DNA of 64,000 nt, taken from the IMG/VR virus record IMGVR_UViG_2609460125_000009. One strand, given 5' to 3'. A program made the translations under genes and the position numbers. This DNA is from a virus (Duplodnaviria; Heunggongvirae; Uroviricota; Caudoviricetes). Numbering within the stretch: position 1 is the first letter of the stretch; every line of letters begins with the position of its first letter. Positions 1-64,000 of this stretch are shown piece by piece. The notes under the pieces were generated by a model. It searched no databases. It saw only the letters and a list, made by a program, of their open reading frames with translations, and had not been told where the DNA came from.

Positions 1-972
1 AGCCTGCGTTACTACTACACTGCGAAACTCTCTTCGCGCATTGATGATATCGATCTCAACCTGGAGGATTTCGTTCAGCGTGTGAATGCCGATATCGTGA
101 ACAAAGTGGTTAACCTGGCGTCCCGTAACGCTGGCTTTATCAATAAGCGTTTTGACGGTGTGCTGGCAAGCGAGCTGGCTGACCCGCAGTTGTACAAAAC
201 CTTCACTGATGCCGCTGAAGTGATTGGTGAAGCGTGGGAAAGCCGCGAATTTGGTAAAGCTATCCGTGAAATCATGGCACTGGCTGACCTGGCTAACCGC
301 TATGTCGACGAGCAGGCTCCTTGGGTAGTCGCAAAACAGGAAGGTCGCGATGCTGACCTGCAGGCGATTTGCTCAATGGGCATCAACCTGTTCCGCGTGC
401 TGATGACTTACCTGAAACCGGTACTGCCGAAACTGACAGAACGTGCGGAAGCATTCCTGAATACGGAACTGACCTGGGATGGCATCCAGCAACCGCTGCT
501 GGGCCATAAAGTGAATCCGTTCAAAGCACTGTATAACCGTATCGACATGAAACAGGTGGAAGCATTGGTGGAAGCGTCTAAAGAAGAAGTGAAAGCTACT
601 ACCGCGCCAGTTACTGGCCCGCTGGCAGACGACCCGATTCAGGAAACCATCACCTTTGACGACTTTGCCAAAGTTGACCTGCGCGTGGCACTGATCGAAA
701 ACGCAGAGTTTGTTGAAGGTTCTGACAAACTGCTGCGCCTGACGCTGGATCTCGGCGGTGAAAAACGCAATGTCTTCTCAGGCATCCGTTCTGCTTATCC
801 AGACCCACAGGCACTGATTGGTCGTCACACCATTATGGTGGCTAACCTGGCTCCGCGTAAGATGCGCTTCGGCATCTCCGAAGGTATGGTGATGGCTGCT
901 GGCCCCGGCGGGAAAGATATCTTCCTGTTAAGCCCGGATGCTGGTGCTAAACCTGGCCACCAGGTTAAGTAA
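1..972 (+). CDS. metG: methionyl-tRNA synthetase, C-terminal part (5' end outside window)
   Basis: Frame open from base 1; translation matches the MetRS C-terminal anticodon-binding and tRNA-binding region as recalled (…[47 protein letters not shown]…); stop at 970-972. Confidence 0.9.
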
Positions 973-991
973 TTAAGCAACCTCTGTTCGC

Positions 992-1018
992 AATGCCCGG
1001 CAACACGCTGGGCATTTT
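992..1018 (+). terminator. rho-independent terminator after metG
   Basis: ATGCCC…GGGCAT stem followed by TTTT. Confidence 0.6.
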
Positions 1019-1055
1019 CATATAGACACAATCCCTCCTGATTTACACAAGCCCT

Positions 1056-1070
1056 AAAACAATTTGTTTT
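1056..1070. promoter_or_regulatory. palindromic operator-like site AAAACAA-T-TTGTTTT (motif family 1)
   Basis: Perfect inverted repeat; first occurrence marks the left edge of element-specific sequence. Confidence 0.5.
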
Positions 1071-1105
1071 CTATCTTTTGTTGATTGAGATAATAAGCCA
1101 CATAA

Positions 1106-1121
1106 GAAAACAAATTGTTTC
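1106..1121. promoter_or_regulatory. motif family 1 site GAAAACAAATTGTTTC
   Basis: Palindrome 13 bp upstream of the ATG at 1134, overlapping the RBS region. Confidence 0.55.
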
Positions 1122-1133
1122 GGAGTGGTTGAA

Positions 1134-1433
1134 ATGTTGAACATTACCCAAGCCTACCAGGTGGCATTGATCAGTTCATCTCATACATCAGAGGAAGATG
1201 CTCGCCGATTCATGATCGCAAGCAATGAGCTGGATTGGGTTTCACAAATTGATGGCGGTTGTATTGTCCACGCCGGGTTACAGGATGATGTCTGGAAAGA
1301 CGACTTGCGTCGATATGGTATATCCGAAGGCGCGATTGCTAACATTCAGAAAGTACTTGATGTAGGCTTTGACTCTGTACATTTTGATTGTGGTGCGCCG
1401 ATCGTTGAAGGGCTTGAGTGCTGGTGTTGGTAG
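1134..1433 (+). CDS. hypothetical early protein
   Basis: ORF with GGAG RBS; ATG 1134 preferred over the GTG at 1125; family 1 operator upstream. Confidence 0.45.
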   Translation: MLNITQAYQVALISSSHTSEEDARRFMIASNELDWVSQIDGGCIVHAGLQDDVWKDDLRRYGISEGAIANIQKVLDVGFDSVHFDCGAPIVEGLECWCW

Positions 1434-1564
1434 AGTGTATAAGCGGATCAATGAGTTACGGAAACAGTTAATAATGAGGAGCTTGTAATAAGCTGTATAC
1501 CCTAGAAAAGCTAGACTAGGGAATAAAATGACGTGAAACTGGGCGAGACAGTAAATAATTCCGA

Positions 1565-2794
1565 ATGATAATTGAACAAATAACCCCTTGCTCGGAGCTT
1601 GGAATGACTGATACCGCTTTTTCAAAATCGTTACAAAAAGAAGTCGATCCTGAGCAGTACTTGGCGCTAAAGAATTTAGATGACAGCTCGGTTCATGCTA
1701 TTGCCCGTGACGATATCATCTGCCCCATTTGCAAAGTTGGAGGTGGTTCGTTCGTTAGAGCCACTAGGAATGGTGGCTATCACAAGAAGGCGCATTTCAG
1801 ATTTACCGGTGAAGATGGTCAAGGCCATCATCCATCATGTGATTTCTATGGAGATAGACTAACATCTGAGGTGAAGCAGCACCTTGTCTCATTCACAAAA
1901 GATCGAACAAAGTATTCGCAGGTAATACGAAAGCTGGTCTGTGCCGGCATACAGGAAGGGATATTTACTCAAGAAAAAATGTGGCAGATGAGGGAATGGT
2001 TCTTCAATAAGCGAAAGGATTCCACATTTGAAATATGGTTAGAAAGCGAGCATTTAGACTGGCTTTATTATATTAGTGGGTTACGTGATGCATATCTAGC
2101 ATGGACAACTCCTGATATTCTACCTTTCGCGCCCATTCAGGTTACTGTGCCTGGTTTTTCTTGGAAGCGTGCGATTGACAAAGAGGTGCTAAGAGTTCAC
2201 ATCAAGACTCTCCAGCAATTGCGTGAAATTTCAGTCTCACATAGAGACATTGCTGTAATCTTAGAACACATAAACAATAATCGTGACCGCACAATTCTCG
2301 ATCCATCGCATTTGGAGGACGAGATAAGTAAGACCTATAAGCTTACTAGTTTTGTGATGGGCAATTACATTGAGTTTCAGACAAAAACGGTTAGCGACAG
2401 AGCATACGGGGAAGCTAAGTTTCTGGCATTTGCAGCACTTTTGTTGTTCGTGTCAGATTGGGACCTCAACATTGCTATTGGTAAGTTTTCTAAGATTGCC
2501 AGAGTGAAGGAGGTTGATGACATGCTGGCTGGTAATTTCATTGGTCTTAATCCTTACTTCCGATACGACCTGGCTAATGCAGTGAAGAGATTGCAGGATA
2601 ACTGGCCGATTGAATACCAAGAGTTGGAGCATTGGAATGTTGAGAAATCCATGCGTGACGCATATGAAAAGTGGCGTGCGACAGAGCCTGAATTCGCTCC
2701 ACCCCTATTGCCAGACTTGTATATTGCCAAACATGAGAAAGAAGTCGCACAAGACGAGCAAGTCAGGCAGTGGATTAAGAACGGGGATGTTTGA
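1565..2794 (+). CDS. hypothetical protein with N-terminal zinc-ribbon-like Cys/His cluster
   Basis: 409-aa ORF; CPICK…HHPSCDFYG motif; start uncertain (ATG 1604 has a better RBS). Confidence 0.5.
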   Translation: MIIEQITPCSELGMTDTAFSKSLQKEVDPEQYLALKNLDDSSVHAIARDDIICPICKVGGGSFVRATRNGGYHKKAHFRFTGEDGQGHHPSCDFYGDRLTSEVKQHLVSFTKDRTKYSQVIRKLVCAGIQEGIFTQEKMWQMREWFFNKRKDSTFEIWLESEHLDWLYYISGLRDAYLAWTTPDILPFAPIQVTVPGFSWKRAIDKEVLRVHIKTLQQLREISVSHRDIAVILEHINNNRDRTILDPSHLEDEISKTYKLTSFVMGNYIEFQTKTVSDRAYGEAKFLAFAALLLFVSDWDLNIAIGKFSKIARVKEVDDMLAGNFIGLNPYFRYDLANAVKRLQDNWPIEYQELEHWNVEKSMRDAYEKWRATEPEFAPPLLPDLYIAKHEKEVAQDEQVRQWIKNGDV

Positions 2795-2849
2795 GTGTAA
2801 TTAGCTTAATCAATCAGTTGATAATGGCGGTCACAATTTGATTCTTTTC

Positions 2850-3720
2850 TATAAGAATCCGTTGATCGCCACTACTCTTCTTCCATACCTGCAATCACAC
2901 CTTTAAATATCAATAAGTTATAGTTGTTTATACAATCAAGAAAACAACTGAATAACAGATCAACGAAACATCAACGCTTTCACCCGATTTGGTCTAAAAA
3001 ATTGACGTATTCACACATCACTTCTTATACCCGTAATTCTACGCAGCAGACAGCGCCACAGCGTCCAATTTTCACCACAGACGACCCAACACACTACCAA
3101 CAAAAACACACGCTCAAAATCGCTCCCGTTGCGTTACACAACCATATAAACAACTTATTTTCAGGCATAACAAAACAACTAAATAACACACATGCCATTC
3201 CCCAAAACAACCAACCTCTTTATGGCAGGCTACCGAAAAGACCCACCTCTTCTCCCCAGGCTACCGGACAACCAACCTAACTTTCACAGGCAATCCGAAA
3301 ACATTCATACGCGCGATACCCACGACACGCCATTACCCAAACAGCGAAGAAACACCAGAATCACTGAAACCCCAACGAAGCCTGTAACCGCAAGGTTTCT
3401 CTCAATCCCAAAAGACACGAAACATAACAATCACGGGAAACGCCATTACCCAATACACGAATAACTACAAAAGCCTTTCACACACTCCAGACAAACAACT
3501 CAAACACAATAACGAAAGGAATCGCCCACCTGCCATTACTCCATACACGGAGAAGAACAATCACCAAAACGACGAGAACACCCCATAGAAGAACCACCGC
3601 AAAACGAACGAAACCACATACACCGACAGAGAGAACAACACACCCAATTCACAAACAGAAATAGTCGCCGCATAGAACGTTCTGGAAGGGGTGAGCATTA
3701 ACGCCTATAGAGAGGTTGAG
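2850..3720 (+). other. strongly A+C-skewed non-coding region with degenerate direct repeats
   Basis: G and T are scarce on the given strand; no ORF >=60 aa on the opposite strand; repeated GCCATTACCCAA and CAGGCTACCG units. Confidence 0.6.
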
Positions 3721-3787
3721 ACAGATAAAACACGAAGAAAACACAACATGTATAGCGAACAAGACAGGTATGTATAAGTGGGGAGGG

Positions 3788-3811
3788 AAGGAGGGGTGTC
3801 GCCTCCTTTTT
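3788..3811 (+). terminator. terminator-like hairpin
   Basis: AAGGAGG…CCTCCTT stem followed by TTTTT. Confidence 0.4.
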
Positions 3812-3894
3812 CGTATTTATTCAACTCCTGATTTTATCCCCCGTAACACCCCTACGGTCAGCCTTCGATCCATACAGGGAAAAGGTTGCATCCC

Positions 3895-4015
3895 GCTACA
3901 GAAACGGCTGGGTTGCCTTCGGGGAACGGCTGGAGGTTTTCAGGGAAACGGTCGAGTTGCCTGTGTGGATTTCGGGAAAAGGCTCGATGCCGGTTCAGGA
4001 ACGGTGGAGTACCGG
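3895..4015. repeat. iteron-like direct repeats (GGGAAACGGC-type, ~21 bp period)
   Basis: Five tandem units: AGAAACGGCTGG, GGGAACGGCTGG, GGGAAACGGTCG, GGGAAAAGGCTCG, AGGAACGGTGG. Confidence 0.6.
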
Positions 4016-4341
4016 TATAGCGAGAGGGAGAGTTGCGGCTATCCACCTGTAATGTGCGGGAAGAAGAGAGGCGCTCACGTGCAGGCGGACTAACTTACCG
4101 TTGGACTCCCTCTGAATGCCCAGTTACAGCGTAATTGTGCCAGACAGCCAACGGGTCACAATCGATTTCAGTAGGTTTTCGGGGAGATGATTATTCTGCC
4201 CACCAGCCACCTTCGGCCACTAAATCAGAATAATGTAAAAAGTGTTCTCGGTACTGAACCTGAAAACTCACTGCCAAAACCACATTCACCGGAATAAAAT
4301 CCTTTTTCGCCTGTGCGTTATTGCGATAATAACACCATCAA

Positions 4342-4356
4342 GAAAACATGTTGTTT
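4342..4356. promoter_or_regulatory. motif family 1 site GAAAACATGTTGTTT
   Basis: Palindrome downstream of a GATAAT -10-like hexamer and upstream of the 4369 ORF. Confidence 0.5.
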
Positions 4357-4368
4357 AAGGATTGCTTT

Positions 4369-4698
4369 ATGTTTGCAAATATCGACATCAACCAAATCAA
4401 GAAATTAACTCAAAAAGAGTTTGACCAGTTCTATGAGCTGGAAGGTTGGTCTTCCACTCTGATTAATTCAAGATGGGTGCTGGAGCTGATGACTCGTGAT
4501 GATGCACCTGCTTTGATGATCAGCGACCTGGGTGAAGATGCTGACTTTATGGATATGAGCGAATTTTGTGTGGACACATACAACCGCAGCCAGAAGTACT
4601 ACTTCACATGCGATAGCGAAAATGACGTGATTTCTAAGGTCTATCTTCACCTCGTCCAGCATTGGGACGTTCAGGAGTTTCTTGAGGTATTCGCGTAA
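4369..4698 (+). CDS. hypothetical early protein
   Basis: ORF with AAGGA RBS; ATG 4369 preferred because the ATG at 4348 lies inside the operator. Confidence 0.45.
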   Translation: MFANIDINQIKKLTQKEFDQFYELEGWSSTLINSRWVLELMTRDDAPALMISDLGEDADFMDMSEFCVDTYNRSQKYYFTCDSENDVISKVYLHLVQHWDVQEFLEVFA

Positions 4699-4707
4699 TC
4701 CCAACCA

Positions 4708-4733
4708 AAGCCAGCATTGCTGGCTTAATTTCT
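4708..4733 (+). terminator. rho-independent terminator-like hairpin
   Basis: AAGCCAGC…GCTGGCTT stem. Confidence 0.5.
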
Positions 4734-4825
4734 CTATAGCCGCAGGGAAGAACCTGCATATCGCTCATGCACCTGATCATTATGCTTTGTAGCCGTTTTC
4801 TTATTGGTATTATTTACGCCATTGA

Positions 4826-4840
4826 GAAAACAAGTTGTTT
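4826..4840. promoter_or_regulatory. motif family 1 site GAAAACAAGTTGTTT
   Basis: Palindrome immediately upstream of the RBS of the 4852 ORF. Confidence 0.5.
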
Positions 4841-4851
4841 ACGGAGTTGTG

Positions 4852-5163
4852 ATGAAAAAATCATTGGTTCTTGGTCTGGACAAAGACCAGAAGAGAAAAG
4901 AGAAGCCTGCGCTGGTTGCTCAATTAACTTTGCTGGACATCGTTGCCAATGGAACCTCTATTCGTCTGTTCCGTGAAACAGCGGTGTCTTTCGATAAAAA
5001 CACCTTTACTCGTTATGTAATGAATGTTCGTCGCCAGCGTGGAAAAGGCTGGATGGCATTTCAAAGAATGTGGCCGGAACATCAGCTCGAACTGGCTTTG
5101 ATGGAAGTTAACCGCGTGGCCCAGCAAGAAATTCAGAGAGCATCAGTGATGGCAATAGCCTGA
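4852..5163 (+). CDS. hypothetical early protein (basic)
   Basis: ORF with GGAG RBS. Confidence 0.45.
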   Translation: MKKSLVLGLDKDQKRKEKPALVAQLTLLDIVANGTSIRLFRETAVSFDKNTFTRYVMNVRRQRGKGWMAFQRMWPEHQLELALMEVNRVAQQEIQRASVMAIA

Positions 5164-5197
5164 TAATGTGCAAGTGGTAATTAGTCGACAGTACGAC

Positions 5198-5226
5198 AGC
5201 CCCGCCATCCTTACGGGGCTTTTTTG
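5198..5226 (+). terminator. rho-independent terminator
   Basis: AGCCCCG…CGGGGCT stem followed by TTTTTT. Confidence 0.7.
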
Positions 5227-5230
5227 TATT

Positions 5231-5246
5231 GTAAGTACATACTTAC
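5231..5246. promoter_or_regulatory. motif family 2 palindrome GTAAGTACATACTTAC
   Basis: Perfect inverted repeat ~45 bp upstream of the 5290 ORF. Confidence 0.45.
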
Positions 5247-5289
5247 GATCATAGAATATAAAAATAACCAATACACTACGGAGAGTGAA

Positions 5290-5685
5290 ATGACCGTTAA
5301 ACGCGAAAAACTGACAGTTGATGTTTACTATGCCTCTGAAACCGCCGAAGGTAAGAATGTGGCAAAAATCACCGTTGTTACGTACAACACCGAAACTGGT
5401 GCCGAAGTACAGGCCAGTACGATCGTGCGTAAAGGTGATGCCTCCGGCGGCGAGTACGCGACTCAATACCAGTCCATTCTCGATGCAACTGACCCGCTGC
5501 TGCTGAAAATCGAGAACTACTTCCGCCAGGTTGATGAAGAGGTGTTTGAAACCATGATGAATATGGTTAACACCGTATTCGCCTCCAGCCTGAACACCAG
5601 CACCACCTGGATTGGCCAGTACGGTCTGCGCATTACCTCTGGCATTCCTGCCGACACCTTAATCCCTGAAAGCGTATTCGCTTAA
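5290..5685 (+). CDS. hypothetical protein
   Basis: ORF with GGAGAG RBS. Confidence 0.45.
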   Translation: MTVKREKLTVDVYYASETAEGKNVAKITVVTYNTETGAEVQASTIVRKGDASGGEYATQYQSILDATDPLLLKIENYFRQVDEEVFETMMNMVNTVFASSLNTSTTWIGQYGLRITSGIPADTLIPESVFA

Positions 5686-5695
5686 TCCTCTTTAA

Positions 5696-5722
5696 ATGGC
5701 GCGTAAACCGCGCCATTTTATT
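5696..5722 (+). terminator. rho-independent terminator
   Basis: ATGGCGCG…CGCGCCAT stem followed by TTTTATT. Confidence 0.65.
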
Positions 5723-5731
5723 AAGCCCGAT

Positions 5732-5746
5732 AACAATTTGTTTTCT
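5732..5746. promoter_or_regulatory. motif family 1 site AACAATTTGTTTTC
   Basis: Palindrome upstream of the 5803 ORF. Confidence 0.45.
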
Positions 5747-5802
5747 GCCTTATCTGATTTGTGAAAATGATTTCACTGAAGCAACTTAATAAGGAAACCA
5801 TC

Positions 5803-6177
5803 ATGGGACTTGATATCTATATCGAGACACAGCCTAAAAACGATCTGAATAACGAGGCATCCAGAAAGCGGGTTGCTTACTTCCGTAAGTTCAATGCGCT
5901 CGTTGGGTGGATGGAGCGCAACGTAGGTGAAGTCGAAAATTGTGAGCTTTTAGAATTAACGATGAATGACATTTGTTTTCTGAAGGCTCATTTGATGCAC
6001 ATAAACGAAAGTAATTGCGAAGAGTACTTGCCTACCCGGGAAGGTTTTTTCTTCGGCAGTCAGGAGTACGATGAAGGTTACTGGCATGATGTGGGGGAGT
6101 TGAAAGAGCTTGTGGAAGATCTGATTAAGAACCACGACTTTCACAATAACAGACTGACCTTCTGCGCCTGGTGGTAA
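5803..6177 (+). CDS. hypothetical early protein
   Basis: ORF with AAGGAAACC RBS; the longer frame from 5761 would start at GTG. Confidence 0.45.
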   Translation: MGLDIYIETQPKNDLNNEASRKRVAYFRKFNALVGWMERNVGEVENCELLELTMNDICFLKAHLMHINESNCEEYLPTREGFFFGSQEYDEGYWHDVGELKELVEDLIKNHDFHNNRLTFCAWW

Positions 6178-6179
6178 AT

Positions 6180-6323
6180 ATGGGCGATTTCAAGAAACGC
6201 CTGAAGGAGAGAGCCGAGATGGTCAGAAAGCGAAACGCCTCTTCTGTCATCAGATACGCAAGGCAGTTTAGTCGCAACAACAAATCAGTTGAGGAAAAGA
6301 TCCTTAGCGTAATCGGGCGATAA
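6180..6323 (+). CDS. small basic hypothetical protein (47 aa)
   Basis: Short ORF starting 2 nt after the stop of the previous gene; not in the supplied track because <60 aa. Confidence 0.3.
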   Translation: MGDFKKRLKERAEMVRKRNASSVIRYARQFSRNNKSVEEKILSVIGR

Positions 6324-6330
6324 TTATTAA

Positions 6331-6350
6331 GGCCACCAGCATTGGTGGTC
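6331..6350 (+). terminator. terminator-like hairpin GGCCACCAGCATTGGTGGTC
   Basis: Stem-loop without a strong T-run; near-identical copy at 6800. Confidence 0.4.
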
Positions 6351-6478
6351 TTAAATGACTTTTAATAACCGAAGGTTAGTTTGAAACCTGGCTATCAACT
6401 TCCAGAACCTTTCTTGTGTATTCAGCCTGTATTAACTTCTTTTATGCCTTATCTACACTGCGATAATTACACCAACAA

Positions 6479-6493
6479 GAAAACAACATGTTT
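6479..6493. promoter_or_regulatory. motif family 1 site GAAAACAACATGTTT
   Basis: Preceded by the conserved CGATAATTACACCAACAA promoter-like block. Confidence 0.5.
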
Positions 6494-6506
6494 ACGCAGT
6501 GAGGAT

Positions 6507-6794
6507 ATGCTCATGACTGATTTCACCATTACCCCTAAAGCACAAAATGTATTCCTTGAATCATGGCTGGACTTGCCGGAAACAGAACAGCAAGAAATGG
6601 ATCATGTGGATTATGACGAGCAGGTAAGCACGCGATTCTTCCACTTTGAGGGATGCGTTTACGACATTGCCGACTTCATGCGAGATGACCGCTTCCCTGA
6701 ATGGCACGCAAGCTATCCACTAAACGCCTTTGCCATGCTGATGATCCGTGTGGATGATTCAGGGGATACCATCGACATCGGTCTGCTCCACTAA
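6507..6794 (+). CDS. hypothetical early protein (acidic)
   Basis: ORF with GAGGAT RBS; start at 6507 or 6513. Confidence 0.45.
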   Translation: MLMTDFTITPKAQNVFLESWLDLPETEQQEMDHVDYDEQVSTRFFHFEGCVYDIADFMRDDRFPEWHASYPLNAFAMLMIRVDDSGDTIDIGLLH

Positions 6795-6799
6795 AGATT

Positions 6800-6823
6800 A
6801 AGGCCACCAATGCTGGTGGCCTT
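6800..6823 (+). terminator. terminator-like hairpin AAGGCCACCAATGCTGGTGGCCTT
   Basis: Perfect stem; near-identical to the 6331 hairpin. Confidence 0.45.
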
Positions 6824-6963
6824 AAATGACCATCCTGTTTCCCGCAGGCTAAAAACACCAACCTCTTACCTCCAGGCAACCGACAAACCCACCTGTTCCC
6901 GTCCGGCTACCGCAACTTTCCACTTTGACGCCTTATTCGTACAACGATAATTAACACCAACAA

Positions 6964-6977
6964 GAAAACAATTTGTT
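6964..6977. promoter_or_regulatory. motif family 1 site GAAAACAATTTGTT
   Basis: Preceded by the CGATAATTAACACCAACAA block. Confidence 0.5.
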
Positions 6978-6998
6978 ATTTACGATAAGGAATTAATC

Positions 6999-7481
6999 AT
7001 GAATTTTATCGCTACTGTAAACGCACCCGCACATGGCAATATCGCTGTAACGTTCTCTGACATTGAAAAACGAGTACTTGGTGCATGGCGCGACAATGAG
7101 ACGGTAGAACTGTCAGCACAAGAAAAATGCATTATTGCACGCGACATCATTGGCAATCGTCGTTACTCGCGGGTATTTGAGAAAGCATATGTGGTAAATT
7201 CTGGATTCGGAACGTTCGTCTTTCCGGTGCGCTCCGGGCGATTCTGCCAGTCCAAGCTGATTGAGTTCGCTACGCAGATTTCTGTCTGGATTAAAACTCA
7301 ATCGTCGTTCAAATTTTCCGACGATGAAGCAGTATCGCAGGGGATGCGGATCGCCAACAATGCGATTAAATGCAAAAACATTACGTATACCGCTGGCGTT
7401 GATACATGGAAACTGTTTTGCGCTAACTTTATGCTGAATGTATACGCAAGCAACCGCATCCACATCCTTGATGGCGTGTAA
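6999..7481 (+). CDS. hypothetical protein
   Basis: 160-aa ORF with AAGGA RBS. Confidence 0.5.
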   Translation: MNFIATVNAPAHGNIAVTFSDIEKRVLGAWRDNETVELSAQEKCIIARDIIGNRRYSRVFEKAYVVNSGFGTFVFPVRSGRFCQSKLIEFATQISVWIKTQSSFKFSDDEAVSQGMRIANNAIKCKNITYTAGVDTWKLFCANFMLNVYASNRIHILDGV

Positions 7482-7494
7482 CTGAGAAGAGGGC

Positions 7495-7620
7495 CAGAAA
7501 CGGCCCTTTCTCTACAGCCACCAGCTGCCGCAGGGAAATTTTCAGAAACGGCGAGGAACGTATTCATGAGCCGACGGGAAACGGCCAGGATTTTTTCGGG
7601 AAACGGCTGCATTCGCCTTT
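7495..7620. repeat. second iteron-like array (AGAAACGGCC / GGGAAACGGC units)
   Basis: Four or more direct repeats of the same core as the 3895-4015 array. Confidence 0.55.
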
Positions 7621-7725
7621 ATATAGAAAAAACATCGGGAAGCTGGTGGAATCCAACCAGCGGTTGTCGGACAGGTGAGCGGGGAAAATCATGATGACTT
7701 TCGTCGCCTGAGACATCCAGATTTC

Positions 7726-7780
7726 TTTCGTAGCGTAATCACATATGTGATTAAGTGGTGTGATTATGTGAAAAATCACG
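7726..7780. promoter_or_regulatory. cluster of perfect palindromes (TAATCACATATGTGATTA; ATTATGTG-N12-CACATAAT)
   Basis: Inverted repeats in a convergent intergenic region. Confidence 0.4.
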
Positions 7781-8071
7781 CGCACATAATACGAGAGCGG
7801 ATACGGAACAAAACAAAATGCCGATCCGCGCCGACAATTAAACGCGGATCACATAGCAAGAATAAAAGCCAATGATTAACCATACACCATAACGCAATAT
7901 AACGCGATTTAAGCGCGTTAATGCGCTAAGTAATGGGTATGTACTGGTAAGGATATAAAAGCGCGTCTATGGCGTTATTTTGGCGCTTATTTTTATGTTG
8001 TTGGTGTGAGTCAAAGACAATAAAAAACGCGCTAATGATGGCGCGTTATGGTGGGAGTATTGGAAACGAAA

Positions 8072-8093
8072 AAAGCGCCCATAGTGGGCGCTC
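8072..8093 (-). terminator. hairpin AGCGCCCA-TAG-TGGGCGCT downstream of the 8098 gene
   Basis: Perfect 8-bp stem; identical copy at 8568. Confidence 0.45.
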
Positions 8094-8097
8094 GATT

Positions 8098-8328
8098 TTA
8101 TTTATGTAAACTGATTTCAAATCCCATTTCTACAAACGCTTTTAACATTAAAAATATATCAGCGTCATTCACGTCTGCTTTTTTTCGCTCCTGGTCGCTC
8201 AATAAGTCAATTTTGCGCGTCGTTTCATCTATAAGCTCGACTGCGCGCCCAGCGTAACCAGCGATCCCAGCGATGCGATTAACATAATATTCGTTATGGA
8301 CGTTAACGCCAGCGATAAGAACAAACAT
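8098..8328 (-). CDS. hypothetical protein (76 aa)
   Basis: ORF in an AT-rich operon. Confidence 0.4.
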   Translation of the reverse strand: MFVLIAGVNVHNEYYVNRIAGIAGYAGRAVELIDETTRKIDLLSDQERKKADVNDADIFLMLKAFVEMGFEISLHK

Positions 8329-8348
8329 GATTAAGCTCCTTAAAAAAA

Positions 8349-8552
8349 TTAAATAGAATTTTGAAGTTTTCCGATTAATGCGCTTAAACGTAAGTATTCA
8401 CGTTTGCGCTTGCAATCTCGCTTGCTGTTAAGCAAATCAGAAAACGTAAAATTTAATTGGTCGCGTTGCGCGATTAAATCATCGATTAATTCCAGTTTAT
8501 AAGCGCGATACTTTGCGCGATATTCCGCGCGGATCTTGTCATAGCTGACCAT
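8349..8552 (-). CDS. hypothetical basic protein (67 aa)
   Basis: Start moved to the internal ATG with an AAAGGAG RBS; the longer track ORF would run through the 8568 hairpin. Confidence 0.4.
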   Translation of the reverse strand: MVSYDKIRAEYRAKYRAYKLELIDDLIAQRDQLNFTFSDLLNSKRDCKRKREYLRLSALIGKLQNSI

Positions 8553-8567
8553 TTTCAAAGCTCCTTT

Positions 8568-8589
8568 AAAGCGCCCATAGTGGGCGCTT
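8568..8589 (-). terminator. hairpin identical to the 8072 copy
   Basis: AAAGCGCCCATAGTGGGCGCTT between the 8601 gene stop and the next RBS. Confidence 0.45.
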
Positions 8590-8600
8590 GATTCCATTAA

Positions 8601-9251
8601 TTACGCTTTGAAAGCATCAGCTAAATAATTGTAGAAATCATTTTTAATGAAGCGATATTGCTGAGTACCAGCTTTCGCACTCCCAGCTCCTTTGACTTTT
8701 TCAACAAGTCCAAGACGTTCGCAAAGATTGATCAACTGGTTGGCTTGAGTATAGCCAGCGTCCAATTTAATTTCACACGCTTTTTTAGCTTCATTCATTA
8801 AATCGAAAACAGCGCCATTGGTGAACGTGTCGATCTCGTCGTTAATCATATCGATTAAAGCGAATACACGAGATCCTGACATATCAGCGATGGAATAAAC
8901 GCATTTACCAGATTTAATTGATTTAACCAGATAAACCAGTTTTTCCAGAGAATAACTATTAGTCATTGCATCACGGAAAAATACTTCTGGCGCTTGTTTG
9001 CTTGCTTTAATCGCATAGTAGAAAACAGAGCATAATTTTTCGTCTTCTACTGCGTTTACGACGTTGTTGATGAAGTAAGCAAGTTTAGTGGTCGCAGCTT
9101 GCATATTTGCTTTGTCTGCTTTAGTGTGCGTACCATTTTTATAATGTTCGTTATATGTTTGAGTTGCCAGATCTGCTTTTTCGCGCAGCTCGTCGGATAC
9201 AATAGATGCAGCTTCAATGATGGACTTTTTAGAAATGATAATGTTAGCCAT
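8601..9251 (-). CDS. hypothetical protein (216 aa), no recognisable motif
   Basis: First gene of an AT-rich operon; long AT-rich promoter region upstream (9252-9500). Confidence 0.5.
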   Translation of the reverse strand: MANIIISKKSIIEAASIVSDELREKADLATQTYNEHYKNGTHTKADKANMQAATTKLAYFINNVVNAVEDEKLCSVFYYAIKASKQAPEVFFRDAMTNSYSLEKLVYLVKSIKSGKCVYSIADMSGSRVFALIDMINDEIDTFTNGAVFDLMNEAKKACEIKLDAGYTQANQLINLCERLGLVEKVKGAGSAKAGTQQYRFIKNDFYNYLADAFKA

Positions 9252-9502
9252 GATAATTTTTCCTTATGTAAATTTAAAATTTATTGTCGTTAGCGTCTTC
9301 GCTTTCGACGAGTTCAATTATCGATACGCGAAAAAAGATTGCAAGTGTTTTTTTTAAATTTTTTGCAGGGATGAAAGTCCTAGAAATAAAAGCGAGATCG
9401 TCGAAGGTGTTCCCTAAATAAATAATCAATTCGGGCTTTTAACCTTATATATATTTAGGTTATTTGATTTGTAGATATAAAGAAGTGATGTGAAAAATAA
9501 TA

Positions 9503-9524
9503 ACCGGACTTAGCCGGTTATTAA
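9503..9524 (-). terminator. hairpin AATAACCGG…CCGGTTATT
   Basis: Stem-loop downstream of the 9535 gene. Confidence 0.45.
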
Positions 9525-9534
9525 CCTTATAGAT

Positions 9535-9843
9535 TTATTGAACAGACTCTACAGCCTTACGATTGGTGTCAAATAGCGCATCAACGAACTGTGCCGATGA
9601 CTCGCTAGATTCGCAATCCAACATTGCCCGTTCTTCATTTGCCACTTTCTTACACAGTTCCACATTCTCACCTATCGCTTTTCCTGCTTTTACGGCTGCC
9701 GAAAATTGATACATGCAAACTGATACATTCTGAGACGTTGAGCACACGTCATTCATCAGCGACTGAATGACAGGCTTATAGTCCATTGCATTTGCCGCAA
9801 CTGAGCAAAGTAAAAATAATGGTGGTAACAATATCGATTTCAT
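9535..9843 (-). CDS. secreted cysteine-rich small protein
   Basis: N-terminal hydrophobic signal-like segment (MKSILLPPLFLLCSVAANA); six Cys residues. Confidence 0.5.
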   Translation of the reverse strand: MKSILLPPLFLLCSVAANAMDYKPVIQSLMNDVCSTSQNVSVCMYQFSAAVKAGKAIGENVELCKKVANEERAMLDCESSESSAQFVDALFDTNRKAVESVQ

Positions 9844-9846
9844 AAC

Positions 9847-10371
9847 TCAAAAAGGCAAAATTCGTTCAACCCAATCGAACAAAACAACTATTTTTCTACC
9901 GTTCTCGACACGTAGTGTAACCTGACAAGCATCTGCGCCTGCTGACACCCCCTCAATTTCACGGCCATCCGCCATGTACACCCTTATAGATTTGTTTGCT
10001 TTGTAGGCTTGGTTGCAAATTGCAAAAAAATCGCGGCGTGATGGCCGATTATCGACATAATCAGGGTGAACTGTTAATCGACCTTTGAAATCGTGAGCGA
10101 TACTGTCAACCACACCTGATTCAATTGTACTAATGCGTTCAAGTGGGAGCCTTATACGATTTTCTTTGTCAAAAGGGGCTGGGCAAAGGTCAACTTTGTT
10201 GCGAGATGGCATGAGGCCATAAACGTACATGCAAAACGCCTGACCATCTTCGAGAGTGACCCTTACAGGAATTTGTTCTCTGCGCCAGAACATCAGTAGT
10301 TTTTCAACGTTAGTGTAATCTCGCGGCAAGAGTTCAGCTTGGATACCGTAGGTAATATCTTTGGTTGTCAT
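9847..10371 (-). CDS. hypothetical protein
   Basis: Start moved to the internal ATG (MTTKDITYG…) to avoid overlap with the upstream lipoprotein gene. Confidence 0.4.
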   Translation of the reverse strand: MTTKDITYGIQAELLPRDYTNVEKLLMFWRREQIPVRVTLEDGQAFCMYVYGLMPSRNKVDLCPAPFDKENRIRLPLERISTIESGVVDSIAHDFKGRLTVHPDYVDNRPSRRDFFAICNQAYKANKSIRVYMADGREIEGVSAGADACQVTLRVENGRKIVVLFDWVERILPF

Positions 10372-10375
10372 GTCA

Positions 10376-10798
10376 TCACAGAGTTGTTGGCAGAATGTCG
10401 ATGTTACCAGAATTGCTGGTGAACACCCTGAACGCTTTTGTGTCTCCATTCTTCAGAGTCGTTTCTCGCTCTTGACGAGCGGGGTTTAGAGCACATAAAC
10501 CTGCACCTTCAAGAGATGCACCCACAATTAATTCTCCGGCATTTAAATGGAAAGTCGCTTTTTCGCCTGTAGCCAGTTTTGCGACAGTTTCGCCATTGAT
10601 GAAAATGGAAGCATCACATCCAGCTCCTACAAAACCTGTGTCTCTCATTACCACCAACGTAGCTGGCGCTGCGCTTTGATACTTGAACACTTTGGCCTGC
10701 GGTGCTGGTTTGGCGTCATGGATTGATATTGGACGTGATTGGCACGCGGTAAGCATCAACACTGGTAACGTTAGTAGAGGGAGAAGCGAGTATTTCAT
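10376..10798 (-). CDS. putative lipoprotein
   Basis: Signal peptide with lipobox (…VLMLTAC); start at MKYSLL. Confidence 0.5.
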   Translation of the reverse strand: MKYSLLPLLTLPVLMLTACQSRPISIHDAKPAPQAKVFKYQSAAPATLVVMRDTGFVGAGCDASIFINGETVAKLATGEKATFHLNAGELIVGASLEGAGLCALNPARQERETTLKNGDTKAFRVFTSNSGNIDILPTTL

Positions 10799-10866
10799 GT
10801 TAGTTTTAGAACAGAAAGTGAACAGTATGGGAGACTTCATCTTTGTCTCCCTAATTGATAGCGTGA

Positions 10867-11145
10867 TTATTTTAATCTGCTTAATAGCGTTTCGAGATCT
10901 TCCTTTGTCATATTAGAGTTCTCATAGATACGCATGATTTTCTCACGAGTCTTAGCGGAAGCCCCGACAGAAGATATAACCTTGTCAAAGTCGGCCATTG
11001 TCAATTGTTCCAGAATGGTATTAATGACTTCAGCCTTAGACATTTTGATATTTTTTTCTTTTAGTTTCACTTGAAACTTTCCAAGTTTGTCATTGGCCTT
11101 ATCAGACAATGCTACCTGACAGTAAGTTGTTTTCTTTTCACTCAT
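10867..11145 (-). CDS. hypothetical small protein (92 aa)
   Basis: ORF immediately downstream of the helicase gene. Confidence 0.4.
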   Translation of the reverse strand: MSEKKTTYCQVALSDKANDKLGKFQVKLKEKNIKMSKAEVINTILEQLTMADFDKVISSVGASAKTREKIMRIYENSNMTKEDLETLLSRLK

Positions 11146-11147
11146 AA

Positions 11148-12707
11148 CTAATCTCGTTTCAGAACTCCAAAATCGAATGCTCCATCAATAGGCAATACAC
11201 CTTCTGCAAAGCCAGGTGTGGTGTCGATGATGTGTTTTCGCTCATAAGAGTGAGACAACAGGTATTTGTTGCTAATGTCAATGAAATCAGTGATAAAACA
11301 CACGTTTGCCTGATTTTTTTTGGCTCGTAAGCCACGACCGACACGTTGTCTCATTTCAACTTCTGCTTTCCCACCACCAGCAAGAATGACCGCACCAACG
11401 CTTGGCACATCAACACCAACATCCAGAATAGTCGAGCCTATTAAAACATCTATTTCACCAGACGCTAAACTGTTCAGCTTTGCTTGCCTTGTCGTCTGGT
11501 TAGATTCCCCATAGATGAAATCAACTCTAAGACCTGACTCCTTCATCATCTCCATCAGGATTTGCCCGTGGCGTTTAAGACGAACCAGAGTCATGCAGTT
11601 GAGTGAATGTTGCTTATAAAGCAATGCCTCGCGCACTATGGCCTCGTTACGTCCCAAATTATACACGATCCCCAACTGATAAGCCTTTTGGTAGGCGGTG
11701 CTCATACCAACTCTAAAATTGAGATGTTTGTTGGCAAGTTCGGCCTTGATTCTGGCCTCGTCTGGCTTGTAGGCAACTTTATGATAAAGGAAGTACGGCT
11801 TTGCCAGAATGCCTCGATCAATCAGGTACTTTTCTGTGACTTTAATTTCAATTCGCCCGGCCACCGCCATCAGGCGCATGTTGGCTTCCGTCGAATCCTT
11901 CATGAACGGCGTGGCTGTAAGCGCCAGACGATAGTCTGCGTTCACACATAATCTGGCGATGTCATAGAAATTTGAGCCTGAAGACTCATGCGCCTCTTCC
12001 AGAATAAGAAGAGAGACACTTGAAAGGAAGCGTTTCACCAACTCCCGACGTTTGAGGTGGTAGCTTTTCTTATCTGGTGTTGCATCGCGTGGTGGTTCTT
12101 CGAGGAAACTTGCAAGAGTTTGAACTGTAGCGACGTTGATATGTCGTGATACCTGGAACTCACCCGAGCCAATGACTCCAACCTTTTGGTCTTTTAACCA
12201 CGGTTCGCCATTTTTGGCGCGGTAGTCGATGGATCTCTGGAAGTTTTCGGCCATTTGAAACATCAGAACAGAGCGGGTTGTTAAAAATAATGTCATTCGA
12301 CCGATACGTGCAGCTGCTTTGCAGGCAACATTAGATTTCCCGCCACCAGTAGCGATCTGCGCAATCATCATTCCCTCTCGAACCAGTGTTTCCACAGTCT
12401 GATCCTGATACGCATAATCAGGATTGTATGGGAATGGGTTAACCGCCGGATTTGGTTTACCAAGCGCCGGGGCTTTGTCTTTGCGGATATGAACACATTT
12501 GATGCCCGCCTTGTTCAAGTTCGCCGCTACAGGCTTGGCAAAGCCAGCAGGGAACGAGTTTTTACTCCAGTTGAACATCGTGCTTGTGCCCTTCCAGTCG
12601 CCAGTCTCGACTTCGTAGCTCAACATTTGCTGCACCAGTTGCTTTACCTTGTCATCTGCGCCAGAAATAAGCGCATTTACTGCGTTAGATACAATCCGAA
12701 CAGTCAT
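11148..12707 (-). CDS. superfamily-2 DEAD/DEAH-box helicase
   Basis: Motif I ATGGGKS, motif II LILEEAHE, motif III TATP, motif VI QRVGRGLR. Confidence 0.75.
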   Translation of the reverse strand: MTVRIVSNAVNALISGADDKVKQLVQQMLSYEVETGDWKGTSTMFNWSKNSFPAGFAKPVAANLNKAGIKCVHIRKDKAPALGKPNPAVNPFPYNPDYAYQDQTVETLVREGMMIAQIATGGGKSNVACKAAARIGRMTLFLTTRSVLMFQMAENFQRSIDYRAKNGEPWLKDQKVGVIGSGEFQVSRHINVATVQTLASFLEEPPRDATPDKKSYHLKRRELVKRFLSSVSLLILEEAHESSGSNFYDIARLCVNADYRLALTATPFMKDSTEANMRLMAVAGRIEIKVTEKYLIDRGILAKPYFLYHKVAYKPDEARIKAELANKHLNFRVGMSTAYQKAYQLGIVYNLGRNEAIVREALLYKQHSLNCMTLVRLKRHGQILMEMMKESGLRVDFIYGESNQTTRQAKLNSLASGEIDVLIGSTILDVGVDVPSVGAVILAGGGKAEVEMRQRVGRGLRAKKNQANVCFITDFIDISNKYLLSHSYERKHIIDTTPGFAEGVLPIDGAFDFGVLKRD

Positions 12708-12752
12708 AAACCTCTTTCCTTAGTGCCTTTTGTATGTTATTTGGCTATTATA

Positions 12753-12772
12753 ATAAGTAAGTGATTACTTAG
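12753..12772. promoter_or_regulatory. motif family 2 palindrome ATAAGTAAGTGATTACTTAG in a divergent promoter region
   Basis: Inverted repeat between the helicase operon (-) and the ParB-like operon (+). Confidence 0.45.
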
Positions 12773-12789
12773 TGGATTGTAGCAATAAA

Positions 12790-13470
12790 ATGGATGTAAA
12801 AATCACGATTTTGCAGGTTGATGTTGCCAACCTTCGCCCGAATACCTGGAACACCAATTCGGTTGGTGCGCAGAATTTTGAAAAACTGAAAGGTTCTATC
12901 GAAAAATTGGGCTTTTTTAAGCCAATTTTGGCTCGTGAACTTGAAGATGGATTTTTTGAAATCCTCGGCGGCGAACATCGCTGGCGTGCTGCTATTGAGC
13001 AAGGAATTTCAACGGTTCCGGTGCTTTCTGTGGGCAAAATTAGCGATGTCGTAGCTAAACAGATGTCACTGGTGGACAACGAGCGATACGGTGAAGACGA
13101 CCAAATCGCATTGCAACGCTTCATTGAAGAAATTCAGTCAGAACTTGACTATCAACTGTCTGAAATCGCCCCGTATGACGACGAAATCTCGATGGTTTTA
13201 GCAAAAGAGGCGGCAATCGACCTTGAAGCACTGGAGGCGTTGTCTCGTGGTAGTGATGAGCCTGTCGATACCGACAAACGAGAGAAAACCGAACGTGTGG
13301 GTGCGGAACATCAGACCATGCGCTTCAAAGTAACTTTCGATGCGTCAGATCGTGTTGCAGAAACCATAAAAAACATCATCAAAGAGCAGGCTATTAACAC
13401 CGGTAATGAAATGGAGAACGCTGGTGAGGCTCTGGTGTGGCTGGTCGACTACTACAAGGAGCGTATGTAA
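12790..13470 (+). CDS. ParB/Srx-fold nuclease-like domain protein 1
   Basis: ParB N-terminal-like motif (…FEILGGEHRWRAA…); start could be 12772. Confidence 0.6.
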   Translation: MDVKITILQVDVANLRPNTWNTNSVGAQNFEKLKGSIEKLGFFKPILARELEDGFFEILGGEHRWRAAIEQGISTVPVLSVGKISDVVAKQMSLVDNERYGEDDQIALQRFIEEIQSELDYQLSEIAPYDDEISMVLAKEAAIDLEALEALSRGSDEPVDTDKREKTERVGAEHQTMRFKVTFDASDRVAETIKNIIKEQAINTGNEMENAGEALVWLVDYYKERM

Positions 13471-14138
13471 TGACCAAAAAGTTTGAAATCGTATATCGCG
13501 ACCCGGCAGATCTTATTCCCTATGAGATGAATGCCAAAAAGCATGATGAACAGCAGATCCGAGATCTGGCCGCAGCCATTAAAAAGCGCGGATTTGACCA
13601 GCCAATTACGGTCGATAAGAACGACGTAATTATTACTGGCCACGGCCGCCGTGAGGCTGCAATTTTTGCTGGACTTGAGCGCGTACCGGTTATTGTTCGC
13701 GATGATCTCAGTGATGACGAGGTTCGTGCGAAGCGCCTTGAAGATAACCGACTTGCCAGCATTGATTACGATGCAATTAAGCTACAGAAAGAGCTTGAGT
13801 CGCTTGTTCTGGACGATATCGAGGTTTTCGGCTTTGAAGAGCGTGAGTTGAATGTTCTCGTTGGCAGCATGACAGAAGAAATGGACACCGACTCGCTAGT
13901 TATCGATCTTGGCGAAGAAACTAAACGACAGAAGGATGAACACACCGAGATCAGTCGTGAAGTTGCAGCGGAAGAAGTACGTGTTGTCGACGTATTGGGC
14001 TTTAAAACGCTTCCTGCTGGCTCTGCCATTGTTGTTGGTGATTTGCTTGCCCACATGGAAGAAATGACGGGAGAAAGCGGGGTAGACGCATTTGTGGCAT
14101 ATGCGGAGAAGATCTCTTCCGGGGAGATGGCTGCATGA
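13470..14138 (+). CDS. ParB/Srx-fold nuclease-like domain protein 2
   Basis: ParB-like motif (…VIITGHGRREAA…); start overlaps the upstream stop (TAATG). Confidence 0.6.
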   Translation: MTKKFEIVYRDPADLIPYEMNAKKHDEQQIRDLAAAIKKRGFDQPITVDKNDVIITGHGRREAAIFAGLERVPVIVRDDLSDDEVRAKRLEDNRLASIDYDAIKLQKELESLVLDDIEVFGFEERELNVLVGSMTEEMDTDSLVIDLGEETKRQKDEHTEISREVAAEEVRVVDVLGFKTLPAGSAIVVGDLLAHMEEMTGESGVDAFVAYAEKISSGEMAA

Positions 14139-14800
14139 GCAAATACATCATCAACGTATCGTTTCAGACTCGCGTAAATAAAACCACGCGCACGTTGGAA
14201 ATCGCTGAGTCGTTCGGGCTTGGCCTGGACGAAAAAGAGTGGACGCTTTACGACAATCTGGAGCTGGAAGTGAAGCAGGGCGATGTGGTGTACATCACCG
14301 GCCAATCCGGTTCCGGCAAATCCGTTGTGCTGCGCGAGTTGCAACGACAGATGAAGGATGAAGGGCTGTCTGTAGCCTCCATCGATGATTTTACCTTCGA
14401 TAATGAGGTTAACGTCATCGATCAGTTGGGCAAAACGACCAGCGATGCGCTTGGGTTGTTATCTATGGCTGGTCTGAACGATGCATATCTGTTTGTTCGC
14501 AAGCCTTCTGAAATGTCAGACGGTCAGAAATATCGTCTCAAGATTGCCAAATTGATTGAGTCAGGCGCTAAAGTGTGGGCTGCTGACGAGTTCGGTGCTG
14601 TTCTAGACCGTGTAACCGCTCAGGTTGTGGCATCTAACCTCCAGCGTGCCGCTCGAAAGGTTGGTGCGACGGTAATGGTGGCGACGACTCACGAAGACCT
14701 GAAGAACGCGCTGCGCCCGGATATGCAGATCACCAAGCACTACAAAGAACGCGTGAAGGTGGAATATCACAATGGTAGTCATGATGAGGTTCATTTATGA
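14135..14800 (+). CDS. stand-alone ABC-type ATPase domain protein
   Basis: Walker A GQSGSGKS, ABC-signature-like MSDGQKYRL, Walker B AADEFG; start overlaps the upstream stop. Confidence 0.6.
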   Translation: MSKYIINVSFQTRVNKTTRTLEIAESFGLGLDEKEWTLYDNLELEVKQGDVVYITGQSGSGKSVVLRELQRQMKDEGLSVASIDDFTFDNEVNVIDQLGKTTSDALGLLSMAGLNDAYLFVRKPSEMSDGQKYRLKIAKLIESGAKVWAADEFGAVLDRVTAQVVASNLQRAARKVGATVMVATTHEDLKNALRPDMQITKHYKERVKVEYHNGSHDEVHL

Positions 14801-15687
14801 CGGACATCATCATTAAACGCTACCGCCCTGAAGAGTTTCCGCGTCATCTGGACTTTCTGGAGCGAATGACTGTCACAAAGGGAACTGTAGAGGACTGGCA
14901 CGCTCTTAAGTCGCTTCACTACAAAACAGACGGCAAACCTTTCGCGCCAACTTACTATCGCTGCGAACTTGATGACCGTCTGGTGGGCGTCGTGGTTATG
15001 GCTTACCCGAAACTACTGCTGGCACCTCGCCACCGCATGTTTCCTAAGTTGAAACCAACCACTAATACCACCGTGGCTAACCAGTACTGGGGTCGGTACG
15101 TGAATAACAACTTTGCGGTGATCAGTCGCTCAGTTGTGGATACTCAGTATCGTGGCGTAGGCGTCTCTTATCGAATGATTAACCTGGTTAGCAGGATGCA
15201 TGACCGGCCAATCATTGAGATCCAGTCCTCGATGAGCAAATACAATCCCTTCGCCATGAAAGCAGGGTTTAAGTTCATCCGCCCTGAGCGACCGAAGAGC
15301 TATGAAAGTGCACTGCGTGTATTCCAGCGCCATTTCCGTTCCGACCCGGGTGATAACGAGGCGATCGTCAAAGAGTTGTTCGCAATGAGCGAGTCTCGTC
15401 GTCGCCGTGCACTGCGTGATCTGGTGGCGGACTACCACAAGAACAGTTCCCTGGCAAAAGCTGGGCGGAATCGTGGCACGACGATTCAGGACATTGCCGA
15501 CAGTCTGGTGGACGAGGCCAGCATTGTGAAGCTGCTCAAGGACATTCACAACCTGAGCTTTACGTCTCCGTTGTATGGTGTGTACCGAAACCCTGACTTT
15601 GGCCGTCGACTGCCTGACACGCTGCCACTGCTGGCATTCGACAAACAACCTTTGGATAAACCGTTAGAAATTGCTTTACCGGCATAA
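14797..15687 (+). CDS. hypothetical protein with GNAT-like acyl-CoA binding motif
   Basis: Q-x-x-G-x-G motif (VVDTQYRGVGVSYRMINLV) after a hydrophobic strand; translationally coupled to the ATPase gene. Confidence 0.45.
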   Translation: MTDIIIKRYRPEEFPRHLDFLERMTVTKGTVEDWHALKSLHYKTDGKPFAPTYYRCELDDRLVGVVVMAYPKLLLAPRHRMFPKLKPTTNTTVANQYWGRYVNNNFAVISRSVVDTQYRGVGVSYRMINLVSRMHDRPIIEIQSSMSKYNPFAMKAGFKFIRPERPKSYESALRVFQRHFRSDPGDNEAIVKELFAMSESRRRRALRDLVADYHKNSSLAKAGRNRGTTIQDIADSLVDEASIVKLLKDIHNLSFTSPLYGVYRNPDFGRRLPDTLPLLAFDKQPLDKPLEIALPA

Positions 15688-15696
15688 GGATTTGCC

Positions 15697-15963
15697 ATGA
15701 CGTTAACCGATAAACAAAAGGACATCATCAAAACGCTCAATCTCGGTTATGAGCGAGGTCATCTACTTGACCTGGACGAATTGCTTGAAGTTTTGCCGTA
15801 CAAGACAACTAAGCAAAGTATCCAGTTCTCAATTCGCGCTCTGATAAAAAAGGGGCTGGTGGAGAAAGGGCATACGCGCCAACGCAGTGACAATCGCTAT
15901 CACCGCCGAACTCTTGGGTTAACCACTTTAGGTCGAGCCAAAGCGAAGTTACTGGTGATGTAA
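15697..15963 (+). CDS. small DNA-binding protein (winged-helix-like)
   Basis: 88-aa basic ORF; HTH call is by pattern only. Confidence 0.4.
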   Translation: MTLTDKQKDIIKTLNLGYERGHLLDLDELLEVLPYKTTKQSIQFSIRALIKKGLVEKGHTRQRSDNRYHRRTLGLTTLGRAKAKLLVM

Positions 15964-15987
15964 TCGGTCTGGGAGCTTATTTAAAGA

Positions 15988-16042
15988 CCTGCTTCTGTAT
16001 ATATAAATAATAAGTAACTTATTAAATATATACGGAAGCAGG
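15988..16042. repeat. 55-bp hairpin element, copy 1 (CCTGCTTCTGTATATATAAATAATAAGTAACTTATTAAATATATACGGAAGCAGG)
   Basis: Imperfect palindrome with a motif-family-2-like centre; identical copy at 48434-48488. Confidence 0.7.
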
Positions 16043-16104
16043 CTTCGTAAGACATGCCAGACCTAATTAAACACCCCAGAAAACAAGTTGGTTAGCAGAT
16101 GCAG

Positions 16105-16119
16105 TAAACAAGTTGTTTT
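16105..16119. promoter_or_regulatory. motif family 1 site TAAACAAGTTGTTTT (degenerate second copy at 16078-16093)
   Basis: Upstream of the terminase small subunit gene; followed by a GAGCGC…GCGCTC hairpin. Confidence 0.5.
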
Positions 16120-16158
16120 AGAGCGCATGGACGCGCTCTGTGTGTTTTAGAGGGATCT

Positions 16159-16791
16159 ATGACGGTCGAAAAAGACGAGGTAAAAACTCGCCTGACACCA
16201 GCGGAGTGGGCCGAAGCTGAAGCCAAATGGACGTCAGGCGAATATACACTCTCAAAGCTGGAGGAAGAGTACGGCATTCGTCGTGAAACACTCTCCAGAC
16301 ATTTCAAAAAGCGAGGATTAGAGAAAGGCGCGGACTCTGTTGGGAAGATGGTTCGTGAGTCTCTTAAATCTGACGCAGAGCTTCGCGCTAAAGCCCGTGC
16401 GGAAAAGATAGAAGAACGTCGTACACGTTATGACGGCTGGGCGTATGCGTTGGGGCAGATGGTGATGGTCGAAGTCACTACGGCCAAACGTGAGGGTAAG
16501 CCTTTAGGGGCGATTGAGGATTCTCTCAAGAGCTTACAGAGAGCCAGTAATACCCTTGCAAAATGCTTTGAAGTTTCGTCCAAAGCATTGGGCATGGATC
16601 ATGCGGAAAATGACGAGGAAGAAATTCCGAACCTGGTATTTGGTGAGCTTACGCCTTCCCAGGTGGCGAAATTACGTCAGGAAGACGACGAGCCTGAAAT
16701 CATCGATGACGAATTGCTTGAGACGTTGGAAGAAGAAGCTCTAAGCGAATTTGATGCGACAGATGATGGAAGTGAAGGGGAGGACGAATAA
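16159..16791 (+). CDS. terminase small subunit (putative)
   Basis: Position immediately upstream of terminase large subunit; acidic C-terminus. Confidence 0.55.
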   Translation: MTVEKDEVKTRLTPAEWAEAEAKWTSGEYTLSKLEEEYGIRRETLSRHFKKRGLEKGADSVGKMVRESLKSDAELRAKARAEKIEERRTRYDGWAYALGQMVMVEVTTAKREGKPLGAIEDSLKSLQRASNTLAKCFEVSSKALGMDHAENDEEEIPNLVFGELTPSQVAKLRQEDDEPEIIDDELLETLEEEALSEFDATDDGSEGEDE

Positions 16792-18047
16792 TGGCAATCC
16801 CGTCCTCGCTCAGTCTTGTGCAACTGCATTCTGGACAGATGAAAGTCTTCCAGTCTCCGCATCGATTTAAAGTTGTTTGTGCTGGTCGACGCTGGGGAAA
16901 ATCCCGGTTGTCGATCTCCACTATTATTCGTGCGGCGGCAAAGGAAAAAAAGCAAAGGGTCTGGTATGTCGCTCCTACTTACCAGATGGCTCGCCAGATT
17001 TTGTGGGACGATCTACAGGAAGTTCTGCCTCGTAAGTGGGTTAGGAAAAAGAACGACACCACGATGACAATCGTGTTGAAGAACGGTTCGGAGATCGCCC
17101 TCAAAGGTGCTGATAAGCCTGACACTCTGCGCGGCGTAGCGTTGCATTTTGTAGTGCTTGATGAATTTCAGGATATGAAGGCTGACACTTGGTACAAGGT
17201 GTTACGACCTACTCTTTCATCGACACGCGGCGGTGCACTGATCATTGGTACGCCAAAAGGCTTCTCGGAATTTCACAAACTGTGGACTATAGGCCAGAAC
17301 GTAGAGCTGCAAAGAAAGGGACAGTGGAAGAGCTGGCAGTTTGTAACTGCCGATTCTCCGTTTGTACCTACGGCGGAAATTGAAGCTGCTAAGAACGATA
17401 TGGACCCCAAATCGTTCGCTCAGGAGTACCTGGCCAGCTTTGAGAACATGTCCGGGCGCGTTTACTACCCGTTCGATCGTAACGTGCATGTAAAACCGCT
17501 TCAGTTCAACCCTCGGTTACCTATATGGGTAGGGCAGGACTTCAACATTGACCCGATGTCTTCCGTAATTTTGCAACCTCAGCCAAATGGTGAGCTATGG
17601 GCAATTGATGAATTGGTGCTCTTTTCCTCTAACACGGCAGAGGTTTGTGATGAGCTTGAGAGACGCTTCTGGCGCTGGAAATCACAGATAACGATATTTC
17701 CAGATCCGGCAGGTGCTTATCGCCAACATGCTCGCGGGGAGTCTGACGTCGACATATTCAAAGAGAAGGGATTCTTACGTGTCGATTATTCGAAAAAGCA
17801 CCCGCCAATTGCGGATCGTGTTAATGCTGTTAACCGAATGCTGATGACCGCATCTGGAGATATCCGGCTGTATATCGATCCGAAGTGCAAGCATTTGATT
17901 GATTCACTGGAAAAAGTCATCTACAAGCCTGGAACACGAGATATGGATAAGACAGGTGGCATTGAGCATAGTGCAGACGCATTGGGCTATCCAGTACATC
18001 GTAGGTATCCAGTCAAAAACCGTGTTATTCTTGGTGGTTCTCGATAG
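16791..18047 (+). CDS. terminase large subunit
   Basis: Walker A-like VCAGRRWGKS, Walker B VVLDEF; gene order. Confidence 0.8.
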   Translation: MAIPSSLSLVQLHSGQMKVFQSPHRFKVVCAGRRWGKSRLSISTIIRAAAKEKKQRVWYVAPTYQMARQILWDDLQEVLPRKWVRKKNDTTMTIVLKNGSEIALKGADKPDTLRGVALHFVVLDEFQDMKADTWYKVLRPTLSSTRGGALIIGTPKGFSEFHKLWTIGQNVELQRKGQWKSWQFVTADSPFVPTAEIEAAKNDMDPKSFAQEYLASFENMSGRVYYPFDRNVHVKPLQFNPRLPIWVGQDFNIDPMSSVILQPQPNGELWAIDELVLFSSNTAEVCDELERRFWRWKSQITIFPDPAGAYRQHARGESDVDIFKEKGFLRVDYSKKHPPIADRVNAVNRMLMTASGDIRLYIDPKCKHLIDSLEKVIYKPGTRDMDKTGGIEHSADALGYPVHRRYPVKNRVILGGSR

Positions 18048-18073
18048 GTAAGTAATTATCTAAGGTTATTCAA

Positions 18074-19648
18074 ATGGAATTGAACGACAAACAAATTAAG
18101 GATCTGGTGGCGCGACGCCACCCGGAATACGAAAAGAAAAAAGAACATTGGGACTTCCTCGCCAGCACTTACGCTGGCGGGCGTGGTTGGTTTACAGACA
18201 ATATCTTTCGTTACTTTAAAGAGGGAGATCAGGAGTTTAAGGAGCGAGTTGAACGTGCTTATCGCTTCAACCACACTCGTGAGGTGGTAAACCTCATCAA
18301 CAAATATCTCTTTAAAGAAGACATTCATAGAAATATCGAAGAGGCACCAGAGCAGATCCGCAATTTCTGGAAACGTGCGACTCGCCAGAATGCCTCTATT
18401 GACTCATTTATGGCCGCTATTGATTTGCAGTCGTCTATTTACGGTCGCATATGGGTTGTTGTCGATAGCACGATGAGTGGTGATGTTGAGTCAGTAGCTG
18501 ACGAGAAAAAGAAAGATGCTCGCGCCTACGCCTACTGGATTTCACCTCAGCAAATGCTGGATGTGGCATGGGACGACGACGGGAATATGTTGTGGGCGTT
18601 AATTGTGGAAGTCGCTCGTGATGACGCAGATCCTTTTACTTCTACAGGTCAGGAATACCAACGTTATCGTCTGTGGACACAAAACGAGTGGTATCTGTTC
18701 CGTGAGGAAGTGAAGAAGGGCGCTGGTGGAGCAGGTCGCCGTCAGGCAAAAGTTATTTTAGAGGATAGCGGTGAGCATAATCTCGGCGTAGTTCCTGTGT
18801 TTCCTGTTGATTGTATTGGAGAAAGTGAATCACCGTATTTCAGCCCATCGTTGATCGATGATATCGCTTATCTTGATCGTGCGGTTGCAAACTATCTGTC
18901 AAACCTTGATGCCATTATTCAGGATCAGACATTTAGCCAGTTGGCTATACCGGTACAGTCGCTTTTACCTGGTGATGAAAACCACACTAAAGTGCTTGAA
19001 ATGGGCACAAAGCGAGTCTTCACCTACGATTCTGAAGGCGGAAACCAGCCGTTTTATCTGTCACCAGACCCGAAACAAGCTCAGATGATCATCACTACGA
19101 TTAAGACGGTGATTAACGAAATCTACCATTCAGTTGGTGTAGCTGGTGAGCGAACGAAGCAGGACAACGCACAGGGAATCGATAATTCATCTGGTGCCGC
19201 AAAAATGTATGACTTCCAGCGTGTAAATAGCTTGCTTGTCACAAAAGCAGAGCGTCTGGAAAGGGCTGAACGCCAAATCATGCTACTGGTTGCGAAATGG
19301 ATGGGGGTAGATCTGGACGAAGACCACTCTTTAATTGCGTATCCAGAAAGTTTCGATATTCGTGGCCTTACTGATGAATTTTCTGTTGCCGAGAAACTGT
19401 CATTACTTCAGGCACCGGACTCTGTACGTCGTCACCAGATGGAAATGCTTATTGAGAAGATTTTCCCGAACATTACTGAGGCGATGAAAAAGGAATTTGA
19501 TAAAGATCTCTTGAATTTTCCTCCAAAAAATGATCTAAATACCCTTGAAAATAAGTCAGTACTTACTTATGATCGTGGTGCAGCCCAAGAAAGCGGGCAA
19601 GATCAACCCCGAGGGAATGGGGACTCATCTACTCAAGAGAACGAGTGA
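18074..19648 (+). CDS. portal protein (putative)
   Basis: 524 aa directly after terminase large subunit. Confidence 0.65.
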   Translation: MELNDKQIKDLVARRHPEYEKKKEHWDFLASTYAGGRGWFTDNIFRYFKEGDQEFKERVERAYRFNHTREVVNLINKYLFKEDIHRNIEEAPEQIRNFWKRATRQNASIDSFMAAIDLQSSIYGRIWVVVDSTMSGDVESVADEKKKDARAYAYWISPQQMLDVAWDDDGNMLWALIVEVARDDADPFTSTGQEYQRYRLWTQNEWYLFREEVKKGAGGAGRRQAKVILEDSGEHNLGVVPVFPVDCIGESESPYFSPSLIDDIAYLDRAVANYLSNLDAIIQDQTFSQLAIPVQSLLPGDENHTKVLEMGTKRVFTYDSEGGNQPFYLSPDPKQAQMIITTIKTVINEIYHSVGVAGERTKQDNAQGIDNSSGAAKMYDFQRVNSLLVTKAERLERAERQIMLLVAKWMGVDLDEDHSLIAYPESFDIRGLTDEFSVAEKLSLLQAPDSVRRHQMEMLIEKIFPNITEAMKKEFDKDLLNFPPKNDLNTLENKSVLTYDRGAAQESGQDQPRGNGDSSTQENE

Positions 19649-19669
19649 TAAGTAACAAAAGGAATTTTT

Positions 19670-20557
19670 ATGAATCTGTGGCAAATGCTTTTGGCCCGTC
19701 GTGGTCTGATGGATGTCGCTGAAGCGCATGAGCGTGGAGGCGCTGGCGGTGTAGCTGCTGATAATGAGCAGAGTACACAAGATCCTGATAAACAGGGTGA
19801 ACAAAAAGAGCAGCCGAAGGGCGATGACGAATACGCTGGCATGACTCAGGAAGAGTTACTGGCCGAACTTCGTAAAACCAAGAAAGCTGGTGCTGAACTG
19901 CTGAAGGAGAACATGAAGCGCAAAGAGAAAGAGCGCACATTGGCCGATCAGCTTGCTCAGTACGGTGATATCGATCCGGCTCGTGCTCGCCAGCTTTTAG
20001 AAGCTGAACAGGCCGCAGAAAACGCACGTCGTGAGGCGGAGCAAGCTGAACTGGAGCGTCGTGGTGAGTTCGATGCTGTTAAAAAACAGATGATCGAAGC
20101 ACACCAGGCAGAGCTGGCACAGCGTGACGAATGTTATGCAGCACTGGAAAGTGAAAACGCATCACTGAAATCTCAATTAGTCGAGATGACCGTGGGCGCT
20201 TCCTTCAGTAACTCTCTCTTCCTACGTGACAAAGTTCTGATGACCCCGGCAAAAGCCCGCGTGATCTACGGTTCTCATTTTGAAGTGGGTGAAGACGGTA
20301 GCGTAGTGGGTTATGACAAACCGGCAGGTCACAAAGAACGAGCTGTTCTGGTTGACGGTGAAGGTAAGCCGTTGCCGTTTGAATCCGCGATTGAACGCAT
20401 TGTGCGGGCAGATCCGGAAGCTGACGCATTGATGCGTAGCGAAGCCAAGCAGGGTGTAGGCTCACATTCCAAATCGACCTACACAATATCCCAACCGAAG
20501 AACAAGTCGACTATGGATAAGTTGGCCTCCGGTCTGGGGAAAATTGGACTTAAGTAA
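19670..20557 (+). CDS. scaffolding protein (putative)
   Basis: Charged, coiled-coil-like sequence between portal and capsid genes. Confidence 0.55.
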   Translation: MNLWQMLLARRGLMDVAEAHERGGAGGVAADNEQSTQDPDKQGEQKEQPKGDDEYAGMTQEELLAELRKTKKAGAELLKENMKRKEKERTLADQLAQYGDIDPARARQLLEAEQAAENARREAEQAELERRGEFDAVKKQMIEAHQAELAQRDECYAALESENASLKSQLVEMTVGASFSNSLFLRDKVLMTPAKARVIYGSHFEVGEDGSVVGYDKPAGHKERAVLVDGEGKPLPFESAIERIVRADPEADALMRSEAKQGVGSHSKSTYTISQPKNKSTMDKLASGLGKIGLK

Positions 20558-20582
20558 CATCTAAATCAAAGGGAATTGATAG

Positions 20583-21458
20583 ATGCCATTACTGCGTGAA
20601 GAAGCTGAAAAGCTGTCTAACAACGAACTTGAACAGGGTGTGATCGAAACTATCATCGATCGCGATGACCTGTTTGCCATCCTGCCTTTTATGAAAATTA
20701 ATTCAAAGGCATATCTGTACAACCGTGAAAAAACGCTGAGTGAAGCTACCTTCATCGACGTTAACGACACCATCCCTGAAGGTGCAGCAACCTTCGAAGA
20801 ATGCGTTGCGAAACTGCGTATTCTGGCTGGTGACGTAGACGTTGATAAATTCCTGGCGACCACTATGGCCGACACCAACAACCAGTTGGCTATTCAGGTT
20901 CGTCAGAAAGTTAAAGGTCTGGCTCGTGCGTTCCGTCGCAACCTGATTTTGGGTGACTCCAGCTCCAACAACAAGGCGTTTGACGGCATTCCACGCCTGA
21001 TGCACGCAGATCAGAAGATCGATATCGCCGGTGCATCTATGACTTTCTCTATGTTCGACGAACTGGTCGATGCGGTGAAAGATCTTGGTGCTGACTGCAT
21101 CATGATGCGTTCAGAGCACCTGCGTGCTTACCGTGCGCTGCTGCGTACAGTAAACGTAGGTCCGTCTGAAATCATGATGGAGAACTTCGGTCGTCCGATG
21201 CTGTGTCATAATGGCGTTCCGTTCATCATCAACGACTTCATCCCGACCGATGCTGGCAAAGCAAGCATCTACTGCCTGCATCTGTCAGAAGAGAACGGCG
21301 TTACTGGTCTGTATGGCGGCGATAACGCAGGTATCGTTGTTGAAAACATTGGTACTGTACAGAACAAAGACGCAGTACGTACCCGTGTGAAGTGGTACTG
21401 CTCTCTGGCGAATAAGCACGATAAGGCTATCGCTGCACTGACCAATGTAAAAATTTAA
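20583..21458 (+). CDS. major capsid protein (putative)
   Basis: Gene order; strong terminator immediately downstream. Confidence 0.65.
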   Translation: MPLLREEAEKLSNNELEQGVIETIIDRDDLFAILPFMKINSKAYLYNREKTLSEATFIDVNDTIPEGAATFEECVAKLRILAGDVDVDKFLATTMADTNNQLAIQVRQKVKGLARAFRRNLILGDSSSNNKAFDGIPRLMHADQKIDIAGASMTFSMFDELVDAVKDLGADCIMMRSEHLRAYRALLRTVNVGPSEIMMENFGRPMLCHNGVPFIINDFIPTDAGKASIYCLHLSEENGVTGLYGGDNAGIVVENIGTVQNKDAVRTRVKWYCSLANKHDKAIAALTNVKI

Positions 21459-21492
21459 TCAGTGTGATAGATAAGCAATTATCTATGTTTAA

Positions 21493-21518
21493 GGGTGGGC
21501 TATACGCCCACCCTTTTT
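21493..21518 (+). terminator. rho-independent terminator after the capsid gene
   Basis: GGGTGGGC…GCCCACCC stem followed by TTTTT. Confidence 0.7.
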
Positions 21519-21531
21519 GTAGGAGCGAGAA

Positions 21532-22452
21532 ATGCCAGAACAAAAGATGAAGATTACGGAAGAGGCATTTTCGGATTTTACGGGGCATATGTGCCGCGCC
21601 GGATTTACCAATTCTATCTCCGATGAACCTTTAACCGAGCGGCAACAAAGTCAGCTATCTGCTTGTTTGCAGGCGGTTCCCCTCTCCCAATCCGTAAACA
21701 TAACCCCGGCTTCACCGTCAGTTTTGGTTGGGAAAACTGTTCAACTTAGTGCAGGTATTAGTATGGGTAAGAGTGCCAGTTCATTCACCTGGAAGTCAGC
21801 GAATGATCAAATTGCAACCGTTAACGGCACTGGATTAGTAACTGGTGTAGCACCAGGCAAAGTAAAAATTACTGCAACTGATCAGGAAACCCAGCTTTCC
21901 GCGTCAGTGGAAGTCACCGTAAATCCGGTAGCCGTTCAATCCGTAACGGTAACGCCAGACTCAACCTCTGTTGAGAAAGGGAAATCAGTCAGTCTGAAAG
22001 CGAATGTTCAGCCGTCAAATGCGACGAATAAGGCTGTTACCTGGTCTTCAAAAAATGAAGATAAGGCAACGGTAGACCAGAGCGGGAACGTTACTGGTGT
22101 AGAAGTTGGCACTGCGACGATTGAGATCGTTTCCCAAGATGGCAGCAAAAAGGCAACTGCAACGGTGGAAGTAACTGCGCCTGTTGTGGCTGTTACCGGC
22201 GTCGAAATCGACCCAAATAGCACAACCGTTGAGGCAAACAAAACTGTTCAGCTGACCGCAAATGTCGAGCCGGCAGGAGCCACAAATAAAACCGTTACTT
22301 GGGAATCCAAAAATACCGAGTTTGCAACGGTTGACAGCGAAACCGGTGTTGTAACTGGTGTTGCGGCTGGTACTGCCACAATCGAGGTTACTACCCAAGA
22401 TGGTAGCCACAAAGCGACAGCAACTGTAGAAGTTACTGCCGCACAGGAATAA
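21532..22452 (+). CDS. Ig-like (Big_2-type) domain protein, probable capsid decoration
   Basis: Three tandem ~85-aa repeats (…VTVTP…ATNKAVTWSS…GTATIE…). Confidence 0.6.
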   Translation: MPEQKMKITEEAFSDFTGHMCRAGFTNSISDEPLTERQQSQLSACLQAVPLSQSVNITPASPSVLVGKTVQLSAGISMGKSASSFTWKSANDQIATVNGTGLVTGVAPGKVKITATDQETQLSASVEVTVNPVAVQSVTVTPDSTSVEKGKSVSLKANVQPSNATNKAVTWSSKNEDKATVDQSGNVTGVEVGTATIEIVSQDGSKKATATVEVTAPVVAVTGVEIDPNSTTVEANKTVQLTANVEPAGATNKTVTWESKNTEFATVDSETGVVTGVAAGTATIEVTTQDGSHKATATVEVTAAQE

Positions 22453-22496
22453 CCGATATTGGGCGGCTTTCGCCGCCCAAGTGGAGAGAAAGCGTT

Positions 22497-22931
22497 ATGA
22501 AACCAGCAAAAATTGTTTTATTAGAACCGCAATTTTCCGGTTATTCGGGAATGCTGTGTGGCGTTCAGTTCGAGAACGGGGTATCCGTAGCGGAGTTGCC
22601 TTTTATCGATCAGCAGAGGATTTGTGCTTCAATGCGAGCGTCAACAGTAGAGGGCAAAAATGTTTCTCCGTCTGCCGCATACAGTGATCGTGGTGAATTG
22701 ACAGCAGACCTGATTACCGAGCCAGCAGCGCCTGACATTGTGCCAATGAAACGTGGGACACCAGATGAACCGGCCAAACAGATCCAGACTTTCACACGAG
22801 AAGAACTGGAGTCAATTGCAGACAACGAAGGTATTGCCGGTCTACGAGTTATTGGTAATCAGGTTGGTGTCAAAGCGAAAGGAATTGTCGAAATGATTGA
22901 CGGCATCCTGAAAGCACAAGGTGGTGAGTAA
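22497..22931 (+). CDS. hypothetical head-completion region protein
   Basis: ORF in the head-tail joining gene block. Confidence 0.45.
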   Translation: MKPAKIVLLEPQFSGYSGMLCGVQFENGVSVAELPFIDQQRICASMRASTVEGKNVSPSAAYSDRGELTADLITEPAAPDIVPMKRGTPDEPAKQIQTFTREELESIADNEGIAGLRVIGNQVGVKAKGIVEMIDGILKAQGGE

Positions 22932-23764
22932 TGGCGCAGATCGACTCGTATCGTAGCGGTGAAGCTGTTTCTCTTTCATTTGCCTTCAACGTGCTGGATA
23001 TCGAATCTGCCACCTACACAGTAAAGGACAGCACCGGGGCTATTCTCGTTGATGGCGAGCCGCTAGAAATTACCAACGGTCAAATGTCGATTCCGGTTGT
23101 CGTGTCGGCTGAATATAACCAGCTCTCTGAGAAAGAGCGAGATCTGCGGTACGTCATTGTGAAGGCTGTTGCATCGGGTCTGACGCATGAAGAGCGGCAA
23201 ATGTATGTTCTGCTGAATAGTTTTGAACTGTCGATACCAGAACAGTCGTTTGCAACTGTCGCTGATGCTCAAATGCAGGCGATCGATATGCTGAATGGGG
23301 ACACTTTGCTGTCGGATGGTGAAGGCTTAATGCGCAAGCGTCTCATTGAGGCTACCAGACGAATTAAAACTTTACCGTTCTCAATCCGCAAAATTCTACG
23401 TATCGACTTTGACCGATACGATCGCCCTCAAAATATGCTGAATGTGTATGATATTCCGTGGGGAGCAGATGGAGCGTACCGGCATGATTTAGTCGATTGG
23501 GAAAAGATGACGCAGGAGAAGTTTGAAGAGTTCCCTGACTACTTCAAAGAAGCGTTGATGCTTGCCGTTGTCAACGAAGCGTGTGAGATCGCAAATGGCA
23601 ATGATGTAGCCGCAGCACGAGAGGATGGCATTTTGTCAGAGTCCATCGGTGAAACAACCAACATGTACCGTACCGGTAAAGCTGCAAACGTGCATGTGGC
23701 TCGTAGTACCTGGCGCTTGCTGGTCAGTTACATCAACAACCGTATGATTGTTCGCCGTGCGTAA
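22931..23764 (+). CDS. hypothetical head-tail connector region protein
   Basis: ORF; start overlaps the upstream stop. Confidence 0.45.
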   Translation: MAQIDSYRSGEAVSLSFAFNVLDIESATYTVKDSTGAILVDGEPLEITNGQMSIPVVVSAEYNQLSEKERDLRYVIVKAVASGLTHEERQMYVLLNSFELSIPEQSFATVADAQMQAIDMLNGDTLLSDGEGLMRKRLIEATRRIKTLPFSIRKILRIDFDRYDRPQNMLNVYDIPWGADGAYRHDLVDWEKMTQEKFEEFPDYFKEALMLAVVNEACEIANGNDVAAAREDGILSESIGETTNMYRTGKAANVHVARSTWRLLVSYINNRMIVRRA

Positions 23765-23843
23765 CGCCAGTCGCATTATTTACTTTTGGTCTAAAGGGTT
23801 TTTGGCCAGTAATGAGAGCGACCGACAACAACAGGGAGAGAGC

Positions 23844-24188
23844 ATGAATATTTCATGGCAAACAGAAATTGCGCTCTACCGCTTTGGCGCAAAGAACGTT
23901 TACGGTGAGGCGCAATTACAATTCGTCAGGAAGACGAATGTCGGCGTGGTTAAGTTCGAACAGAGTAATGAGAAATCGTCAGTTCGTGCTGATAGCTCTG
24001 GTAGTCGTGGTAAGGCGAGTCTGGAGCTGTTTGATGCTGTGTTAGTTGTCCCTTTAGAAGCGGCTGTACAACTTGATGATGTACTGATCCTTGAAGGTCA
24101 AAAATTAAAGGTGTCCAGTGTTCATCGCCGCTGGGGGCTACGAGGAAGACCTGGGCATCTTGAAGTAGGGGCGAATATATGGGTCTGA
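23844..24188 (+). CDS. hypothetical head-tail joining protein
   Basis: ATG with GGGAGAGAG RBS. Confidence 0.45.
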   Translation: MNISWQTEIALYRFGAKNVYGEAQLQFVRKTNVGVVKFEQSNEKSSVRADSSGSRGKASLELFDAVLVVPLEAAVQLDDVLILEGQKLKVSSVHRRWGLRGRPGHLEVGANIWV

Positions 24189-24652
24189 AATACGATGCGC
24201 ATCAGTTCAAACGTGCGGGGAATAGACTCAACAACAGCCAGAAAGCATTTAAGCGATATCTTATTCGGGACATGGAAAAGCTGGCGCGTTTGGTTGAGCG
24301 CCTCAGCCGTGCAATGGCCCCGCTGGAAACCGGATCTCTGGAGACAGCCATCTTTGCCAGGGTGATTAAAGAAGGTTATTCAGGGCTGCGCATTGAGCTT
24401 TCTGTGTCTGGAGCAAAACCACGTCAGGGGCATCCGGGCGTAGAAGTCGGTGACTATGCTAAGTACATGGAGCTGGGTAAATACCGACTCGGTTATCTTT
24501 CTCGAATGAAGAACGTGACAAACCCACCAATTGCCGGTGTTAAACCTCGTGTTGGGCCGCACTTTCTGGAAAGAGCGGTGGAAATTAGCGAGAAGCAGTT
24601 CTCAGAAGCGATTCTTGAGGCTGCCAGAAAAGCCGGTTTTACGAGAGGTTAA
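24179..24652 (+). CDS. hypothetical tail-completion region protein
   Basis: ORF in the expected position. Confidence 0.45.
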   Translation: MGLKYDAHQFKRAGNRLNNSQKAFKRYLIRDMEKLARLVERLSRAMAPLETGSLETAIFARVIKEGYSGLRIELSVSGAKPRQGHPGVEVGDYAKYMELGKYRLGYLSRMKNVTNPPIAGVKPRVGPHFLERAVEISEKQFSEAILEAARKAGFTRG

Positions 24653-24653
24653 T

Positions 24654-25037
24654 GTGTTTATCGAAGCGTTTGCAAGTTTGATGCAGAAGGCAAAGATTGG
24701 CACGGTCGGGGCTGACATTTTCTGTCACTACTTGCCTGCCAATGTGAAATCTGGCGTCCTGCTTATTAACCCAAATACCGGCATCAGCATCGATCATGAG
24801 CTACAGGGCTTTTATCACGAATCATTCACAATCATTGTGCGTGGTTCGTCAATTACTACGACGGTTGAGAAAGCCAATAAAATCATTGAGATGTTTCCAG
24901 TAGAGGAAACGGAATCTGGTGGTGTGTATTTTCGACTTGTACGACCGATGGCGATGCCAATCATTTATCCCAAAAATGATGGGGCATTAATAGAAGCAGG
25001 CATTCCTGTTGAATTTGCTGGCTATTTATTGAATTAA
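24654..25037 (+). CDS. hypothetical tail terminator/completion protein (GTG start)
   Basis: GTG with GAGAGG RBS immediately after the previous stop; alternative ATG at 24681. Confidence 0.4.
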   Translation: MFIEAFASLMQKAKIGTVGADIFCHYLPANVKSGVLLINPNTGISIDHELQGFYHESFTIIVRGSSITTTVEKANKIIEMFPVEETESGGVYFRLVRPMAMPIIYPKNDGALIEAGIPVEFAGYLLN

Positions 25038-25045
25038 CTCAATTG

Positions 25046-25061
25046 GTAAGTATATACTTAC
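25046..25061. promoter_or_regulatory. motif family 2 palindrome GTAAGTATATACTTAC
   Basis: Perfect inverted repeat ~50 bp upstream of the major tail gene. Confidence 0.5.
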
Positions 25062-25111
25062 TATTAGCGCAATGAATGCGTAGAATTAACGGAAAAAGGA
25101 GTTTTCCATCA

Positions 25112-25858
25112 ATGTCTAATACCCATGTAAAAAACATCAAACTTGGTGCCTGTAAGGTGTCGTTTGGTGGTGTGGATTTGGGTTACACCAAAGGTGGTGT
25201 TCAGGTTGAAGTAGCCACTGAAACGCTGAAAGTCACCGTCGATCAGTTGGGGCAGACCGTAATTTCCGAATTAGTTCAGGGGCGCAACATTACCATCACC
25301 GCGCCTCTGGCTGAGTCTGTACTCCAAAACATGGTTGACCTGATGCCTGGTTCTACTCTGAGCGAAGATGACAACTCTGTCACGATCACATCTGCACAGG
25401 GCGTTAACCTGATTGATGTGGCGAAGGAGCTGGTTCTGACTCCGCAGGACACCACCGACTATGTGTTGACCATCCCGAAAGCGGCAACCGCGGGCAACTT
25501 CACTATGACCTACCAGTCTGATGATGTTCGTGTGTTCTCTGTTCAGTTCAGTGCGTACCCTGATGACGAAGGCGTTCTTGGAAGAATGAGCGGCCCTAAA
25601 CCGGTAAAAACTGTGTCGATAGCACCGGAATCTCCAACCGTAAAAGCTGGAGAAACTGTGCAACTGACAGCCGAAATCACTCCAGCTGATGCCGCAGACA
25701 AAACCGGTGTTTGGGAATCCGAAGACCAGGAAAAGGCCACGGTAGATCAAACGGGTCTGGTACGTGGTGTGGCGCAGGGTTCTACAAATATCTCCTTCAC
25801 CAGCAATAGCGGTGGTAAGAAGGCAACTAAATCAGTAACGATTAACCCCGCAGATTAA
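25112..25858 (+). CDS. major tail protein with C-terminal Ig-like domain
   Basis: Position upstream of chaperone and tape measure; C-terminal Big_2-like segment. Confidence 0.65.
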   Translation: MSNTHVKNIKLGACKVSFGGVDLGYTKGGVQVEVATETLKVTVDQLGQTVISELVQGRNITITAPLAESVLQNMVDLMPGSTLSEDDNSVTITSAQGVNLIDVAKELVLTPQDTTDYVLTIPKAATAGNFTMTYQSDDVRVFSVQFSAYPDDEGVLGRMSGPKPVKTVSIAPESPTVKAGETVQLTAEITPADAADKTGVWESEDQEKATVDQTGLVRGVAQGSTNISFTSNSGGKKATKSVTINPAD

Positions 25859-25871
25859 TCAGTAATTAAGC

Positions 25872-25897
25872 AGAGGCTCAGGATGGGCCTCTCTTTT
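25872..25897 (+). terminator. rho-independent terminator after the major tail gene
   Basis: AGAGGC…GCCTCT stem followed by TTTT. Confidence 0.6.
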
Positions 25898-25913
25898 AAA
25901 AGGATTTTAACCA

Positions 25914-26231
25914 ATGACCAAATTACTCGATCTAGATTCCATTCTGCCTCCGAAGAAAAGCATCAAATTTGGCGGTCAGGAATATCCCATCGTTGAAATG
26001 ACGGTAGGTCTGTTCGTTTCCATCAAGCAGATGGAAGGCAAAGATCTCATGAACATGTCTCCTGTTGAGCAAGTGACAGCTTATGCAGATCTGGTTCGTA
26101 AGGTTATCCCTTCAGTACCTGACGAAGTTCTTGAAAAACTGACTGTTCCGCAACTCCAGCAGATCTTCACCTTCGCTATGGAAGTGATTGATGAAGAAAA
26201 CGAAAAAGCGGCTGGCGAAGGGGCAAAGTAA
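25914..26231 (+). CDS. tail assembly chaperone (lambda G-like position)
   Basis: Small acidic ORF directly upstream of the tape measure gene. Confidence 0.55.
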   Translation: MTKLLDLDSILPPKKSIKFGGQEYPIVEMTVGLFVSIKQMEGKDLMNMSPVEQVTAYADLVRKVIPSVPDEVLEKLTVPQLQQIFTFAMEVIDEENEKAAGEGAK

Positions 26232-26311
26232 TTTCCCGCGATGAATCCGGGACAAGGACCGTCTCAATAGATCTCGGATTCTATTTCAGTCGTGTAGTTG
26301 CTCACTACGCC

Positions 26312-26581
26312 GTGTCGCCATTAGAGCTACTGAACGTTCCTCTCACGATGTTCTGGATGCTCAGTCGCAATATAGACCGTCTGCGTGCGGAAGAGGATGT
26401 CCGCAACTTACAAGTCGCTCGTGCGTCCCAGGCGGATGGCGAGGCTGTGAAGGCGTTCATGGAGGGTTTGCAACTCAGGATTGGAAGACCAGTCGTAACA
26501 GATAAAGTCTACGATCCAAGCCAGGATAAGGCAGACCCTGACGCCAAAGAGCAACTGATGCAAATATTTGGCAGAGGATGA
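26312..26581 (+). CDS. tail assembly chaperone extension (lambda T-like position); mode of expression unresolved
   Basis: ORF in the -1 frame relative to the upstream chaperone gene; -1 frame is open from 26195. Confidence 0.35.
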   Translation: MSPLELLNVPLTMFWMLSRNIDRLRAEEDVRNLQVARASQADGEAVKAFMEGLQLRIGRPVVTDKVYDPSQDKADPDAKEQLMQIFGRG

Positions 26582-26588
26582 CAAGGGA

Positions 26589-29500
26589 ATGTCACAAAAC
26601 GTAGAGTTTATCCTGTCGCTGGAAGACAAACAGTTTACAGCGTCAATCGATCGTGCGGGGAAACTGCTTACTCGATTTGGTGAGCAGGTAACAAAGCCTG
26701 CTCAAAAAATCCAAACCTTTGAACGCTCTTTGGGTTCGGTCGCCCGTATCATTGGCGTTCTGGAAAGCAAGCTCGATTCTACGGCAGATAAACTACAGGA
26801 TGTAGCTGCCGGTTTTGAGCTTGCTTCAGATGCTACGCGTAAAATGCGTGGCAACATCACCAGCCTCAATTCTGGTCTTAAAGCCCTGATTGAGCGCGTC
26901 GATACGACAACTTCTTCAGTAGATAAACTCACCGCGTCATTACGTAAAGTGCAATCAGAGCTAAATGATTTCTCTGATTGGGCGACCTATGCAAGCAAAA
27001 GCGCAAGCCGCTTTGGTACGGAGGTCAAAGAAGCCTCTGCGTCCGTGAGTGGCATGAATACGCGCCTTAATACCACGACGAAGCGACTCAGTAATTGGGG
27101 TGTCACAACGAGTCAGGCTGCCGAGGGACTGAAAAAGGTTCGTGAGCAGATGGACGAAGTTATCGGACGTCAGCAACTGATTAGCAAGCCGGTACGCGTT
27201 CGTACATCTGGAAGTGGCGATGGTGGTAGCGGGCGGCGTAGCGGCGCTTCTGGCCATAGCGGTAAAAGTAACGAAGGAGGTATGTTCTCTGGCCTTCGTG
27301 GCAACATTTTCCTGCTTGGCGAGATCGGAGATGCAGCCAGAACGGTTACTGACATCATGTTTGGGTGGCAGAAGCCTATTGTTGAAGCTGCGGCCGAAAT
27401 GGAACGTATGCGGGTGATGCTTCGAGGGTTGAATAAGGAGAAGTCCAACCCGGGCCAGGCTGCCGCTGATGATATGAAGTACATCGTAGACATGGCTCAA
27501 AATGCGCCGTTCGCGATGCAGGCGTTAACAGACTCCTTCGTGAAGTTTCGTTCTGCTGGCTTAGATCCAACCGATGGTTCTCTGAAGGCGCTGGTGGACT
27601 CCGTTGCTCGTTTTGGTGGTGATAGTGAGCTGTTGAAACGAGCGGCTGTGGCCGTTCAGCAGATGTCCGGTAAGGGCGTTGTGTCAATGGAAGAGCTACG
27701 TCAGCAATTAGGTGAAGCCGTTCCTAACGCGATGCAGGCAATGGCAGACGCCGCAGGCATCACTATGGGGGAACTGACTAAAGCCGTTGCCAGCGGTACG
27801 GTTGAGGCAAAACAGGCGTTGTCTCTGATGTTTGTTGGTCTGCGTGCGGAGAATGAGAACGCAGCGAAAGACATGATGCAAACCTACACAGGTGCGCTGG
27901 CGCAACTTCAGACGTCATTCACGTTATTTGCTGATCGGGTTGGTCAGGCCGGATATCTGGATTCTCTATCGAAGGGGATGAAAGAACTGGCTTCAATCAT
28001 GAATAGCGCCGAAGGGATTTCGTTTGCCAATTCTTTAGGCTCGGGGTTAACGACGGCAATCGATGGGTTGCGTCAGCTTGCTCAATGGTTAGCAAAGAAC
28101 CAAGAGCTGGTAATTAATCTCGGTAAGGTCGTGGCCGCGATGGTTGCGTTCAAACTGATGCGAGCAGGGATCATGGGGGTAGTTGGCGCAGGCAGCCAGA
28201 TGGTTAGCACCTTTGCCACGATGGCGACAGCCATACAGACTCCATTTAACCTCGGCGCTACAGCAGTAACCCGATTCAATCGTGCGGCACGTATGGGGCT
28301 GGCTCCGATCCCCTCTCTTATTTTCGCCATCCGTGGGGCGATTACGGGGCTTAAAGGCGCTTTTGCTGGATTAACGGCGTTCATTGCAGCAAACCCTATA
28401 GGGGCAGCATTTACAGTTGCCACTGTAGCTGTTGCTGGCCTAATCACGTACATGACCATGCTCCGCAGCGAAACTTCAAAGGTCGTTGACGAGATTAGGA
28501 AAATACCAGAGGCGATGACGGCGGCCAAACGTGCACAAATGGCCGACCGCGCAGAAAAGCTCGAAAAGCAGATTCTTGCTGATCAACGAGCATTAAAAAC
28601 TGGTGAGGGTGTTAATTACGTATCTAACTCTGCCGGTGTTATTACTCACAAAGAGTCGAAGGCTGACATCGAAGCACGCCTGAAAAAAAATCAGGAAGAG
28701 TATCAAAAGATAACCGGCACGATAGCTCTTGGTGACGGCGCTGTAGCAAAGCGTTTGGCTAAAGAGGCTGCCGAATCTCAGATTGAGAAAATTCGAGCGG
28801 AAAACCAGATTTTTGCGGCAACATTCGTGAAAGCCCGGCAGGAGGCTCTGGACAAGATCCAGAAAATCAATGATGACGGTTCACTTTCAGATGACGAAAA
28901 GAACAAGCTATTGGCACCGTTACGTGAAACGGTAAACAAAAGCTATCTGGAGCCTGCGCAAAAACTGGTTGATTCACTTTCTTCTCGTAAGAATGCCACC
29001 GAGAAGCAAATAGCGACTCTTAATGATCAGCTTGAAAAAGCCAAAAAGGATGGAAATACCGAGCAAATCCAGAAACTGCAAGGCAGTATCCGTGGTTATC
29101 AGGAGCATTTGGAAGCCGTTGCTCAGGAGCTGACTCAGGCAGAGTTCGAGAGAGATAACGCGGCCAAAACTGGTAAGGGCGTAATGTCAAACCAGGGGAC
29201 TGTTCTTGGGTTAGGTACAACTGATAAAGCCGCTCAGAAGGCGCTGGCGCAATATATGCGAAACCAGATGGATTCTGCGACTTATCAACGTACTTTGCCT
29301 GACGGCACTCCGATGATGGACTTCGAAGGTAAGCCGATTATTGGGCCTAAACAACTCAAGACGCAGCTTAATTTGCAGAAAGCATCCAGCGCCAGCTCTC
29401 TGGAGAAAATGAGCGATGAAGAGCGTGCCGCAGCCATTGCTGCACTAACTAAAGCTCGTGAACAGGATGCAGCAGCTGCCGAGAAAGCAGCCCAACGATC

Positions 29501-31142
29501 AGCTAACGCCTCGCAGCGTGCGGCCAAGAAGGAACAGGCAGCGCAACAGAAACTGGCAGCCGGATACCAGAAGGCTCTGGACAAAGCCGATCAGCTTATG
29601 GGGCAAATGGGTGAAAGCTCTAAGGCTACGGTATCGTTTGATCAGTCTCTTCGCGATACAACGAAATCGCTGACAGATTTGGCTAATGCGGTTCCTAACG
29701 AGTTCATCACTCAAGAGATGATCGACAAGGCGAAAAAACGTCTTGAAGACCTCAAAAATGCGACACCTGAATATCGCGAGATGTTTAATCGCCGCAATGT
29801 TGAGCAGATGATCTCCACTTGGGCACCGGAGGCGGATTCCATTATTAGTGCTGGCTATACGCCGTCTCGCGAAGAGAAAGTTGCTGATTTCGAAGACACC
29901 TACAACCGCAATCTCAAAGCGTTGATAGAACTTCGTGATAAGGCGTCTGATCCTAAAGTTGTGGCGCTTTATACAAAGAAAATCAATCAACTGATTGCTG
30001 CTGGCAATACCGCGCTTATTAAAGAGACGGGGACTGCGACGCAGAAGTTGGCACTGGAATACGAAAACCTGGCAGAGCAGATCGAAAGCACCTGGACTGA
30101 TTTGTTTAGTGGCTTAACTGATGTCCTGACTGATTTCGTTATTAACGGGAAGATGAGCTTCTCCAGCCTATCTCAGTCCATTTTGAAAGATATCACCAAT
30201 ATGGTCGTGAAGTCGCAGATCACGCTGCCTCTAATGAACATGTTGGGGATGGGAACCACCGCAGCTGGTAGTTCACAGAGTGGTAATTTGCTGACCGGGG
30301 TTGCTTCCGCCGTTGCCAATCAAGGGGTACGAATGGGCAACACTGTTAACGGCGACAAGTCGGTAGGAGAAGCCACGAAGGAGACGTCCAGTTCGGTAAC
30401 TGGATTGGGGCAAACAACACAGCAGACCACCAGCGCAATTGGCACTGCAACAAATGCGATTGGTAGCTGGGTATCAGGGCTATTTGATAGCACTGAAGCC
30501 AAAGATGCCGAGACAAAAGCCGTGAAGGACTCCATCTTCTCGATGCAGAACCTCAGCTCTGTTACCGGCGCGCTGTCTGCCGCGTTTGCAATGCTTGGAG
30601 CTAATGCTTCCGGCTCTGGTAATAAGTGGTTGAGTTTTGGAGCAACGGTTGCATCTGGTCTTGTTTCAGCTTGGGCTGGCGGTGGTTTCGACAGCGTGAC
30701 ATCAAGCTCTGCTAAAACCGCAACCAGCAGTGTGGCTGACGGAACTAAAGGCATTCCTGCAATCCCGAAGTTTGCAAATGGAGGAATATTCGGAAAAGAC
30801 GGCGTGATCCCGCTCCGGGCATACCAGAAAGGCGGTATTGCTAACTCGCCTCAATTAGCGTTGTTTGGGGAAGGTTCTATGAATGAGGCGTATGTTCCAT
30901 TGCCTGATGGCCGAACAATCCCTGTAACGCTCAGTACCGATGGTATGAGTGGAGGCGGAAATGTTCTTTCTCCTGTATCAATTGAGATCAACGTCCATAG
31001 TGACGGTAGCACGACAGAATCCGGCGATACAGAAAGCATATGGAACAATGCCGCTCAACGGATGAAAGCAATCGCGCTTGAGACTATCGCTCAAGAGAAA
31101 CGCCCTGGCGGATCACTCAACCCAAACACTCAACGTAACTAA
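26589..31142 (+). CDS. tail tape measure protein
   Basis: About 1500 aa, coiled-coil-rich with hydrophobic segments and a Gly-rich C-terminus; gene order. Confidence 0.85.
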   Translation: MSQNVEFILSLEDKQFTASIDRAGKLLTRFGEQVTKPAQKIQTFERSLGSVARIIGVLESKLDSTADKLQDVAAGFELASDATRKMRGNITSLNSGLKALIERVDTTTSSVDKLTASLRKVQSELNDFSDWATYASKSASRFGTEVKEASASVSGMNTRLNTTTKRLSNWGVTTSQAAEGLKKVREQMDEVIGRQQLISKPVRVRTSGSGDGGSGRRSGASGHSGKSNEGGMFSGLRGNIFLLGEIGDAARTVTDIMFGWQKPIVEAAAEMERMRVMLRGLNKEKSNPGQAAADDMKYIVDMAQNAPFAMQALTDSFVKFRSAGLDPTDGSLKALVDSVARFGGDSELLKRAAVAVQQMSGKGVVSMEELRQQLGEAVPNAMQAMADAAGITMGELTKAVASGTVEAKQALSLMFVGLRAENENAAKDMMQTYTGALAQLQTSFTLFADRVGQAGYLDSLSKGMKELASIMNSAEGISFANSLGSGLTTAIDGLRQLAQWLAKNQELVINLGKVVAAMVAFKLMRAGIMGVVGAGSQMVSTFATMATAIQTPFNLGATAVTRFNRAARMGLAPIPSLIFAIRGAITGLKGAFAGLTAFIAANPIGAAFTVATVAVAGLITYMTMLRSETSKVVDEIRKIPEAMTAAKRAQMADRAEKLEKQILADQRALKTGEGVNYVSNSAGVITHKESKADIEARLKKNQEEYQKITGTIALGDGAVAKRLAKEAAESQIEKIRAENQIFAATFVKARQEALDKIQKINDDGSLSDDEKNKLLAPLRETVNKSYLEPAQKLVDSLSSRKNATEKQIATLNDQLEKAKKDGNTEQIQKLQGSIRGYQEHLEAVAQELTQAEFERDNAAKTGKGVMSNQGTVLGLGTTDKAAQKALAQYMRNQMDSATYQRTLPDGTPMMDFEGKPIIGPKQLKTQLNLQKASSASSLEKMSDEERAAAIAALTKAREQDAAAAEKAAQRSANASQRAAKKEQAAQQKLAAGYQKALDKADQLMGQMGESSKATVSFDQSLRDTTKSLTDLANAVPNEFITQEMIDKAKKRLEDLKNATPEYREMFNRRNVEQMISTWAPEADSIISAGYTPSREEKVADFEDTYNRNLKALIELRDKASDPKVVALYTKKINQLIAAGNTALIKETGTATQKLALEYENLAEQIESTWTDLFSGLTDVLTDFVINGKMSFSSLSQSILKDITNMVVKSQITLPLMNMLGMGTTAAGSSQSGNLLTGVASAVANQGVRMGNTVNGDKSVGEATKETSSSVTGLGQTTQQTTSAIGTATNAIGSWVSGLFDSTEAKDAETKAVKDSIFSMQNLSSVTGALSAAFAMLGANASGSGNKWLSFGATVASGLVSAWAGGGFDSVTSSSAKTATSSVADGTKGIPAIPKFANGGIFGKDGVIPLRAYQKGGIANSPQLALFGEGSMNEAYVPLPDGRTIPVTLSTDGMSGGGNVLSPVSIEINVHSDGSTTESGDTESIWNNAAQRMKAIALETIAQEKRPGGSLNPNTQRN

Positions 31143-31184
31143 CTATCGACTGCCCCGACCGGGGCAGTCTCACAAGGATGTGAG

Positions 31185-31520
31185 ATGGAAAGACAAACGT
31201 TTAATTGGTATCCAGATTACGAATCTGAAAAAAGCGTAAAACCGAATGTAACGGTACTTAATTTTGGTGATGACTACGAGCAGCGACAGGCTCAAGGTCT
31301 TAATCGTATTAAAGAAGAATGGTCGTTAACCTTTACCAGATCATACAACGAAATTAATGCAATCGATGACTTCCTGACTGAGCGATCAGGCGTTGAATCG
31401 TTCTATTGGGTTAATCCAAGAGGCAAGCAGATTGTAGTTGTATGTGACAGTCATACGGTCAAGCGATATCAGGGGTACTGTGTCTTAACTGCTACATTCA
31501 GACAAGTATTTGAGGCTTAA
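31185..31520 (+). CDS. minor tail protein (lambda M-like)
   Basis: Size and position; recalled similarity pattern to lambda M. Confidence 0.65.
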   Translation: MERQTFNWYPDYESEKSVKPNVTVLNFGDDYEQRQAQGLNRIKEEWSLTFTRSYNEINAIDDFLTERSGVESFYWVNPRGKQIVVVCDSHTVKRYQGYCVLTATFRQVFEA

Positions 31521-31602
31521 GCATCTGGATAAGTAAGTACTAATTTACTATCATTGTGGCGCTGACAGGATGTTAGCGCCTACTTATTTCAAGGATGAAA
31601 CA

Positions 31603-32301
31603 ATGGGAATTAAAGCTGATATTCAGAGCTTATCTCCCTCTGCACTCATTGAGTTGTTCGTATTGGATATGTCGAACACAACTTCAGGGGGGAAGCTATT
31701 CTTCCACGCCGGAACAAACGAACTGATGCAACCGGTCGTCTGGCAAGGAGTGACATACGAGCCGTGGCCAATCAAAGCATCAGGCTTTGACAAAACTGGC
31801 CAGGGAACGTTGCCACGTCCAAAAATTCAGGTATCGAACTTTGCCGGAACCGTCTCTGCGGAAGTTCAGGCGAACGACGATCTTGTTGGCTGCCGCATTA
31901 TTCGCAAGATGACGCTGGCTCGCTTCCTCGATGCCGTTAATTTTAAAGACGGCAACCCAACAGCAGATCCAAACCAACATTTCCCGGATGAAATGTGGTT
32001 TATCGAACAGAAAACTCTCGAAACTCGTCAGGTTGTCGAGTTTGAATTGTCCAGTGTGTTCGATTTGATGGGGGTGCAACTGCCGTATCGTCAGATCATT
32101 AAAAACACCTGCCCGTGGAAATACCGAGGGCCAGAATGCGGCTATACCGGTCCATATTTCGACAAAAATAACCAGCAGACGTCTATGTCTGGTGCGGATT
32201 ACTGCACAAAACGTTATGACGCCTGTAATGCGCGTCGGAATTATTTTGCCGACGGTGTGATCCATTTTGGCGGATTTATTGGAGCTACGCGGTATGGGTA
32301 A
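31603..32301 (+). CDS. minor tail protein (lambda L-like)
   Basis: Cys cluster (…CPWKYRGPECGY…C…C) as in L-type tail tip proteins. Confidence 0.7.
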   Translation: MGIKADIQSLSPSALIELFVLDMSNTTSGGKLFFHAGTNELMQPVVWQGVTYEPWPIKASGFDKTGQGTLPRPKIQVSNFAGTVSAEVQANDDLVGCRIIRKMTLARFLDAVNFKDGNPTADPNQHFPDEMWFIEQKTLETRQVVEFELSSVFDLMGVQLPYRQIIKNTCPWKYRGPECGYTGPYFDKNNQQTSMSGADYCTKRYDACNARRNYFADGVIHFGGFIGATRYG

Positions 32302-33091
32302 TAAAGCAATCCCTGAGCTTGGCTCTGACGTTATGCAGCAAATCTATCTCTGCGCCATAAATCGCTACCCTAATGAAGCGTGTGGCTTTCTGGTTAGAAC
32401 TAATGGCGACAAATATCGCTTTATGGAAGCGCGGAATGTTTCGGAGAACCCGCAGAACACTTTTGTAATGCACGTTGACGACATTATGGCGGCAGAGGAT
32501 GCGGGTGATGTTATCGCAATCTGGCATTCACATACTGATGAATCAGCAGAAGCATCTGATGCCGATCGTGCAGGCTGCGAAGCGACGGAAGTTCCGTGGA
32601 TGATTCTGGCTATTCGCAAGAATGTTGAGGGAGATGCCCCTTTCCATTTTAGCGAGATGAATGTGATCACACCTGATGGTTTCGAAATGCCATACCTGGG
32701 CAGACCGTATGTATTTGGCGTATTCGATTGCTGGATGTTGTGTCGGGACTATTTGAAGCGTGAGTTTAACGTCGAACTAAACCCGAACGCACACCTGCAT
32801 ATTCCATCGTGGTACACCGGCGATAACGACATTCTCGATCAGAACTACCGTAACGAGGGATTGGTGCGTCTTGCGCCCGGAACAGAGCCTCAACGTGGGG
32901 ACATCTTCTTTATCCAATACGGGAAAATGCCTGACCACTGCGCGGTTTATATCGGCGATGGAATGATTCTTCATCACCAGATCGACCGCCTAAGTTGTCG
33001 TGCTTATTACGGCGGGATGTATCAGAAACATACGACGCATCACTTGCGTCACAGAGACTTGCTCAAGGGAGATGAGACGTGTCTGAGTTAG
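32294..33091 (+). CDS. tail assembly protein (lambda K-like; MPN/JAB + NlpC/P60-like)
   Basis: JAMM-like H-x-H motif (AIWHSHTDE); C-terminal Cys/His region; start overlaps the L stop. Confidence 0.7.
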   Translation: MGNKAIPELGSDVMQQIYLCAINRYPNEACGFLVRTNGDKYRFMEARNVSENPQNTFVMHVDDIMAAEDAGDVIAIWHSHTDESAEASDADRAGCEATEVPWMILAIRKNVEGDAPFHFSEMNVITPDGFEMPYLGRPYVFGVFDCWMLCRDYLKREFNVELNPNAHLHIPSWYTGDNDILDQNYRNEGLVRLAPGTEPQRGDIFFIQYGKMPDHCAVYIGDGMILHHQIDRLSCRAYYGGMYQKHTTHHLRHRDLLKGDETCLS

Positions 33092-33669
33092 TTCATGTGC
33101 AGCTTGGCGGCCCTATGGCCAAACATTTTGGCCGCCACTGGCATCTAAAGGTGCGTAATACAAAACAGGCTCTGGATTTAATTGAGGCCAACAAGCCTGG
33201 GTTTAAAGCATGGATGAAGCGCAATATCAAAACCTATGACAGATACCACATCCAGATCACCAATAAACAGGGCCACAAGTGGTCTGTGGACGAGAGTGAA
33301 TATCAGATGATGGGGCAGTCTGACAATATTGCAAAAATCCGCATTACCCCTGTTCCGCGAGGAAGTGGTGGATCTGCTTTTGGATGGTTTCAGACGGTTG
33401 TTGGAGCAGTATTAATGGTTGCCTCGATATGGGTGCCCGCTCTTGCGCCTCTCGGTTTGTCACTGATGATGGGCGGTATAGCACAAATCATATCTCCGCA
33501 AGCCACTAACGAAAGTGTGAGGCAGGCGGATAACTCGAACTCTTATTACTTTGATGGACCTCAAAACACAACAAACCAGGGGAACCCTGTACAGCTTATC
33601 TATGGCGAGGAAATTTTAGTTGGCTCACAGGTCGTGAGTTCTTCTATCACCATCGACCAGCTTATGTAA
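33079..33669 (+). CDS. tail assembly protein (lambda I-like)
   Basis: Position; C-terminal hydrophobic segment. Confidence 0.65.
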   Translation: MSELVHVQLGGPMAKHFGRHWHLKVRNTKQALDLIEANKPGFKAWMKRNIKTYDRYHIQITNKQGHKWSVDESEYQMMGQSDNIAKIRITPVPRGSGGSAFGWFQTVVGAVLMVASIWVPALAPLGLSLMMGGIAQIISPQATNESVRQADNSNSYYFDGPQNTTNQGNPVQLIYGEEILVGSQVVSSSITIDQLM

Positions 33670-33680
33670 TCAAGGATTTT

Positions 33681-36600
33681 TTGGACATGGAACAGTTCAA
33701 GAAGAAAAAATTACCGCTTCTTATTGCCGGTGCTGGTGGCAAGAAAAGTAAAAGCTCCAGCCGTACCCCGGTTGAAGCTGATGATACTGTCAATTCTCGT
33801 GCTATGGCAGCCATCCTCGACCTTCTTGGCGAGGGGGTTATCGGTGGCCTGGTAAATGGCGCAAAGTCGATCTTCATCGACGATTTACCGATCTTGAATG
33901 AAGATGGCTCTTCCAACTTCAGCGGTATTACATGGGATTTTCGTGACGGCTCACAAGATCAGACGCCAATGGCTGGTTTTGATTTTGTCGAAACGCCTAA
34001 GTCCGTAAATATTCAGCTTAAAAAAACACACGACGTTACGGTTTCAATCGATAACGATGAAGCTGATCGCGTTCGTGTCATCATGAAATTCCCCTCTTTA
34101 CGTAGCGTTGATAAAAGCTCTGGCGATACAAATGGCACTACGGTGAAGTACAAATTCCAGATCGCCAACGCAGACGCAACATTTTCTGATGTAGTGGCAG
34201 AAGGTGAGAAAAGCGTTGATATCACGCTAACGGCAAAGAAAACCGGCGTGTATTACCGTAGCTATGAGCTGAAACTGCCTAAGCCTGGTCGTGCATACAA
34301 GGTTAGGGTGATTCGTCTTACAGATGATAATAGTAGCCAGTACCTCTACAACGACACATGGGTTGATTCCATCGGTGAGATTGTCGACACGCCAATGAAC
34401 TACCCTAACTCTGCTCTTGTTGGCTTGAAGGTCAATTCAGAGCAGTTTGGTAGCACAATGCCTTCCCGTTCGTATTTGGTGCGCGGTATCAAAATCCGAG
34501 TACCGTCAAACTACAACGAATACACCAATACTTATGTCGGCGTATGGGACGGTACTTTTAAGCTGTTGTCTTCTTCAAACCCTGCGTGGATTCTCTACGA
34601 TTTGCTTACCAATACTCGGTATGGTCTTGGGCAATTTGTGTCGGAATCCATGATTGACCTCGGCCAGCTCTACCAGATTGGTCGATATTGTGACGAAGAG
34701 GTCGATGATGGCTTTGGGGGTAAAGAGAAACGCTTTGCAATCAATACGCAGATCACCAGTCGACAAGACGCATACCGATTAATTCAGGATATTGCCGGTG
34801 CATTCCGCGGCATGGTGTTTTGGGCTGGTGGCATGGTTAACATCATGCAGGATAGCCCATCAGATCCGGTAATGATGTTTACCAACTCCAACGTCAAAGA
34901 TGGACTGTTTACCTATAAAGGTTCTGCGCGTAAAGATCGCCCATCCGTTGCGCTCGTAACCTACAACAACAAGGAGGACGGTTATAAGCAAAACATCGAA
35001 TACGTTGAAGATCAGGACGCAATGCGCCGTTATGGTGAGCGTAAAACAGAAGTCGTAGCATTTGGATGTACAAGCCGAGGCCAGGCTCACCGAGTTGGTT
35101 TGTGGCTTTTGTATACCGCCAGAATGGAGTCGGATGTAATTACATTTACTGCCGGCTTAGACGCCTCATTTCTGATGCCTGGTGAAACCGTTCTGATTCA
35201 GAACAAATATCGTGCAGGTAAACGTAACTCCGGTCGAATTGTGGAGTTTACCAAAAACAGCATCACTCTCGATGCGCCTGTGTCGTTAGCTAAAAGTGGC
35301 AGCTTTATTCGGATATTGAATCAGGAAGGCAAAATCGTTGAACGCGATGTTCTTGAAACTGGCGAAAACATAACAAAGGTTACGTTTTCAAAAGCCCTGT
35401 CGTCAGCGGAAACGCCTGTTTTGAACGGTGTCTGGACAATTACAGAACCAGATCTCGAACCTATGCGCGTTCGCATCGTTAACATCGCGCAGGGGGAAAC
35501 GCCGGGTAGCTTTGACATCACCGCTGTTGAGAACAATCCGTCTAAATATGAGGCAATCGACAATGGCGCAACGCTGATCCCGCAGAATACGACGGTATTG
35601 GACCCAACTTACTCCAAGCCATCTAATCTGCAAATCACTGAAGGGACTTATCTCTCAAGCCCGGGCAACCTGTCAGTAAAACTGACTGCAACATGGGAAG
35701 GAAAATCTCCAGAGTATTGGATCAGTTGGCGACGTTCTGATGAAAACAATGTATCGAACTGGCAATCGGCGCGTGTAACCGAAGAGCAATACGAAATCGT
35801 TAATGTCGCGGAGAATGGACACTACGACTTCCAACTGTATGCGGTTTCATTCAACGGTAAAAAAACAGAGATTATCAGTACCGTTTATCAGGTGTTGGGC
35901 ACAATGACACCGCCGGATGCCCCAACGTCATTAACGGCCGTTGGAGACTATCGTAATGTGATACTGAATTGGGTTAATCCAGATTCGGTAGACCTTGATC
36001 ACATTAATGTTTACGCATCCCAGACCAACAATCTGGATACGGCGAAACTGATCGCAGAGTCTGCAAGCACCACCTTTACACATGCTGGTCTTGGGGATAG
36101 CGAAACGTGGTATTACTGGGTTCGAGCATCGAACAAGCGAGGTATGTTAAGCCCTCCGAACTCAAACTTGGGTACAGAGGCGACAACTCGCGATGTACTG
36201 TCGTTCCTGGCTGGCAAAATTACATCTTCCGAGCTTGGTCAGGCTCTGCTTGAGGACATCAACAGCAAAGCCTCTCAAGAAGCAGTTGACGAGTTAAATG
36301 AGCATATCAACCAGAGCGTCGAATCTTTGGAGGGGGCGGTAAACGACGTTAAGGAAGATATAGCTGAATTAGATAAGCAGTTCAGCGATAACCTCGCGGA
36401 TTTTGAAATAAAATTCAACGAGCGTAGCGATGCTTTGGAGAGCGCGCAAACCGAGCTTAAAGGTGAGGTTTCGGCAACGATCGACAAGGTCAATGAAGCG
36501 TTTGAAAAAATTGATGCTACTGATGCTGCAATTGTTGAAATCGAAAACACCGTATCTGAACACGATAAAGCTCTCGCTAATACAGTCGAGGCAATAAAGG

Positions 36601-38411
36601 CTGCAAGAGATGAAGCGGCGGCTCTTATTGCTAAGGAAAGCGAGGCTCGTGTTGAAGGCGATGCTGCAAACGCTAAACAACTGGAAGTGTTGCAGTCAAC
36701 GGTAGAGGAAAGCTCCGCTGCCGTTGAAGAAATGAAAAAGACGGTTGCAGAGGTCGATCGTGCCAGTGCAGAACTGACTACGAACATTGAGGCGTTAGCC
36801 AAAACAAATATTGACCTGGCTCTTCGTCAAGATGAAGACCAGCACAAGCAGATGGTCAATAACGCGAAGATCGCAACAACACAGAAAACCTTTGCTGATG
36901 ATATGTCTGCAATGGCCACGAAGGTTGAGGAAATTCGCGTAGAAATTGGCGAAGACATTAAGGCCAGTATTCTGGAAGAGTCCACCGCTCGTGCCGATGG
37001 CGATGAAGCGTTGGCAAAGCGTGTCACTCAGCTGCAATCTAAGTTTGAAGGAGATATCAGCGCGGCGATTAGTACAGAGCAGGAGGCTCGCACATCTGCC
37101 GATGAAGCTCTGACGACACAGATCACTCAGCTTGAGTCGAAAGTAAGCAACGATATCGTCGCAGCTATTAAGGAAGAGCAAGAAGCCCGAGCAACGGAAG
37201 ATTCGGCTCTGGCAAGCCAGATCACCCAACTTCAGGCAAAGGTTGATGATGATATTTCTGCTGCAATACGTAGTGAGCAGGAGGCCCGAGCAAGCGGGGA
37301 CTCTGCGTTAGCCAAACAAATAAACCAGCTTCAGTCAAAGGTTGACGGTGATATATCCGCGGCCATCACTCAGGAGCAGGAGGCCAGAGCAAGTGCTGAC
37401 CAGGCGCTCTCACGAGAAATTAACAGCCTGCGAGCACAAACCGGAACTGATATTGCCGCAGCGGTTGCTGTAGAGACAAAAGCAAGGACTGATGCCGATA
37501 GTGCATTGTCTACCCAGATTACGTCTCTTACAGCAAAAGCTAATGATCTCGAGGCGTCTCTTGCCAGAGAAACAACGGCTCGTGCAGATGGTGATACCGC
37601 TTTAACAAAAGAGGTTTCAAGTTTAAAAGCACAGACAGCGAAAGATATTAGTGCGGCCGTTGCAGTTGAAACGCAGGCTCGAACTGATGCTGACTCGGCG
37701 TTGTCGTCTCAGATCACCAAGCTGACCTCTCAATACAAAGAGGATATTAAAGCGGCTGTAGCAACCGAAACGAAAACGCGTACAGAGCAAGATGCTGCAT
37801 TGGCGACTCAAATCACAAACTTAGAGTCTCAAACGGCAGCCAACATTTCCGCGGCGGTAACAACTGAAACGACAGCGAGAACGCAGGCAGATAATGCTCT
37901 GAGTGGGCGAATCGATACTCTGAAAGCAGAGGTGGATGGAAATACCGCGACAATTCAACAGCAGGCAACAGCTATTGCTGATACCAACAAAAAAGTGTCA
38001 ACCGCGTGGACGTTGAAAATGGAAACTTCAACGAGCGGAGGGCAGAAGTATGTTGCCGGTATTGCGCTTGGTATTGACACCACTGGGCTATCTCAGTTTT
38101 TGGTTCAGGCGGACAGGTTTGGTTTGGTCAACTCTGTTAACGGGAAGATCACAACGCCATTTGTTATCGAAAACAGTATCGCCTATATGAATGGAGCGTA
38201 TATCAAGGATGGCACAATCACCAATGCAAAAGTAGGCGATCTGCAATCTACCAATTTTGTTAGCGGTAGATCTGGATGGCGGTTCGGCAAAAATGGAACG
38301 CTTGAGATCAACGGTAATAGCGGGGGTAATGGGCGACTGGTCATAAATGGTCAGCGGATTGACGTTTATGACGATAACAACGTCCTACGAGTAAGAATTG
38401 GCCTTCTGTAA
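33681..38411 (+). CDS. central tail fibre / host specificity protein (lambda J-like) with a long inserted repeat region
   Basis: Recalled J-like blocks (…NYPNSALVGLKVNSEQFGS…, …GVWDGTFK…, …CDEEVDDGFGG…EKRF…); 1576 aa. Confidence 0.85.
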   Translation: MDMEQFKKKKLPLLIAGAGGKKSKSSSRTPVEADDTVNSRAMAAILDLLGEGVIGGLVNGAKSIFIDDLPILNEDGSSNFSGITWDFRDGSQDQTPMAGFDFVETPKSVNIQLKKTHDVTVSIDNDEADRVRVIMKFPSLRSVDKSSGDTNGTTVKYKFQIANADATFSDVVAEGEKSVDITLTAKKTGVYYRSYELKLPKPGRAYKVRVIRLTDDNSSQYLYNDTWVDSIGEIVDTPMNYPNSALVGLKVNSEQFGSTMPSRSYLVRGIKIRVPSNYNEYTNTYVGVWDGTFKLLSSSNPAWILYDLLTNTRYGLGQFVSESMIDLGQLYQIGRYCDEEVDDGFGGKEKRFAINTQITSRQDAYRLIQDIAGAFRGMVFWAGGMVNIMQDSPSDPVMMFTNSNVKDGLFTYKGSARKDRPSVALVTYNNKEDGYKQNIEYVEDQDAMRRYGERKTEVVAFGCTSRGQAHRVGLWLLYTARMESDVITFTAGLDASFLMPGETVLIQNKYRAGKRNSGRIVEFTKNSITLDAPVSLAKSGSFIRILNQEGKIVERDVLETGENITKVTFSKALSSAETPVLNGVWTITEPDLEPMRVRIVNIAQGETPGSFDITAVENNPSKYEAIDNGATLIPQNTTVLDPTYSKPSNLQITEGTYLSSPGNLSVKLTATWEGKSPEYWISWRRSDENNVSNWQSARVTEEQYEIVNVAENGHYDFQLYAVSFNGKKTEIISTVYQVLGTMTPPDAPTSLTAVGDYRNVILNWVNPDSVDLDHINVYASQTNNLDTAKLIAESASTTFTHAGLGDSETWYYWVRASNKRGMLSPPNSNLGTEATTRDVLSFLAGKITSSELGQALLEDINSKASQEAVDELNEHINQSVESLEGAVNDVKEDIAELDKQFSDNLADFEIKFNERSDALESAQTELKGEVSATIDKVNEAFEKIDATDAAIVEIENTVSEHDKALANTVEAIKAARDEAAALIAKESEARVEGDAANAKQLEVLQSTVEESSAAVEEMKKTVAEVDRASAELTTNIEALAKTNIDLALRQDEDQHKQMVNNAKIATTQKTFADDMSAMATKVEEIRVEIGEDIKASILEESTARADGDEALAKRVTQLQSKFEGDISAAISTEQEARTSADEALTTQITQLESKVSNDIVAAIKEEQEARATEDSALASQITQLQAKVDDDISAAIRSEQEARASGDSALAKQINQLQSKVDGDISAAITQEQEARASADQALSREINSLRAQTGTDIAAAVAVETKARTDADSALSTQITSLTAKANDLEASLARETTARADGDTALTKEVSSLKAQTAKDISAAVAVETQARTDADSALSSQITKLTSQYKEDIKAAVATETKTRTEQDAALATQITNLESQTAANISAAVTTETTARTQADNALSGRIDTLKAEVDGNTATIQQQATAIADTNKKVSTAWTLKMETSTSGGQKYVAGIALGIDTTGLSQFLVQADRFGLVNSVNGKITTPFVIENSIAYMNGAYIKDGTITNAKVGDLQSTNFVSGRSGWRFGKNGTLEINGNSGGNGRLVINGQRIDVYDDNNVLRVRIGLL
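36950..37930 (+). repeat. about 15 tandem 63-bp coding repeats inside the J-like gene
   Basis: 21-aa unit of the form ITQLQSKVxxDISAAIxxEQEARxxADxALA. Confidence 0.75.
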
Positions 38412-38441
38412 TGTAGAAAAAAATATTTATATCGGTAAAAA

Positions 38442-38460
38442 TAAGTAGGTACATACTTAG
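38442..38460. promoter_or_regulatory. motif family 2 site TAAGTAGGTACATACTTAG
   Basis: Inverted repeat ~45 bp upstream of the tail fibre gene. Confidence 0.45.
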
Positions 38461-38503
38461 TGGTGGGCAAGGATAGCCCACCAAATCAAGGAGCATATTC
38501 AAC

Positions 38504-41500
38504 ATGTGGTACAGGGAAGGTACTATCACATTTACACAGGGCAGCAATACTCTGGTTGGGGCAGGGACAGCCTGGAACGTAACAGCTAATGGTGTGTTGC
38601 CGGGGATGATCGTCATTGGCCCCGACAATAAGCTGTATGAGATCAAGCGCGTAACCAGTGATACGAACATTGTTCTCTCAGAACCTTATACCGGCGAAAC
38701 TCAGTCTGAAGTTCCGTGCCGAATCATTACGACCTATGAAGGCGACTTAACACAGTTTAGCGCGCGCTTTACAGCACTAATGTCGCGTATGTCGGCTGAT
38801 TCCAAGTCCATGCGCAGTTGGTTGACTGCTCTGGATGAGGTGACAATCGAGCGTGAAGACGGTACAGAAGTGACCGTTAAGCCGCTAATGCAGATCGTCA
38901 ACGAGCACAACGAAAACGTTGAGTGGTATAAAAATAACACTGACGCGATTGATGCTGCTGGCGACAAAGCTCGTGAGGCGGCGGCCAGTGCTGCCGCAGC
39001 AGCAGAAAGCGCCAATATCGCTGGAGAAAAAGCCTCTCAAGCGTCTCAAAGTGCATCCGCTGCAGAGTCCTCAAAAAGCGCGGCGGCCACAAGTGCCGGT
39101 GCCGCGAAAACGTCTGAAACGAATGCTGCAGCGTCACAAAAATCTGCAGCCACTTCTGCATCCACCGCGACCACGAAGGCGTCAGAAGCTGCCACCTCAG
39201 CCCGGGATGCGGCGGCCTCAAAAGAGGCAGCGAAATCATCAGAAACGAGCGCAGCCTCGAGCGCCAGTAATGCCGCTTCCTCGGCAACGGCGGCAGGAAA
39301 TTCCGCGAAGGCGGCAAAAACGTCCGAGACGAACGCCAGGTCTTCTGAAACGGCAGCGGGACAGAGCGCCTCGGCTGCGGCAGGCTCAAAAACAGCGGCT
39401 GCGTCGTCTGCCAGTGCCGCGTCAACAAGTGCCGGGCAGGCCTCAGCCAGTGCCACCGCCGCCGGAAAATCGGCAGAAAGTGCCGCATCGTCTGCTTCAA
39501 CAGCCACAACGAAGGCTGGCGAAGCCACTGAACAGGCCAGCGCAGCAGCGAGGTCTGCTTCCGCAGCGAAGACATCCGAAACGAACGCGAAAGCGTCGGA
39601 AACCCGTGCAGAATCCTCAAAAACGGCAGCCGCATCGTCCGCCAGTTCGGCAGCGTCATCGGCATCATCTGCGTCTGCTTCAAAAGATGAGGCGACCAGA
39701 CAGGCGTCAGCAGCGAAGGGCAGCGCCACGACGGCATCCACGAAAGCAACAGAGGCGGCAGGCAGTGCGACGGCAGCATCTCAGAGCAAAACTGCTGCTG
39801 AATCCGCTGCGACCCGTGCGGAAGCTGCTGCTGATCGTGCTGAAGAGATTGCCGGTGCAGTTGCGATGGAAGACGCAAGCCTTACAACTAAAGGTGTTGT
39901 GAAACTTAGCAGTGCTGTCGACAGCACCAGTGAATCGCTGGCCGCAACGCCAAAAGCAGTTAAAGTAGTCAATGACAATGCGAACAGCAGGGTGCCATCT
40001 AACCGAAAAATTAACGGGAAAGCACTGACTGCGGATATCACATTAACGCCGAAAGATATTGGTACTTTAAATTCAATAACGATGTCTTTCTCTGGCGGGG
40101 CCGGGTGGTTCAAACTGGCTACTGTTACAATGCCACAAGCGAGTTCCATCGTTTACATCGCATTGATTGGTGGCGCTGGTTACAACGTCGGCTCCCCACA
40201 TCAGGCAGGCATTTCAGAACTGGTTCTACGAGCAGGCAATGGAAACCCCAAAGGGATTACAGGTGCTTTGTGGAAGCGTACAGCTGTCGGATTAACGAAT
40301 TTCGCCTGGATCAACACATCCGGCGATACATATGATATTTACGTTGAGATTGGCAATTATGCGACTCGTGTAAATATCCATTGGGATTGTACTGCAAATG
40401 CGACAGTTTCTATTTATACATCGCCAACATATTCAGCTAGTAAGCCTTCCAGCGTTACCGATGGTGTTGTTTATACGATGTATAGCACACATCAGAAACC
40501 GACGCCGTTAGATATTGGAGCACTGCCAACAACCGGAGGAACAGTTTCAGGTCCGTTGTCTGTTACTGGTGGGATCACCGGAACATTAAATGGTAATGCA
40601 AGTACAGCAACGAAATTGCAGACGGCAAGATCTATCGGTGGAGTTGGTTTCGACGGTTCTGCAAATATCAACCTTCCAGGTGTAAATACTACGGGTAATC
40701 AGAACACCACTGGTAATGCTGCAACTGCTACAAAACTTCAGACGGCAAGAACTATCGGCGGCGTGAGCTTTGATGGTACTGCGAATATTAATTTGCCAGG
40801 TGTTAATACGACTGGTAATCAGAATACAACGGGCAACGCGGCTACTGCTACGAAGTTGCAGACTGCGCGTACTATCAATGGGGTGTCGTTTGACGGCTCG
40901 GCAAATATTTCCTTGTCGCCAGCAAATATAGGTTGCCCGGCATCTCCTACTGGTTGGTTAACTACAGGAAGTAATGGCGGAGCAATAACAACAGCACAGT
41001 TAGTGACGTTATTGCAAAATAATGGAGCATTTAACACAAAGTCATGGATTGCTCGATGTGCTTGGGCCTATGCCAATAGTGCAACCATACCAAATAGTGA
41101 AACTGGTTGTGGCGTTATTCCATTGGCAGGAGCTGTTATAGAGGTATTTAATAACGGTAGTAGCTCAAACAATTATACGATCCGTATAACAACGGCCACA
41201 ACGACGAGTGTCTCTGGTGCTCTCACTAATGCGGAGTTTATCTATGTATTTAATGGCACAGATTATTCTCCGGGATGGCGAAGAGTATATAACACGAAAA
41301 ACAAACCAACAGCCTCTGATGTCGGTGCATTACCTCTTACCGGTGGTACATTATCTGGAGGTTTGACATCTTCTGGCGAGATCATTTCAAAATATGCAAA
41401 TGGTTTCCGCATTGCTTACGGTAGCTTTGGGTTCTTTATCCGTAATGATGGATCGAACACATATTTCATGCTAACAGCATCAGGAGACACATTAGGTTCA

Positions 41501-42661
41501 TGGAACGGTTTGCGACCAATTACAATTAATAATACCAGCGGTGCTGTATCAATTGGTAATGGACTAAATGTGACTGGTGGCGTAAATGGTAGTTTGAACG
41601 GTAATGCTTCAACAGCTACGAAGTTGCAAACAGCGAGAAACATCAATGGTGTTAAGTTTGATGGCTCAGGCGATATCAACATTAATACATTGGTATCTCG
41701 TGGCCGAGTTACGGCGTTAAGCGGCTCTACTCAAGGCACTGCTGGCATTCAAATGTACGAGGCGTACAACAATAGCTACCCGACCACGTATGGCAACGTA
41801 TTGCACATGAAAGGTGCGAGTGCTGCTGGTGAGGGCGAGTTGCTTATTGGCTGGAGTGGTACGAGCGGTGCACATGCGCCAGTTTTCATTCGCTCACGAA
41901 GAGATACCACAGATGCGGCATGGTCAGCGTGGGCGCAGGTATATACTGCTAAGGATTCAATCCCTGGTGTGAATACAACCGGTAATCAGAATACTACTGG
42001 TAATGCCGCAACAGCCACAAAATTGCAGACAGCAAGGAAAATTGCTGGTGTGGCGTTTGATGGCTCTGCCGATATTACTTTGACTGCGGCTAACCTTAAT
42101 GCTTATACGAAAACAGAGGTAACAAACCTTCTAAGTTCCTATGCAAGCAGATCATCACTGACAGGCTATAGTGGCAACCTGGATATTATTGCTGAAACAC
42201 TGGTTGTCAAATCAGGCGGTAGTGGAGGGTTTGCTATATGGGATATTGGCACAACTACTAGCGGTGCCAATATGTACATTGATCCAAACCCTGGTATCAA
42301 TACAGTTTGGCGTTCAACATCTTCAAGGCGCTATAAAAAGGATATTGAAACATTACAAGATCGATATGCTGATGAACTTTTGTCATTAAGACCTGTTTGG
42401 TATCGTTCAATTTGTCGAGGTGACCGAAAGGATTGGGGGTATTACGGCCTTATTGCTGAAGAGGTTGGTGAGATTGCCCCGCAATATGTCCATTGGCGTG
42501 AACCAACAAATAATGATTCTCCAGAAGATATTTCCTCAAATGGTATGGTCGCTGAAGGGGTGATGTATGAGCGTTTGGTTGTACCACTCATTCATCATAT
42601 TCAGCAATTGACCAAAAGGGTTGAGGAGCTTGAAACGAAGTTAAATTCACCTAAAGAATAA
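38504..42661 (+). CDS. side tail fibre with C-terminal intramolecular chaperone (peptidase S74-like) domain
   Basis: Ala/Ser-rich low-complexity region, five GNAATATKLQTAR-containing repeats, C-terminal chaperone-like block (…YGLIAEEV…). Confidence 0.8.
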   Translation: MWYREGTITFTQGSNTLVGAGTAWNVTANGVLPGMIVIGPDNKLYEIKRVTSDTNIVLSEPYTGETQSEVPCRIITTYEGDLTQFSARFTALMSRMSADSKSMRSWLTALDEVTIEREDGTEVTVKPLMQIVNEHNENVEWYKNNTDAIDAAGDKAREAAASAAAAAESANIAGEKASQASQSASAAESSKSAAATSAGAAKTSETNAAASQKSAATSASTATTKASEAATSARDAAASKEAAKSSETSAASSASNAASSATAAGNSAKAAKTSETNARSSETAAGQSASAAAGSKTAAASSASAASTSAGQASASATAAGKSAESAASSASTATTKAGEATEQASAAARSASAAKTSETNAKASETRAESSKTAAASSASSAASSASSASASKDEATRQASAAKGSATTASTKATEAAGSATAASQSKTAAESAATRAEAAADRAEEIAGAVAMEDASLTTKGVVKLSSAVDSTSESLAATPKAVKVVNDNANSRVPSNRKINGKALTADITLTPKDIGTLNSITMSFSGGAGWFKLATVTMPQASSIVYIALIGGAGYNVGSPHQAGISELVLRAGNGNPKGITGALWKRTAVGLTNFAWINTSGDTYDIYVEIGNYATRVNIHWDCTANATVSIYTSPTYSASKPSSVTDGVVYTMYSTHQKPTPLDIGALPTTGGTVSGPLSVTGGITGTLNGNASTATKLQTARSIGGVGFDGSANINLPGVNTTGNQNTTGNAATATKLQTARTIGGVSFDGTANINLPGVNTTGNQNTTGNAATATKLQTARTINGVSFDGSANISLSPANIGCPASPTGWLTTGSNGGAITTAQLVTLLQNNGAFNTKSWIARCAWAYANSATIPNSETGCGVIPLAGAVIEVFNNGSSSNNYTIRITTATTTSVSGALTNAEFIYVFNGTDYSPGWRRVYNTKNKPTASDVGALPLTGGTLSGGLTSSGEIISKYANGFRIAYGSFGFFIRNDGSNTYFMLTASGDTLGSWNGLRPITINNTSGAVSIGNGLNVTGGVNGSLNGNASTATKLQTARNINGVKFDGSGDININTLVSRGRVTALSGSTQGTAGIQMYEAYNNSYPTTYGNVLHMKGASAAGEGELLIGWSGTSGAHAPVFIRSRRDTTDAAWSAWAQVYTAKDSIPGVNTTGNQNTTGNAATATKLQTARKIAGVAFDGSADITLTAANLNAYTKTEVTNLLSSYASRSSLTGYSGNLDIIAETLVVKSGGSGGFAIWDIGTTTSGANMYIDPNPGINTVWRSTSSRRYKKDIETLQDRYADELLSLRPVWYRSICRGDRKDWGYYGLIAEEVGEIAPQYVHWREPTNNDSPEDISSNGMVAEGVMYERLVVPLIHHIQQLTKRVEELETKLNSPKE

Positions 42662-42721
42662 ACAACTTCAATCGGGGCTGGAACTAAACCAGCCCCTGCT
42701 TAAAAGTATAAGGATATATTT

Positions 42722-42976
42722 ATGAGCTATGGTGCACAGGTATGGTCGCCATCAAGACAGGAGATGGTCGATGCGTTGGCCCCTGTTTATTACCTCGATT
42801 ATTTTACTCCCTCTGGTTCTGGAAGTAGAACATATGAGGTTGAGGCGGGATTGGGAATCGACTATTACATAATGGACGTAACCAATGGGAAATACACAAG
42901 TCTTACGGTTTCTGGAAATACCATTTCATGGTCTGGAGCTAGTGGCAATTTAAACATATTGGTTTTTCAAAAATAA
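42722..42976 (+). CDS. hypothetical protein downstream of the tail fibre
   Basis: 84-aa ORF. Confidence 0.4.
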   Translation: MSYGAQVWSPSRQEMVDALAPVYYLDYFTPSGSGSRTYEVEAGLGIDYYIMDVTNGKYTSLTVSGNTISWSGASGNLNILVFQK

Positions 42977-43584
42977 TGTACGGAAGCAAGATATATCGAT
43001 CTGACGGGAAGGTCTGGATGTCTCCTTCTTTGTCTCCTATCGTCTTTCAGAGAAAGCAGGTTGTTTCTTTGTCTGGCGGGACAGAGTTTAACACCCAAAT
43101 ATCTCCAGATCGTTCACCGATGATTTTTGTTGCCTATTCGAAAGCTGTTTCATTAATAGCCAACAGAATAGTGCGTAACAACCAGGTGATTTACAGTTTC
43201 GGAGGTCAGGGTAGCGACTCTAGTGCCACGATATACGTATTTTCGAAAGGTATAGCCAAAAAAGAAACTTGGGGCATGAGTTTTTTCAATGCACAAGGGG
43301 AGGAAATCTATAATACGGCAAATATCCCACTTTCATTTACCTTTCTTAATAATACGGAGTGGAACAGCTCTGGAGGGCATGTTTTTGATTACCCACCAGC
43401 GATAATCCCAACATATGCGAATGTGTTCGCTGTTCCAGTACCGGGCGGAGCCATGACAATGGTTTATGGATATGCGGCATATGGAAATACTGTTAGCTCG
43501 ATATTCGTAAACCAACTTAATGGCGGCCATAGTTTTAGCGTAAATGGCAGAGTACCGGTAATAAATAGAAATCTGTATAACTGA
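42976..43584 (+). CDS. hypothetical protein
   Basis: 202-aa ORF overlapping the upstream stop. Confidence 0.45.
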   Translation: MYGSKIYRSDGKVWMSPSLSPIVFQRKQVVSLSGGTEFNTQISPDRSPMIFVAYSKAVSLIANRIVRNNQVIYSFGGQGSDSSATIYVFSKGIAKKETWGMSFFNAQGEEIYNTANIPLSFTFLNNTEWNSSGGHVFDYPPAIIPTYANVFAVPVPGGAMTMVYGYAAYGNTVSSIFVNQLNGGHSFSVNGRVPVINRNLYN

Positions 43585-43591
43585 TGAGTAA

Positions 43592-43825
43592 ATGATGAAA
43601 AGATTATTTCTAACAATAGCTGTTGTTCTCTCTCTTACTGGCTGCCAGAAATTGCCGACACCTATATGTTACGGTGAGGCTATCATTGGTGGACAGGAGA
43701 CAGTCATACCCATATATGCTGTTAAAAAAGTGAACGACTATACCTTATACAAAGCGGGTAGCATCTATAACTGGCGATGGGTAGGAGTAGGTGCTTTCTC
43801 ATCAGTCCGTTGCAATGTTGAATGA
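43592..43825 (+). CDS. small lipoprotein, candidate superinfection-exclusion protein
   Basis: Signal peptide with lipobox LTGC; 77 aa; located after the tail fibre genes. Confidence 0.55.
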   Translation: MMKRLFLTIAVVLSLTGCQKLPTPICYGEAIIGGQETVIPIYAVKKVNDYTLYKAGSIYNWRWVGVGAFSSVRCNVE

Positions 43826-43906
43826 TAAGTAAGTACACACCTACAACAAGAAGGTGAAATGTGATATAAATCCGCCATCCCGATTTGACTTTTCATGGAG
43901 GAAAAC

Positions 43907-44230
43907 ATGTCGAACGAGATGGCGGGCGTTACAACAGAGCAAGTTGAGCGTATTGCCGCGATCGTTGCTCGGGAGGTTGTTGGCAAATTAGGTAAAGAGC
44001 TACGTGAAGAAATTGGCCAGGAGGTCAATGATCAGCTGAAAACCTACTTTGGTGATATGACCCCGGCGCAACATAGTATTCAACACTCCAACCTGGACAA
44101 ACTCCTTAACCGGTTAGATTCCATCTCCAGTGGGTTCTTTGGCGGCATTGTTTCTAAAATAACGTCGTTCATTATTACTGCACTGCTTTTGGGGTTAGCC
44201 GCGTATGGCGTAAAAAATGGACTGCAATAA
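43907..44230 (+). CDS. putative holin-like membrane protein
   Basis: C-terminal transmembrane segment; first gene of the lysis block; start at the ATG with GGAGGA RBS. Confidence 0.4.
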   Translation: MSNEMAGVTTEQVERIAAIVAREVVGKLGKELREEIGQEVNDQLKTYFGDMTPAQHSIQHSNLDKLLNRLDSISSGFFGGIVSKITSFIITALLLGLAAYGVKNGLQ

Positions 44231-44243
44231 CAGGAGATCAAGG

Positions 44244-44936
44244 ATGAAGACTCCGAGAGGCATTCGTAATAATAACCCCGGTAATCTTGATAAAGGATCA
44301 CCGTGGCAAGGTCTGGTTGCGAATCCAGACGAACCGCGCTTTTGCACGTTTAAAGACCCTGTTTGGGGGATTCGTGCGCTGGCGGTGACTCTAATTACCT
44401 ACCACGACAAACGTCGCGCAAAAGACGGCTCAAGTATCGATACCATTCGTGAAGTTATTGAACGTTGGGCACCGCCGAATGAAAACAACACTGACGCCTA
44501 CATTAATGAGGTGTCTAAAGCCGTTGGTGTAACCGCAGACATGATCATCGATCTGCATGATTACGACATCCTTCGACCTTTGGTTGAGGCAATCATTCGC
44601 CACGAGAATGGTCGAGGTCCACTAAAAACGCTGAACACCTGGTATGCGGCAGAAGTTATTGAAGAAGGTCTGCGTCGAGCTGGCGTCGTTAAGCCGGTGA
44701 AAACCGTGAAGGCTGTTCCTGTAACTAAAGAAACCGCAGGCGCAACTGTCACAGCAGGTATTGGTCTGGCGCAGCTTGCCGATGTTATGCCGCAGGTTTC
44801 CGCTGCTATGGATAAAGCACAAGGTCATATCTCTAGCGGGGATACAGTACGCATCATCTTCGGTATTGCCACTATTTTTGTGGCCGGATTCATTGCCTGG
44901 TCGCAGGTAAGAAGACACCAGAAAGGGATGGTCTAA
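44244..44936 (+). CDS. putative cell-wall hydrolase / lysis protein with C-terminal membrane anchor
   Basis: Position between holin-like gene and spanins; C-terminal transmembrane segment; enzymatic class not determined. Confidence 0.4.
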   Translation: MKTPRGIRNNNPGNLDKGSPWQGLVANPDEPRFCTFKDPVWGIRALAVTLITYHDKRRAKDGSSIDTIREVIERWAPPNENNTDAYINEVSKAVGVTADMIIDLHDYDILRPLVEAIIRHENGRGPLKTLNTWYAAEVIEEGLRRAGVVKPVKTVKAVPVTKETAGATVTAGIGLAQLADVMPQVSAAMDKAQGHISSGDTVRIIFGIATIFVAGFIAWSQVRRHQKGMV

Positions 44937-44937
44937 T

Positions 44938-45189
44938 ATGCTAGGCAGCCTGATGACAAAGCTAAAAGTTGCTTTGATTACGCTGGCTGCCGTTCTTTTC
45001 GTTCTTGTCGGCGCTTACACGATGGGCGGAAATGCGGCGCGACGAGCAATGGAAGAGAAGGCAAAACAGGAAGACAGAAAACGACTTCAAAACACAGTGA
45101 AAGTGGTGAATGAGACGAGCAGTAAAATACGTCAGAAAGATGCTTCTGCCGTTCATCGTGAGTTGTATGATAAGTGGGTGCGTCATTAA
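44938..45189 (+). CDS. i-spanin (Rz-like)
   Basis: N-terminal transmembrane segment followed by a charged coiled-coil. Confidence 0.6.
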   Translation: MLGSLMTKLKVALITLAAVLFVLVGAYTMGGNAARRAMEEKAKQEDRKRLQNTVKVVNETSSKIRQKDASAVHRELYDKWVRH

Positions 45190-45325
45190 ACCACAAACAG
45201 CCAGCGTGTTGTTCTGCGATGGGGCTGAGCCTATCTATATCAGCAATAATGATGTAATGACTGAAGAAACCGAACGCCAAATCCTTTTTCACAATACGAT
45301 GGGAGAGAGGGTTTGTGGTTGGTGA
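45140..45325 (+). CDS. o-spanin (Rz1-like lipoprotein), overlapping the i-spanin gene in another frame
   Basis: Signal peptide with lipobox ISGC; begins inside the i-spanin gene and extends beyond it. Confidence 0.55.
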   Translation: MLLPFIVSCMISGCVIKPQTASVLFCDGAEPIYISNNDVMTEETERQILFHNTMGERVCGW

Positions 45326-45357
45326 TGTCGAAGTTCCCCTCAAATGAGGGGAACACA

Positions 45358-45879
45358 TTATTCTTCGAACAATTTTTCGATAGATTTTGTAGGATAGAAC
45401 AAAGAACGCTCGTTGTTACCAACCAGCTGGATAAAGCCTAAACTTTTATAAAACGCCTTGGCTTTGTCATTTAACGCCTCAACGAAAAGTCCATGAATGC
45501 CTACAGCAAGAGATGCATTGTACACAACGCGCATTGCATGTGTTACAAGCATTGAGCCAAATCCTTGACCTTGAAGGGACTTGTCCAAAGCCAGCCTACC
45601 CAAAGTAACACTTGGAACATTCCGATAAGGAACCTTCTTTTGTTTGCTTCTTGAAGGTAAGGACTCCTTTTCAAAACAACTACCTGACAAAGTGTAATAT
45701 CCTAACACTTTTGGCCTTTCTTCTTGAGTGCAAAGCACATAAGCACGAAGAATTTTTCCCTCATGCTGCCTTTTTAAGTGGTTGGCTAAAAAGGCGTTTA
45801 GTGACTCTTCGCCGCAATCAAAACCGTTTAGATCATAATCTTTCTCTCCAGAGAAAATCTCTATCGTTGTATTGCTCAC
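45358..45879 (-). CDS. GNAT-family acetyltransferase toxin (TacT/KacT/AtaT-like)
   Basis: GNAT motif QGQGFGSMLV; directly downstream of an RHH antitoxin-like gene. Confidence 0.7.
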   Translation of the reverse strand: MSNTTIEIFSGEKDYDLNGFDCGEESLNAFLANHLKRQHEGKILRAYVLCTQEERPKVLGYYTLSGSCFEKESLPSRSKQKKVPYRNVPSVTLGRLALDKSLQGQGFGSMLVTHAMRVVYNASLAVGIHGLFVEALNDKAKAFYKSLGFIQLVGNNERSLFYPTKSIEKLFEE

Positions 45880-45886
45880 GAGTAAA

Positions 45887-46156
45887 CTACTCCATGCTTT
45901 TCAGACGATCAGCAGCTCGTTTCAGCTTGTCGTTCGGTGCCGGAGGATTGCTTATAGCGTCCATAACCAGATTCCAGGATTCTTCATTCAGAACTAGTCT
46001 ACGGTGTTGCTCTATAACTTTCACGGCACGTTCAGATGCACTGCTAACCATAAACTGAGTAATGCTCTGGTTAGACATTGCGGCAGCTTCCTCGATGATG
46101 CTTTTATCGTCATCGGTTAATCTCAAATCGATGCGCTGCTTTTTTAGTGCTGACAT
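45887..46156 (-). CDS. RHH antitoxin (DUF1778-like)
   Basis: Small ORF with AGGAGG RBS; 8-bp gap to the toxin gene. Confidence 0.6.
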   Translation of the reverse strand: MSALKKQRIDLRLTDDDKSIIEEAAAMSNQSITQFMVSSASERAVKVIEQHRRLVLNEESWNLVMDAISNPPAPNDKLKRAADRLKSME

Positions 46157-46424
46157 GTATTCCTCCTGATGGCCGTGATGTAGGAAGGCCATCAATCTCC
46201 TCTGTTCAAACTGAGTTTTCGACTCAAAAATTACTTTAAAAGGCTATAGCCCATTACGTGTGCATTATCAAATTGTGTACGGCATAACACCGTACTTGTA
46301 ATATAGAGGTCATTGTTACTTTTTTCAACAGACAAATACAAGCTATGATTGCCAATTGTTAATCACAACCTACCATTTAACCTTTACACCGCAGCCGTAG
46401 GCATTTAGGCTATATCACATATAA

Positions 46425-46440
46425 GAAAACAAGTTGTTTC
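46425..46440. promoter_or_regulatory. motif family 1 site GAAAACAAGTTGTTTC
   Basis: Palindrome ~35 bp upstream of the ParA gene. Confidence 0.5.
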
Positions 46441-46474
46441 AGACGATAATTATATACGCAAAGGGAACTCTCCA

Positions 46475-47143
46475 ATGACCAAGATCTTTGTGGTTGGCGG
46501 CACAAAGGGCGGGCCTGGCAAATCCACCCTTGCCCAGCAAATTGCCGTTTGCCTTAAAGTCAAAAAGAAGAAGAAGGTTTATATCACTGATATAGATATT
46601 CAGCGCACGACAACAAGCTGGTGTGAAGACCGTCGACAGAACGAAGACCTTGAGCTGATTCCTTTTGCATACGTTCAGGATGACATCATTAAGCACCTAA
46701 AATCGCTTCAGGGTAGAGCTGAGTATGTAGTGGTAGATGCTGGTGGCTTCGACTCCGAAATTCAGCGACAAGCGATGCTGATGGCTGACGTTATCATTAT
46801 CCCGCTGCGTCCTAAGCGTCGTGATTTGAAATCTTTACGTGACATCGATCCTATTATCGACAATGTTCGCAATGTAAACGATAAAGTGAAGGTCCGCGCG
46901 GTCATGAACCAGTGCCCGGCTTTGCCATCACAAGTGTCTCGCATTCTGGCGGCTAAAGAGATTGTTGAGACGTTTGGAATCGAGTCTGCGCCAGTCAATC
47001 TGTATAACCGCAACGTCTATGATGATGCGGAAGAGTCTGGTCGTTCTATCTTTGAAATGACCGGTAGCGAGCGCGACAAAAAGGCGGAAGCCGAGTTTGA
47101 AGAATTTGTAGATTATCTGTTGAGTCTGGAGGAAGAAGAATAA
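46475..47143 (+). CDS. ParA-family partition ATPase
   Basis: Deviant Walker A GGTKGGPGKST. Confidence 0.8.
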   Translation: MTKIFVVGGTKGGPGKSTLAQQIAVCLKVKKKKKVYITDIDIQRTTTSWCEDRRQNEDLELIPFAYVQDDIIKHLKSLQGRAEYVVVDAGGFDSEIQRQAMLMADVIIIPLRPKRRDLKSLRDIDPIIDNVRNVNDKVKVRAVMNQCPALPSQVSRILAAKEIVETFGIESAPVNLYNRNVYDDAEESGRSIFEMTGSERDKKAEAEFEEFVDYLLSLEEEE

Positions 47144-47502
47144 TGTCCATGAAAATGGGTGACCTAGCAAAGCGCAAAGAGCCTGATGCACCGGCTAAGA
47201 ACACAACTCCTTTGCGCCAACCAGTCAGACCACAGGGACGCCCGACTCGTGGCAAAGAGAAAATTAAAAGCCGCACAATGTCACTGGAGGACGAATACTT
47301 CGAACTGCTGGAGATGATGAAGTTCATCCCTCGCTTCGAGAAGTTCACTCGTTCTGACGTGATTCGAGCAGCCATTTTCCATCTGGCAGAGAAGTCACCG
47401 CAGGAAATCGAGGACATCGTGAAATTGAATGAGGCGATCACCGCTGCCGATGTCACGATGCGTACCGATGAAATCAAACGAGAGTTGATGAAGAAAGGTT
47501 AA
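47143..47502 (+). CDS. partition adaptor / centromere-binding protein (ParG-like RHH, putative)
   Basis: Small ORF translationally coupled to ParA (TAATG); basic disordered N-terminus. Confidence 0.5.
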   Translation: MSMKMGDLAKRKEPDAPAKNTTPLRQPVRPQGRPTRGKEKIKSRTMSLEDEYFELLEMMKFIPRFEKFTRSDVIRAAIFHLAEKSPQEIEDIVKLNEAITAADVTMRTDEIKRELMKKG

Positions 47503-47554
47503 AAATCATGCATTGGCGCGTACATTGCGCCAATGCATAACTACAGTGTCAGCT

Positions 47555-48322
47555 TTATGCCGCGCTAACACTATGTTCAGTCCTAACCACCCCAACCTTC
47601 ACAAAAGGGCTACCGTAGCTTGGTGGCTTCTTGATTAATTTGCCTACATACAGTTTTCTAATATGCTCATCGGCTATTCTGCCAACAAATTCATAACGTT
47701 TTGTGTCGGGGCCAAGAGCTATATCCCTTGTAAAGTACTGCTGAGAACCGGCTTTGACCCAGCATTCAATCTGATAAACTTCCATTATCAGCCCACCATA
47801 TGTAGCGTAGGCATATTTGAGATTCTCGTCTCTTGGAACCTTTGCCCATACGCCACGCGTAGCTTCATATAATGCCAGAGCGGACATTCCTGACTTGTAG
47901 GTGCTGTTTAGCAGGAAGGCAAGACCGGCGTGCTCAGGAGCAATTTCAGTTTCCTCTTGCAGCACTAAGTGATGGTAGGCGTCCAGTGATATTCTGCCCA
48001 TCATGGAACCACTTCCTCGTACCTTATTCGTAAGCTCTCCGACCCCCATAAGGTCGATGCATGTCGCCTCAACAAGTTTGGCTGTGGTTTCATCCATACC
48101 ATGACGAAGTATATCTATGCCTAATTTTTTATTAGCCAAAAGTTCTTTGATCCGCATGGATTTGGGAGAGTCATCGGGATACTTGATGTGATCGAGACAA
48201 CGAGTCGATTTGCCTTTTCCTATGTAAAACGGTCTTTTCATCTTGTCTTCTGTATCATAGAGACAGTAAACATAGTATTTAGCCTTATCCAATGATCTCG
48301 CGTATACCGATAAATCGTCCAT
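47555..48322 (-). CDS. GIY-YIG nuclease domain protein
   Basis: N-terminal YVYCLYD…FYIGKGK…R…H motif; C-terminal domain unassigned. Confidence 0.55.
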   Translation of the reverse strand: MDDLSVYARSLDKAKYYVYCLYDTEDKMKRPFYIGKGKSTRCLDHIKYPDDSPKSMRIKELLANKKLGIDILRHGMDETTAKLVEATCIDLMGVGELTNKVRGSGSMMGRISLDAYHHLVLQEETEIAPEHAGLAFLLNSTYKSGMSALALYEATRGVWAKVPRDENLKYAYATYGGLIMEVYQIECWVKAGSQQYFTRDIALGPDTKRYEFVGRIADEHIRKLYVGKLIKKPPSYGSPFVKVGVVRTEHSVSAA

Positions 48323-48433
48323 TATTGCATCTCTTTGCTACTGACTAATGCGTTCTATTTTACACATAAGTTTTTAATCAATTTAACAGGCTCAAAGTGT
48401 AGAGCTTCTGGGCGTCTAAGACGACAAGTTATG

Positions 48434-48488
48434 CCTGCTTCTGTATATATAAATAATAAGTAACTTATTAAATATATACGGAAGCAGG
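48434..48488. repeat. 55-bp hairpin element, copy 2
   Basis: Identical to 15988-16042. Confidence 0.7.
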
Positions 48489-48595
48489 TCTTTTAAAAGA
48501 CACCACCAGAACAACTCCCTTCCGTTTCCACTTCCAAAAACTGCCACCAGTCGCTATCATCCGCTCATTGTGATAAGTAAGTAACTACCTACCAG

Positions 48596-49345
48596 GTGAG
48601 CCACATGAGCCAAATCTTTTTCGATACCATCGACAACGACCAGTACGACTTCATGACAGAGTGGAATACCGCTGTTATGGACAAGTGGGTCGCTGAAAAC
48701 ATTGGTTTGTCGCGCTGTAAAGACGAGGCTGAACTCTTCGAGACGAAGTGGTTTGATTACCGCGACATGCATCCTCTCATGGCCACCTGTCTTTTTACGG
48801 AGGCATACAAACGTCAGTACTCAAATATCATGCTGACGCACGGTCGCGAACACTTTGAAACAGCTCCGTTCACCACCGGGTTAAAACGCCTGCCTTATCA
48901 GGAGTTGTCGACTGCCAATAAAACGTCGCTATGGAAAGCACGCCAGTTTGCGGATCGCTATTGCTGCTCATACGACTACTTTATCTCCACCGTTCTTTCC
49001 GCAGCTGCACGACGGCTGTGGGACAAGCTGCCGCGCCCACAGCATTTGTGGCAGCCAGAGCTGATTGAGATATTCGAAGAGAAATTAGCCAGACGCGCAA
49101 CAACCCGTCTGGATGACTCTCTCGTTAGCTTTAAGCATATGGGAGACATGCAGTTCAACCCGATTCAGGAAAGCTATTTTGAGTGGATTCTGGAGCGTTT
49201 ACGCACCATCCCCCGCAGCAAGCGCATACGCGCAATTTTCTCCGCTATCTGGCTAATGGAAATCGTTCCAGAGCGCCTTATTTCCGCCCACTTTCCAGAA
49301 GAACTGGAAGAAGCACGGCGGTTTATTGATCCCCTATCTAATTAA
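48596..49345 (+). CDS. hypothetical protein upstream of the helicase (candidate initiator or loader)
   Basis: 249-aa ORF; function suggested by position only. Confidence 0.4.
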   Translation: MSHMSQIFFDTIDNDQYDFMTEWNTAVMDKWVAENIGLSRCKDEAELFETKWFDYRDMHPLMATCLFTEAYKRQYSNIMLTHGREHFETAPFTTGLKRLPYQELSTANKTSLWKARQFADRYCCSYDYFISTVLSAAARRLWDKLPRPQHLWQPELIEIFEEKLARRATTRLDDSLVSFKHMGDMQFNPIQESYFEWILERLRTIPRSKRIRAIFSAIWLMEIVPERLISAHFPEELEEARRFIDPLSN

Positions 49346-49354
49346 CTAATACTA

Positions 49355-49369
49355 GAAAACAATTTGTTT
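49355..49369. promoter_or_regulatory. motif family 1 site GAAAACAATTTGTTT
   Basis: Palindrome ~20 bp upstream of the helicase gene. Confidence 0.5.
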
Positions 49370-49388
49370 AAAAAACAAAGGAAAGCAC

Positions 49389-50729
49389 ATGACCGAACTT
49401 TGCCATACAGGACGCGGGCTGTCCGAAGAGTTTGATGAAGATTTTCAGAACAGATTGACGGCCTATTTTTGTCGTGATCACGAGTTTCTTACTCGTGCTG
49501 GAGATCTGGTTGTACCTAGCCAATTTGCCAATGCGGCCAATGCCATATTGGTTAATATGGTTTCGGGCTATTACCGTATGTACAAGAGCGCGCCCTCTTC
49601 ATCTGCGATTCTGGATATGCTTAAGCGTGCGAAACGCGATAAGACTATCCGTGAGGAACTATTCGCCGATGTTGTTGCTGCGTTTAAGCGCATCCTTGCA
49701 GAAAAATTGTCTGATACCTCGTACATGGTTGACCAGGTATCAACCTTCGCAAAAAGCGTAGCGTTTGATGATGCTCTGATTAAGGCTGCTGAACTGAAAG
49801 AGAAGGGCGACTTTCAGGGGGCGATGGCAATCATGGCCAAGGTTCAGCAGATTGGATCGAACGAAGCGACCGGAATCTATGACTACTACACCTCCGCAAG
49901 TGAGCGATTGAAAGCGCGTGAATATGAGGCTTCAGAGGAGTATGTGCCAAACAGCATTACAACTGGACTCCCTCTGCTCGATAGGTTGCTGTACCAAAAA
50001 GGCTGGGCGAAGCGTGAAATGGTGCTCTTCATGGGGTTCGCTAAATCCGGTAAATCGACCGCAATGGGTGAGTTTTCCATAAACGCAACGCTTGCTGGCT
50101 ACAATGTTCTGTATCTCTCGCTGGAGGTTCACACCACCATTTTATCCGACCGTTTTGATGCAAGATTGTCGGAGACAGAAATGTCCAAGCTGGTGGAACG
50201 GCGCGATGAGGTTCATCGTAAGTTGGCAGAGTTGGGAGCCACGAAGGGGATTGGTAGTTTGTGGGTTGTTGAGCGTCCGTCAGGAAGTATGTCACCGGCA
50301 GATCTGGACCGTATGCTTAACAGCATGAAAGCCAATGGCATGGTGCCTGACATGGTTGTTGTCGACTACGCAGATTTGATGCGTGCCAGTTATGACCTTC
50401 GTGATGATCGCGCCAACATTCGTAGTATCTACACCGATTTACGTGCTCTTTATGACAAGCATAACGTTGCTGGGATCACGGCATCGCAGACAAACCGTGA
50501 AGGTGGCGCGTCAGAAGTTGCCACAATGATGCACGCTGCCGACAATATCGAAAAAGTACGTATTGCTGACCTGGTAATAACGATCAACAAAACCGAAGAA
50601 GAAGAAGCGAAAGGAGAGGCTCGTCTCTACTTTGCTGGTTCACGTAACCAGCAGGGAGGGATCAGCATTCGCGTTAAACAAAACCTCGAACAAATGCGCT
50701 TCATTGAGCGAATCTTAGACGTTACCTAA
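49389..50729 (+). CDS. DnaB-family replicative helicase
   Basis: RecA-like core: Walker A GFAKSGKST, Walker B VVVDYADL. Confidence 0.75.
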   Translation: MTELCHTGRGLSEEFDEDFQNRLTAYFCRDHEFLTRAGDLVVPSQFANAANAILVNMVSGYYRMYKSAPSSSAILDMLKRAKRDKTIREELFADVVAAFKRILAEKLSDTSYMVDQVSTFAKSVAFDDALIKAAELKEKGDFQGAMAIMAKVQQIGSNEATGIYDYYTSASERLKAREYEASEEYVPNSITTGLPLLDRLLYQKGWAKREMVLFMGFAKSGKSTAMGEFSINATLAGYNVLYLSLEVHTTILSDRFDARLSETEMSKLVERRDEVHRKLAELGATKGIGSLWVVERPSGSMSPADLDRMLNSMKANGMVPDMVVVDYADLMRASYDLRDDRANIRSIYTDLRALYDKHNVAGITASQTNREGGASEVATMMHAADNIEKVRIADLVITINKTEEEEAKGEARLYFAGSRNQQGGISIRVKQNLEQMRFIERILDVT

Positions 50730-50810
50730 AAAATAAGCGTGGAGAACACCTCCACGCTTGATTCATTGGTGAAACAACTTTTCTTTTGCCAAACCACAAA
50801 AGAAAAACAC

Positions 50811-51992
50811 ATGAGCCTTTATGTTATATCAACATTTAGGTTGGTCACAATATTGCCTGTTAAAAGTGGAATTATCGTGAGCGAGCTGAAAGAGCTAATT
50901 ACCGAATTAGATTTTGAACAATGGTTGGATACTGAAGGTATCGTTTATCGACGTGGAGGCGTGAGTACTCGCGGTCGTGAAGTGAATATCAAGGAGTGTC
51001 CGGTATGTGGCAGCTCCAACTGGAAGGTATATTTCAATCTGACCAGTGGCGTCGGTAAATGCTTCGCTGGTGATCATCCCGAAGAGATTCAGTTCAATAA
51101 GCTGGTCTTCCTCAAGCACTACAGCGGCAAATCACGACGACAGTTCGAGGAATATGTGCAGAACGCCCTTCTTTCCCAGGGGTGGGCACCAAAGAAAGAA
51201 GAGATAGTGCTTGCAAGCACAGTCGAGTTAGAGGGACCACTTGCACTCCCTCGTCATTACGAACTTCCTATAGATGGCCGTCTTCCAGACTATCTGGTTG
51301 AACGAAACATATCGCCTGAAATGGCAAAGTATTTTGACCTACGATACTGCGTCGAAGGCAAGCACGCTTATGTAGATCCGTATACAGATCAGGTTAAAGG
51401 ACAGATATTCGATATGCGAATACTGATACCGGTTTACGATCTGGATGGGGTAATGAAGACATTTCAGGGGCGAGACATTACCGGTACAGCTGAACGTCGC
51501 TACCTCTTTCCTATGCAGCTTCCAGCTTCAGGTAAGTTTCTCTACAACGGCCATAATGCGGTCGGCAAACAGACTGTAGTTGTCTGTGAGGGGGCGTTCG
51601 ATGTTATGGGAGTTAAACGAGCTATTTTTGATGAAGAAACATTACGTGATTACGTGGAACCGATAGGAACGTTCGGGATGCATCTATCTGGTAACACCAC
51701 TCAGGATGCAGAAGATCAGTTGGGCGCGTTCCTGACGCTCAAGGCGCGTGGATTACGTAATGTGATCATGATGTGGGATAGTGAAAAGCAAGCTATACGC
51801 AACACTATGGCCGCAGCCAGGCGACTGACCAGTATTGGTCTTAATGTCAAAGTAGCATGTTTGGGCGAGGAAGGACTCGACCCAGGCGATGCAACGCCAG
51901 AACAAATTATCAAAGCCTATTATCGGGCAAAACCGTATACCAAACAGTTGGAGTTGCAAAGCAAGGTTTTGGGCATTAAGGCGCTATCGTAA
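50811..51992 (+). CDS. DNA primase (zinc finger + Toprim)
   Basis: CPVCGSS…C…H zinc-binding motif; Toprim-like VVVCEGAFD. Confidence 0.65.
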   Translation: MSLYVISTFRLVTILPVKSGIIVSELKELITELDFEQWLDTEGIVYRRGGVSTRGREVNIKECPVCGSSNWKVYFNLTSGVGKCFAGDHPEEIQFNKLVFLKHYSGKSRRQFEEYVQNALLSQGWAPKKEEIVLASTVELEGPLALPRHYELPIDGRLPDYLVERNISPEMAKYFDLRYCVEGKHAYVDPYTDQVKGQIFDMRILIPVYDLDGVMKTFQGRDITGTAERRYLFPMQLPASGKFLYNGHNAVGKQTVVVCEGAFDVMGVKRAIFDEETLRDYVEPIGTFGMHLSGNTTQDAEDQLGAFLTLKARGLRNVIMMWDSEKQAIRNTMAAARRLTSIGLNVKVACLGEEGLDPGDATPEQIIKAYYRAKPYTKQLELQSKVLGIKALS

Positions 51993-52005
51993 CAAGTGCC
52001 GCTAA

Positions 52006-52026
52006 AATAAGTAGATGATTACTTAT
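52006..52026. promoter_or_regulatory. motif family 2 site ATAAGTAGATGATTACTTATC
   Basis: Inverted repeat upstream of the 52068 ORF. Confidence 0.45.
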
Positions 52027-52067
52027 CTTTCTGTAAGAATACTTTCATCTGTTAGCTAGGAGTTGGT

Positions 52068-52850
52068 ATGAAAGACGAAATTCAGAAATTAGCCTGCGAC
52101 ATCATTGATAAAACTGGTTTAGAAATCAGCGAGTGCAATCGGCTAGACATCATTGAAAAAGCCGTAAAAACAGCAATGGATCATATCGCCACTCGTTTGG
52201 TCGAGATCCCGCTACCGGGGCTACCTTATCTGAAGGTTAAGTTACACGTATGGGGTGAACCTTCTTGTGCACGGCGTTATGCATTAGTTGTTTTTATTAG
52301 CAAAGAAAACCCGATCAGTCTTAAAGTGCAGGTTGGGGCATGGATGGATGGCAAAGTGATCTACACAAATACCGTTTTTTGTGCGTCAAATGACAGTATT
52401 ATTGAAGAGGCTATTCAAGAATCACTTCTAACTATGCATAGCTTAGTTTTGCTGGAAGACAAGCAAAACTACGAAGAGTACTTACGGTCGATAAAAGGTG
52501 AGAGAACATTGTCACTTAAAGCCGATTTCGTTACCCCGACAAACCTGTTGGAAGTCTTGCTTAATAAAGGGGCTAATGATGCCGTAAATGTAATCAGGGA
52601 GAGCGAATATTCGACTCTTTGGGACATGTGCAAAAGCCAGTTGGATCTGGTGCATATCGTTATTGATGCTGGGAAGGCATGTGATGGCGTAATGGCGGAA
52701 TTTGCTGGGAAGGTGGTCAGGATTGCTAACGAATTACCGATGATAGAGCAAGAGGCCAAATCATACGCCACCAATCATGTCACAGAGCTTCTTGTCCCCT
52801 ATCGCTTAGAAAGCAATCAGCGCAAGATGGTTAGCTGGGGAAGTTGGTAA
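52068..52850 (+). CDS. hypothetical protein
   Basis: 260-aa ORF. Confidence 0.45.
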   Translation: MKDEIQKLACDIIDKTGLEISECNRLDIIEKAVKTAMDHIATRLVEIPLPGLPYLKVKLHVWGEPSCARRYALVVFISKENPISLKVQVGAWMDGKVIYTNTVFCASNDSIIEEAIQESLLTMHSLVLLEDKQNYEEYLRSIKGERTLSLKADFVTPTNLLEVLLNKGANDAVNVIRESEYSTLWDMCKSQLDLVHIVIDAGKACDGVMAEFAGKVVRIANELPMIEQEAKSYATNHVTELLVPYRLESNQRKMVSWGSW

Positions 52851-52905
52851 TCTCTCCGCGCGTCGTTTTTTACGCAAATAACGATAGGTAAGTACAAGAT
52901 TATTT

Positions 52906-53388
52906 ATGGCGGTAGTTGTGAAAGCTGATTTGTCAAAAATCCCTTCTATTTCAGGAAATAACGGTTATTCACTTCGTTGTGAGGAAGTAAAGATAAACGG
53001 TGAGTCGGCATATTGCAGCTATTCCGTTTGCCAGCACACCATTCTTGCCTTCAAAGAAAACCGTCTTCCTCGAACTTCTTTCCAGTCGTGCGCAACCGCT
53101 ATTAAAGCAGGCAAATGCAAGGCGTTAAAAATGATGGTTGAAGAGATTCGTAAAGGAGAATCTCTGTATTTCGAAGATATGACCGCGCTCATTAAGGAGG
53201 TTGAAGAACGGAATAAACAAGCCAGAACTATAAAACGAAAACGTGACAGTGTAACGATTAATAGCATGGTTAAGAAGAGCACCACATCACAAACAGCGAT
53301 CACTGACGTGTATGCGGCGTTGCTTGAAGAAACAACAAAAGAAACACATGAGCAAATCGATCAACATATGGAGGCAAAACAACAATGA
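52906..53388 (+). CDS. hypothetical protein
   Basis: 160-aa ORF; overlaps the ligase start. Confidence 0.45.
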   Translation: MAVVVKADLSKIPSISGNNGYSLRCEEVKINGESAYCSYSVCQHTILAFKENRLPRTSFQSCATAIKAGKCKALKMMVEEIRKGESLYFEDMTALIKEVEERNKQARTIKRKRDSVTINSMVKKSTTSQTAITDVYAALLEETTKETHEQIDQHMEAKQQ

Positions 53389-54707
53389 AAAAGTTGATCG
53401 CACTTAAGCATAAGCTGGACGAAATGAAAGCTATGGGAACCAATGCAAAAAAAGAGGCATTGGCCAACATGGATGACTTCGAGCAAAGCATGGTTTCATT
53501 GATGCTCAACCCTTTCATCCGTTTTGGGGTAAAGAAATACAAAGTGGCAGAGCCGCTTAGTGAGTCCGTCCCAAGTGACGAAAAAGCCATTGATATACTG
53601 AATAAGCTGGCCTCTCGCGAGCTGACGGGGAACGCAGCAATAGCAGCTGTTGAGTCTATCGTGGCGTCAATGTGCGCCGATGGGCAGGACGTGTTCCGTC
53701 GTTTCCTCTTAAAAGACCCGAAAGCAGGTGTTGGGATTAGCCTATGCAACAAGGTTTTTGAAAATCCCATTCCGAAATTCGAGGTGCAGCTGGCGTCACC
53801 GTATAAAGAAAAAGGCGACAAATACCCCTTCAAGCCAAATCCTAAAGCCAAATGGCCGATGATTGGCAGCCTTAAGCTCGATGGTTTGCGAGTAATTTGC
53901 GAGGTTATTGTTGACGAGGAAGAGGTTAACTTCCTTTCTCGTACTGGTAATCCAATCACGTCTCTCGATCACCTAAAGCCAGCCATGCTCGAATTAGGCA
54001 AACTTTCAGGCCACAAACACATCTTCTTCGATGGTGAAGGAACAGCCGGTTCATTTAACCAGTCCGTATCTGCATTGCGCAAAAAGAACGTGCAGGCAAT
54101 TGGCGCTATTTATCATGTTTTCGACTTCTTCCTACCGGAATGGCGGGCACAGGCTAAATCCAAAGAGTATGCAAAGACAGGTATGAAGCTGAAAGAGCGC
54201 CTGGCTATTCTCGTGGCGTTGTTCAAAAACGATCGCAGTGAAGACTACGCGCAAGACATTCACCTACATCCGTTCTACATCATCCATAGCCACGAAGACT
54301 TCATCGAACGCTTCATGAAACGCCTGGACGATAACGAAGAAGGGGAGATGGGCAAAGATCCGAACTCTGTTTACGAGTTTAAACGTACCCGCAGCTGGTG
54401 GAAGTTAAAAGACGAAGATTCAGAAGATGGTGAAATTATCGACTTTGAGCCGGGCGACCCGGACTCTGGTTTTGCCAACACACTTGGAAAAATTGTTATT
54501 CGTCTTGAAAACGGCGTCATCGTTCGTGCGAGCGGCATTAAGCATAAATATCTGGACGAGATCTGGAACAACAAAGAGAAGTACCGTGGTCGTATTGTCG
54601 AGGTTCATTGTCACGAGAAAACACCGGACGGCAGCTTACGCCACCCACGACTGAAATGGCCGCGTTGCTTACGCGATACAGAAGATCGAATCGGAGATAA
54701 AGAATGA
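53385..54707 (+). CDS. ATP-dependent DNA ligase
   Basis: Adenylation motif KLDGLRV. Confidence 0.8.
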   Translation: MKKLIALKHKLDEMKAMGTNAKKEALANMDDFEQSMVSLMLNPFIRFGVKKYKVAEPLSESVPSDEKAIDILNKLASRELTGNAAIAAVESIVASMCADGQDVFRRFLLKDPKAGVGISLCNKVFENPIPKFEVQLASPYKEKGDKYPFKPNPKAKWPMIGSLKLDGLRVICEVIVDEEEVNFLSRTGNPITSLDHLKPAMLELGKLSGHKHIFFDGEGTAGSFNQSVSALRKKNVQAIGAIYHVFDFFLPEWRAQAKSKEYAKTGMKLKERLAILVALFKNDRSEDYAQDIHLHPFYIIHSHEDFIERFMKRLDDNEEGEMGKDPNSVYEFKRTRSWWKLKDEDSEDGEIIDFEPGDPDSGFANTLGKIVIRLENGVIVRASGIKHKYLDEIWNNKEKYRGRIVEVHCHEKTPDGSLRHPRLKWPRCLRDTEDRIGDKE

Positions 54708-54883
54708 TGCTCGGCTGGATGATTGCATTTTTAGCGGTTGGTTTTTTAATCGGTATTGTGGTGATGTCCAGTTGCATCAATGACTACATTAAAAGCGGTG
54801 TTATAGAACGACGCGGTCGTATTTATCGCATTGTAGAAATAACCCGCACAGTGAAGGAGATTAAGGATGATCGTATTAAGTAA
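54704..54883 (+). CDS. small membrane protein (59 aa)
   Basis: ATGA overlap with the ligase stop; hydrophobic N-terminus; not in the supplied track (<60 aa). Confidence 0.35.
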   Translation: MMLGWMIAFLAVGFLIGIVVMSSCINDYIKSGVIERRGRIYRIVEITRTVKEIKDDRIK

Positions 54884-55082
54884 GCGGGAGAAGGAAACGC
54901 TTCATGAAATCAGTAAGTGGCCGGAGTTCCCTGAGTACTGGAAGCCTAAAACGCGGGCTAAGTTAGAGCGGTTAGGGTTGGTTGCAAACGTTTCTGAAAC
55001 GTGGTGTTCGGCCAACTACCAGTTAACTGATAAAGGGAAAGTATTGCTACAGCAATTAGTAGAATCAGGAGCGTTAAAATGA
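54867..55082 (+). CDS. hypothetical small protein
   Basis: 71-aa ORF overlapping its neighbours. Confidence 0.4.
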   Translation: MIVLSKREKETLHEISKWPEFPEYWKPKTRAKLERLGLVANVSETWCSANYQLTDKGKVLLQQLVESGALK

Positions 55083-55231
55083 TTCCATACATCTCATTAG
55101 CTTTTATGGGTGGCTTCCTTATCGGCTTCGGCATCTGTCGTGATTTAATTAAGCAGGAACTTAAAACCAAAACACTGTGCATCGGAAAGCGTGTGTATCG
55201 GGTAGTTCATGAAACAAAGGTTAGAAAATGA
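55079..55231 (+). CDS. small membrane protein (50 aa)
   Basis: ATGA overlap; hydrophobic N-terminus. Confidence 0.3.
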   Translation: MIPYISLAFMGGFLIGFGICRDLIKQELKTKTLCIGKRVYRVVHETKVRK

Positions 55232-55518
55232 GCAATTTAACTTCTTGGGACTGGTGGTTGGCCACCTATTTCTTAGCGGCCGGAGTCGCATTCGCCTTTT
55301 ACGTAGGTCAGTTAGTCGTAAAACTGCTGCTGATTAAATTTGCCAGTCATAAACGTATCGATGATGGTCTGTGGCGTCTTGGCACCCTGGTGGAAACTCG
55401 CTACGGGCAACTTAAGGAGAACGAAACCATTACTATCCAAGCGAAACGATTCACTGCCACCATCACAAGAACACCTAGTCGTAGAGTGGCCTTGATCAAA
55501 AAAGTCACAACCGAATAA
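55228..55518 (+). CDS. small membrane protein
   Basis: 96-aa ORF with N-terminal transmembrane segment. Confidence 0.45.
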   Translation: MSNLTSWDWWLATYFLAAGVAFAFYVGQLVVKLLLIKFASHKRIDDGLWRLGTLVETRYGQLKENETITIQAKRFTATITRTPSRRVALIKKVTTE

Positions 55519-55538
55519 AAACATGGTGATAAGTATTT

Positions 55539-55560
55539 ACTTACTTATCTTTTATGTATA
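55539..55560. promoter_or_regulatory. motif family 2 site GATAAGTATTTACTTACTTATC
   Basis: Inverted repeat at the start of the tRNA-containing non-coding region. Confidence 0.45.
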
Positions 55561-56294
55561 AGATGACTTTGTTTTCGTTGAGACGCGACTGTTTGAACTT
55601 AAATACAAGTGCAAACGAAGAAGTCTATCTGGCAGTAGCCTAATAAGCCAAACACCAGCGAGGTCAGTTTCCAGCCTCGTTACCGAAATGGGACACACTG
55701 AGCGAGTGTGATTGCAGAACGCAGGAGGGAACATTCATGTTCCCTCCGATGAAGTAACAGAATGGGCGGTTGGTATATTTTCAACTCCATATGACTCCCG
55801 GATTCTTAGCCACTGACCGCCCATCCTGTTACGTCATTTTGTTCAATTATGTCGTTTATACTGGGTTAAAAAGCGGCGACGTAGCCCGGCTGGTATGGTT
55901 AGCCAGCACACAACGTTGAGGCCATTACATTTTTATCAATTCTAAGGTTCTATTCACAGAGATACCGGCGAGCGTTGATATGTAACATGTTGGGCAAACA
56001 TTCAATCGGAGTAGTGGCCTCAACGTTGTGAAGACAGGATTGTTGTGTAGGTTTAACCACTGTTGCCATTGGTGCCTGTTTTCACAACAAATGATTCCAT
56101 ACATCACATTGTATAAATTACAAAGTAGGTGCTGTCCTCAGAAACATCATCTACTTAAAGATTTTGCCTTCTATTGAGCGAAGTCGAAAACGTCTGGCAC
56201 TAACGGAAAGTGCAAGTAGCGGTGTGTTTCCTGGCAGAAACTAACACCGCCGCGATTGGCACTGTTGAGTAATAAATACTGGCAGTGCTGAATT

Positions 56295-56369
56295 GATGGT
56301 GTAGCTCAGCGGTAGAGCAGTTGGCTGTTAACCAACTGGTCGGTGGTTCGAATCCACCCACCATCGCCA
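56295..56369 (+). tRNA. tRNA-Asn (anticodon GTT)
   Basis: Hand-folded cloverleaf: acceptor GATGGTG/CACCATC, anticodon loop CTGTTAA, T-loop TTCGAAT, 3' CCA encoded. Confidence 0.8.
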
Positions 56370-56374
56370 ATTTA

Positions 56375-56461
56375 GGGGAGTTAGTCCGTAGAGGTAGCGG
56401 GGTAGACTGTAAATCTACTGTCATTGCGACTCGGGTGGTTCGACTCCATCACTCCCCACCA
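56375..56461 (+). tRNA. tRNA-Tyr (anticodon GTA), long variable arm
   Basis: Acceptor GGGGAGT/ACTCCCC, anticodon stem-loop GTAGA-CTGTAAA-TCTAC, long variable arm; D-arm pairing is atypical. Confidence 0.6.
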
Positions 56462-56465
56462 AATT

Positions 56466-56541
56466 GCCGGTTTAGCTCAGTTGGTAGAGCGCCTGCCTTG
56501 TAAGCAGGATGTCAGCGGTTCGATCCCGTTAACCGGCACCA
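56466..56541 (+). tRNA. tRNA-Thr (anticodon TGT)
   Basis: Acceptor GCCGGTT/AACCGGC, D-arm GCTC-AGTTGGTA-GAGC, anticodon loop CTTGTAA, T-loop TTCGATC. Confidence 0.8.
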
Positions 56542-56904
56542 ACACAACAGGTAAGAGCATTGGGCGAATCGGCGATACTGACCCACAAGCCCGTAAATCG
56601 ATAGAGTCAGACCAGTGCTCTTACCGTTGTGAGGAAGTGCAGCTCTTTGAAGCAACCAGAAGATAAGCATCTGGCTTCACAACACAACGATAAGATCATT
56701 ACGGTTAATCGTCGTTCATGTGCACAATGACTGGTCGAAAGGTAGTGATCTTACCGTTGTGGTGGATTCGCAGACTGATGCGATAGCTTTCTTGGATGTT
56801 AGGGAAATGCGGCCGCAAATCTTCCCTTTCGCGAGCGGTGATCGTCCGTAGTCCTAATTGGCTGCACCGTATGCCGGAGATTCAGTACCGGCCACCACAA
56901 CGGC

Positions 56905-56991
56905 CGGAGAGTAGGGAGCATGGTGCTCAAGCGGTCTTGAAAACCGTCCCATTGCGCAAGCGATGATGGTTCGATTCCATTACTCTCCGCC
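56905..56991 (+). tRNA. tRNA-Ser (anticodon TGA), long variable arm
   Basis: Acceptor GGAGAGT/ACTCTCC, anticodon loop CTTGAAA, T-loop TTCGATT; D-arm atypical. Confidence 0.55.
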
Positions 56992-57147
56992 AGACACAGC
57001 GTTGAGCGGTTTGGCCTTTTAATCACCCAGATTAAGACTCCGCTAACATAAACCAGACCGCTCAACGCTGTGATAGACAATTACGGCAGACGTTCTTAAC
57101 CATAGCTTGCTAACATCCTAGCAACACTTTTTTTCAGCGCAAAATTC

Positions 57148-57170
57148 AAAGGGGCTTCGGCCCCTTTTTT
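57148..57170 (+). terminator. rho-independent terminator
   Basis: AAAGGGGC…GCCCCTTT stem followed by TTTT. Confidence 0.7.
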
Positions 57171-57213
57171 GCAACTGAAAGAGTCAAGTCTACGAACTTT
57201 GTAGGAAGAAATA

Positions 57214-57564
57214 ATGACCAGCAAAGATAACACACCACTAAAAGTCACCCCTGAACACATTGAACAACTCATTCAAAGTGAACATTATTTCACTGCATAT
57301 GATGCCAGCCACGGGGATAACTTCATCTCCGTTTACAATTCAAAAACAGATATCGACAAATGTCATGAGTCGTTAAAACTCTTAACGTTCTGCGTTATGG
57401 TTCTCAAAAATGGATATACCGTAACGGGAAAATCTGCGTGCGTAAGACCAGAAATCTTCAACTTTGATGTTGGTCGCGAGTACGCTCGAAAAGATGCTAT
57501 CGATCAAATCTGGCCCCTGGAAGGCTATCTCCTGAAGCAAAAGTGGCATGAGGCAAAGCAATGA
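57214..57564 (+). CDS. hypothetical protein
   Basis: 116-aa ORF with RBS; overlaps the glutaredoxin start. Confidence 0.45.
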   Translation: MTSKDNTPLKVTPEHIEQLIQSEHYFTAYDASHGDNFISVYNSKTDIDKCHESLKLLTFCVMVLKNGYTVTGKSACVRPEIFNFDVGREYARKDAIDQIWPLEGYLLKQKWHEAKQ

Positions 57565-57806
57565 CGATCACTATCTACGGACGAGATAACTGCTCATTCT
57601 GCAAACGTGCGGTCGAGCTGGCGAAGCAACTAAAGGGACATGGCTACGGTGATTATGAGTACATCGACATCACCACTGCCGGTATCGACAAGGAAAAACT
57701 AAGTGAAATTGTTGGTAAACCGGTAGAGACTATCCCCCAAGTGCTGATCGATGGCCAACCGATTGGCGGATACACAGAACTGGCTGCATACGTCAGCACC
57801 CTCTGA
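57561..57806 (+). CDS. glutaredoxin / NrdH-like redoxin
   Basis: CSFC active site and TIPQV/GG motifs of the thioredoxin fold. Confidence 0.75.
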   Translation: MTITIYGRDNCSFCKRAVELAKQLKGHGYGDYEYIDITTAGIDKEKLSEIVGKPVETIPQVLIDGQPIGGYTELAAYVSTL

Positions 57807-57812
57807 TTTTAA

Positions 57813-57835
57813 CGGCTCACAGGAGCCGTTTTTAT
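57813..57835 (+). terminator. rho-independent terminator
   Basis: ACGGCTC…GAGCCGT stem followed by TTTTT. Confidence 0.65.
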
Positions 57836-58016
57836 TCCCACCAAACTCACTCCCGTTTCCCTTAAAATTCAAAAAACAACGTCAAAATGATTCCATACCT
57901 ACTATGTATGGAATCATTAGTAAAAATGAGTTACTTTTACTCTTGATCCTATAAGAATCTATGCCTAATATACTGTTTACTTATACAGTACATCGGCGTA
58001 ACTCGGTGATTGTCAT

Positions 58017-59120
58017 ATGAAAAATAGCTTTGACAGAGCACGCGCTGCGGAGAACACCTCAAAAGAGGCGATTGAGTATCTCGAAAGAGCATCTCAAATG
58101 CAGGCCGTTATGATCTCCCAGGTCAGCAATGACATGAGATTCTCGGACGCATTCATGTTATTCACTCGCTTATCTCTGCTGATAACAAGACGTCGGCCAG
58201 AGATCGCTGTTCATTGTATTTTGATACATGTTTTGCCGCACATTGCCGATGTAAAAGTAAGTGATATTAATAGGTTCATGGTGAACCAACTGGTCAACCC
58301 ACTAATACTGGATGGCAAAATTGTTATGGGTCGCCGCGTTTTCTCTCTGATGAAGCAGTTCCTCAGCTGGTGCGCCTTCCAGGGGATGATCGACGTGTCA
58401 CCGTTAAACGATATGTCACTTAACAAAGTTGCCGGTGGCGCAAAGCCCACACCTCGCGAGCGGAAGCTGACCGACGCAGAGGTATGGGTGTTCTGGAATA
58501 TATGGGACTACTTCAATGTGTGTGCTGGTACAAAATGGGCGGCCAGGCTATGTCTTGTATCCGCAAGACGACCTGACGAAGTACTGCGGGCTAAAAAAAG
58601 TGAGTTCAATCTTAAGCGTGGGGTTTGGAATCAAGGCAAGAGGAACAAATCTGCCCGTGAGCATTCTCTGCCTTTAAGCTCATTAATGCGCACTTGTATT
58701 GAAGAGTTGTTCGAATATGGTAAAGACAGCCAGTGGCTCGTGCCTTCGAATAAAAAAATCGGGAAAGACCTTCCTATGTCTAAAGTGGCAATAGCCCAGG
58801 CATTACGTCGTATTCTGGAACGACCAGAACTGATGGAGCTTGAGCCATTTACACCCCGAGATTTGCGCCGTACTGCGCGTAGTTACTTCCCAGCATTAGG
58901 CATAAGCCAGGAGGTATCACGTAAAATCATGAACCACAGTCTTGAGGGGATAGATCGGGTCTACGACCGGCACGATTATATGGACGAGATGCGAGACGCC
59001 TTAGAAAGTTTCTCGACGTACATCGCATCAATCGTAGAGCAACCGGATTTAGACGAAATTGACCACAAATTTAAGGGAGATCGTCTATCAACAGAGCTTA
59101 TTCGTGTAAATTTTTCATAG
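58017..59120 (+). CDS. tyrosine recombinase / integrase
   Basis: C-terminal catalytic pattern RDLRRTARS…H…VYDRH; N-terminal start uncertain. Confidence 0.6.
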   Translation: MKNSFDRARAAENTSKEAIEYLERASQMQAVMISQVSNDMRFSDAFMLFTRLSLLITRRRPEIAVHCILIHVLPHIADVKVSDINRFMVNQLVNPLILDGKIVMGRRVFSLMKQFLSWCAFQGMIDVSPLNDMSLNKVAGGAKPTPRERKLTDAEVWVFWNIWDYFNVCAGTKWAARLCLVSARRPDEVLRAKKSEFNLKRGVWNQGKRNKSAREHSLPLSSLMRTCIEELFEYGKDSQWLVPSNKKIGKDLPMSKVAIAQALRRILERPELMELEPFTPRDLRRTARSYFPALGISQEVSRKIMNHSLEGIDRVYDRHDYMDEMRDALESFSTYIASIVEQPDLDEIDHKFKGDRLSTELIRVNFS

Positions 59121-59501
59121 AGACTTTATGGCCTCAACAACCTTTTGTGATGCGCCTTTCTCTTTACCGAATCGCTCGTTATATGCAGCAAGAACCTGTT
59201 TTTCGTCCTCGTTAAGAGGAGCAGTGCCTTCTTTGTATAAAAATGCTGCGAGTTCGGGTTGGCGTTCTTCCAGCACCATCATCATAAGACGACTTGGCTC
59301 AATACCCAGTGCCAGCGCCAGCGGACGAACCTTATCGATAGGCAAAGGAATTTTGCCGCTTTTAATTAAAGAAAGGTTGTTGGCGTTTTTATACCCAATT
59401 GTTTTGGCTATCTGGGCCTGGCTCATAGGTGAGGATTCAATCAACCCTGCGATAAAAGCAGCGTAGCGACTTTCTATAAATTCAATCTTGTTATCAGACA
59501 T
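59115..59501 (-). CDS. XRE-family HTH transcriptional repressor
   Basis: HTH (…SQAQIAKTIGYKNANNLSLIKSG…); divergent from a small plus-strand ORF. Confidence 0.65.
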   Translation of the reverse strand: MSDNKIEFIESRYAAFIAGLIESSPMSQAQIAKTIGYKNANNLSLIKSGKIPLPIDKVRPLALALGIEPSRLMMMVLEERQPELAAFLYKEGTAPLNEDEKQVLAAYNERFGKEKGASQKVVEAIKSL

Positions 59502-59752
59502 GGTTACAACCTTTGCGCGTTCAATTCTCTCTGGTAAGTGCTTACCGATATTACATCAAAGGTTAGGGTTGTAAAGCTATTATCATTTTTTTCGATAGGC
59601 ACTTAAAAGACCGGTTAAAGGCCATTGCACGGAGAAAAATTAGCCCAAAATAGGTAAGAAAATCAACTTGCATATGATATGAATGTATTCAGTATTGATA
59701 CAAATTTTAGTAGTATTCCTTACCATAGTATAAGTTAGAATGGATTGATTGA

Positions 59753-59965
59753 ATGAACACCACTATTTCCAGCCTAATCGCTCTTGAGATCGGACACGTA
59801 CAGAAATTAGCTGATGAGTGTGTAGCTGACATCCTCACCGATCTACCGAATGAGCAGATTCAGGTTGGTGTGAATGACACAACTGGATTTATATTCGAAC
59901 TTAACAACAAACGCTTCACGCTTCTCAATACCGGCTCCGGGTCTTTAGCCGTCAGAATCTGTTAA
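59753..59965 (+). CDS. hypothetical small protein
   Basis: 70-aa ORF divergent from the XRE gene. Confidence 0.35.
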   Translation: MNTTISSLIALEIGHVQKLADECVADILTDLPNEQIQVGVNDTTGFIFELNNKRFTLLNTGSGSLAVRIC

Positions 59966-60032
59966 CCCCTCTTCTCCCTGCGCGAATGGCTTAGTTCCCT
60001 GTTCGCGCAGTGCTACATTAAACACACTAGTA

Positions 60033-60046
60033 AATAATTTGTTTTC
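60033..60046. promoter_or_regulatory. motif family 1 half-site AATAATTTGTTTTC
   Basis: Upstream of the CobT-like gene. Confidence 0.4.
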
Positions 60047-60063
60047 ATAACAAAGGATTAGCC

Positions 60064-62172
60064 ATGTCTAAAAAACGTTCCATCAAAGAGGTTCAGGACT
60101 TCCGTGACAGTGTAAAACGAGTAGTCGCTCTCCTTTCAGGTAAAAACATCCCTGTTGCAGAACGAGGGGACGACGCTTATGTACGCTATAACGATGATGG
60201 AGAGCCAATTCTCGTAAACATCCCATCAATCCCGGATAACGCAACACCGGCATTGATGAATGCTGTGCGCGGATTTCTCGATCATGAGGTTGCTCACATT
60301 TTGTTTACCGATATTCGTGTGTCCAACAAAATGAGAGAAAAAGGACGCGTTCCTTCCTGGTCGCTATGGAATGCCTTAGAAGACGTGTTCATCGAGCGAA
60401 AAATGGGTCAGGTCTTTAACGGAACAAGACGTAATCTGATGGCAACTCAGCGCCTTATAATCGAAAAAGTCTTTAAACCAAAGGCTTCAGAGGCTATTGC
60501 TTATTGTGGCAAAGATCAGCGCGCGCTTTTTCTAAACTTCTTTCTCTGTCCGGTTGTAAGAGCCTGGGATGGCCAAGCACCGTTCGTAGATTTCATGGAT
60601 GAATATTGGCCTGTCATTGAGAAACCAATTTCATTATTAAAAGAACATGGTATCGATGTGGCCGTGCGTAACATGTCTTGCACCGAGGATTGTGTAAAGG
60701 TGGCTGCGACCATAGCTAAGATCCTCAAAGACACTGAAAGTGAAAGCAAAGGTAAGGAGTCAGCTCCGGGAAAAACTTCCGATCCTTCAGACGCTGACCA
60801 GACGGATGCCTCTGGAGAAAACAATGAAGACAACGAAGATCATGAGACACCCTCAGCGTTAGATAATCACAAATCTATCAAATCAGAATCACACAGTAAG
60901 CACAAACATGATAATAACGACGGTGATGATTCAGATAATTCTGAATCATCAGAAACAATATTCGATGATACAGAAAATGATAAAGAGGTATCAGATTCTG
61001 ATGCTTCTGATAACGCGGTGTCAGAATCATTTACCGCTGACCACGAAAAAAGAAAAACGACAGAAGACGGCTCTTCAGATATCCCAACTCCGTCAAAAAT
61101 GAGTCTGGAAGAGGCTTTAGAGGAGCTGGATAGCATAGAAGATGAAGTCGGAGGCATGACAGAAGATGCTCTATCCGAAACGATTAAAAGCGAGTTAACA
61201 GAAACCTCGAAAAGCGAATACAGGCCATACAATCGCTCATACGACTTCATCGGCTCGATTGATCAGGCAGAAGCCCATATCAAACGGCTTATTAAAACAT
61301 TCTCCGATATTGATTTAGGAGGATATCCAATCAGCCGCTATCGCATCGTTCCTGAAGGCAACCAGCTCTTCGACAAATATATTGAAAAGCATCTTTCGTC
61401 AGGTGTTTCGTCGACGCTGGCAAAAGACCTGGAGCGAGCAATAGCAAGCAGAAACAGAGTTCAGTTTATACCGGGCCAGCGTCGGGGGCGCATTCATGGT
61501 TCTAGTATCTACAGATTAGCAATGAATGATGATCGCGTGTTTCGTAAAAAAGAAGAATCTAAAGCCGTTAACGCCTGTGTTCAGCAAGTGATTGATTTAT
61601 CAGGTTCAATGAGTGGTATAACGATACAATTGGCTCTTGCAAGTGCATATACCATCGCCGATGCCCTTGATCGAATAAATGTTCCCAACATTATCACCGG
61701 CTTCACTACATTTGGTAGTCATATGGCGGCAGGAGAACTTAAGGCTGTCAAGTATGAGTTCTCTCGCTTTGAATCTTTAATGCTACCTATCATCAAAAAT
61801 TGGAATGAAAAGGTAAATTCTCGCGAAGTTCGCTCACGTATGGGGTGCGTAGGCTACACATTCCCACTTCTTAATAACGTGGATGGTGAAAGCATAGCCA
61901 GCCTTGCATCGTTATTTTCCGGTCGCATGGAGGACAGGAAGATCATGCTTGTTCTGAGTGATGGCGCGCCGTGGGCTGTTGGGAGAGGTTTTGACGCTCA
62001 TTTGCGTTCGGTTGCGAAGCAAATTGAAACGCAGACTGACATTGATTTGATGGCAATTGGCATCATGACTGACGCACCGGAGAGATTATACTCAAATCAT
62101 GCCCTGGTAACGAGCGTTGATAGTCTTGGTTCATCTGTAGTTACTGAACTATCTCGTATCATTTTAAAGTGA
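60064..62172 (+). CDS. CobT-like protein with C-terminal vWA domain
   Basis: Long acidic linker; MIDAS-like DLSGSMSG in the C-terminal domain. Confidence 0.6.
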   Translation: MSKKRSIKEVQDFRDSVKRVVALLSGKNIPVAERGDDAYVRYNDDGEPILVNIPSIPDNATPALMNAVRGFLDHEVAHILFTDIRVSNKMREKGRVPSWSLWNALEDVFIERKMGQVFNGTRRNLMATQRLIIEKVFKPKASEAIAYCGKDQRALFLNFFLCPVVRAWDGQAPFVDFMDEYWPVIEKPISLLKEHGIDVAVRNMSCTEDCVKVAATIAKILKDTESESKGKESAPGKTSDPSDADQTDASGENNEDNEDHETPSALDNHKSIKSESHSKHKHDNNDGDDSDNSESSETIFDDTENDKEVSDSDASDNAVSESFTADHEKRKTTEDGSSDIPTPSKMSLEEALEELDSIEDEVGGMTEDALSETIKSELTETSKSEYRPYNRSYDFIGSIDQAEAHIKRLIKTFSDIDLGGYPISRYRIVPEGNQLFDKYIEKHLSSGVSSTLAKDLERAIASRNRVQFIPGQRRGRIHGSSIYRLAMNDDRVFRKKEESKAVNACVQQVIDLSGSMSGITIQLALASAYTIADALDRINVPNIITGFTTFGSHMAAGELKAVKYEFSRFESLMLPIIKNWNEKVNSREVRSRMGCVGYTFPLLNNVDGESIASLASLFSGRMEDRKIMLVLSDGAPWAVGRGFDAHLRSVAKQIETQTDIDLMAIGIMTDAPERLYSNHALVTSVDSLGSSVVTELSRIILK

Positions 62173-62187
62173 ACAAAACAGCCTTAA

Positions 62188-62210
62188 CGATAAGTAACCA
62201 CTTACGATAG
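62188..62210. promoter_or_regulatory. motif family 2 site GATAAGTAACCACTTACGATAG
   Basis: Inverted repeat between the CobT-like and CobS-like genes. Confidence 0.4.
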
Positions 62211-62267
62211 ATAATGATATATTTATATAAGAAGTTGAACGCTCATTAGAAAACAAAGGAAAAACGC

Positions 62268-63503
62268 ATGACTACTACTGCACTGCAAAATGAAAACAAT
62301 CCTTCTGATTACCTTGTTTGCAAGTGGTGCGGAAAATCATTTCACTATTTTAAGTCCCATGTTGCCAATGGTAATTGCGAGGGCATTCCTGAGTCAGTAA
62401 AAGATGCCGATCCTGACACCGTACTGAAAATGTACACAACACAGTTTCCAGATGAGCCAACGCTATCGAAAAAGGCACTTGATGCAATTCAAGCTAAACG
62501 TGCCGAGCAAAAAAGCGAAATGGCCAAATCATCTGGCGTGACCAGTAGCCCAGGCTACACAGGCACAGTTGAGTACAAGACAGATCTGGTCGCAGCTCAC
62601 GAACTGCTAAATGTAACGGTGAAAGAACTCGGAACAAAACGTGGGACGCCGCTCATGGTTAGCGTCAACGTCAATACGCCGTTTCCAGAGTTCGTTCCAG
62701 AAGTGAAGAAGGGATACGTATATGGCGACTTCGAACTGATCAAAGACATTTTCATGATGCTTGAACTTGGCATACCTGGCTATTTGTGGGGTCATGCAGG
62801 AACAGGCAAATCGTCATTGCCTACACAACTATGTGCTTTGCTCAATCGTCCGTTGATCCGTGCCCAACATACAGCATCAATGGAAGAGGCACATGTTACG
62901 GGGCAAATTCTGGCGCGTGATGGCTCTACGTATTTCGAGCCTGGCTTGCTTGCGCTCGCAATGAAGCATGGCTGGGTTTACCTCGCGGATGAATACGACT
63001 TTGCGTTTCCACAAATTCTTGGCGTGTATCAGCCAGTGCTGGAAGGTGAAGCGTTAGTCATCAAAGAGGCGACTCCAGAATGGCGTCGCATTACTCCGCA
63101 TGAACGGTTTGCTTTCATTGGCACTGGCAACACGAACGGATCTGGTGATGAAACCGGCTTGTACCAGGGTACAAACATCCAGAACGCCGCGAACTTTTCG
63201 CGTTTTGGCATCGTTTCGAATGTGAAATACATGAGCAAAGAGGCAGAGATCAACATGTTGATAAATGCCGGTATCGTGGATGAATACGCAGAAAAGATGG
63301 TTAAGTTTGCCGGTATCGTTCGCGATGGATACGAAGAACACCTTATCAGTCAGCCAATTGGCCCTCGTGAACTTTTGTTGTCGGCCAAGATTGGAATGAT
63401 GCGAGGCGACTTTGTGACAGGTATTGAGCGTTCTTTCATTAACAAACTCCCTTCAGCTTCTGCACAAGCGGCTCGTGAAGTTGTTCAAAAAATATTTGGT
63501 TGA
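62268..63503 (+). CDS. CobS-like MoxR-type AAA+ ATPase
   Basis: Walker A GHAGTGKSS; Walker B LADEYD. Confidence 0.6.
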   Translation: MTTTALQNENNPSDYLVCKWCGKSFHYFKSHVANGNCEGIPESVKDADPDTVLKMYTTQFPDEPTLSKKALDAIQAKRAEQKSEMAKSSGVTSSPGYTGTVEYKTDLVAAHELLNVTVKELGTKRGTPLMVSVNVNTPFPEFVPEVKKGYVYGDFELIKDIFMMLELGIPGYLWGHAGTGKSSLPTQLCALLNRPLIRAQHTASMEEAHVTGQILARDGSTYFEPGLLALAMKHGWVYLADEYDFAFPQILGVYQPVLEGEALVIKEATPEWRRITPHERFAFIGTGNTNGSGDETGLYQGTNIQNAANFSRFGIVSNVKYMSKEAEINMLINAGIVDEYAEKMVKFAGIVRDGYEEHLISQPIGPRELLLSAKIGMMRGDFVTGIERSFINKLPSASAQAAREVVQKIFG

Positions 63504-63683
63504 TCGTGCGTAAAGGATGTTTCGGCTCTCTTATCGCTGCTTCTGAAACTGGTAAGGCTTGTCTGGTGTGTCCAGACAAGCCCGATTGTCACCAATCAGC
63601 AAAAGAAGTTGCGATTTCGATGCATGGGAAGTTCGTAGGCTTCCCAAATGACAAAATCAAAAAAACCAGAAAGGTAAAAACAC

Positions 63684-64000
63684 ATGAAGGCACTGATGGT
63701 TCGAACTGACTTCTCACTTGGGGAGTCGGCTTTAAAAGCAGAAAACGCGGTGAAGATTGCCAGAGAAGCTGGCTACACCGCTGTAATTTCAGCAGATAGC
63801 ATGAATATTGCGAGCGTTATTCCACTACAACGTGCCGCTGGTGACGACATGGCGGTTATTTGTGGTGTGAAACTAAACATCGTTGATGATCCCACATACG
63901 AGCACCGGGCTAAACTTGCTAAAGAGTCTAAGGGATGTATGGAATCATTGGAGCGAGGACGTAACTACTCGTTTACCGCTCTAATTAAAAATGAGAAAGG
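63684..64000 (+). CDS. PHP-domain DNA polymerase alpha-like protein, N-terminal part (3' end outside window)
   Basis: ATG with AAGGTAAAAA RBS; frame open to the window end; N-terminus resembles the DnaE PHP start but lacks the first His pair. Confidence 0.4.
   Translation, partial: MKALMVRTDFSLGESALKAENAVKIAREAGYTAVISADSMNIASVIPLQRAAGDDMAVICGVKLNIVDDPTYEHRAKLAKESKGCMESLERGRNYSFTALIKNEK

Follow-up and report, generated by a model that had tools for sequence, protein, structure and literature searches.

A metG gene carried by a phage-plasmid has already been published, namely that of pWPMR2 of Shigella sonnei, for which PMC12452169 cites Tam et al. 2024 (medRxiv 10.1101/2024.10.27.24316207); according to the citations in the same paper, the extra MetRS copy promotes antimicrobial survival/persistence in epidemic Shigella. 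pWPMR2 is assigned to clade K of the SSU5 supergroup and is also found in E. coli of CC131, CC23, and CC73 (bioRxiv 10.1101/2025.09.12.675607, which likewise cites Tam et al. 2024). In this study, a 64 kb stretch of viral DNA (the window) was analyzed, which begins within metG and continues into phage-like genes. The preliminary description of this DNA regarded positions 972–1134 as a boundary between a chromosomal metG and a phage-like element that was either integrated there or brought next to metG by an assembly join. Our results point very strongly to a different interpretation, i.e., that 972–1134 is an internal gene-cassette boundary of an extrachromosomal, circular phage-plasmid of the SSU5 family, belonging to the E. 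coli/Shigella lineage that includes pWPMR2-like elements. We are equally confident that the element is neither integrated nor misassembled, and that it carries an extra metG of its own.

The window resembles the pWPMR2-like SSU5-supergroup phage-plasmids of S. sonnei and E. coli, which are ~108–113 kb in size and carry an auxiliary metG, this comparison being made via relatives of pWPMR2. The S. sonnei plasmid NZ_CP045933.1 (108,107 bp) shows the same gene order (S24 peptidase, apbC, metG, DUF5983) and the same junction. Its metG allele and that of the window are 69 of 972 nt and 3 aa apart; two substitutions specific to the S. sonnei allele within residues 355–677 (A410T and D565E) are missing from the window metG, and the third one (G134C) falls upstream of the window. 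The Escherichia phages Cyrano (OV696614), PhiR41_1 (PV340561), and CMS-2020a (CP053388 and CP054387), known from phage genome records of 108–109 kb, have apbC (annotated as "MinD" or "Mrp") and metG in the same position, followed by the same junction, and share 94–95% identity with the window over positions 1–1400. The metG genes of Cyrano and PhiR41_1 differ from the window allele at 61–62 of 972 nt. The host of PhiR41_1 is listed as K-12 MG1655, yet its metG is ~115 nt away from the E. coli chromosomal alleles.

The Salmonella prototypes of the family, SSU5 and pHCM2, share the backbone (~82% nucleotide identity over the region of the helicase, ParB, ABC ATPase, terminase, and portal genes). 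SSU5 also has the double-palindrome cassette with the predicted promoter (window 1052–1120, aligned with SSU5 88314–88382 at 87%), but it lacks apbC-metG; its cassette is preceded, at a distance of 4 nt, by the end of another small gene, SSU5_103, and the accessory genes on both sides differ. The E. coli chromosomal apbC(mrp)-metG locus comprises these two genes as well, likewise divergently arranged. In contrast to the cargo of the phage-plasmids, however, it is flanked by yehE and DUF4132 genes rather than phage genes and has a different terminator; nucleotide divergence between the two loci reaches 5–7% for metG and 16–18% for apbC, and only ~57% of the intergenic region can be aligned. A lambda-type prophage with its integrase and att sites is similar in that a phage genome stands beside a housekeeping gene and the terminator of that gene, but here neither an adjacent integrase nor att direct repeats are present, and the housekeeping gene is the element's own.

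The 3′ part of metG occupies positions 1–972 of the plus strand (972 nt, MetRS residues 355–677), an open reading frame that runs to the TAA stop codon at 970–972 and in which Pfam recognized the C-terminal end of tRNA-synt_1g, Anticodon_3, and tRNA_bind. This sequence is 99.9% identical to plasmid alleles (only 2 nt separate it from those of pCH4804 and pGMI17) and only 92–93% identical to each chromosomal copy. It differs by 63–64 nt from the chromosomal alleles of E. coli and Shigella, and by 63–93 nt across Escherichia chromosomal alleles. All 5,423 chromosomal metG matches were 92–93% identical and ended at base 973. Judged by its allele, the window metG is a cargo gene of the phage-plasmid and not the chromosomal copy of the host, and the label "chromosomal" has to be withdrawn, given 99.6–99.9% identity to plasmid copies against 92–93% to chromosomal ones. 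The boundary itself does exist, marking where a cargo module of chromosomal ancestry ends, but it is not a junction between chromosome and element. As the 5,423 chromosomal places were found in a set of 5,426 genomes, loss of chromosomal metG in carriers was considered, but mislabelled records (e.g., a 4.9-Mb "plasmid") are the simplest explanation.

The entire window is colinear (96–99%) with the circular 113,030-bp plasmid NZ_JBRBPR010000004.1, the colinearity reference being the circular plasmid pCH4804. The colinear relatives are circular E. coli plasmids of 105–113 kb of the SSU5 phage-plasmid family, and their records are circular. Positions 1–3000 are 99.6–99.9% identical to plasmids of ~110 kb. 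For the variable segments, in which pCH4804 differs, the best database matches (99.4% and 99.9%) both came from NZ_CP027358.1, and no database record 100% identical to these segments was found. Among 5,426 complete E. coli genomes, a terminase and portal probe matched 245 places in 237 genomes and a backbone probe (8000–11200) matched 309 places; every one of them (245/245 and 309/309) was on a plasmid, and neither probe had a chromosomal copy. The family is thus common, being present in ~4% of complete E. coli genomes (237/5,426). In PLSDB, the module was found in 211 plasmids, 206 of which are non-mobilizable. Most of the relatives have 100–115 kb and some others 120–139 kb. From these relatives, metG and the element appear to lie on one replicon, and this replicon appears to be the phage-plasmid; for the source isolate itself, the replicon is read from its relatives, with the sequence 5′ of window base 1 lying outside the view.

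The gene content agrees with the hallmarks of a phage-plasmid listed in the preliminary description. Pfam recognized within the window ParA/MipZ, TacA with a GNAT toxin, a DnaB-like helicase (DnaB_C), and an ATP-dependent ligase, and in the colinear plasmid ParB, primase, and dnaE are annotated, together with the structural and packaging genes of a phage (terminase, portal, major capsid, tape measure, and tail fibre). Only the iterons were not recovered, since no convincing direct-repeat array was found within 47.1–49.5 kb or by TRF. The ParA/MipZ-type partition ATPase (46475–47143, plus strand; Pfam), preceded by a palindrome of the family described below at 46426, would be among the plasmid-maintenance functions that spare the element the need to integrate. 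It was also correctly noted that the surroundings of the boundary lack an integrase, a tRNA, and an att repeat: the four tRNAs of the window all lie at 56295–56992, a full-length relative shows no flanking repeats, and the sole open reading frame with a Phage_integrase domain, a tyrosine recombinase (58017–59120, plus strand; Pfam), is ~57 kb away, adjoining a helix-turn-helix (HTH) reading frame (59115–59501, minus strand; Pfam). The recombinase is annotated in the circular plasmid pCH4804 and was found in all relatives in the plasmid state, from which we infer a role in multimer resolution (a resolvase) rather than in integration. Genes for partition, replication, and a toxin-antitoxin pair, all encoded by the element itself, would maintain it as a plasmid, and it would spread as a phage; therefore, no integrase/att pair would be expected beside metG.

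The cargo module comprises ~3.4 kb and ends by position 1051; it contains apbC and metG, whose divergent transcription matches that on enterobacterial chromosomes, and a terminator-like hairpin of its own. Its 79-nt 3′ untranslated tail (973–1051, plus strand) is, according to the alignment, conserved in all metG-bearing phage-plasmids and absent from SSU5, and it is not homologous to the region downstream of E. coli chromosomal metG. In the search for a donor, ApbC was used as the query to collect apbC-metG loci of 80 Enterobacteriaceae species. Among these species there was no near-identical donor module (apbC at most 84% and metG at most 94.7% nucleotide identity), and the tail had no match in their metG loci. 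In a full-length relative, the module has neither direct nor inverted repeats on its two sides, and its flanks bear no transposition scars, i.e., neither a target-site duplication nor terminal inverted repeats. An IS1 remnant beside apbC in pGMI17-003_2 was judged secondary, since most relatives are free of it. The plasmid pET729 unnamed2, which has no metG and in which homology to the window resumes at 1057, was considered as an ancestral empty site and rejected: the upstream gene is truncated, which makes it a deletion derivative.

Within the tail, a terminator-like hairpin is located at 992–1018 of the plus strand, with a 10-bp stem (992–1001/1007–1016), the loop AACAC (1002–1006), and a T run at 1015–1018; counted from 1015, the sequence reads TTTTCATAT. 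The 88-nt stretch with the hairpin folds at −20.1 kcal/mol (z = −2.6), as well as which only 4 of 200 shuffles fold. The pair 999–1009 is G-U in the window and G-C in the alleles of Cyrano, pSson, and PhiR41, a one-sided change that keeps the pairing. The hairpin is conserved across the compared alleles, and the E. coli chromosomal terminator is unrelated to it by alignment. The T run is only 4 nt long and lies partly within the stem; a simple terminator scan made no call here because only two T are left after the full stem. From the sequence, we infer a terminator function for the hairpin at 992–1016. The Rfam search returned just two sub-threshold chance matches (mir-190 and STnc310).

The conserved backbone starts with a putative promoter/operator cassette at 1052–1121 (plus strand), present also in SSU5. 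It contains two copies of a 15-bp palindrome, O1 (AAAACAATTTGTTTT, 1056–1070, a perfect 7-1-7 palindrome) and O2 (AAAACAAATTGTTTC, 1107–1121). The metG stop codon, the hairpin, and the palindromes are all placed as in the preliminary description. In a full-length relative, O1 and O2 form a 16-nt perfect inverted pair. The palindrome family counts eight sites in the window against 0.04 expected, a number that no shuffle reached, and all eight precede a plus-strand open reading frame, with <55 nt between site and start codon; a −10-like hexamer stands ahead of five of them (1107, 4827, 6965, 46426, and 49356). By direct reading of the sequence, a candidate extended −10-like element (TGaGATAAT) is found at 1086–1094 of the plus strand, O1 overlapping the −35 position of this predicted promoter and O2 standing in an operator-like position between the −10-like element and the Shine-Dalgarno motif GGAG (1122–1125). 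The consensus promoter and terminator scan called nothing in 973–1134, where it found no canonical −35/−10 pair, and therefore the regulatory reading rests on position and conservation. The proposed arrangement is an extended −10-like promoter flanked by two copies of the palindrome AAAACAAnTTGTTTT, and the AAAACAAnTTGTTTT palindromes are probably operators for a DNA-binding protein encoded by the element. The predicted promoter would drive the DUF5983-family gene (1134–1433, plus strand, 99 aa; PF19419, E = 4.5e-10), which starts with ATG at 1134, is annotated in the relatives, and is the first backbone gene after the cargo.

How, then, could the element still be chromosomal? It might have integrated directly downstream of chromosomal metG, either site-specifically or by homologous recombination between the plasmid and the chromosomal metG. 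The two copies are 92–95% identical, enough in principle for a Campbell-type crossover, exchange between them does happen, and the sequence 5′ of base 1 is outside the window. However, all 972 nt belong to the plasmid allele (2 nt from pCH4804 against 63–93 nt from Escherichia chromosomal alleles), and the terminator-like hairpin downstream of metG is of the plasmid type. Moreover, none of the 245 and 309 backbone places in the 5,426 complete genomes was chromosomal, the full-length relative has no att-like repeats, and the recombinase, 57 kb away, is equally present in free plasmids. Integration is therefore considered very unlikely. Even less credit, close to none, can be given to an assembly artefact in which a contig ending in chromosomal metG was linked to one of plasmid or phage origin: short-read assemblers classically make false joins at repeated genes, a second metG being an example, but the metG part is not a chromosomal allele and a false join would not yield a conserved 79-nt tail. 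It should be stressed that 214 complete circular E. coli plasmids from unrelated studies span metG, the junction, and DUF5983, and that the junction recurs base for base in four phage records (Cyrano, PhiR41_1, and two of CMS-2020a) and, as the exact motif, in 16 IMG/VR viral contigs, four of them 100–112 kb long.

A further alternative, unlikely although somewhat less so, is that the window derives from a larger cointegrate between an SSU5-type phage-plasmid and a second plasmid; this would leave the metG boundary as internal cargo. The 240,150-bp plasmid NZ_CP182204.1 is among the top matches to positions 1–3000 (99.9%), and other relatives reach 120–139 kb; most relatives, on the other hand, have 100–115 kb, and the 64 kb contain, apart from the usual variable segments, only sequence that belongs to the family.

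With metG regarded as cargo of a circular phage-plasmid, the cargo alleles themselves were compared. Plasmid metG alleles are up to 117 nt apart, yet they differ by only 0–9 aa (dN/dS 0.003–0.026), and ApbC shows 0 nonsynonymous versus 13–31 synonymous differences. No amino-acid difference is fixed between the plasmid-borne and Escherichia chromosomal MetRS proteins (677 aa). By these ratios, the cargo metG is under strong purifying selection, which speaks for a retained function. The two cargo genes have discordant ages: dS of apbC to E. coli is 1.2–1.4, at least matching that between E. coli and Citrobacter (1.16), and dS of metG is 0.25, a distance of the within-Escherichia range. Along 389 nt, one plasmid metG allele is 100% identical to the chromosomal metG of E. 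coli, the flanks of this tract being diverged by 6–7%, and nine plasmid metG alleles require at least 30 recombination events, with 44% of site pairs incompatible. Such host-identical patches in a highly mosaic cargo metG indicate gene conversion with the host copy. A broader reading, to which we assign an even chance of being right, is that the phage-plasmid metG recombines recurrently with the host chromosomal metG and with other phage-plasmid alleles, and that the phage-plasmids serve as an infectious shuttle and reservoir of alleles of an essential translation gene across Escherichia and Shigella. Under this reading, apbC would still bear the signature of the original non-Escherichia donor and metG would be largely overwritten, because dS is 1.2–1.4 for apbC versus 0.25 for metG. 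What is new in this work, i.e., purifying selection on the cargo metG, its wild-type protein sequence, mosaicism including stretches identical to the host gene, and the discordance in age between apbC and metG, constitutes modest additions to the published description of phage-plasmid-borne metG.

The locus thus presents no unusual integration site, integrase-less prophage, or misassembly, and it exemplifies that finding a housekeeping gene where a window begins or ends does not prove a chromosomal context. The comparative results could guide mechanistic work on the antimicrobial-survival phenotype of metG. If the shuttle reading is true, it would account for the metG copies that the literature describes as "highly variable", and any phenotype would come from dosage or expression and not from an altered enzyme.

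The first 972 nt of the window (plus strand) encode the last 323 residues of methionyl-tRNA synthetase (MetRS), in which Pfam recognized the end of tRNA-synt_1g, Anticodon_3 and tRNA_bind, and the gene ends with TAA at 970-972. It is followed on the same strand by a 10-bp hairpin found by folding (stem 992-1001/1007-1016, loop AACAC) that runs into TTTT at 1015-1018, and thus both the metG end and the downstream hairpin reported in the preliminary description were confirmed. The 88-nt stretch with the hairpin folds at -20.1 kcal/mol (z = -2.6); a simple terminator scan gave no terminator call at 992-1016. The pair 999-1009 is G-U in the window versus G-C in other alleles, with pairing preserved. 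The 79 nt at 973-1051, hairpin included, are kept in all metG-bearing elements, show no relationship to the terminator of chromosomal metG in E. coli (AAGGCGCTG...CAGCGCCTTTTCTTT) and have no counterpart at metG in any of 80 Enterobacteriaceae species.

The preliminary description regarded this metG as chromosomal, and the region 972-1134 as the edge of an integrated element or, alternatively, as an assembly join. Nucleotides 1-3000 are, however, 99.6-99.9% identical over their full length to ~110-kb E. coli plasmids, whereas all chromosomal metG matches (5,423/5,423) are only 92-93% identical and stop at base 973, so the gene is not the chromosomal allele. The same holds for the backbone: among 5,426 complete E. 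coli genomes, the terminase and portal genes (16791-19648) were found in 237 (245 places) and segment 8000-11200 at 309 places, every one of these places on a plasmid and none on a chromosome. The junction itself, i.e., metG, its tail, the palindromes and the DUF5983 gene, is spanned by 214 complete plasmids and by four phage genome records with an annotated "methionyl-tRNA synthetase", while a 43-nt motif of the hairpin region occurs exactly in 16 IMG/VR viral contigs (among them ones of 100,473, 108,107, 108,630 and 111,518 bp). For this family, chromosomal integration and misassembly are therefore both excluded, the former by the all-plasmid backbone matches and the latter by the recurrence of the junction.

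Two observations that had made the integration state unclear did stand, namely the lack of a tRNA gene near the boundary (the only four lie at 56.3-57.0 kb) and the remoteness of the sole tyrosine recombinase of the window (58017-59120, beside an HTH gene; Pfam). No integrase is needed, because the element encodes functions for partition, replication and addiction (Pfam and annotation of a relative) and all of its relatives are plasmids. The recombinase is conserved in the free-plasmid relatives. Cre of phage P1 serves multimer resolution, and by analogy this would be the most economical role for the recombinase.

The entire 64 kb are colinear (96-99%), a few variable segments excepted, with the circular 113,030-bp E. 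coli plasmid pCH4804 (NZ_JBRBPR010000004.1). Its annotation comprises the complete set of an SSU5-type phage-plasmid (portal, terminase, capsid, tail, ParB, helicase, DnaB-like helicase, primase, ligase, dnaE, MipZ/ParA, TacA/GNAT, four tRNAs and a tyrosine recombinase adjoining an HTH gene). Among phage records, Escherichia phages CMS-2020a, PhiR41_1 and Cyrano match the window at 96-98%, whereas Klebsiella SSU5-like phages and Salmonella phage SSU5 itself do so at only ~80% and ~82%, respectively. In PLSDB, the module of apbC and metG was present in 211 plasmids (Escherichia 194, Shigella 6), 206 of which are typed as non-mobilizable. The metG of PhiR41_1 differs by ~115 nt from E. coli chromosomal alleles despite its listed host, K-12 MG1655, which argues that the gene travels with the phage genome. 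The locus is thus an unremarkable boundary inside a phage-plasmid whose family is common and, like its cargo gene, already known. Phage-plasmid-borne metG has already been described (Tam et al., as cited in PMC12452169), and a 2025 survey (bioRxiv 10.1101/2025.09.12.675607) assigns pWPMR2, a metG-bearing phage-plasmid of S. sonnei, to clade K within the SSU5 supergroup and also reports it from E. coli CC131, CC23 and CC73. The S. sonnei plasmid allele differs from that of the window in 69/972 nt and 3 aa.

Several further observations concern the relatives and the remaining parts of the element. NZ_CP182204.1 (240,150 bp, ~2 times the usual size), among the best matches to 1-3000, may combine the phage-plasmid and a second plasmid in one cointegrate. 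Further apbC-metG pairs (~83% identity) occur on large "plasmids" of Salmonella (500 kb) and Klebsiella pneumoniae (257 kb), and Pseudomonas phage Y5 has a metG-like gene (66% identity); possible explanations are that mobile elements acquired metG independently, or that records of chromosomes were mislabelled. The element combines an aminoacyl-tRNA synthetase gene with a tRNA cluster (56295-56992; Asn-GTT, Tyr-GTA, Thr-TGT, Ser-TGA). It also encodes a TacA-family antitoxin and GNAT acetyltransferase toxin pair (45358-46195, minus strand). GNAT toxins of this family acetylate aminoacyl-tRNAs, and a functional link between the pair and the extra MetRS is possible. A hot spot of cassette turnover lies in the early region, where window 8345-10904 differs in sequence from pCH4804 9932-11140, the latter containing an ISVsa5 (IS4-like) insertion and diverged small genes. 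At 40603-40909 and ~42.7-44.2 kb, the window contains a tail-fibre/cor region and, within a 1385-aa tail-fibre ORF, a 120-nt tandem repeat (~2.2-2.5 copies). This tail-fibre/cor region, in which relatives have an annotated Cor exclusion lipoprotein, is matched by thousands of prophages in chromosomes and is the sole part of the window with chromosomal matches.

In full-length relatives, metG (2,034 nt) and apbC (1,101 nt) are divergent neighbours, the arrangement also seen on enterobacterial chromosomes. Homology to the E. coli chromosome is limited to the two ORFs and the intergenic region, from 4 nt from the apbC stop to 1 nt past the metG stop. SSU5, which lacks the module, is alignable from ~1047-1052 across both palindromes (87%). 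In the 139-kb E. coli plasmid NZ_CP100929.1 (4524-5080), apbC-metG is gone and a truncated upstream gene directly joins window position 1057; this plasmid is evidently a deletion derivative with its right breakpoint at the first palindrome. Together, these two comparisons place the cargo/backbone boundary at ~1047-1056. Neither target-site duplications nor inverted repeats were found to bracket the module.

The perfect 7-1-7 palindrome AAAACAATTTGTTTT, noted previously at 1056-1070, was verified, and 1107-1121 holds another copy of it. If one mismatch is permitted, the 15-bp palindrome AAAACAAnTTGTTTT has eight sites in the window (1056, 1107, 4827, 5730, 6965, 16105, 46426 and 49356) versus 0.04 expected, all <55 nt upstream of a plus-strand ORF start codon. 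Five of them (1107, 4827, 6965, 46426 and 49356) follow a -10-like hexamer (e.g., TGaGATAAT at 1086-1094 and TGgTATTAT before 4827) at a distance of a few to ~12 nt and precede the start codon by 8-35 nt; the ORFs at 46475 and 49389 encode ParA/MipZ and DnaB-like helicase domains. Within 1052-1134, one palindrome overlaps the -35 position and the other is situated between the -10 element and GGAG (1122-1125)/ATG (1134) of the DUF5983 gene, a layout from which we infer an operator-controlled promoter; a consensus scan made no promoter call there. The eight sites look like a regulon of putative operator-controlled promoters. An additional copy of the promoter cassette is present upstream in relatives (e.g., 5430-5490 of plasmid pGMI17, NZ_CP031136.1), and therefore the accessory region appears to be made of cassettes, each with its own putative operator-type promoter.

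Both cargo genes are held by selection, as indicated by low metG dN/dS (0.003-0.026, as low as in chromosomal orthologue comparisons) and by ApbC, which shows 13-31 synonymous and no nonsynonymous differences among plasmid alleles. All nine phage-plasmid metG alleles (9/9) are intact (677 codons) and are up to 117 nt (5.8%) but only 0-9 residues apart; the pCH4804 and E. albertii plasmid alleles, for example, are 80 nt apart with 0 aa changed. No fixed residue differences were found between plasmid and Escherichia chromosomal MetRS. The plasmid enzyme is thus essentially wild-type, and any phenotype of the extra MetRS should consequently arise via dosage or expression.

The ancestry of the two genes is discordant. 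The element apbC (23203-24303 in pCH4804, outside the window) is 80-85% identical to every one of the 80 Enterobacteriaceae species tested, Escherichia and Citrobacter being about equal, with dS to E. coli of 1.2-1.4, which corresponds to genus-level divergence and an evidently unsampled donor. The element metG is 92.5-94.7% identical to Escherichia species (dS 0.25), a within-genus distance. Among elements, diversity is higher in metG (3-6%) than in apbC (1-3%), and terminase/portal is also less diverse than metG (at least 99% identical in 187 records). Pairwise differences are unevenly spread over the thirds of metG (e.g., 5/23/52), and 44% of informative site pairs among the nine alleles fail the four-gamete test, requiring at least 30 recombination events; the plasmid alleles are thus evidently mosaics. 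The pGMI17 allele (6939-8972) contains a 389-nt tract (7677-8065) that is 100% identical to E. coli chromosomal metG, is embedded in otherwise 6-7% diverged sequence and matches 2,232 records at 99% identity or more, whereas no identical run exceeded 239 nt in 2,000 simulations; the 3' 972 nt of this allele are 6-7% diverged from chromosomal copies. This tract, together with the mosaic alleles, indicates that gene conversion has taken place between the phage-plasmid metG and that of the host. Such recombinational exchange of an essential gene between phage-plasmid and chromosome is the only mildly novel aspect of this locus.

What the first reader, a model, noticed from the sequence alone, without database searches (positions are those of the whole stretch)
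1056..62259. Element-wide palindromic operator GAAAACAA-N-TTGTTTTC at 12 sites upstream of early, partition, replication and CobT/S genes
A near-perfect 15-16 bp inverted repeat recurs between a -10-like hexamer and the RBS. It precedes six small early ORFs (1134, 4369, 4852, 5803, 6507, 6999), the terminase small subunit (16159), ParA (46475), the DnaB-like helicase (49389), the CobT-like gene (60064) and, as a half-site, the CobS-like gene (62268). Three sites share an extended upstream block (CGATAAT(T)AACACCAACAA). This looks like a single regulon under one sequence-specific DNA-binding protein, or a dedicated promoter class. The regulator is not identified; the XRE protein at 59115-59501 and the wHTH protein at 15697-15963 are candidates.
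Basis: seen in the sequence. Interest (0 to 1): 0.7.

Follow-up and report, generated by a model that had tools for sequence, protein, structure and literature searches.

The report
Dispersed operator palindrome in SSU5-like phage-plasmid

Summary
GAAAACAA-N-TTGTTTww (invariant core AAACAA-N-TTGTTT) occurs at 13 strong sites in the window against about 0.5 expected, and all 13 are intergenic. The window is an SSU5-like phage-plasmid, 98% identical to Escherichia phage Cyrano. The motif is unchanged in SSU5, Klebsiella and Y. pestis pMT1 relatives, and absent from a syntenic Moellerella relative and from unrelated phages.

Sites sit at fixed positions around sigma-70 extended -10 promoters. One class starts 11-12 nt after the -10. 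The other ends exactly 17 nt before it, and two promoters carry both. There are no compensatory changes, the RNA hairpin is weak, and the downstream genes are at background in published lysogen RNA-seq. I read it as a double-stranded DNA operator set for a repressor, not a promoter class.

- The XRE protein is missing from SSU5 and has a different palindrome at its own promoter.
- The wHTH protein is silent in lysogens.
- My best candidate, about 40%, is the small ribbon-helix-helix-like protein encoded after ParA (47143-47502).
- The rival is a FljA-family tandem Sm/Hfq-like protein (9847-10365) acting on the mRNA leaders.

The CobS "half-site" is only an A-rich ribosome-binding site. Binding has not been tested.

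The parts
1055..1071 (+). Operator, class B (inverted orientation, TAAAACAATTTGTTTTC). It ends 17 nt before the -10 at 1089-1094 and is the upstream partner of site 1106 (51 bp centre to centre).
1086..1094 (+). Extended -10 promoter element TGAGATAAT, flanked by operators 1055 and 1106.
   Evidence: sequence only; no transcription start data
1106..1122 (+). Operator, class A (GAAAACAAATTGTTTCG). It starts 11 nt after the -10 and abuts the GGAG RBS of ORF 1134-1433.
3146..3162 (+). It lies in an A/C-rich non-coding stretch. No convincing promoter was found. It is conserved in SSU5, pJN2-26 and pKqq.
4342..4358 (+). Operator, class A, 11 nt after TGCGATAAT (4322-4330), directly before the RBS of ORF 4369-4698.
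4826..4842 (+). Operator, class A, 12 nt after TGGTATTAT (4805-4813), before ORF 4852-5163.
5729..5745 (+). Operator, class B (GATAACAATTTGTTTTC). It follows a terminator-like hairpin and ends 17 nt before TGTGAAAAT (5760-5768). In this cassette the class A partner has decayed.
6479..6495 (+). Operator, class A, 11 nt after TGCGATAAT (6459-6467), before ORF 6507-6794.
6964..6980 (+). Operator, class A, 12 nt after GATAAT (6946-6951), before ORF 6999-7481.
16079..16095 (+). First of two operators upstream of terS (GAAAACAAGTTGGTTAG).
16104..16120 (+). Second terS operator (GTAAACAAGTTGTTTTA), 25 bp from the first. It is followed at once by a terminator-like hairpin (16121-16138) and a T-tract, then the terS RBS.
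46425..46441 (+). Operator upstream of parA (GAAAACAAGTTGTTTCA). Its left arm is the only block in the parA upstream region that is invariant in five clades, including Moellerella.
46475..47143 (+). Small Walker-type ParA (222 aa; AAA_31/MipZ/CbiA; no N-terminal DNA-binding domain).
47143..47502 (+). Best candidate binder. This 119-aa ParA partner has a start that overlaps the ParA stop (TAATG). It has an N-terminal MGDLAKRK tail, and an invariant IKSRTMSLEDE segment followed by two helices (FTRSDVIRAAI), which is a ribbon-helix-helix-like pattern. Its Cyrano orthologue is expressed in the lysogen (89 against background 9.8).
49355..49371 (+). Operator upstream of the DnaB-like helicase. The central base is T, A, C or G in four clades, and the flanks diverge.
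60030..60046 (+). Operator upstream of the CobT-like gene (GTAAATAATTTGTTTTC), 10 nt after TGCTACATT (60011-60019).
9847..10365 (-). Rival candidate binder: a FljA-family protein (PF03614, E = 1.7e-82). The model shows two tandem Sm/Hfq-like domains. Alleles are hypervariable. It is present in every motif-bearing clade and absent from the motif-less clade.
59115..59501 (-). It is disfavoured because it has its own different palindrome at 59533-59546.
15697..15963 (+). It is disfavoured because its orthologue is silent in the lysogen.

Best explanation
The palindrome is a multi-copy operator on double-stranded DNA. The element is an SSU5-like phage-plasmid.

Most of its early promoters, and several others, are host sigma-70 promoters with an extended -10 (TGnGATAAT) and a poor -35. 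One operator copy lies over the start of the transcript (about +5 to +21). In some promoters a second, inverted copy lies over the -35 region (about -46 to -30). In both copies the better half-site faces the promoter core.

A plasmid-encoded repressor made in the plasmid (lysogenic) state binds these sites. Probably two dimers bind per site, one on each AAACAA arm. This blocks RNA polymerase at about 11 promoters in the window and about 18-21 sites in a whole genome. The silenced genes are the small early genes, DnaB, CobT and terS. The same protein partly represses the parA operon, which is autoregulation.

The most likely binder is the 119-aa protein encoded immediately after ParA (47143-47502). 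I infer that it is a ribbon-helix-helix centromere-binding protein of a type Ib partition system. It would then work like omega of pSM19035 or ParG, acting both as partition adaptor and as global repressor.

Shown: the motif, its enrichment, its fixed geometry, its conservation, and the silence of its target genes in a lysogen.

Inferred: that the promoters are real, that binding occurs on DNA, and the identity of the binder. I put about 0.75 on the DNA operator/repressor reading and about 0.4 on this particular protein.
For: Enrichment and location:
- 13 strong sites against about 0.5 expected, all intergenic.

Geometry:
- in six sequences, about 24 sites start 11-12 nt after a -10, usually TGnGATAAT.
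- 13 of 13 upstream sites end exactly 17 nt before a -10. Paired sites are 51 bp apart.
- The upstream class is the reverse complement of the downstream class.

Sequence rather than structure is conserved:
- in 77 site instances positions 3-8 and 10-15 are nearly invariant.
- The central base is evenly A, C, G or T. There are no compensatory pair changes. T-G and C-A single-arm deviations are similarly rare (3 and 5).
- the RNA hairpin is weak (-2 to -5 kcal/mol, z about 0).

Expression:
- (LF82 lysogen RNA-seq, PMC9928086 S1 table): motif-preceded Cyrano genes are at background. Examples are terS 7.1, CobT 7.8, CYRAN_58 5.7 and early ORFs 5.7-25, against background 9.8. This holds despite strong-looking promoters.
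- The parA operon is moderately expressed (50-89).

Specificity to the family:
-.

For the ParA partner:
- Its start overlaps the ParA stop, and ParA is a small Walker type.
- The IKSRT(M/V)S-EDE and (F/L)(T/S)RSDV(I/F)RAA(I/L) segments are near-identical in all clades, although overall identity falls to 29-50%. This matches the invariance of the motif.
- The model has a coil followed by two helices at the expected place.
- Two family members hit Pfam RHH_1 just below threshold on that segment (E = 0.005 and 0.11).
- The parA-proximal site is the only deeply conserved block upstream of parA, even in Moellerella. There is no other repeat array near the par locus.
Against: - No binding data of any kind exist, and no transcription start mapping.
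- pMT1 lacks this par module yet keeps 7 sites. pMT1 is a young, decayed element, so this is weak evidence.
- Moellerella keeps the protein with an almost unchanged putative DNA-reading strand, but has lost all sites except a degenerate one at parA. This fits 'ancestral par operator, later expanded', but equally fits 'binder is something else'.
- The phyletic pattern fits the FljA-like protein better: it is present exactly where the motif is present.
- Most of the prophage is silent in lysogens, so silence of the target genes is a weak test.
Confidence: 0.55

Rival explanations
1. The motif acts in the mRNA leader. The FljA-family protein (9847-10365, minus strand) binds the transcribed element just 5' of the Shine-Dalgarno sequence. 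It represses translation, and perhaps destabilises the mRNA, of about 20 operons. This is what Salmonella FljA does at fliC.
For: - Pfam PF03614, E = 1.7e-82.
- FljA is reported to block fliC mRNA translation (PMC2652032).
- The protein is present in every motif-bearing clade (35-100% identity). It is absent or unrecognisable in the motif-less Moellerella-like clade.
- It is expressed in lysogens (log2 7-8 against about 3).
- It is conserved in non-flagellated hosts (Klebsiella, Y. pestis), so it probably has an internal target.
- The Salmonella/Citrobacter fliC leader carries CAAGTTGT directly 5' of its SD, which matches the motif core.
- In class A sites the motif ends 0-8 nt before the SD in most cases.
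Against: - Class B sites lie upstream of the -10, right after terminator hairpins, so they are not in the leader of the gene they precede.
- Spacing is fixed to the -10, not to the SD (0-33 nt).
- The hairpin is not stable and shows no covariation.
- Target mRNAs are at background in the lysogen, whereas fliC mRNA stays detectable under FljA.
- The protein is hypervariable (53-100% identity in near-identical elements), while the motif is invariant.
- The phyletic correlation rests on one independent loss.
Confidence: 0.12
2. The XRE repressor (59115-59501) is the binder, and SSU5 is simply a repressor-less lytic derivative that kept the operators.
For: - It is expressed in the lysogen (95.8) and is annotated as the putative master repressor (PMC9928086).
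- The recognition-helix region GYKNANNLSLIKSGK is fairly conserved in motif-bearing clades and changed at three positions in Moellerella.
- SSU5 lacks the int-XRE module.
Against: - No copy of the motif lies in its own 251-bp divergent control region.
- That region instead holds GGTAAGTGCTTACC, which is conserved in pJN2-26 and pMT1. It belongs to a second dispersed palindrome, TAGGTAAGnnCTTACCTA, with 7 sites against 0.14 expected.
- Overall identity is 43-65% across clades with an invariant motif.
Confidence: 0.05
3. A lytic-cycle protein binds the sites to shut off early transcription or switch to late genes. The candidates are the wHTH protein 15697-15963, a ParB_N protein, or the 71-aa 54867-55082 product. 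Silence in lysogens would then have another cause.
For: - The wHTH protein is the best-conserved small candidate (78-89% in motif-bearing clades, 56-62% in the motif-less clade).
- It lies next to the terS double site.
- The 54867-55082 product shares the FljA-like phyletic pattern.
Against: - All of these are at background in the lysogen (5-9.5), where the extended -10 promoters are nevertheless silent.
- None has a significant DNA-binding family match.
Confidence: 0.07
4. A host transcription factor of Enterobacteriaceae/Yersiniaceae binds the sites.
For: - The motif is present in elements from Escherichia, Salmonella, Klebsiella, Enterobacter, Citrobacter and Yersinia.
- It is absent from the relative hosted by Moellerella (Morganellaceae).
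Against: - I know of no E. coli regulator with this consensus (own knowledge, not tested).
- The host genome could not be scanned with these tools.
- The invariance and the parA-proximal ancestral site point to an element-encoded factor.
Confidence: 0.06
5. It is a dedicated promoter class read by a phage-specific sigma factor or polymerase.
For: - The block from the -10 to the palindrome is conserved in several early promoters.
Against: - Both orientations and two positions relative to ordinary extended -10 elements.
- The distance to the -10-like element varies at DnaB and ParA.
- The extended block is explained by paralogous cassettes.
Confidence: 0.03

Closest known systems
Phage-plasmid P1: C1 repressor with more than a dozen operators (Op sites) scattered over the genome (own knowledge)
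   Same: One repressor holds many separate operons of a plasmid prophage silent through dispersed copies of one 17-bp operator that overlaps promoters.
   Different: P1 operators are asymmetric (ATTGCTCTAATAAATTT), whereas these are palindromic. No C1 homologue was looked for. The flanking double-operator geometry around extended -10 promoters is not the P1 pattern.
Omega of pSM19035 and ParG of TP228: ribbon-helix-helix centromere-binding proteins of type Ib partition systems that also repress transcription (own knowledge; ParG/parH in PMC3130281, listed)
   Same: A small Walker ParA is followed by a small protein with a flexible basic N-terminal tail and a beta-helix-helix-like segment. There is a binding motif at the parA promoter and short repeat units about 7 bp apart centre to centre. 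For omega, the same protein controls several unrelated promoters.
   Different: Omega and ParG sites are arrays of 7-10 heptads or tetramer boxes. Here each site is a single inverted pair, and about 20 sites are spread over 100 kb and control phage lytic genes. The fold and binding of the window's protein are not shown.
Phage-plasmid N15: four separate inverted-repeat centromere sites (IR1-4) bound by SopB (PMC7205306)
   Same: A phage-plasmid whose partition protein recognises palindromes dispersed through the phage genome rather than one tandem array.
   Different: SopB is a large HTH ParB of a type Ia system. There are four sites, not about 20. A regulatory role for these sites is from my own recollection and was not verified here.
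Salmonella FljA acting on the fliC leader
   Same: The same protein family (PF03614) is encoded in the window. The target lies between promoter and Shine-Dalgarno, and the CAAGTTGT core is shared with the fliC leader.
   Different: FljA has one target and acts on mRNA. Here there are about 20 sites, some of them outside transcribed leaders, and the target mRNAs are absent in lysogens.
PeSL (promoter-early stem-loop) cassettes of T4-type phages (own knowledge)
   Same: Repeated roughly 70-95-bp intergenic cassettes with a terminator hairpin and an early sigma-70 promoter flank small variable early ORFs.
   Different: PeSLs are not described as carrying a repressor palindrome. Here the same palindrome also occurs without cassette homology at ParA, DnaB, CobT and terS.

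Membership tests
Dispersed-operator repressor regulon of a plasmid prophage (P1 C1/Op type) | Many copies of one operator consensus, far above chance, dispersed over the genome | tested here: met
   13 sites against about 0.5 expected in the window; 18 in Cyrano; 21 in SSU5
Dispersed-operator repressor regulon of a plasmid prophage (P1 C1/Op type) | Operators overlap promoters | tested here: inconclusive
   Fixed spacing to extended -10 elements, but there is no transcription start mapping. The simple sigma-70 scan did not call these promoters because the -35 is poor.
Dispersed-operator repressor regulon of a plasmid prophage (P1 C1/Op type) | Target operons silent in the lysogen | tested here: met
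   Cyrano lysogen RNA-seq: targets at background, except the parA operon and weakly DnaB
Dispersed-operator repressor regulon of a plasmid prophage (P1 C1/Op type) | Binder is a C1-family repressor | not tested
   No search with P1 C1 was run
Type Ib partition system with RHH centromere-binding protein acting as repressor (omega / ParG type) | Small Walker-type ParA without an N-terminal DNA-binding domain | tested here: met
   222 aa; AAA_31, MipZ and CbiA hits cover the protein from residue 2
Type Ib partition system with RHH centromere-binding protein acting as repressor (omega / ParG type) | Small partner gene immediately downstream, co-translated | tested here: met
   The ATG at 47143 overlaps the ParA stop in TAATG. 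The pair is conserved in 797 plasmids.
Type Ib partition system with RHH centromere-binding protein acting as repressor (omega / ParG type) | Partner has a ribbon-helix-helix fold | tested here: inconclusive
Type Ib partition system with RHH centromere-binding protein acting as repressor (omega / ParG type) | Partner binds repeats at the parA promoter and at other promoters | not testable with these tools
   The motif is present at parA and is the only deeply conserved block there. Binding needs EMSA or ChIP.
FljA-type post-transcriptional repression | Regulator belongs to PF03614 | tested here: met
   E = 1.7e-82, 275.8 bits against a cut-off of 24
FljA-type post-transcriptional repression | Target element lies in the transcribed leader next to the Shine-Dalgarno | tested here: inconclusive
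   True for class A sites. Not true for class B sites (1055, 5729, and 13 of 13 such sites in relatives).
FljA-type post-transcriptional repression | Target mRNA still made but not translated | tested here: not met
   Target mRNAs are at background in the lysogen. This is indirect, since degradation could mimic it.
CI/Cro-type XRE immunity switch | Operators of the repressor lie in its own divergent control region | tested here: not met
   No GAAAACAA-type site in 59502-59752. A different palindrome lies at 59533.

The most novel reading that the evidence does not exclude
The motif is an RNA (or dual DNA/RNA) operator for the hypervariable FljA-family tandem Sm/Hfq-like protein. SSU5-like phage-plasmids would then run a global post-transcriptional regulon of about 20 operons through a phage-encoded Hfq-like repressor. 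The flagellar phase-variation repressor FljA would be a domesticated single-target offshoot of that system.
Probability: 0.12. Interest if true: 0.8.

Novelty: new member of a known kind. Interest (0 to 1): 0.6.

Why it matters
SSU5-like phage-plasmids are very common in clinical Enterobacteriaceae. About 800 PLSDB plasmids carry the par partner or the FljA-like gene. The group includes pHCM2-type plasmids of S. Typhi, pMT1 of Y. pestis and carbapenemase-carrying Klebsiella elements.

How these elements hold their lytic genes silent as plasmids is not described in the literature I could search. This motif gives a concrete map of one regulon, with about 20 operators and their promoter geometry. 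A second palindrome gives a map of another.

The work also narrows the binder to two testable proteins. If the partition adaptor is the repressor, plasmid segregation and maintenance of lysogeny are wired together in this family. This would extend the omega/KorB idea to a phage. The sites would also be practical handles for derepressing or curing these elements.

Tried and rejected
- **RNA structure.** Nine leaders were folded. The motif hairpin is marginal and often not in the MFE structure. Rfam found only three tRNAs.
- **Covariation.** There is none; deviations are on one arm only.
- **Unrelated genomes.** An IMG/VR scan for GAAAACAANTTGTTT gave multiple sites only in SSU5-like contigs. 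Other hits were single or coding matches in AT-rich contigs.
- **E. coli K-12 fliC leader.** No related palindrome.
- **Simple sigma-70 scan.** It did not call the motif-linked promoters, because it requires a -35 match. I therefore relied on my own -10 spacing analysis.
- **Centromere array near the par locus.** No tandem repeats were found.
- **Phyletic profiling** of all Cyrano ORFs and of 80 IMG/VR loci. This gave one independent motif-loss event, which is too few to separate candidates cleanly.
- **Primary FljA papers.** Yamamoto and Kutsukake 2006 and the PNAS 2006 paper are not held, so the FljA binding site in fliC is taken from the sequence only.
- **CobS half-site.** Rejected as a site.
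- **Weak matches** at 9880, 11118 and 42950 (scores 12-13.5). The first two lie in coding sequence and the third at a gene junction. I did not count them.

Full report
**What the window is.** Megablast of 44000-64000 finds Escherichia phage Cyrano (the phage-plasmid pLF82 of E. coli LF82) and CMS-2020a at 97-98% identity, and Salmonella phage SSU5 at about 80%. The window corresponds to Cyrano coordinates from about 92 kb, through the record ends, to about 47 kb. It is therefore 64 kb of a roughly 108-kb SSU5-like phage-plasmid. It holds a block of small early ORFs, a minus-strand block, the structural and lysis genes, parA, replication genes, tRNAs, an int-XRE module, and CobT/CobS.

- GAAAACAANTTGTTTTC with up to 3 mismatches gives 15 matches against 0.79 expected.
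- The 16-bp version without a central base is not enriched, so the odd spacing is real.
- A symmetrised weight matrix separates 13 strong sites (score 18-25.5) from everything else (13.5 or lower).
- All 13 are intergenic in a window that is 89% coding.
One at 3146 was missed.
- The CobS 'half-site' is only the A-rich ribosome-binding context AACAAAGGA, which DnaB and CobT also have.

**Anatomy.** In 77 distinct site instances from seven sequences, positions 3-8 and 10-15 are nearly invariant (AAACAA / TTGTTT). The central base is evenly A, C, G or T. The outer two positions are directional rather than complementary. Two classes exist.
- Class A (GAAAACAA-N-TTGTTTww) starts 11-12 nt after a -10 hexamer that usually has the extended form TGnGATAAT. 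It runs up to the ribosome-binding site.
- Class B is its reverse complement (wwAAACAA-N-TTGTTTTC). It follows a terminator-like hairpin and ends exactly 17 nt before the -10, in 13 of 13 cases.
- Where both flank one promoter (1055/1106; several in SSU5, pJN2-26, pMT1 and pKqq) they are 51 bp apart, and the better half-site faces the promoter core.
- The early promoters are paralogous roughly 95-bp cassettes in which one or the other copy has sometimes decayed.
- The sites at ParA, DnaB, CobT and terS share no flanking homology with the cassettes.
- At terS two sites 25 bp apart are followed by a terminator-like hairpin before the RBS.

**Conservation.**
- The same motif occurs at 18 sites in Cyrano and 21 in SSU5, with no scores between 10 and 17.
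- There are about 16 sites in Klebsiella pJN2-26 and 7 in Y. pestis pMT1.
- There are 12 in 40 kb of a divergent K. quasipneumoniae plasmid, and sites at ParA and DnaB in K. pneumoniae CP027615.
- At orthologous promoters the flanks diverge while the core stays and the central base drifts. At DnaB it is T, A, C and G in four clades.
- A syntenic Moellerella plasmid and six related IMG/VR loci have no sites, except a degenerate one at parA whose left arm is intact.
- Unrelated phages do not carry the motif in multiple copies.

**DNA or RNA?** I favour double-stranded DNA.
- Class B copies lie upstream of the promoter they accompany.
- Spacing is fixed to the -10 rather than to the Shine-Dalgarno (0-33 nt).
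- There is no covariation and no wobble bias.
- The hairpin is thermodynamically marginal.
- In published RNA-seq of the LF82 lysogen, the genes behind the sites are at background even though their promoters look strong.
- The parA operon, which must work in the plasmid state, is the exception at 5-9 times background. That is what an autoregulated operator would give.

**Who binds it?**
- *XRE.* The XRE gene is missing from SSU5 and only 43-65% identical elsewhere. Its own control region lacks the motif. Instead it has GGTAAGTGCTTACC, a member of a second dispersed palindrome, TAGGTAAGnnCTTACCTA. That palindrome has 7 sites in the window against 0.14 expected, and 18-20 in relatives.
- *Proteins silent in the lysogen.* The wHTH protein, both ParB_N proteins and the 71-aa 54867-55082 product are silent there.
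- *FljA-family protein.* Phyletic profiling singled out this protein (PF03614). It is present in every motif-bearing clade and not recognisable in the motif-less one, and it is expressed in lysogens. Its model, however, is two tandem Sm/Hfq-like domains. This fits the reported action of FljA on fliC mRNA but not a promoter-flanking DNA palindrome. It is also hypervariable while the motif is invariant. The Salmonella fliC leader does share CAAGTTGT with the motif, next to its SD, so I keep this as the main rival.
- *ParA partner (47143-47502), my preferred candidate.* Its start overlaps the ParA stop, and ParA is a small Walker type. It has a GxLxKR-type N-terminal tail. It has an invariant IKSRTMSLEDE-helix-helix segment that looks like a ribbon-helix-helix, with sub-threshold RHH_1 hits in two relatives. 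The putative DNA-reading residues are conserved wherever the motif is, even at 48-50% overall identity. It is expressed in the lysogen. The parA-proximal site is the only deeply conserved element of the parA upstream region, and no other repeat array exists there. By analogy with type Ib systems (omega, ParG; own knowledge) the partner should bind at its own promoter, and this motif is the only candidate site.
- *Weaknesses of that candidate.* The fold is not established. pMT1 keeps sites without the protein. Moellerella keeps the protein without the regulon.

**Comparison with what is known.** The arrangement works like the P1 C1/Op regulon. If the partition partner is the binder, it also works like omega of pSM19035, or the dispersed SopB sites of N15. 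I found no description of this motif or regulon in the searchable literature. I file it as a new member of a known kind, a dispersed repressor-operator regulon of a plasmid prophage. The binder is still open.

**Scores.** The finding is solid and conserved in a clinically widespread element family. It makes the question of how these elements maintain lysogeny directly testable. The kind of system is familiar. Interest 0.6.

Noticed in passing
window 12754-12771, 18045-18062, 19552-19569, 21468-21485, 43826-43843, 48574-48591, 59531-59548: A second dispersed palindrome, TAGGTAAGnnCTTACCTA, has 7 matches against 0.14 expected. SSU5 has 18 sites, pJN2-26 has 20, pMT1 has 11, and Moellerella has a few. 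It precedes the ParB1 operon, portal, holin, the 48596 gene and the XRE gene itself. It is often preceded by TTGAAAA, as if it sat in a promoter spacer. It is probably the XRE operator set or a middle/late promoter class.
   Followed up: partly
window 9847-10449 (-): A FljA-family protein (PF03614) modelled as two tandem Sm/Hfq-like domains. Alleles range from 53 to 100% identity between otherwise near-identical phage-plasmids; the window and Cyrano differ by 22% here while flanking genes are 97-100% identical. It is conserved even in non-flagellated hosts (Klebsiella, Y. pestis).
   Followed up: partly
window 16019-16150: The terS leader has an AT-rich TAAATATATAC...GGAAGCAGGCT block that is conserved, as TATATAAATA(c/t), in all clades including Moellerella. 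It is reminiscent of a T4-type late promoter. Then come the two operators and a terminator-like hairpin GAGCGCatggacGCGCTC plus a T-tract before the RBS. This suggests the late operon may also need antitermination or a late factor.
   Followed up: no
window 2800-3190: The orphan strong site 3146 lies in an A/C-rich, apparently non-coding stretch (…ccaacaaaaacacacgctcaaaatcgctcccgttgcgtt…). The stretch is conserved in SSU5, pJN2-26 and pKqq and is followed by more aaaacaa repeats. No promoter or ORF could be assigned. It could be a non-coding RNA or a replication-related site.
   Followed up: no
window 1046-7005: The early promoters are paralogous roughly 95-bp cassettes (terminator hairpin, operator, extended -10 promoter, operator, RBS) flanking small ORFs of unknown function. 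The layout resembles the PeSL cassettes of T4-type phages and suggests cassette-mediated shuffling of early genes.
   Followed up: partly
SSU5 (L004) 42525-42761 versus window 58017-59965: The integrase, XRE and 70-aa ORF module is entirely absent from phage SSU5, which otherwise keeps both palindrome sets. This would fit SSU5 being a repressor-less (lytic) derivative.
   Followed up: partly
L131 (K. pneumoniae CP027615) 35640-35725: In this divergent relative the CobT-like gene is preceded not by the motif but by a different inverted repeat, CCCATAAATAAtaagcaTTTATTTATGGG.
   Followed up: no
window 56295-56538: Three adjacent tRNA genes (Rfam). This stretch is 89% identical to the tRNA clusters of the unrelated phage-plasmids P7 and D6 (tRNA-Thr/Asn, plus tRNA-Ser in D6), which points to exchange between phage-plasmid families.
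   Followed up: no
window 40603-40909: A 120-bp tandem repeat (about 2.2-2.5 copies, 74-75% matches) inside the large tail-fibre gene 38504-42661.
   Followed up: no

Follow-up and report, generated by a model that had tools for sequence, protein, structure and literature searches.

The 64,000-nucleotide stretch of DNA analysed here (the window) carries on its + strand, at positions 1604–2794, a gene for a 396-residue protein of an uncharacterised proteobacterial family that occurs on many kinds of mobile elements and in chromosomal variable spots and that resides in defence islands, those containing Gabija above all. In its present location the gene is an autonomous and dispensable piece of cargo, a "moron"-type accessory cassette of a phage-plasmid, and its product joins a predicted Cys/His zinc module to an all-α domain of about 290 residues that has no known fold relative. 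Its genomic context makes it a reasonable candidate for an immunity gene, the defence function and every mechanistic step proposed below being what we infer from that context and not something demonstrated.

The coding sequence was originally called as a + strand open reading frame of 409 codons at 1565–2794. This frame is certainly a gene, as can be judged from its full-length homologues, which form 34 clusters at 90% identity and comprise 176 representatives at 50% identity; its beginning, on the other hand, was misplaced in the earlier note, the true start being most likely the ATG at 1604. Three observations favor this codon: the N-terminal motif of the family, MTxTA[YF]S, starts at this codon in all homologues, RefSeq gives a product of 396 amino acids (WP_021533330.1) in identical plasmids and a GGAG at 1594–1597 (+ strand), read from the sequence as a candidate ribosome-binding site, stands six nucleotides 5′ of the ATG, whereas initiation at 1565 would add 13 codons that are not conserved in the family. 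The coding sequence would accordingly consist of 396 codons plus the stop, and residues are numbered throughout from the methionine at 1604. A consensus scan yielded one σ70-like promoter candidate (GAGACA-16-GATAAT, 1545–1572, + strand, 9 of 12 positions) which lies inside the cassette and is weak, since σ70-like sites are rarer in this region than in shuffled sequences. The scan revealed no terminator directly 3′ of the frame, and Rfam searches of positions 1–8000 (E-value mode) and of the complete window returned nothing near the gene.

The description of the protein as unassigned, with some 300 residues beyond the Cys/His cluster lacking any recognizable motif, has held up. The window protein has no match in Pfam, NCBIfam or PADLOC and its only match in a family library is phrog_12525 (PHROGs, full length, E = 7e-210), which is the same family and itself devoid of functional annotation. 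Extending the search to the 88 diverse members (20–78% identical to the window protein) used for the conservation alignment gave no Pfam match for any of them and none to the 5,027 models of PADLOC-DB v2.0.0, the best scores (E = 0.002–0.008) arising from single members against unrelated models; nor did the literature, searched by accession and family name, contain a description of this protein family. The earlier note had regarded clear homology to a conserved phage protein of replication or regulation as fatal to its reading; none was detected. An exhaustive profile search of 1.84 billion representatives retrieved 176 proteins at E ≤ 0.001, of which 82 also reach E ≤ 1e-30; nearly all 176 span the entire profile at lengths of 360–400 residues, and fusions to other domains do not occur among them.

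The N-terminal domain (residues 1–100, positions 1604–1903, + strand) begins with a conserved β-hairpin of the form MTxTA[YF]S..E.D..Q and continues with a CCHC zinc-ribbon-like module. The Cys/His cluster CPICK...H...HHPSC noticed earlier is indeed present in the product (...ICPICKVGGG...KKAHFRF...GHHPSCDF...), and four of its residues, arranged in two knuckles and all encoded on the + strand, are invariant in the 88 sequences, namely C40 (1721–1723), C43 (1730–1732), H75 (1826–1828) and C79 (1838–1840), a pattern that supports the prediction of a zinc-binding module with these four ligands. H64 and H76 are not invariant; H64, which lies in the "AHFRF" segment, is often Y, C, T or S, and its frequent replacement by Y, C or T indicates that it has no part in catalysis or metal binding. 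The remainder of the protein (residues 103–392, positions 1910–2779, + strand) is an all-α domain marked by the near-invariant R130-x-W132, by A275, L279, L281, W286 and A291 and by a near-invariant loop, G310-N311-x-x-G314-L-N-P317; R130 and W132, the five residues of the second group and G310, N311, G314 and P317 are, together with E13, Q18, D37, F65 and F67, conserved in at least 90% of the 88-member alignment.

Structure prediction, one of the checks originally proposed for this gene, gave a confident result: the AlphaFold2 model built on a deep alignment (pLDDT 92.4, pTM 0.87) displays an N-terminal β-hairpin and helix, a four-stranded zinc-ribbon-like module extending to about residue 100, with the four β-strands lying between the two ligand pairs, and the all-α domain from 103 to 392. 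A Foldseek comparison of the model with BFVD produced no match, no fold similarity to solved structures was found and a profile-versus-PDB sequence search gave only marginal matches (E = 0.055–0.26) to the zinc ribbons of eIF5 and eIF2β, which are C4 ribbons, unlike the CCHC set of the present family. The family is new to annotation as well as to structural databases. No catalytic motif, convincing transmembrane segment or known effector domain was seen in the family sequences, and three more specific assignments were considered and set aside. A HEPN domain is disfavoured by the lack of both the Rx4-6H motif and a fold match, an HNH or His-Me finger nuclease by the variability (Y, C, T, S) of H64, which would be the strand histidine, as well as by the lack of an HNH Pfam match, and a pore-former by the fact that the single hydrophobic helix (274–292, Kyte-Doolittle 1.7) is buried in a core having a pLDDT of 98.

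The element that carries the gene is, judging from its sequence matches, an SSU5-like phage-plasmid, circular and about 110 kb in size. Positions 1000–4000 of the window have 250 matches in complete E. coli genomes, every one on a plasmid (of about 105–115 kb) and none on a chromosome; they also match the SSU5-like phage-plasmids Cyrano, CMS-2020a and PhiR41_1. In the circular plasmids the gene order is apbC–metG–DUF5983 gene–this gene, and the same order is found in phage Cyrano, where the slot is otherwise occupied. Furthermore, the metG segment at positions 1–1000 is 99.9% identical to plasmid-borne copies (220 plasmid places) and only 92–93% identical to the chromosomal metG of E. coli, the latter match ending at the stop codon. 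Plasmid-only matches, internal gene order and metG identities together indicate that the gene lies in the interior of the phage-plasmid and that metG is captured cargo. The premise that metG marks a junction with the chromosome, and hence a terminus of the element, has to be abandoned, and with it goes the argument that the gene is cargo because element termini carry cargo, metG being itself cargo of the circular phage-plasmid. The inference of cargo turns out to be right for another reason, in that the gene occupies an internal slot, sharply bounded and polymorphic, whose contents are swapped by recombination.

The limits of this slot could be drawn by alignment with otherwise collinear phage-plasmids in which the cassette (1433–2817, 1.385 kb) is absent or replaced. 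Homology to Cyrano and to three further elements (L027, L028 and L029) ends at position 1432 and resumes at 2807–2818. The left border coincides with the stop codon of the DUF5983-family gene (1134–1433, + strand), and the right border is formed by a conserved segment (2818–2873), TTGATAATGGCGGTCACAATTTGATTCTTTTCTATAAGAATCCGTTGATCGCC, containing the 7-bp inverted repeat GATTCTT/AAGAATC; this segment recurs just 3′ of the homologues in L011, L012 and L037. In the empty slot of L028 only about 15–23 nucleotides separate the flanks, and at least three alternative contents were seen: two genes, for products of 61 and 186 residues, in L027, the 245-residue CYRAN_102 in Cyrano and a shorter gene set, accompanied by a DUF1380 gene upstream, in L029. 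The presence/absence comparison suggested by the earlier note gave a clear answer, since 36 of the 243 E. coli plasmids that possess the flanks carry the gene and about 85% are without it. The cassette holds the gene as its sole open reading frame, and a single frame with sharp borders that is present, absent or exchanged in collinear genomes is likewise what characterizes the morons of temperate phages and phage-plasmids; the nin region of lambdoid phages and the cargo slots of P4-like satellites are comparable hotspots, and homologues of the gene are found in the nin region of a Klebsiella prophage and in an integrative element of the DUF3987 type. In a PADLOC scan for signs that the slot is a recognized defence hotspot, its other occupants gave no match.

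Cyrano, which lacks the gene, is present in 5.5 copies per cell and produces virions (PMC9928086), so that neither replication nor morphogenesis requires the gene. CYRAN_102 is listed among the morons expressed in lysogeny, at six times the local background (PMC9928086); these figures refer to the alternative occupant, not to the zinc-finger gene, and indicate that the slot is transcribed while the element exists as a plasmid.

The situation differs outside E. coli. An orthologue is found at the same position in SSU5 (57% identical protein), in pHCM2 of S. Typhi (87.6% identical) and in elements of Klebsiella, Enterobacter, Kluyvera and Cronobacter, and in the four elements that were compared directly (SSU5, pHCM2 and those of Klebsiella and Kluyvera) the same unannotated non-coding tract of about 1.4 kb follows the gene. 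Unlike a typical moron, the gene is syntenic in these relatives and looks ancestral to the SSU5 group and not recently acquired; most E. coli lineages would since have lost it or exchanged it for other genes. In the window the downstream region consists of a tract with A+C skew (2850–3750; A 39%, C 30%, G 13%) followed by a cluster of short GGRAAMGG repeats (3878–3982), both of which had been correctly described beforehand.

The conserved succession of gene, A+C-rich tract and clustered short repeats in SSU5, pHCM2, Klebsiella and Kluyvera could suggest that the protein acts in replication on an adjacent lytic or plasmid origin, the GGRAAMGG repeats having the appearance of iterons. We consider this reading very improbable. 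The dispensability of the gene nearly excludes it: about 85% of the E. coli elements keep tract and repeats without the gene, and Cyrano replicates and forms virions in its absence. Furthermore, homologues exist on chromosomes, IncX1 plasmids and prophages that have no such tract, and the protein resembles no family of Rep proteins, primases or helicase loaders. A replication initiator or an essential regulator is rejected on the same grounds, there being no homology to Rep, primase or repressor proteins either.

If the gene serves neither replication nor virion formation, what could be the function of its product? The family ranges over Enterobacterales, Pseudomonas, Shewanella, Salinivibrio, Acinetobacter, Ralstonia, Burkholderia and rhizobia, and the locations of its members are diverse. 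A Klebsiella lambdoid prophage carries a homologue in the nin region, between the replication genes and Q, where it adjoins a SocA/Panacea gene and a pyocin S/immunity pair. IncX1 plasmids have one between dqlB and hns, adjoining an AbiD fragment or a NACHT protein. Several Shewanella species have one in a variable spot beside the hut operon, and in Pectobacterium brasiliense chromosomes the open reading frame stands alone between ychF and a transporter gene. Since the latter chromosomes share with the window only positions 1593–2788 (75% nucleotide identity), the frame moves by itself. A DUF3987/MobA integrative element contains a homologue together with a DUF4411–M78 pair and a giant helicase. 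Among 50,697 phage records the family is found exclusively in SSU5-type phage-plasmids and in no virulent phage.

Known defence genes repeatedly lie beside homologues, the IncX1 plasmids and the Klebsiella prophage already providing examples of such neighbourhoods. A homologue is accompanied by Tmn (E = 3.5e-73) and an Mrr nuclease in a Pseudomonas syringae island, by PDC-S06 (E = 7e-156) on a Yersinia plasmid, by SspD on a marine contig and by STK_OB, SIR2-HerA and PIN in a metagenomic island (L033) in which a RES protein ends 5 nucleotides upstream; PDC-S31 lies directly 3′ of a homologue in two metagenomic lineages. No partner gene was common to the first 10 loci, and a scan of genome contigs with the alignment A1 gave only 5 loci. 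A metagenome scan with a distant subfamily yielded 80 loci, whose neighbours within 6 kb were clustered, and 61 loci could be assigned to 30 lineages by clustering the zinc-finger proteins at 80% identity. The only neighbours recurring across several of these lineages are Gabija genes, integrase-like genes, among them tyrosine-recombinase-like ones, and two further families (F3 and F4).

The two commonest neighbour families are GajA, an AAA_15 + OLD-TOPRIM protein (PADLOC E = 4e-279 and 7e-197), and GajB, a UvrD-like helicase (E = 1.5e-250 and 2e-161). A Gabija pair or its remnant occurs within 6 kb in 19 of the 61 loci, representing 8 of the 30 lineages and at least five arrangements, these being raw counts based on crude ORF calls and taken without a formal background model. 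The zinc-finger gene and Gabija can be divergent (L059, 127 nucleotides apart) or convergent (L065, 43 nucleotides apart), the gene can precede GajA, GajB and a Cap4-like/AAA/SEC-C protein (L118 group) or follow GajA, GajB and one further gene (L112, L123 and L130), or it can be preceded by an integrase and YhcG genes and separated by two genes from GajB and GajA in opposite orientation (L062 group); the spacing is sometimes only 43–250 nucleotides. Because the Gabija subtypes are only 24–36% identical between most of these groups, the pairing has arisen several times. In two pairs of groups the partners have diverged in parallel, the zinc-finger proteins being 70% identical where GajB is 55% identical, and 50% identical where GajB and GajA are 45% and 52% identical, respectively.

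That the protein is an obligate component of the Gabija system can nevertheless be rejected, since orientation and spacing vary and since no Gabija is found in the window, beside any phage-plasmid copy or beside eight close relatives (L057, L058, L060, L067, L069, L101, L104 and L108). Furthermore, the window protein is homologous neither to GajA, an OLD-family ATPase–TOPRIM nuclease, nor to the UvrD-like helicase GajB, and the published "GajC", a MazF-like protein belonging to type II Gabija (PMC13069673), is unrelated to it.

The explanation that we rank first, at somewhat less than an even chance, is that of a stand-alone conflict protein, for immunity or exclusion, expressed from the resident element. 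Three observations place it ahead of the others: the lone chromosomal copies, where only the host can benefit, the absence of the family from every virulent phage among the 50,697 records and the expression in lysogeny of the phage-plasmid slot. Such a protein would protect the host, and hence the resident element, against other phages or mobile DNA. The zinc module may recognise a feature of nucleic acid or a protein of the invader and the helical domain could act through the conserved R130/W132 and GN..GLNP surfaces, as a site of output or of interaction; it might do so non-enzymatically, by sequestration or blocking, or by cooperating with a neighbouring nuclease–helicase immunity such as Gabija. 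A more specific version, which we regard as possible and hold more tentatively, is that of a structurally new single-protein immune module, consisting of a CCHC sensor and a helical domain, that operates alone in phage-plasmids, prophages and plasmids and has in addition been recruited repeatedly to Gabija through cooperation, be it synergy or control of Gabija activation; the SSU5/pHCM2 copies, including that of pHCM2 in Salmonella Typhi, would then represent a defence gene of lysogenic conversion. Against a defence function it can be held that the family sequences, showing no catalytic motif, transmembrane segment or effector domain, offer no obvious way to stop a phage, that the synteny with the downstream tract in SSU5, pHCM2, Klebsiella and Kluyvera resembles that of an old resident more than that of a fast-turnover cassette, that none of the genes taking its place in the E. 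coli slot is known to act in defence and that residence in defence islands fits regulators and counter-defence genes too. Plasmids of the pHCM2 type carry the 87.6% identical copy, and DefenseFinder, applied to them by others, detected no defence system, a result confirming that the gene goes unrecognised and not proving that it is inactive.

Residence among immune genes would indeed suit a factor acting in the opposite sense, namely one that blunts host immunity or shields the replication intermediates of the element from a co-resident system such as Gabija. The family is carried overwhelmingly by mobile elements, integrase-like genes recur nearby, the repeated adjacency to Gabija in variable orientation is what might be expected of a modulator, and an enzymatic motif is lacking here as it is in many inhibitor proteins; moreover, the DUF5983 and DUF1380 genes flanking the slot are of kinds that we take to belong to anti-restriction or leading-region gene sets. 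Against this reading, the family is absent from all virulent phages among the 50,697 records, and in the lone chromosomal copies of Pectobacterium and Shewanella, which lie outside recognizable mobile DNA, an anti-defence gene would have no clear beneficiary. Solved structures, which should include the complex of the Gabija inhibitor Gad1 (PMC10781630), show no similarity to the fold, and the anti-defence models of DefenseFinder found nothing in Salmonella SSU5-type elements. All considered, a counter-defence or self-protection role appears rather unlikely.

Still somewhat less probable is a DNA-binding regulator, either of island genes or of the lysogeny/lysis or early genes of the phage-plasmid. 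Regulators of the BrxR/WYL family accompany many different defence systems, so that regulators of this kind have a precedent; zinc-ribbon N-domains are frequent among DNA-binding proteins, the divergent pair in L059 shares its 127-nucleotide intergenic region with Gabija, and the gene has its place in the early/accessory region of the phage-plasmid, where it is surrounded by small Ea-like genes and repressor-like genes are nearby. On the other hand, neither an HTH or wHTH nor any other known DNA-binding fold is present in the domain of 290 residues, and the charge of the protein is near neutral (median pI 7.6). Neighbours and orientations change from locus to locus and include convergent pairs 43 nucleotides apart, the frame is transferred without flanking DNA and the gene is dispensable for the life cycle of Cyrano.

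Clinical E. coli, Shigella, Klebsiella and Salmonella Typhi commonly harbour phage-plasmids of the SSU5/pHCM2 type, the accessory genes of which are mostly unannotated. In the present case, a former "hypothetical protein" has become amenable to experiment: it is encoded by a bounded cassette of 1.4 kb with natural presence/absence variants, its four metal ligands are predicted, its structural model is confident and without known fold relative, and it belongs to a family of about 176 sequence clusters that accompany Gabija, Tmn, SIR2-HerA and other immune systems. The family is a solid candidate for experiments and not yet a discovery. Should the gene prove to be a defence gene or a partner of Gabija, it would bring a new protein fold to bacterial immunity and would explain part of the benefit that these cryptic plasmids confer on their hosts; should it lack such an activity, the repeated linkage to Gabija would still call for an explanation.

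The predicted zinc module invites a comparison with the N-terminal finger of CoiA (PF25164), in which a CPxC knuckle is likewise followed by β-strands, by a strand of the form "HF[RA]x" and by another His/Cys pair. The present family differs in having a CCHC set in which the histidine lies 10–11 residues past the HFRF strand and in lacking the CoiA nuclease domain. Kinship with CoiA_N was not supported, since HMMER searches with nine diverse N-termini of the family gave no CoiA_N match at E ≤ 10, and no Pfam zinc-ribbon or CoiA_N model matched any of these N-termini even at E = 0.01. A finger of the CoiA_N type (E = 2.7e-4), with very similar spacing, is present in the T5orf172 protein that is a neighbour of the homologue in Salinivibrio (L014).

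The phage-plasmid itself is the bearer of an apbC-metG pair (positions 1-972 of the window, and further upstream in relatives: 5682-8973 of the compared locus L001). Across 220 plasmid places the metG copy is 99.9% identical, whereas its identity to the chromosomal metG of E. coli is only ~93%, so that it must be regarded as a diverged, captured housekeeping paralogue and not as a chromosomal flank; the premise of the earlier note, that metG marks the chromosomal side of an element junction, is accordingly not borne out. At the corresponding position of the related phage-plasmids SSU5 and pHCM2 this metG copy is absent.

The immediate left neighbour of the cassette holding the zinc-finger gene is a DUF5983-family gene (phrog_5003; 1134-1433), and in some E. 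coli relatives an extra DUF1380 gene is found at this site (433-675 in locus L029). Both are small, uncharacterised families, known from prophage-like islands and from the leading regions of plasmids. The right border of the cassette is a 57-nt segment (2818-2873) in which the TTGAT motif occurs three times and GATTCTT/AAGAATC forms a 7-bp inverted repeat. This segment is ~80% conserved just downstream of zinc-finger homologues in two chromosomal contigs (L011 and L012, Pantoea and Enterobacteriaceae) and in a Klebsiella plasmid (L037), and may represent a recombination or regulatory site that either travels with the zinc-finger gene or targets it.

In a Salinivibrio plasmid (L014) a distant member of the zinc-finger family is directly preceded by a gene for a T5orf172/HTH_7 protein (8593-9744). 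The N-terminus of that protein (CPFC...AAHFRH...C) is a CoiA_N-like finger whose spacing equals that of the family's own finger, a match that hints at a zinc module common to different mobile-element proteins. In two lineages the gene that follows the zinc-finger gene on the same strand, after ~25 nt, is a candidate defence gene that PADLOC matches to PDC-S31 at E = 3e-14 (L085 9159-9791; L094 and L095 9159-9806; L105 4645-5292), and the two may constitute a two-gene unit. Finally, downstream of the zinc-finger gene and the Gabija genes gajA and gajB, locus L118 (at 6757-9555), like L125, L128 and L133, encodes a protein of 930-1100 aa whose N-terminus resembles the Cap4 nuclease and which also has an AAA_22 ATPase and, at its C-terminus, a SEC-C motif; this protein, which has no PADLOC match, may be another uncharacterised island gene product.

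To the right of the cassette extends a non-coding tract of ~900 nt (2850-3750) whose + strand is strongly G-poor and consists of 39% A, 30% C, 13% G and 17% T, with a GC skew reaching -0.51. The tract retains 65-78% nucleotide identity in SSU5, pHCM2 and the Kluyvera and Klebsiella elements, is still present in elements without the upstream cassette, and yielded neither an Rfam match nor a tandem repeat. Directly after it, on the + strand, comes a strong intrinsic-terminator-like hairpin (3785-3812; GGAGGGGTGTCGCCTCC followed by a T-run), the position of which suggests that the tract is transcribed rightward and that transcription ends there; the product may be a long unstructured transcript. 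Further on, a G-rich segment (3870-4030) contains an iteron-like cluster of short repeats, with four copies of GGRAAMGG within 105 nt (3878, 3922, 3944 and 3975) vis-à-vis 13 in the entire 64 kb, as well as near-copies of the same motif. Together with the repeat pair D2 (3877-3907/3974-4004), this cluster may represent an origin or a protein-binding array. Elsewhere on the phage-plasmid, three adjacent tRNA genes are located on the + strand at 56295-56538.
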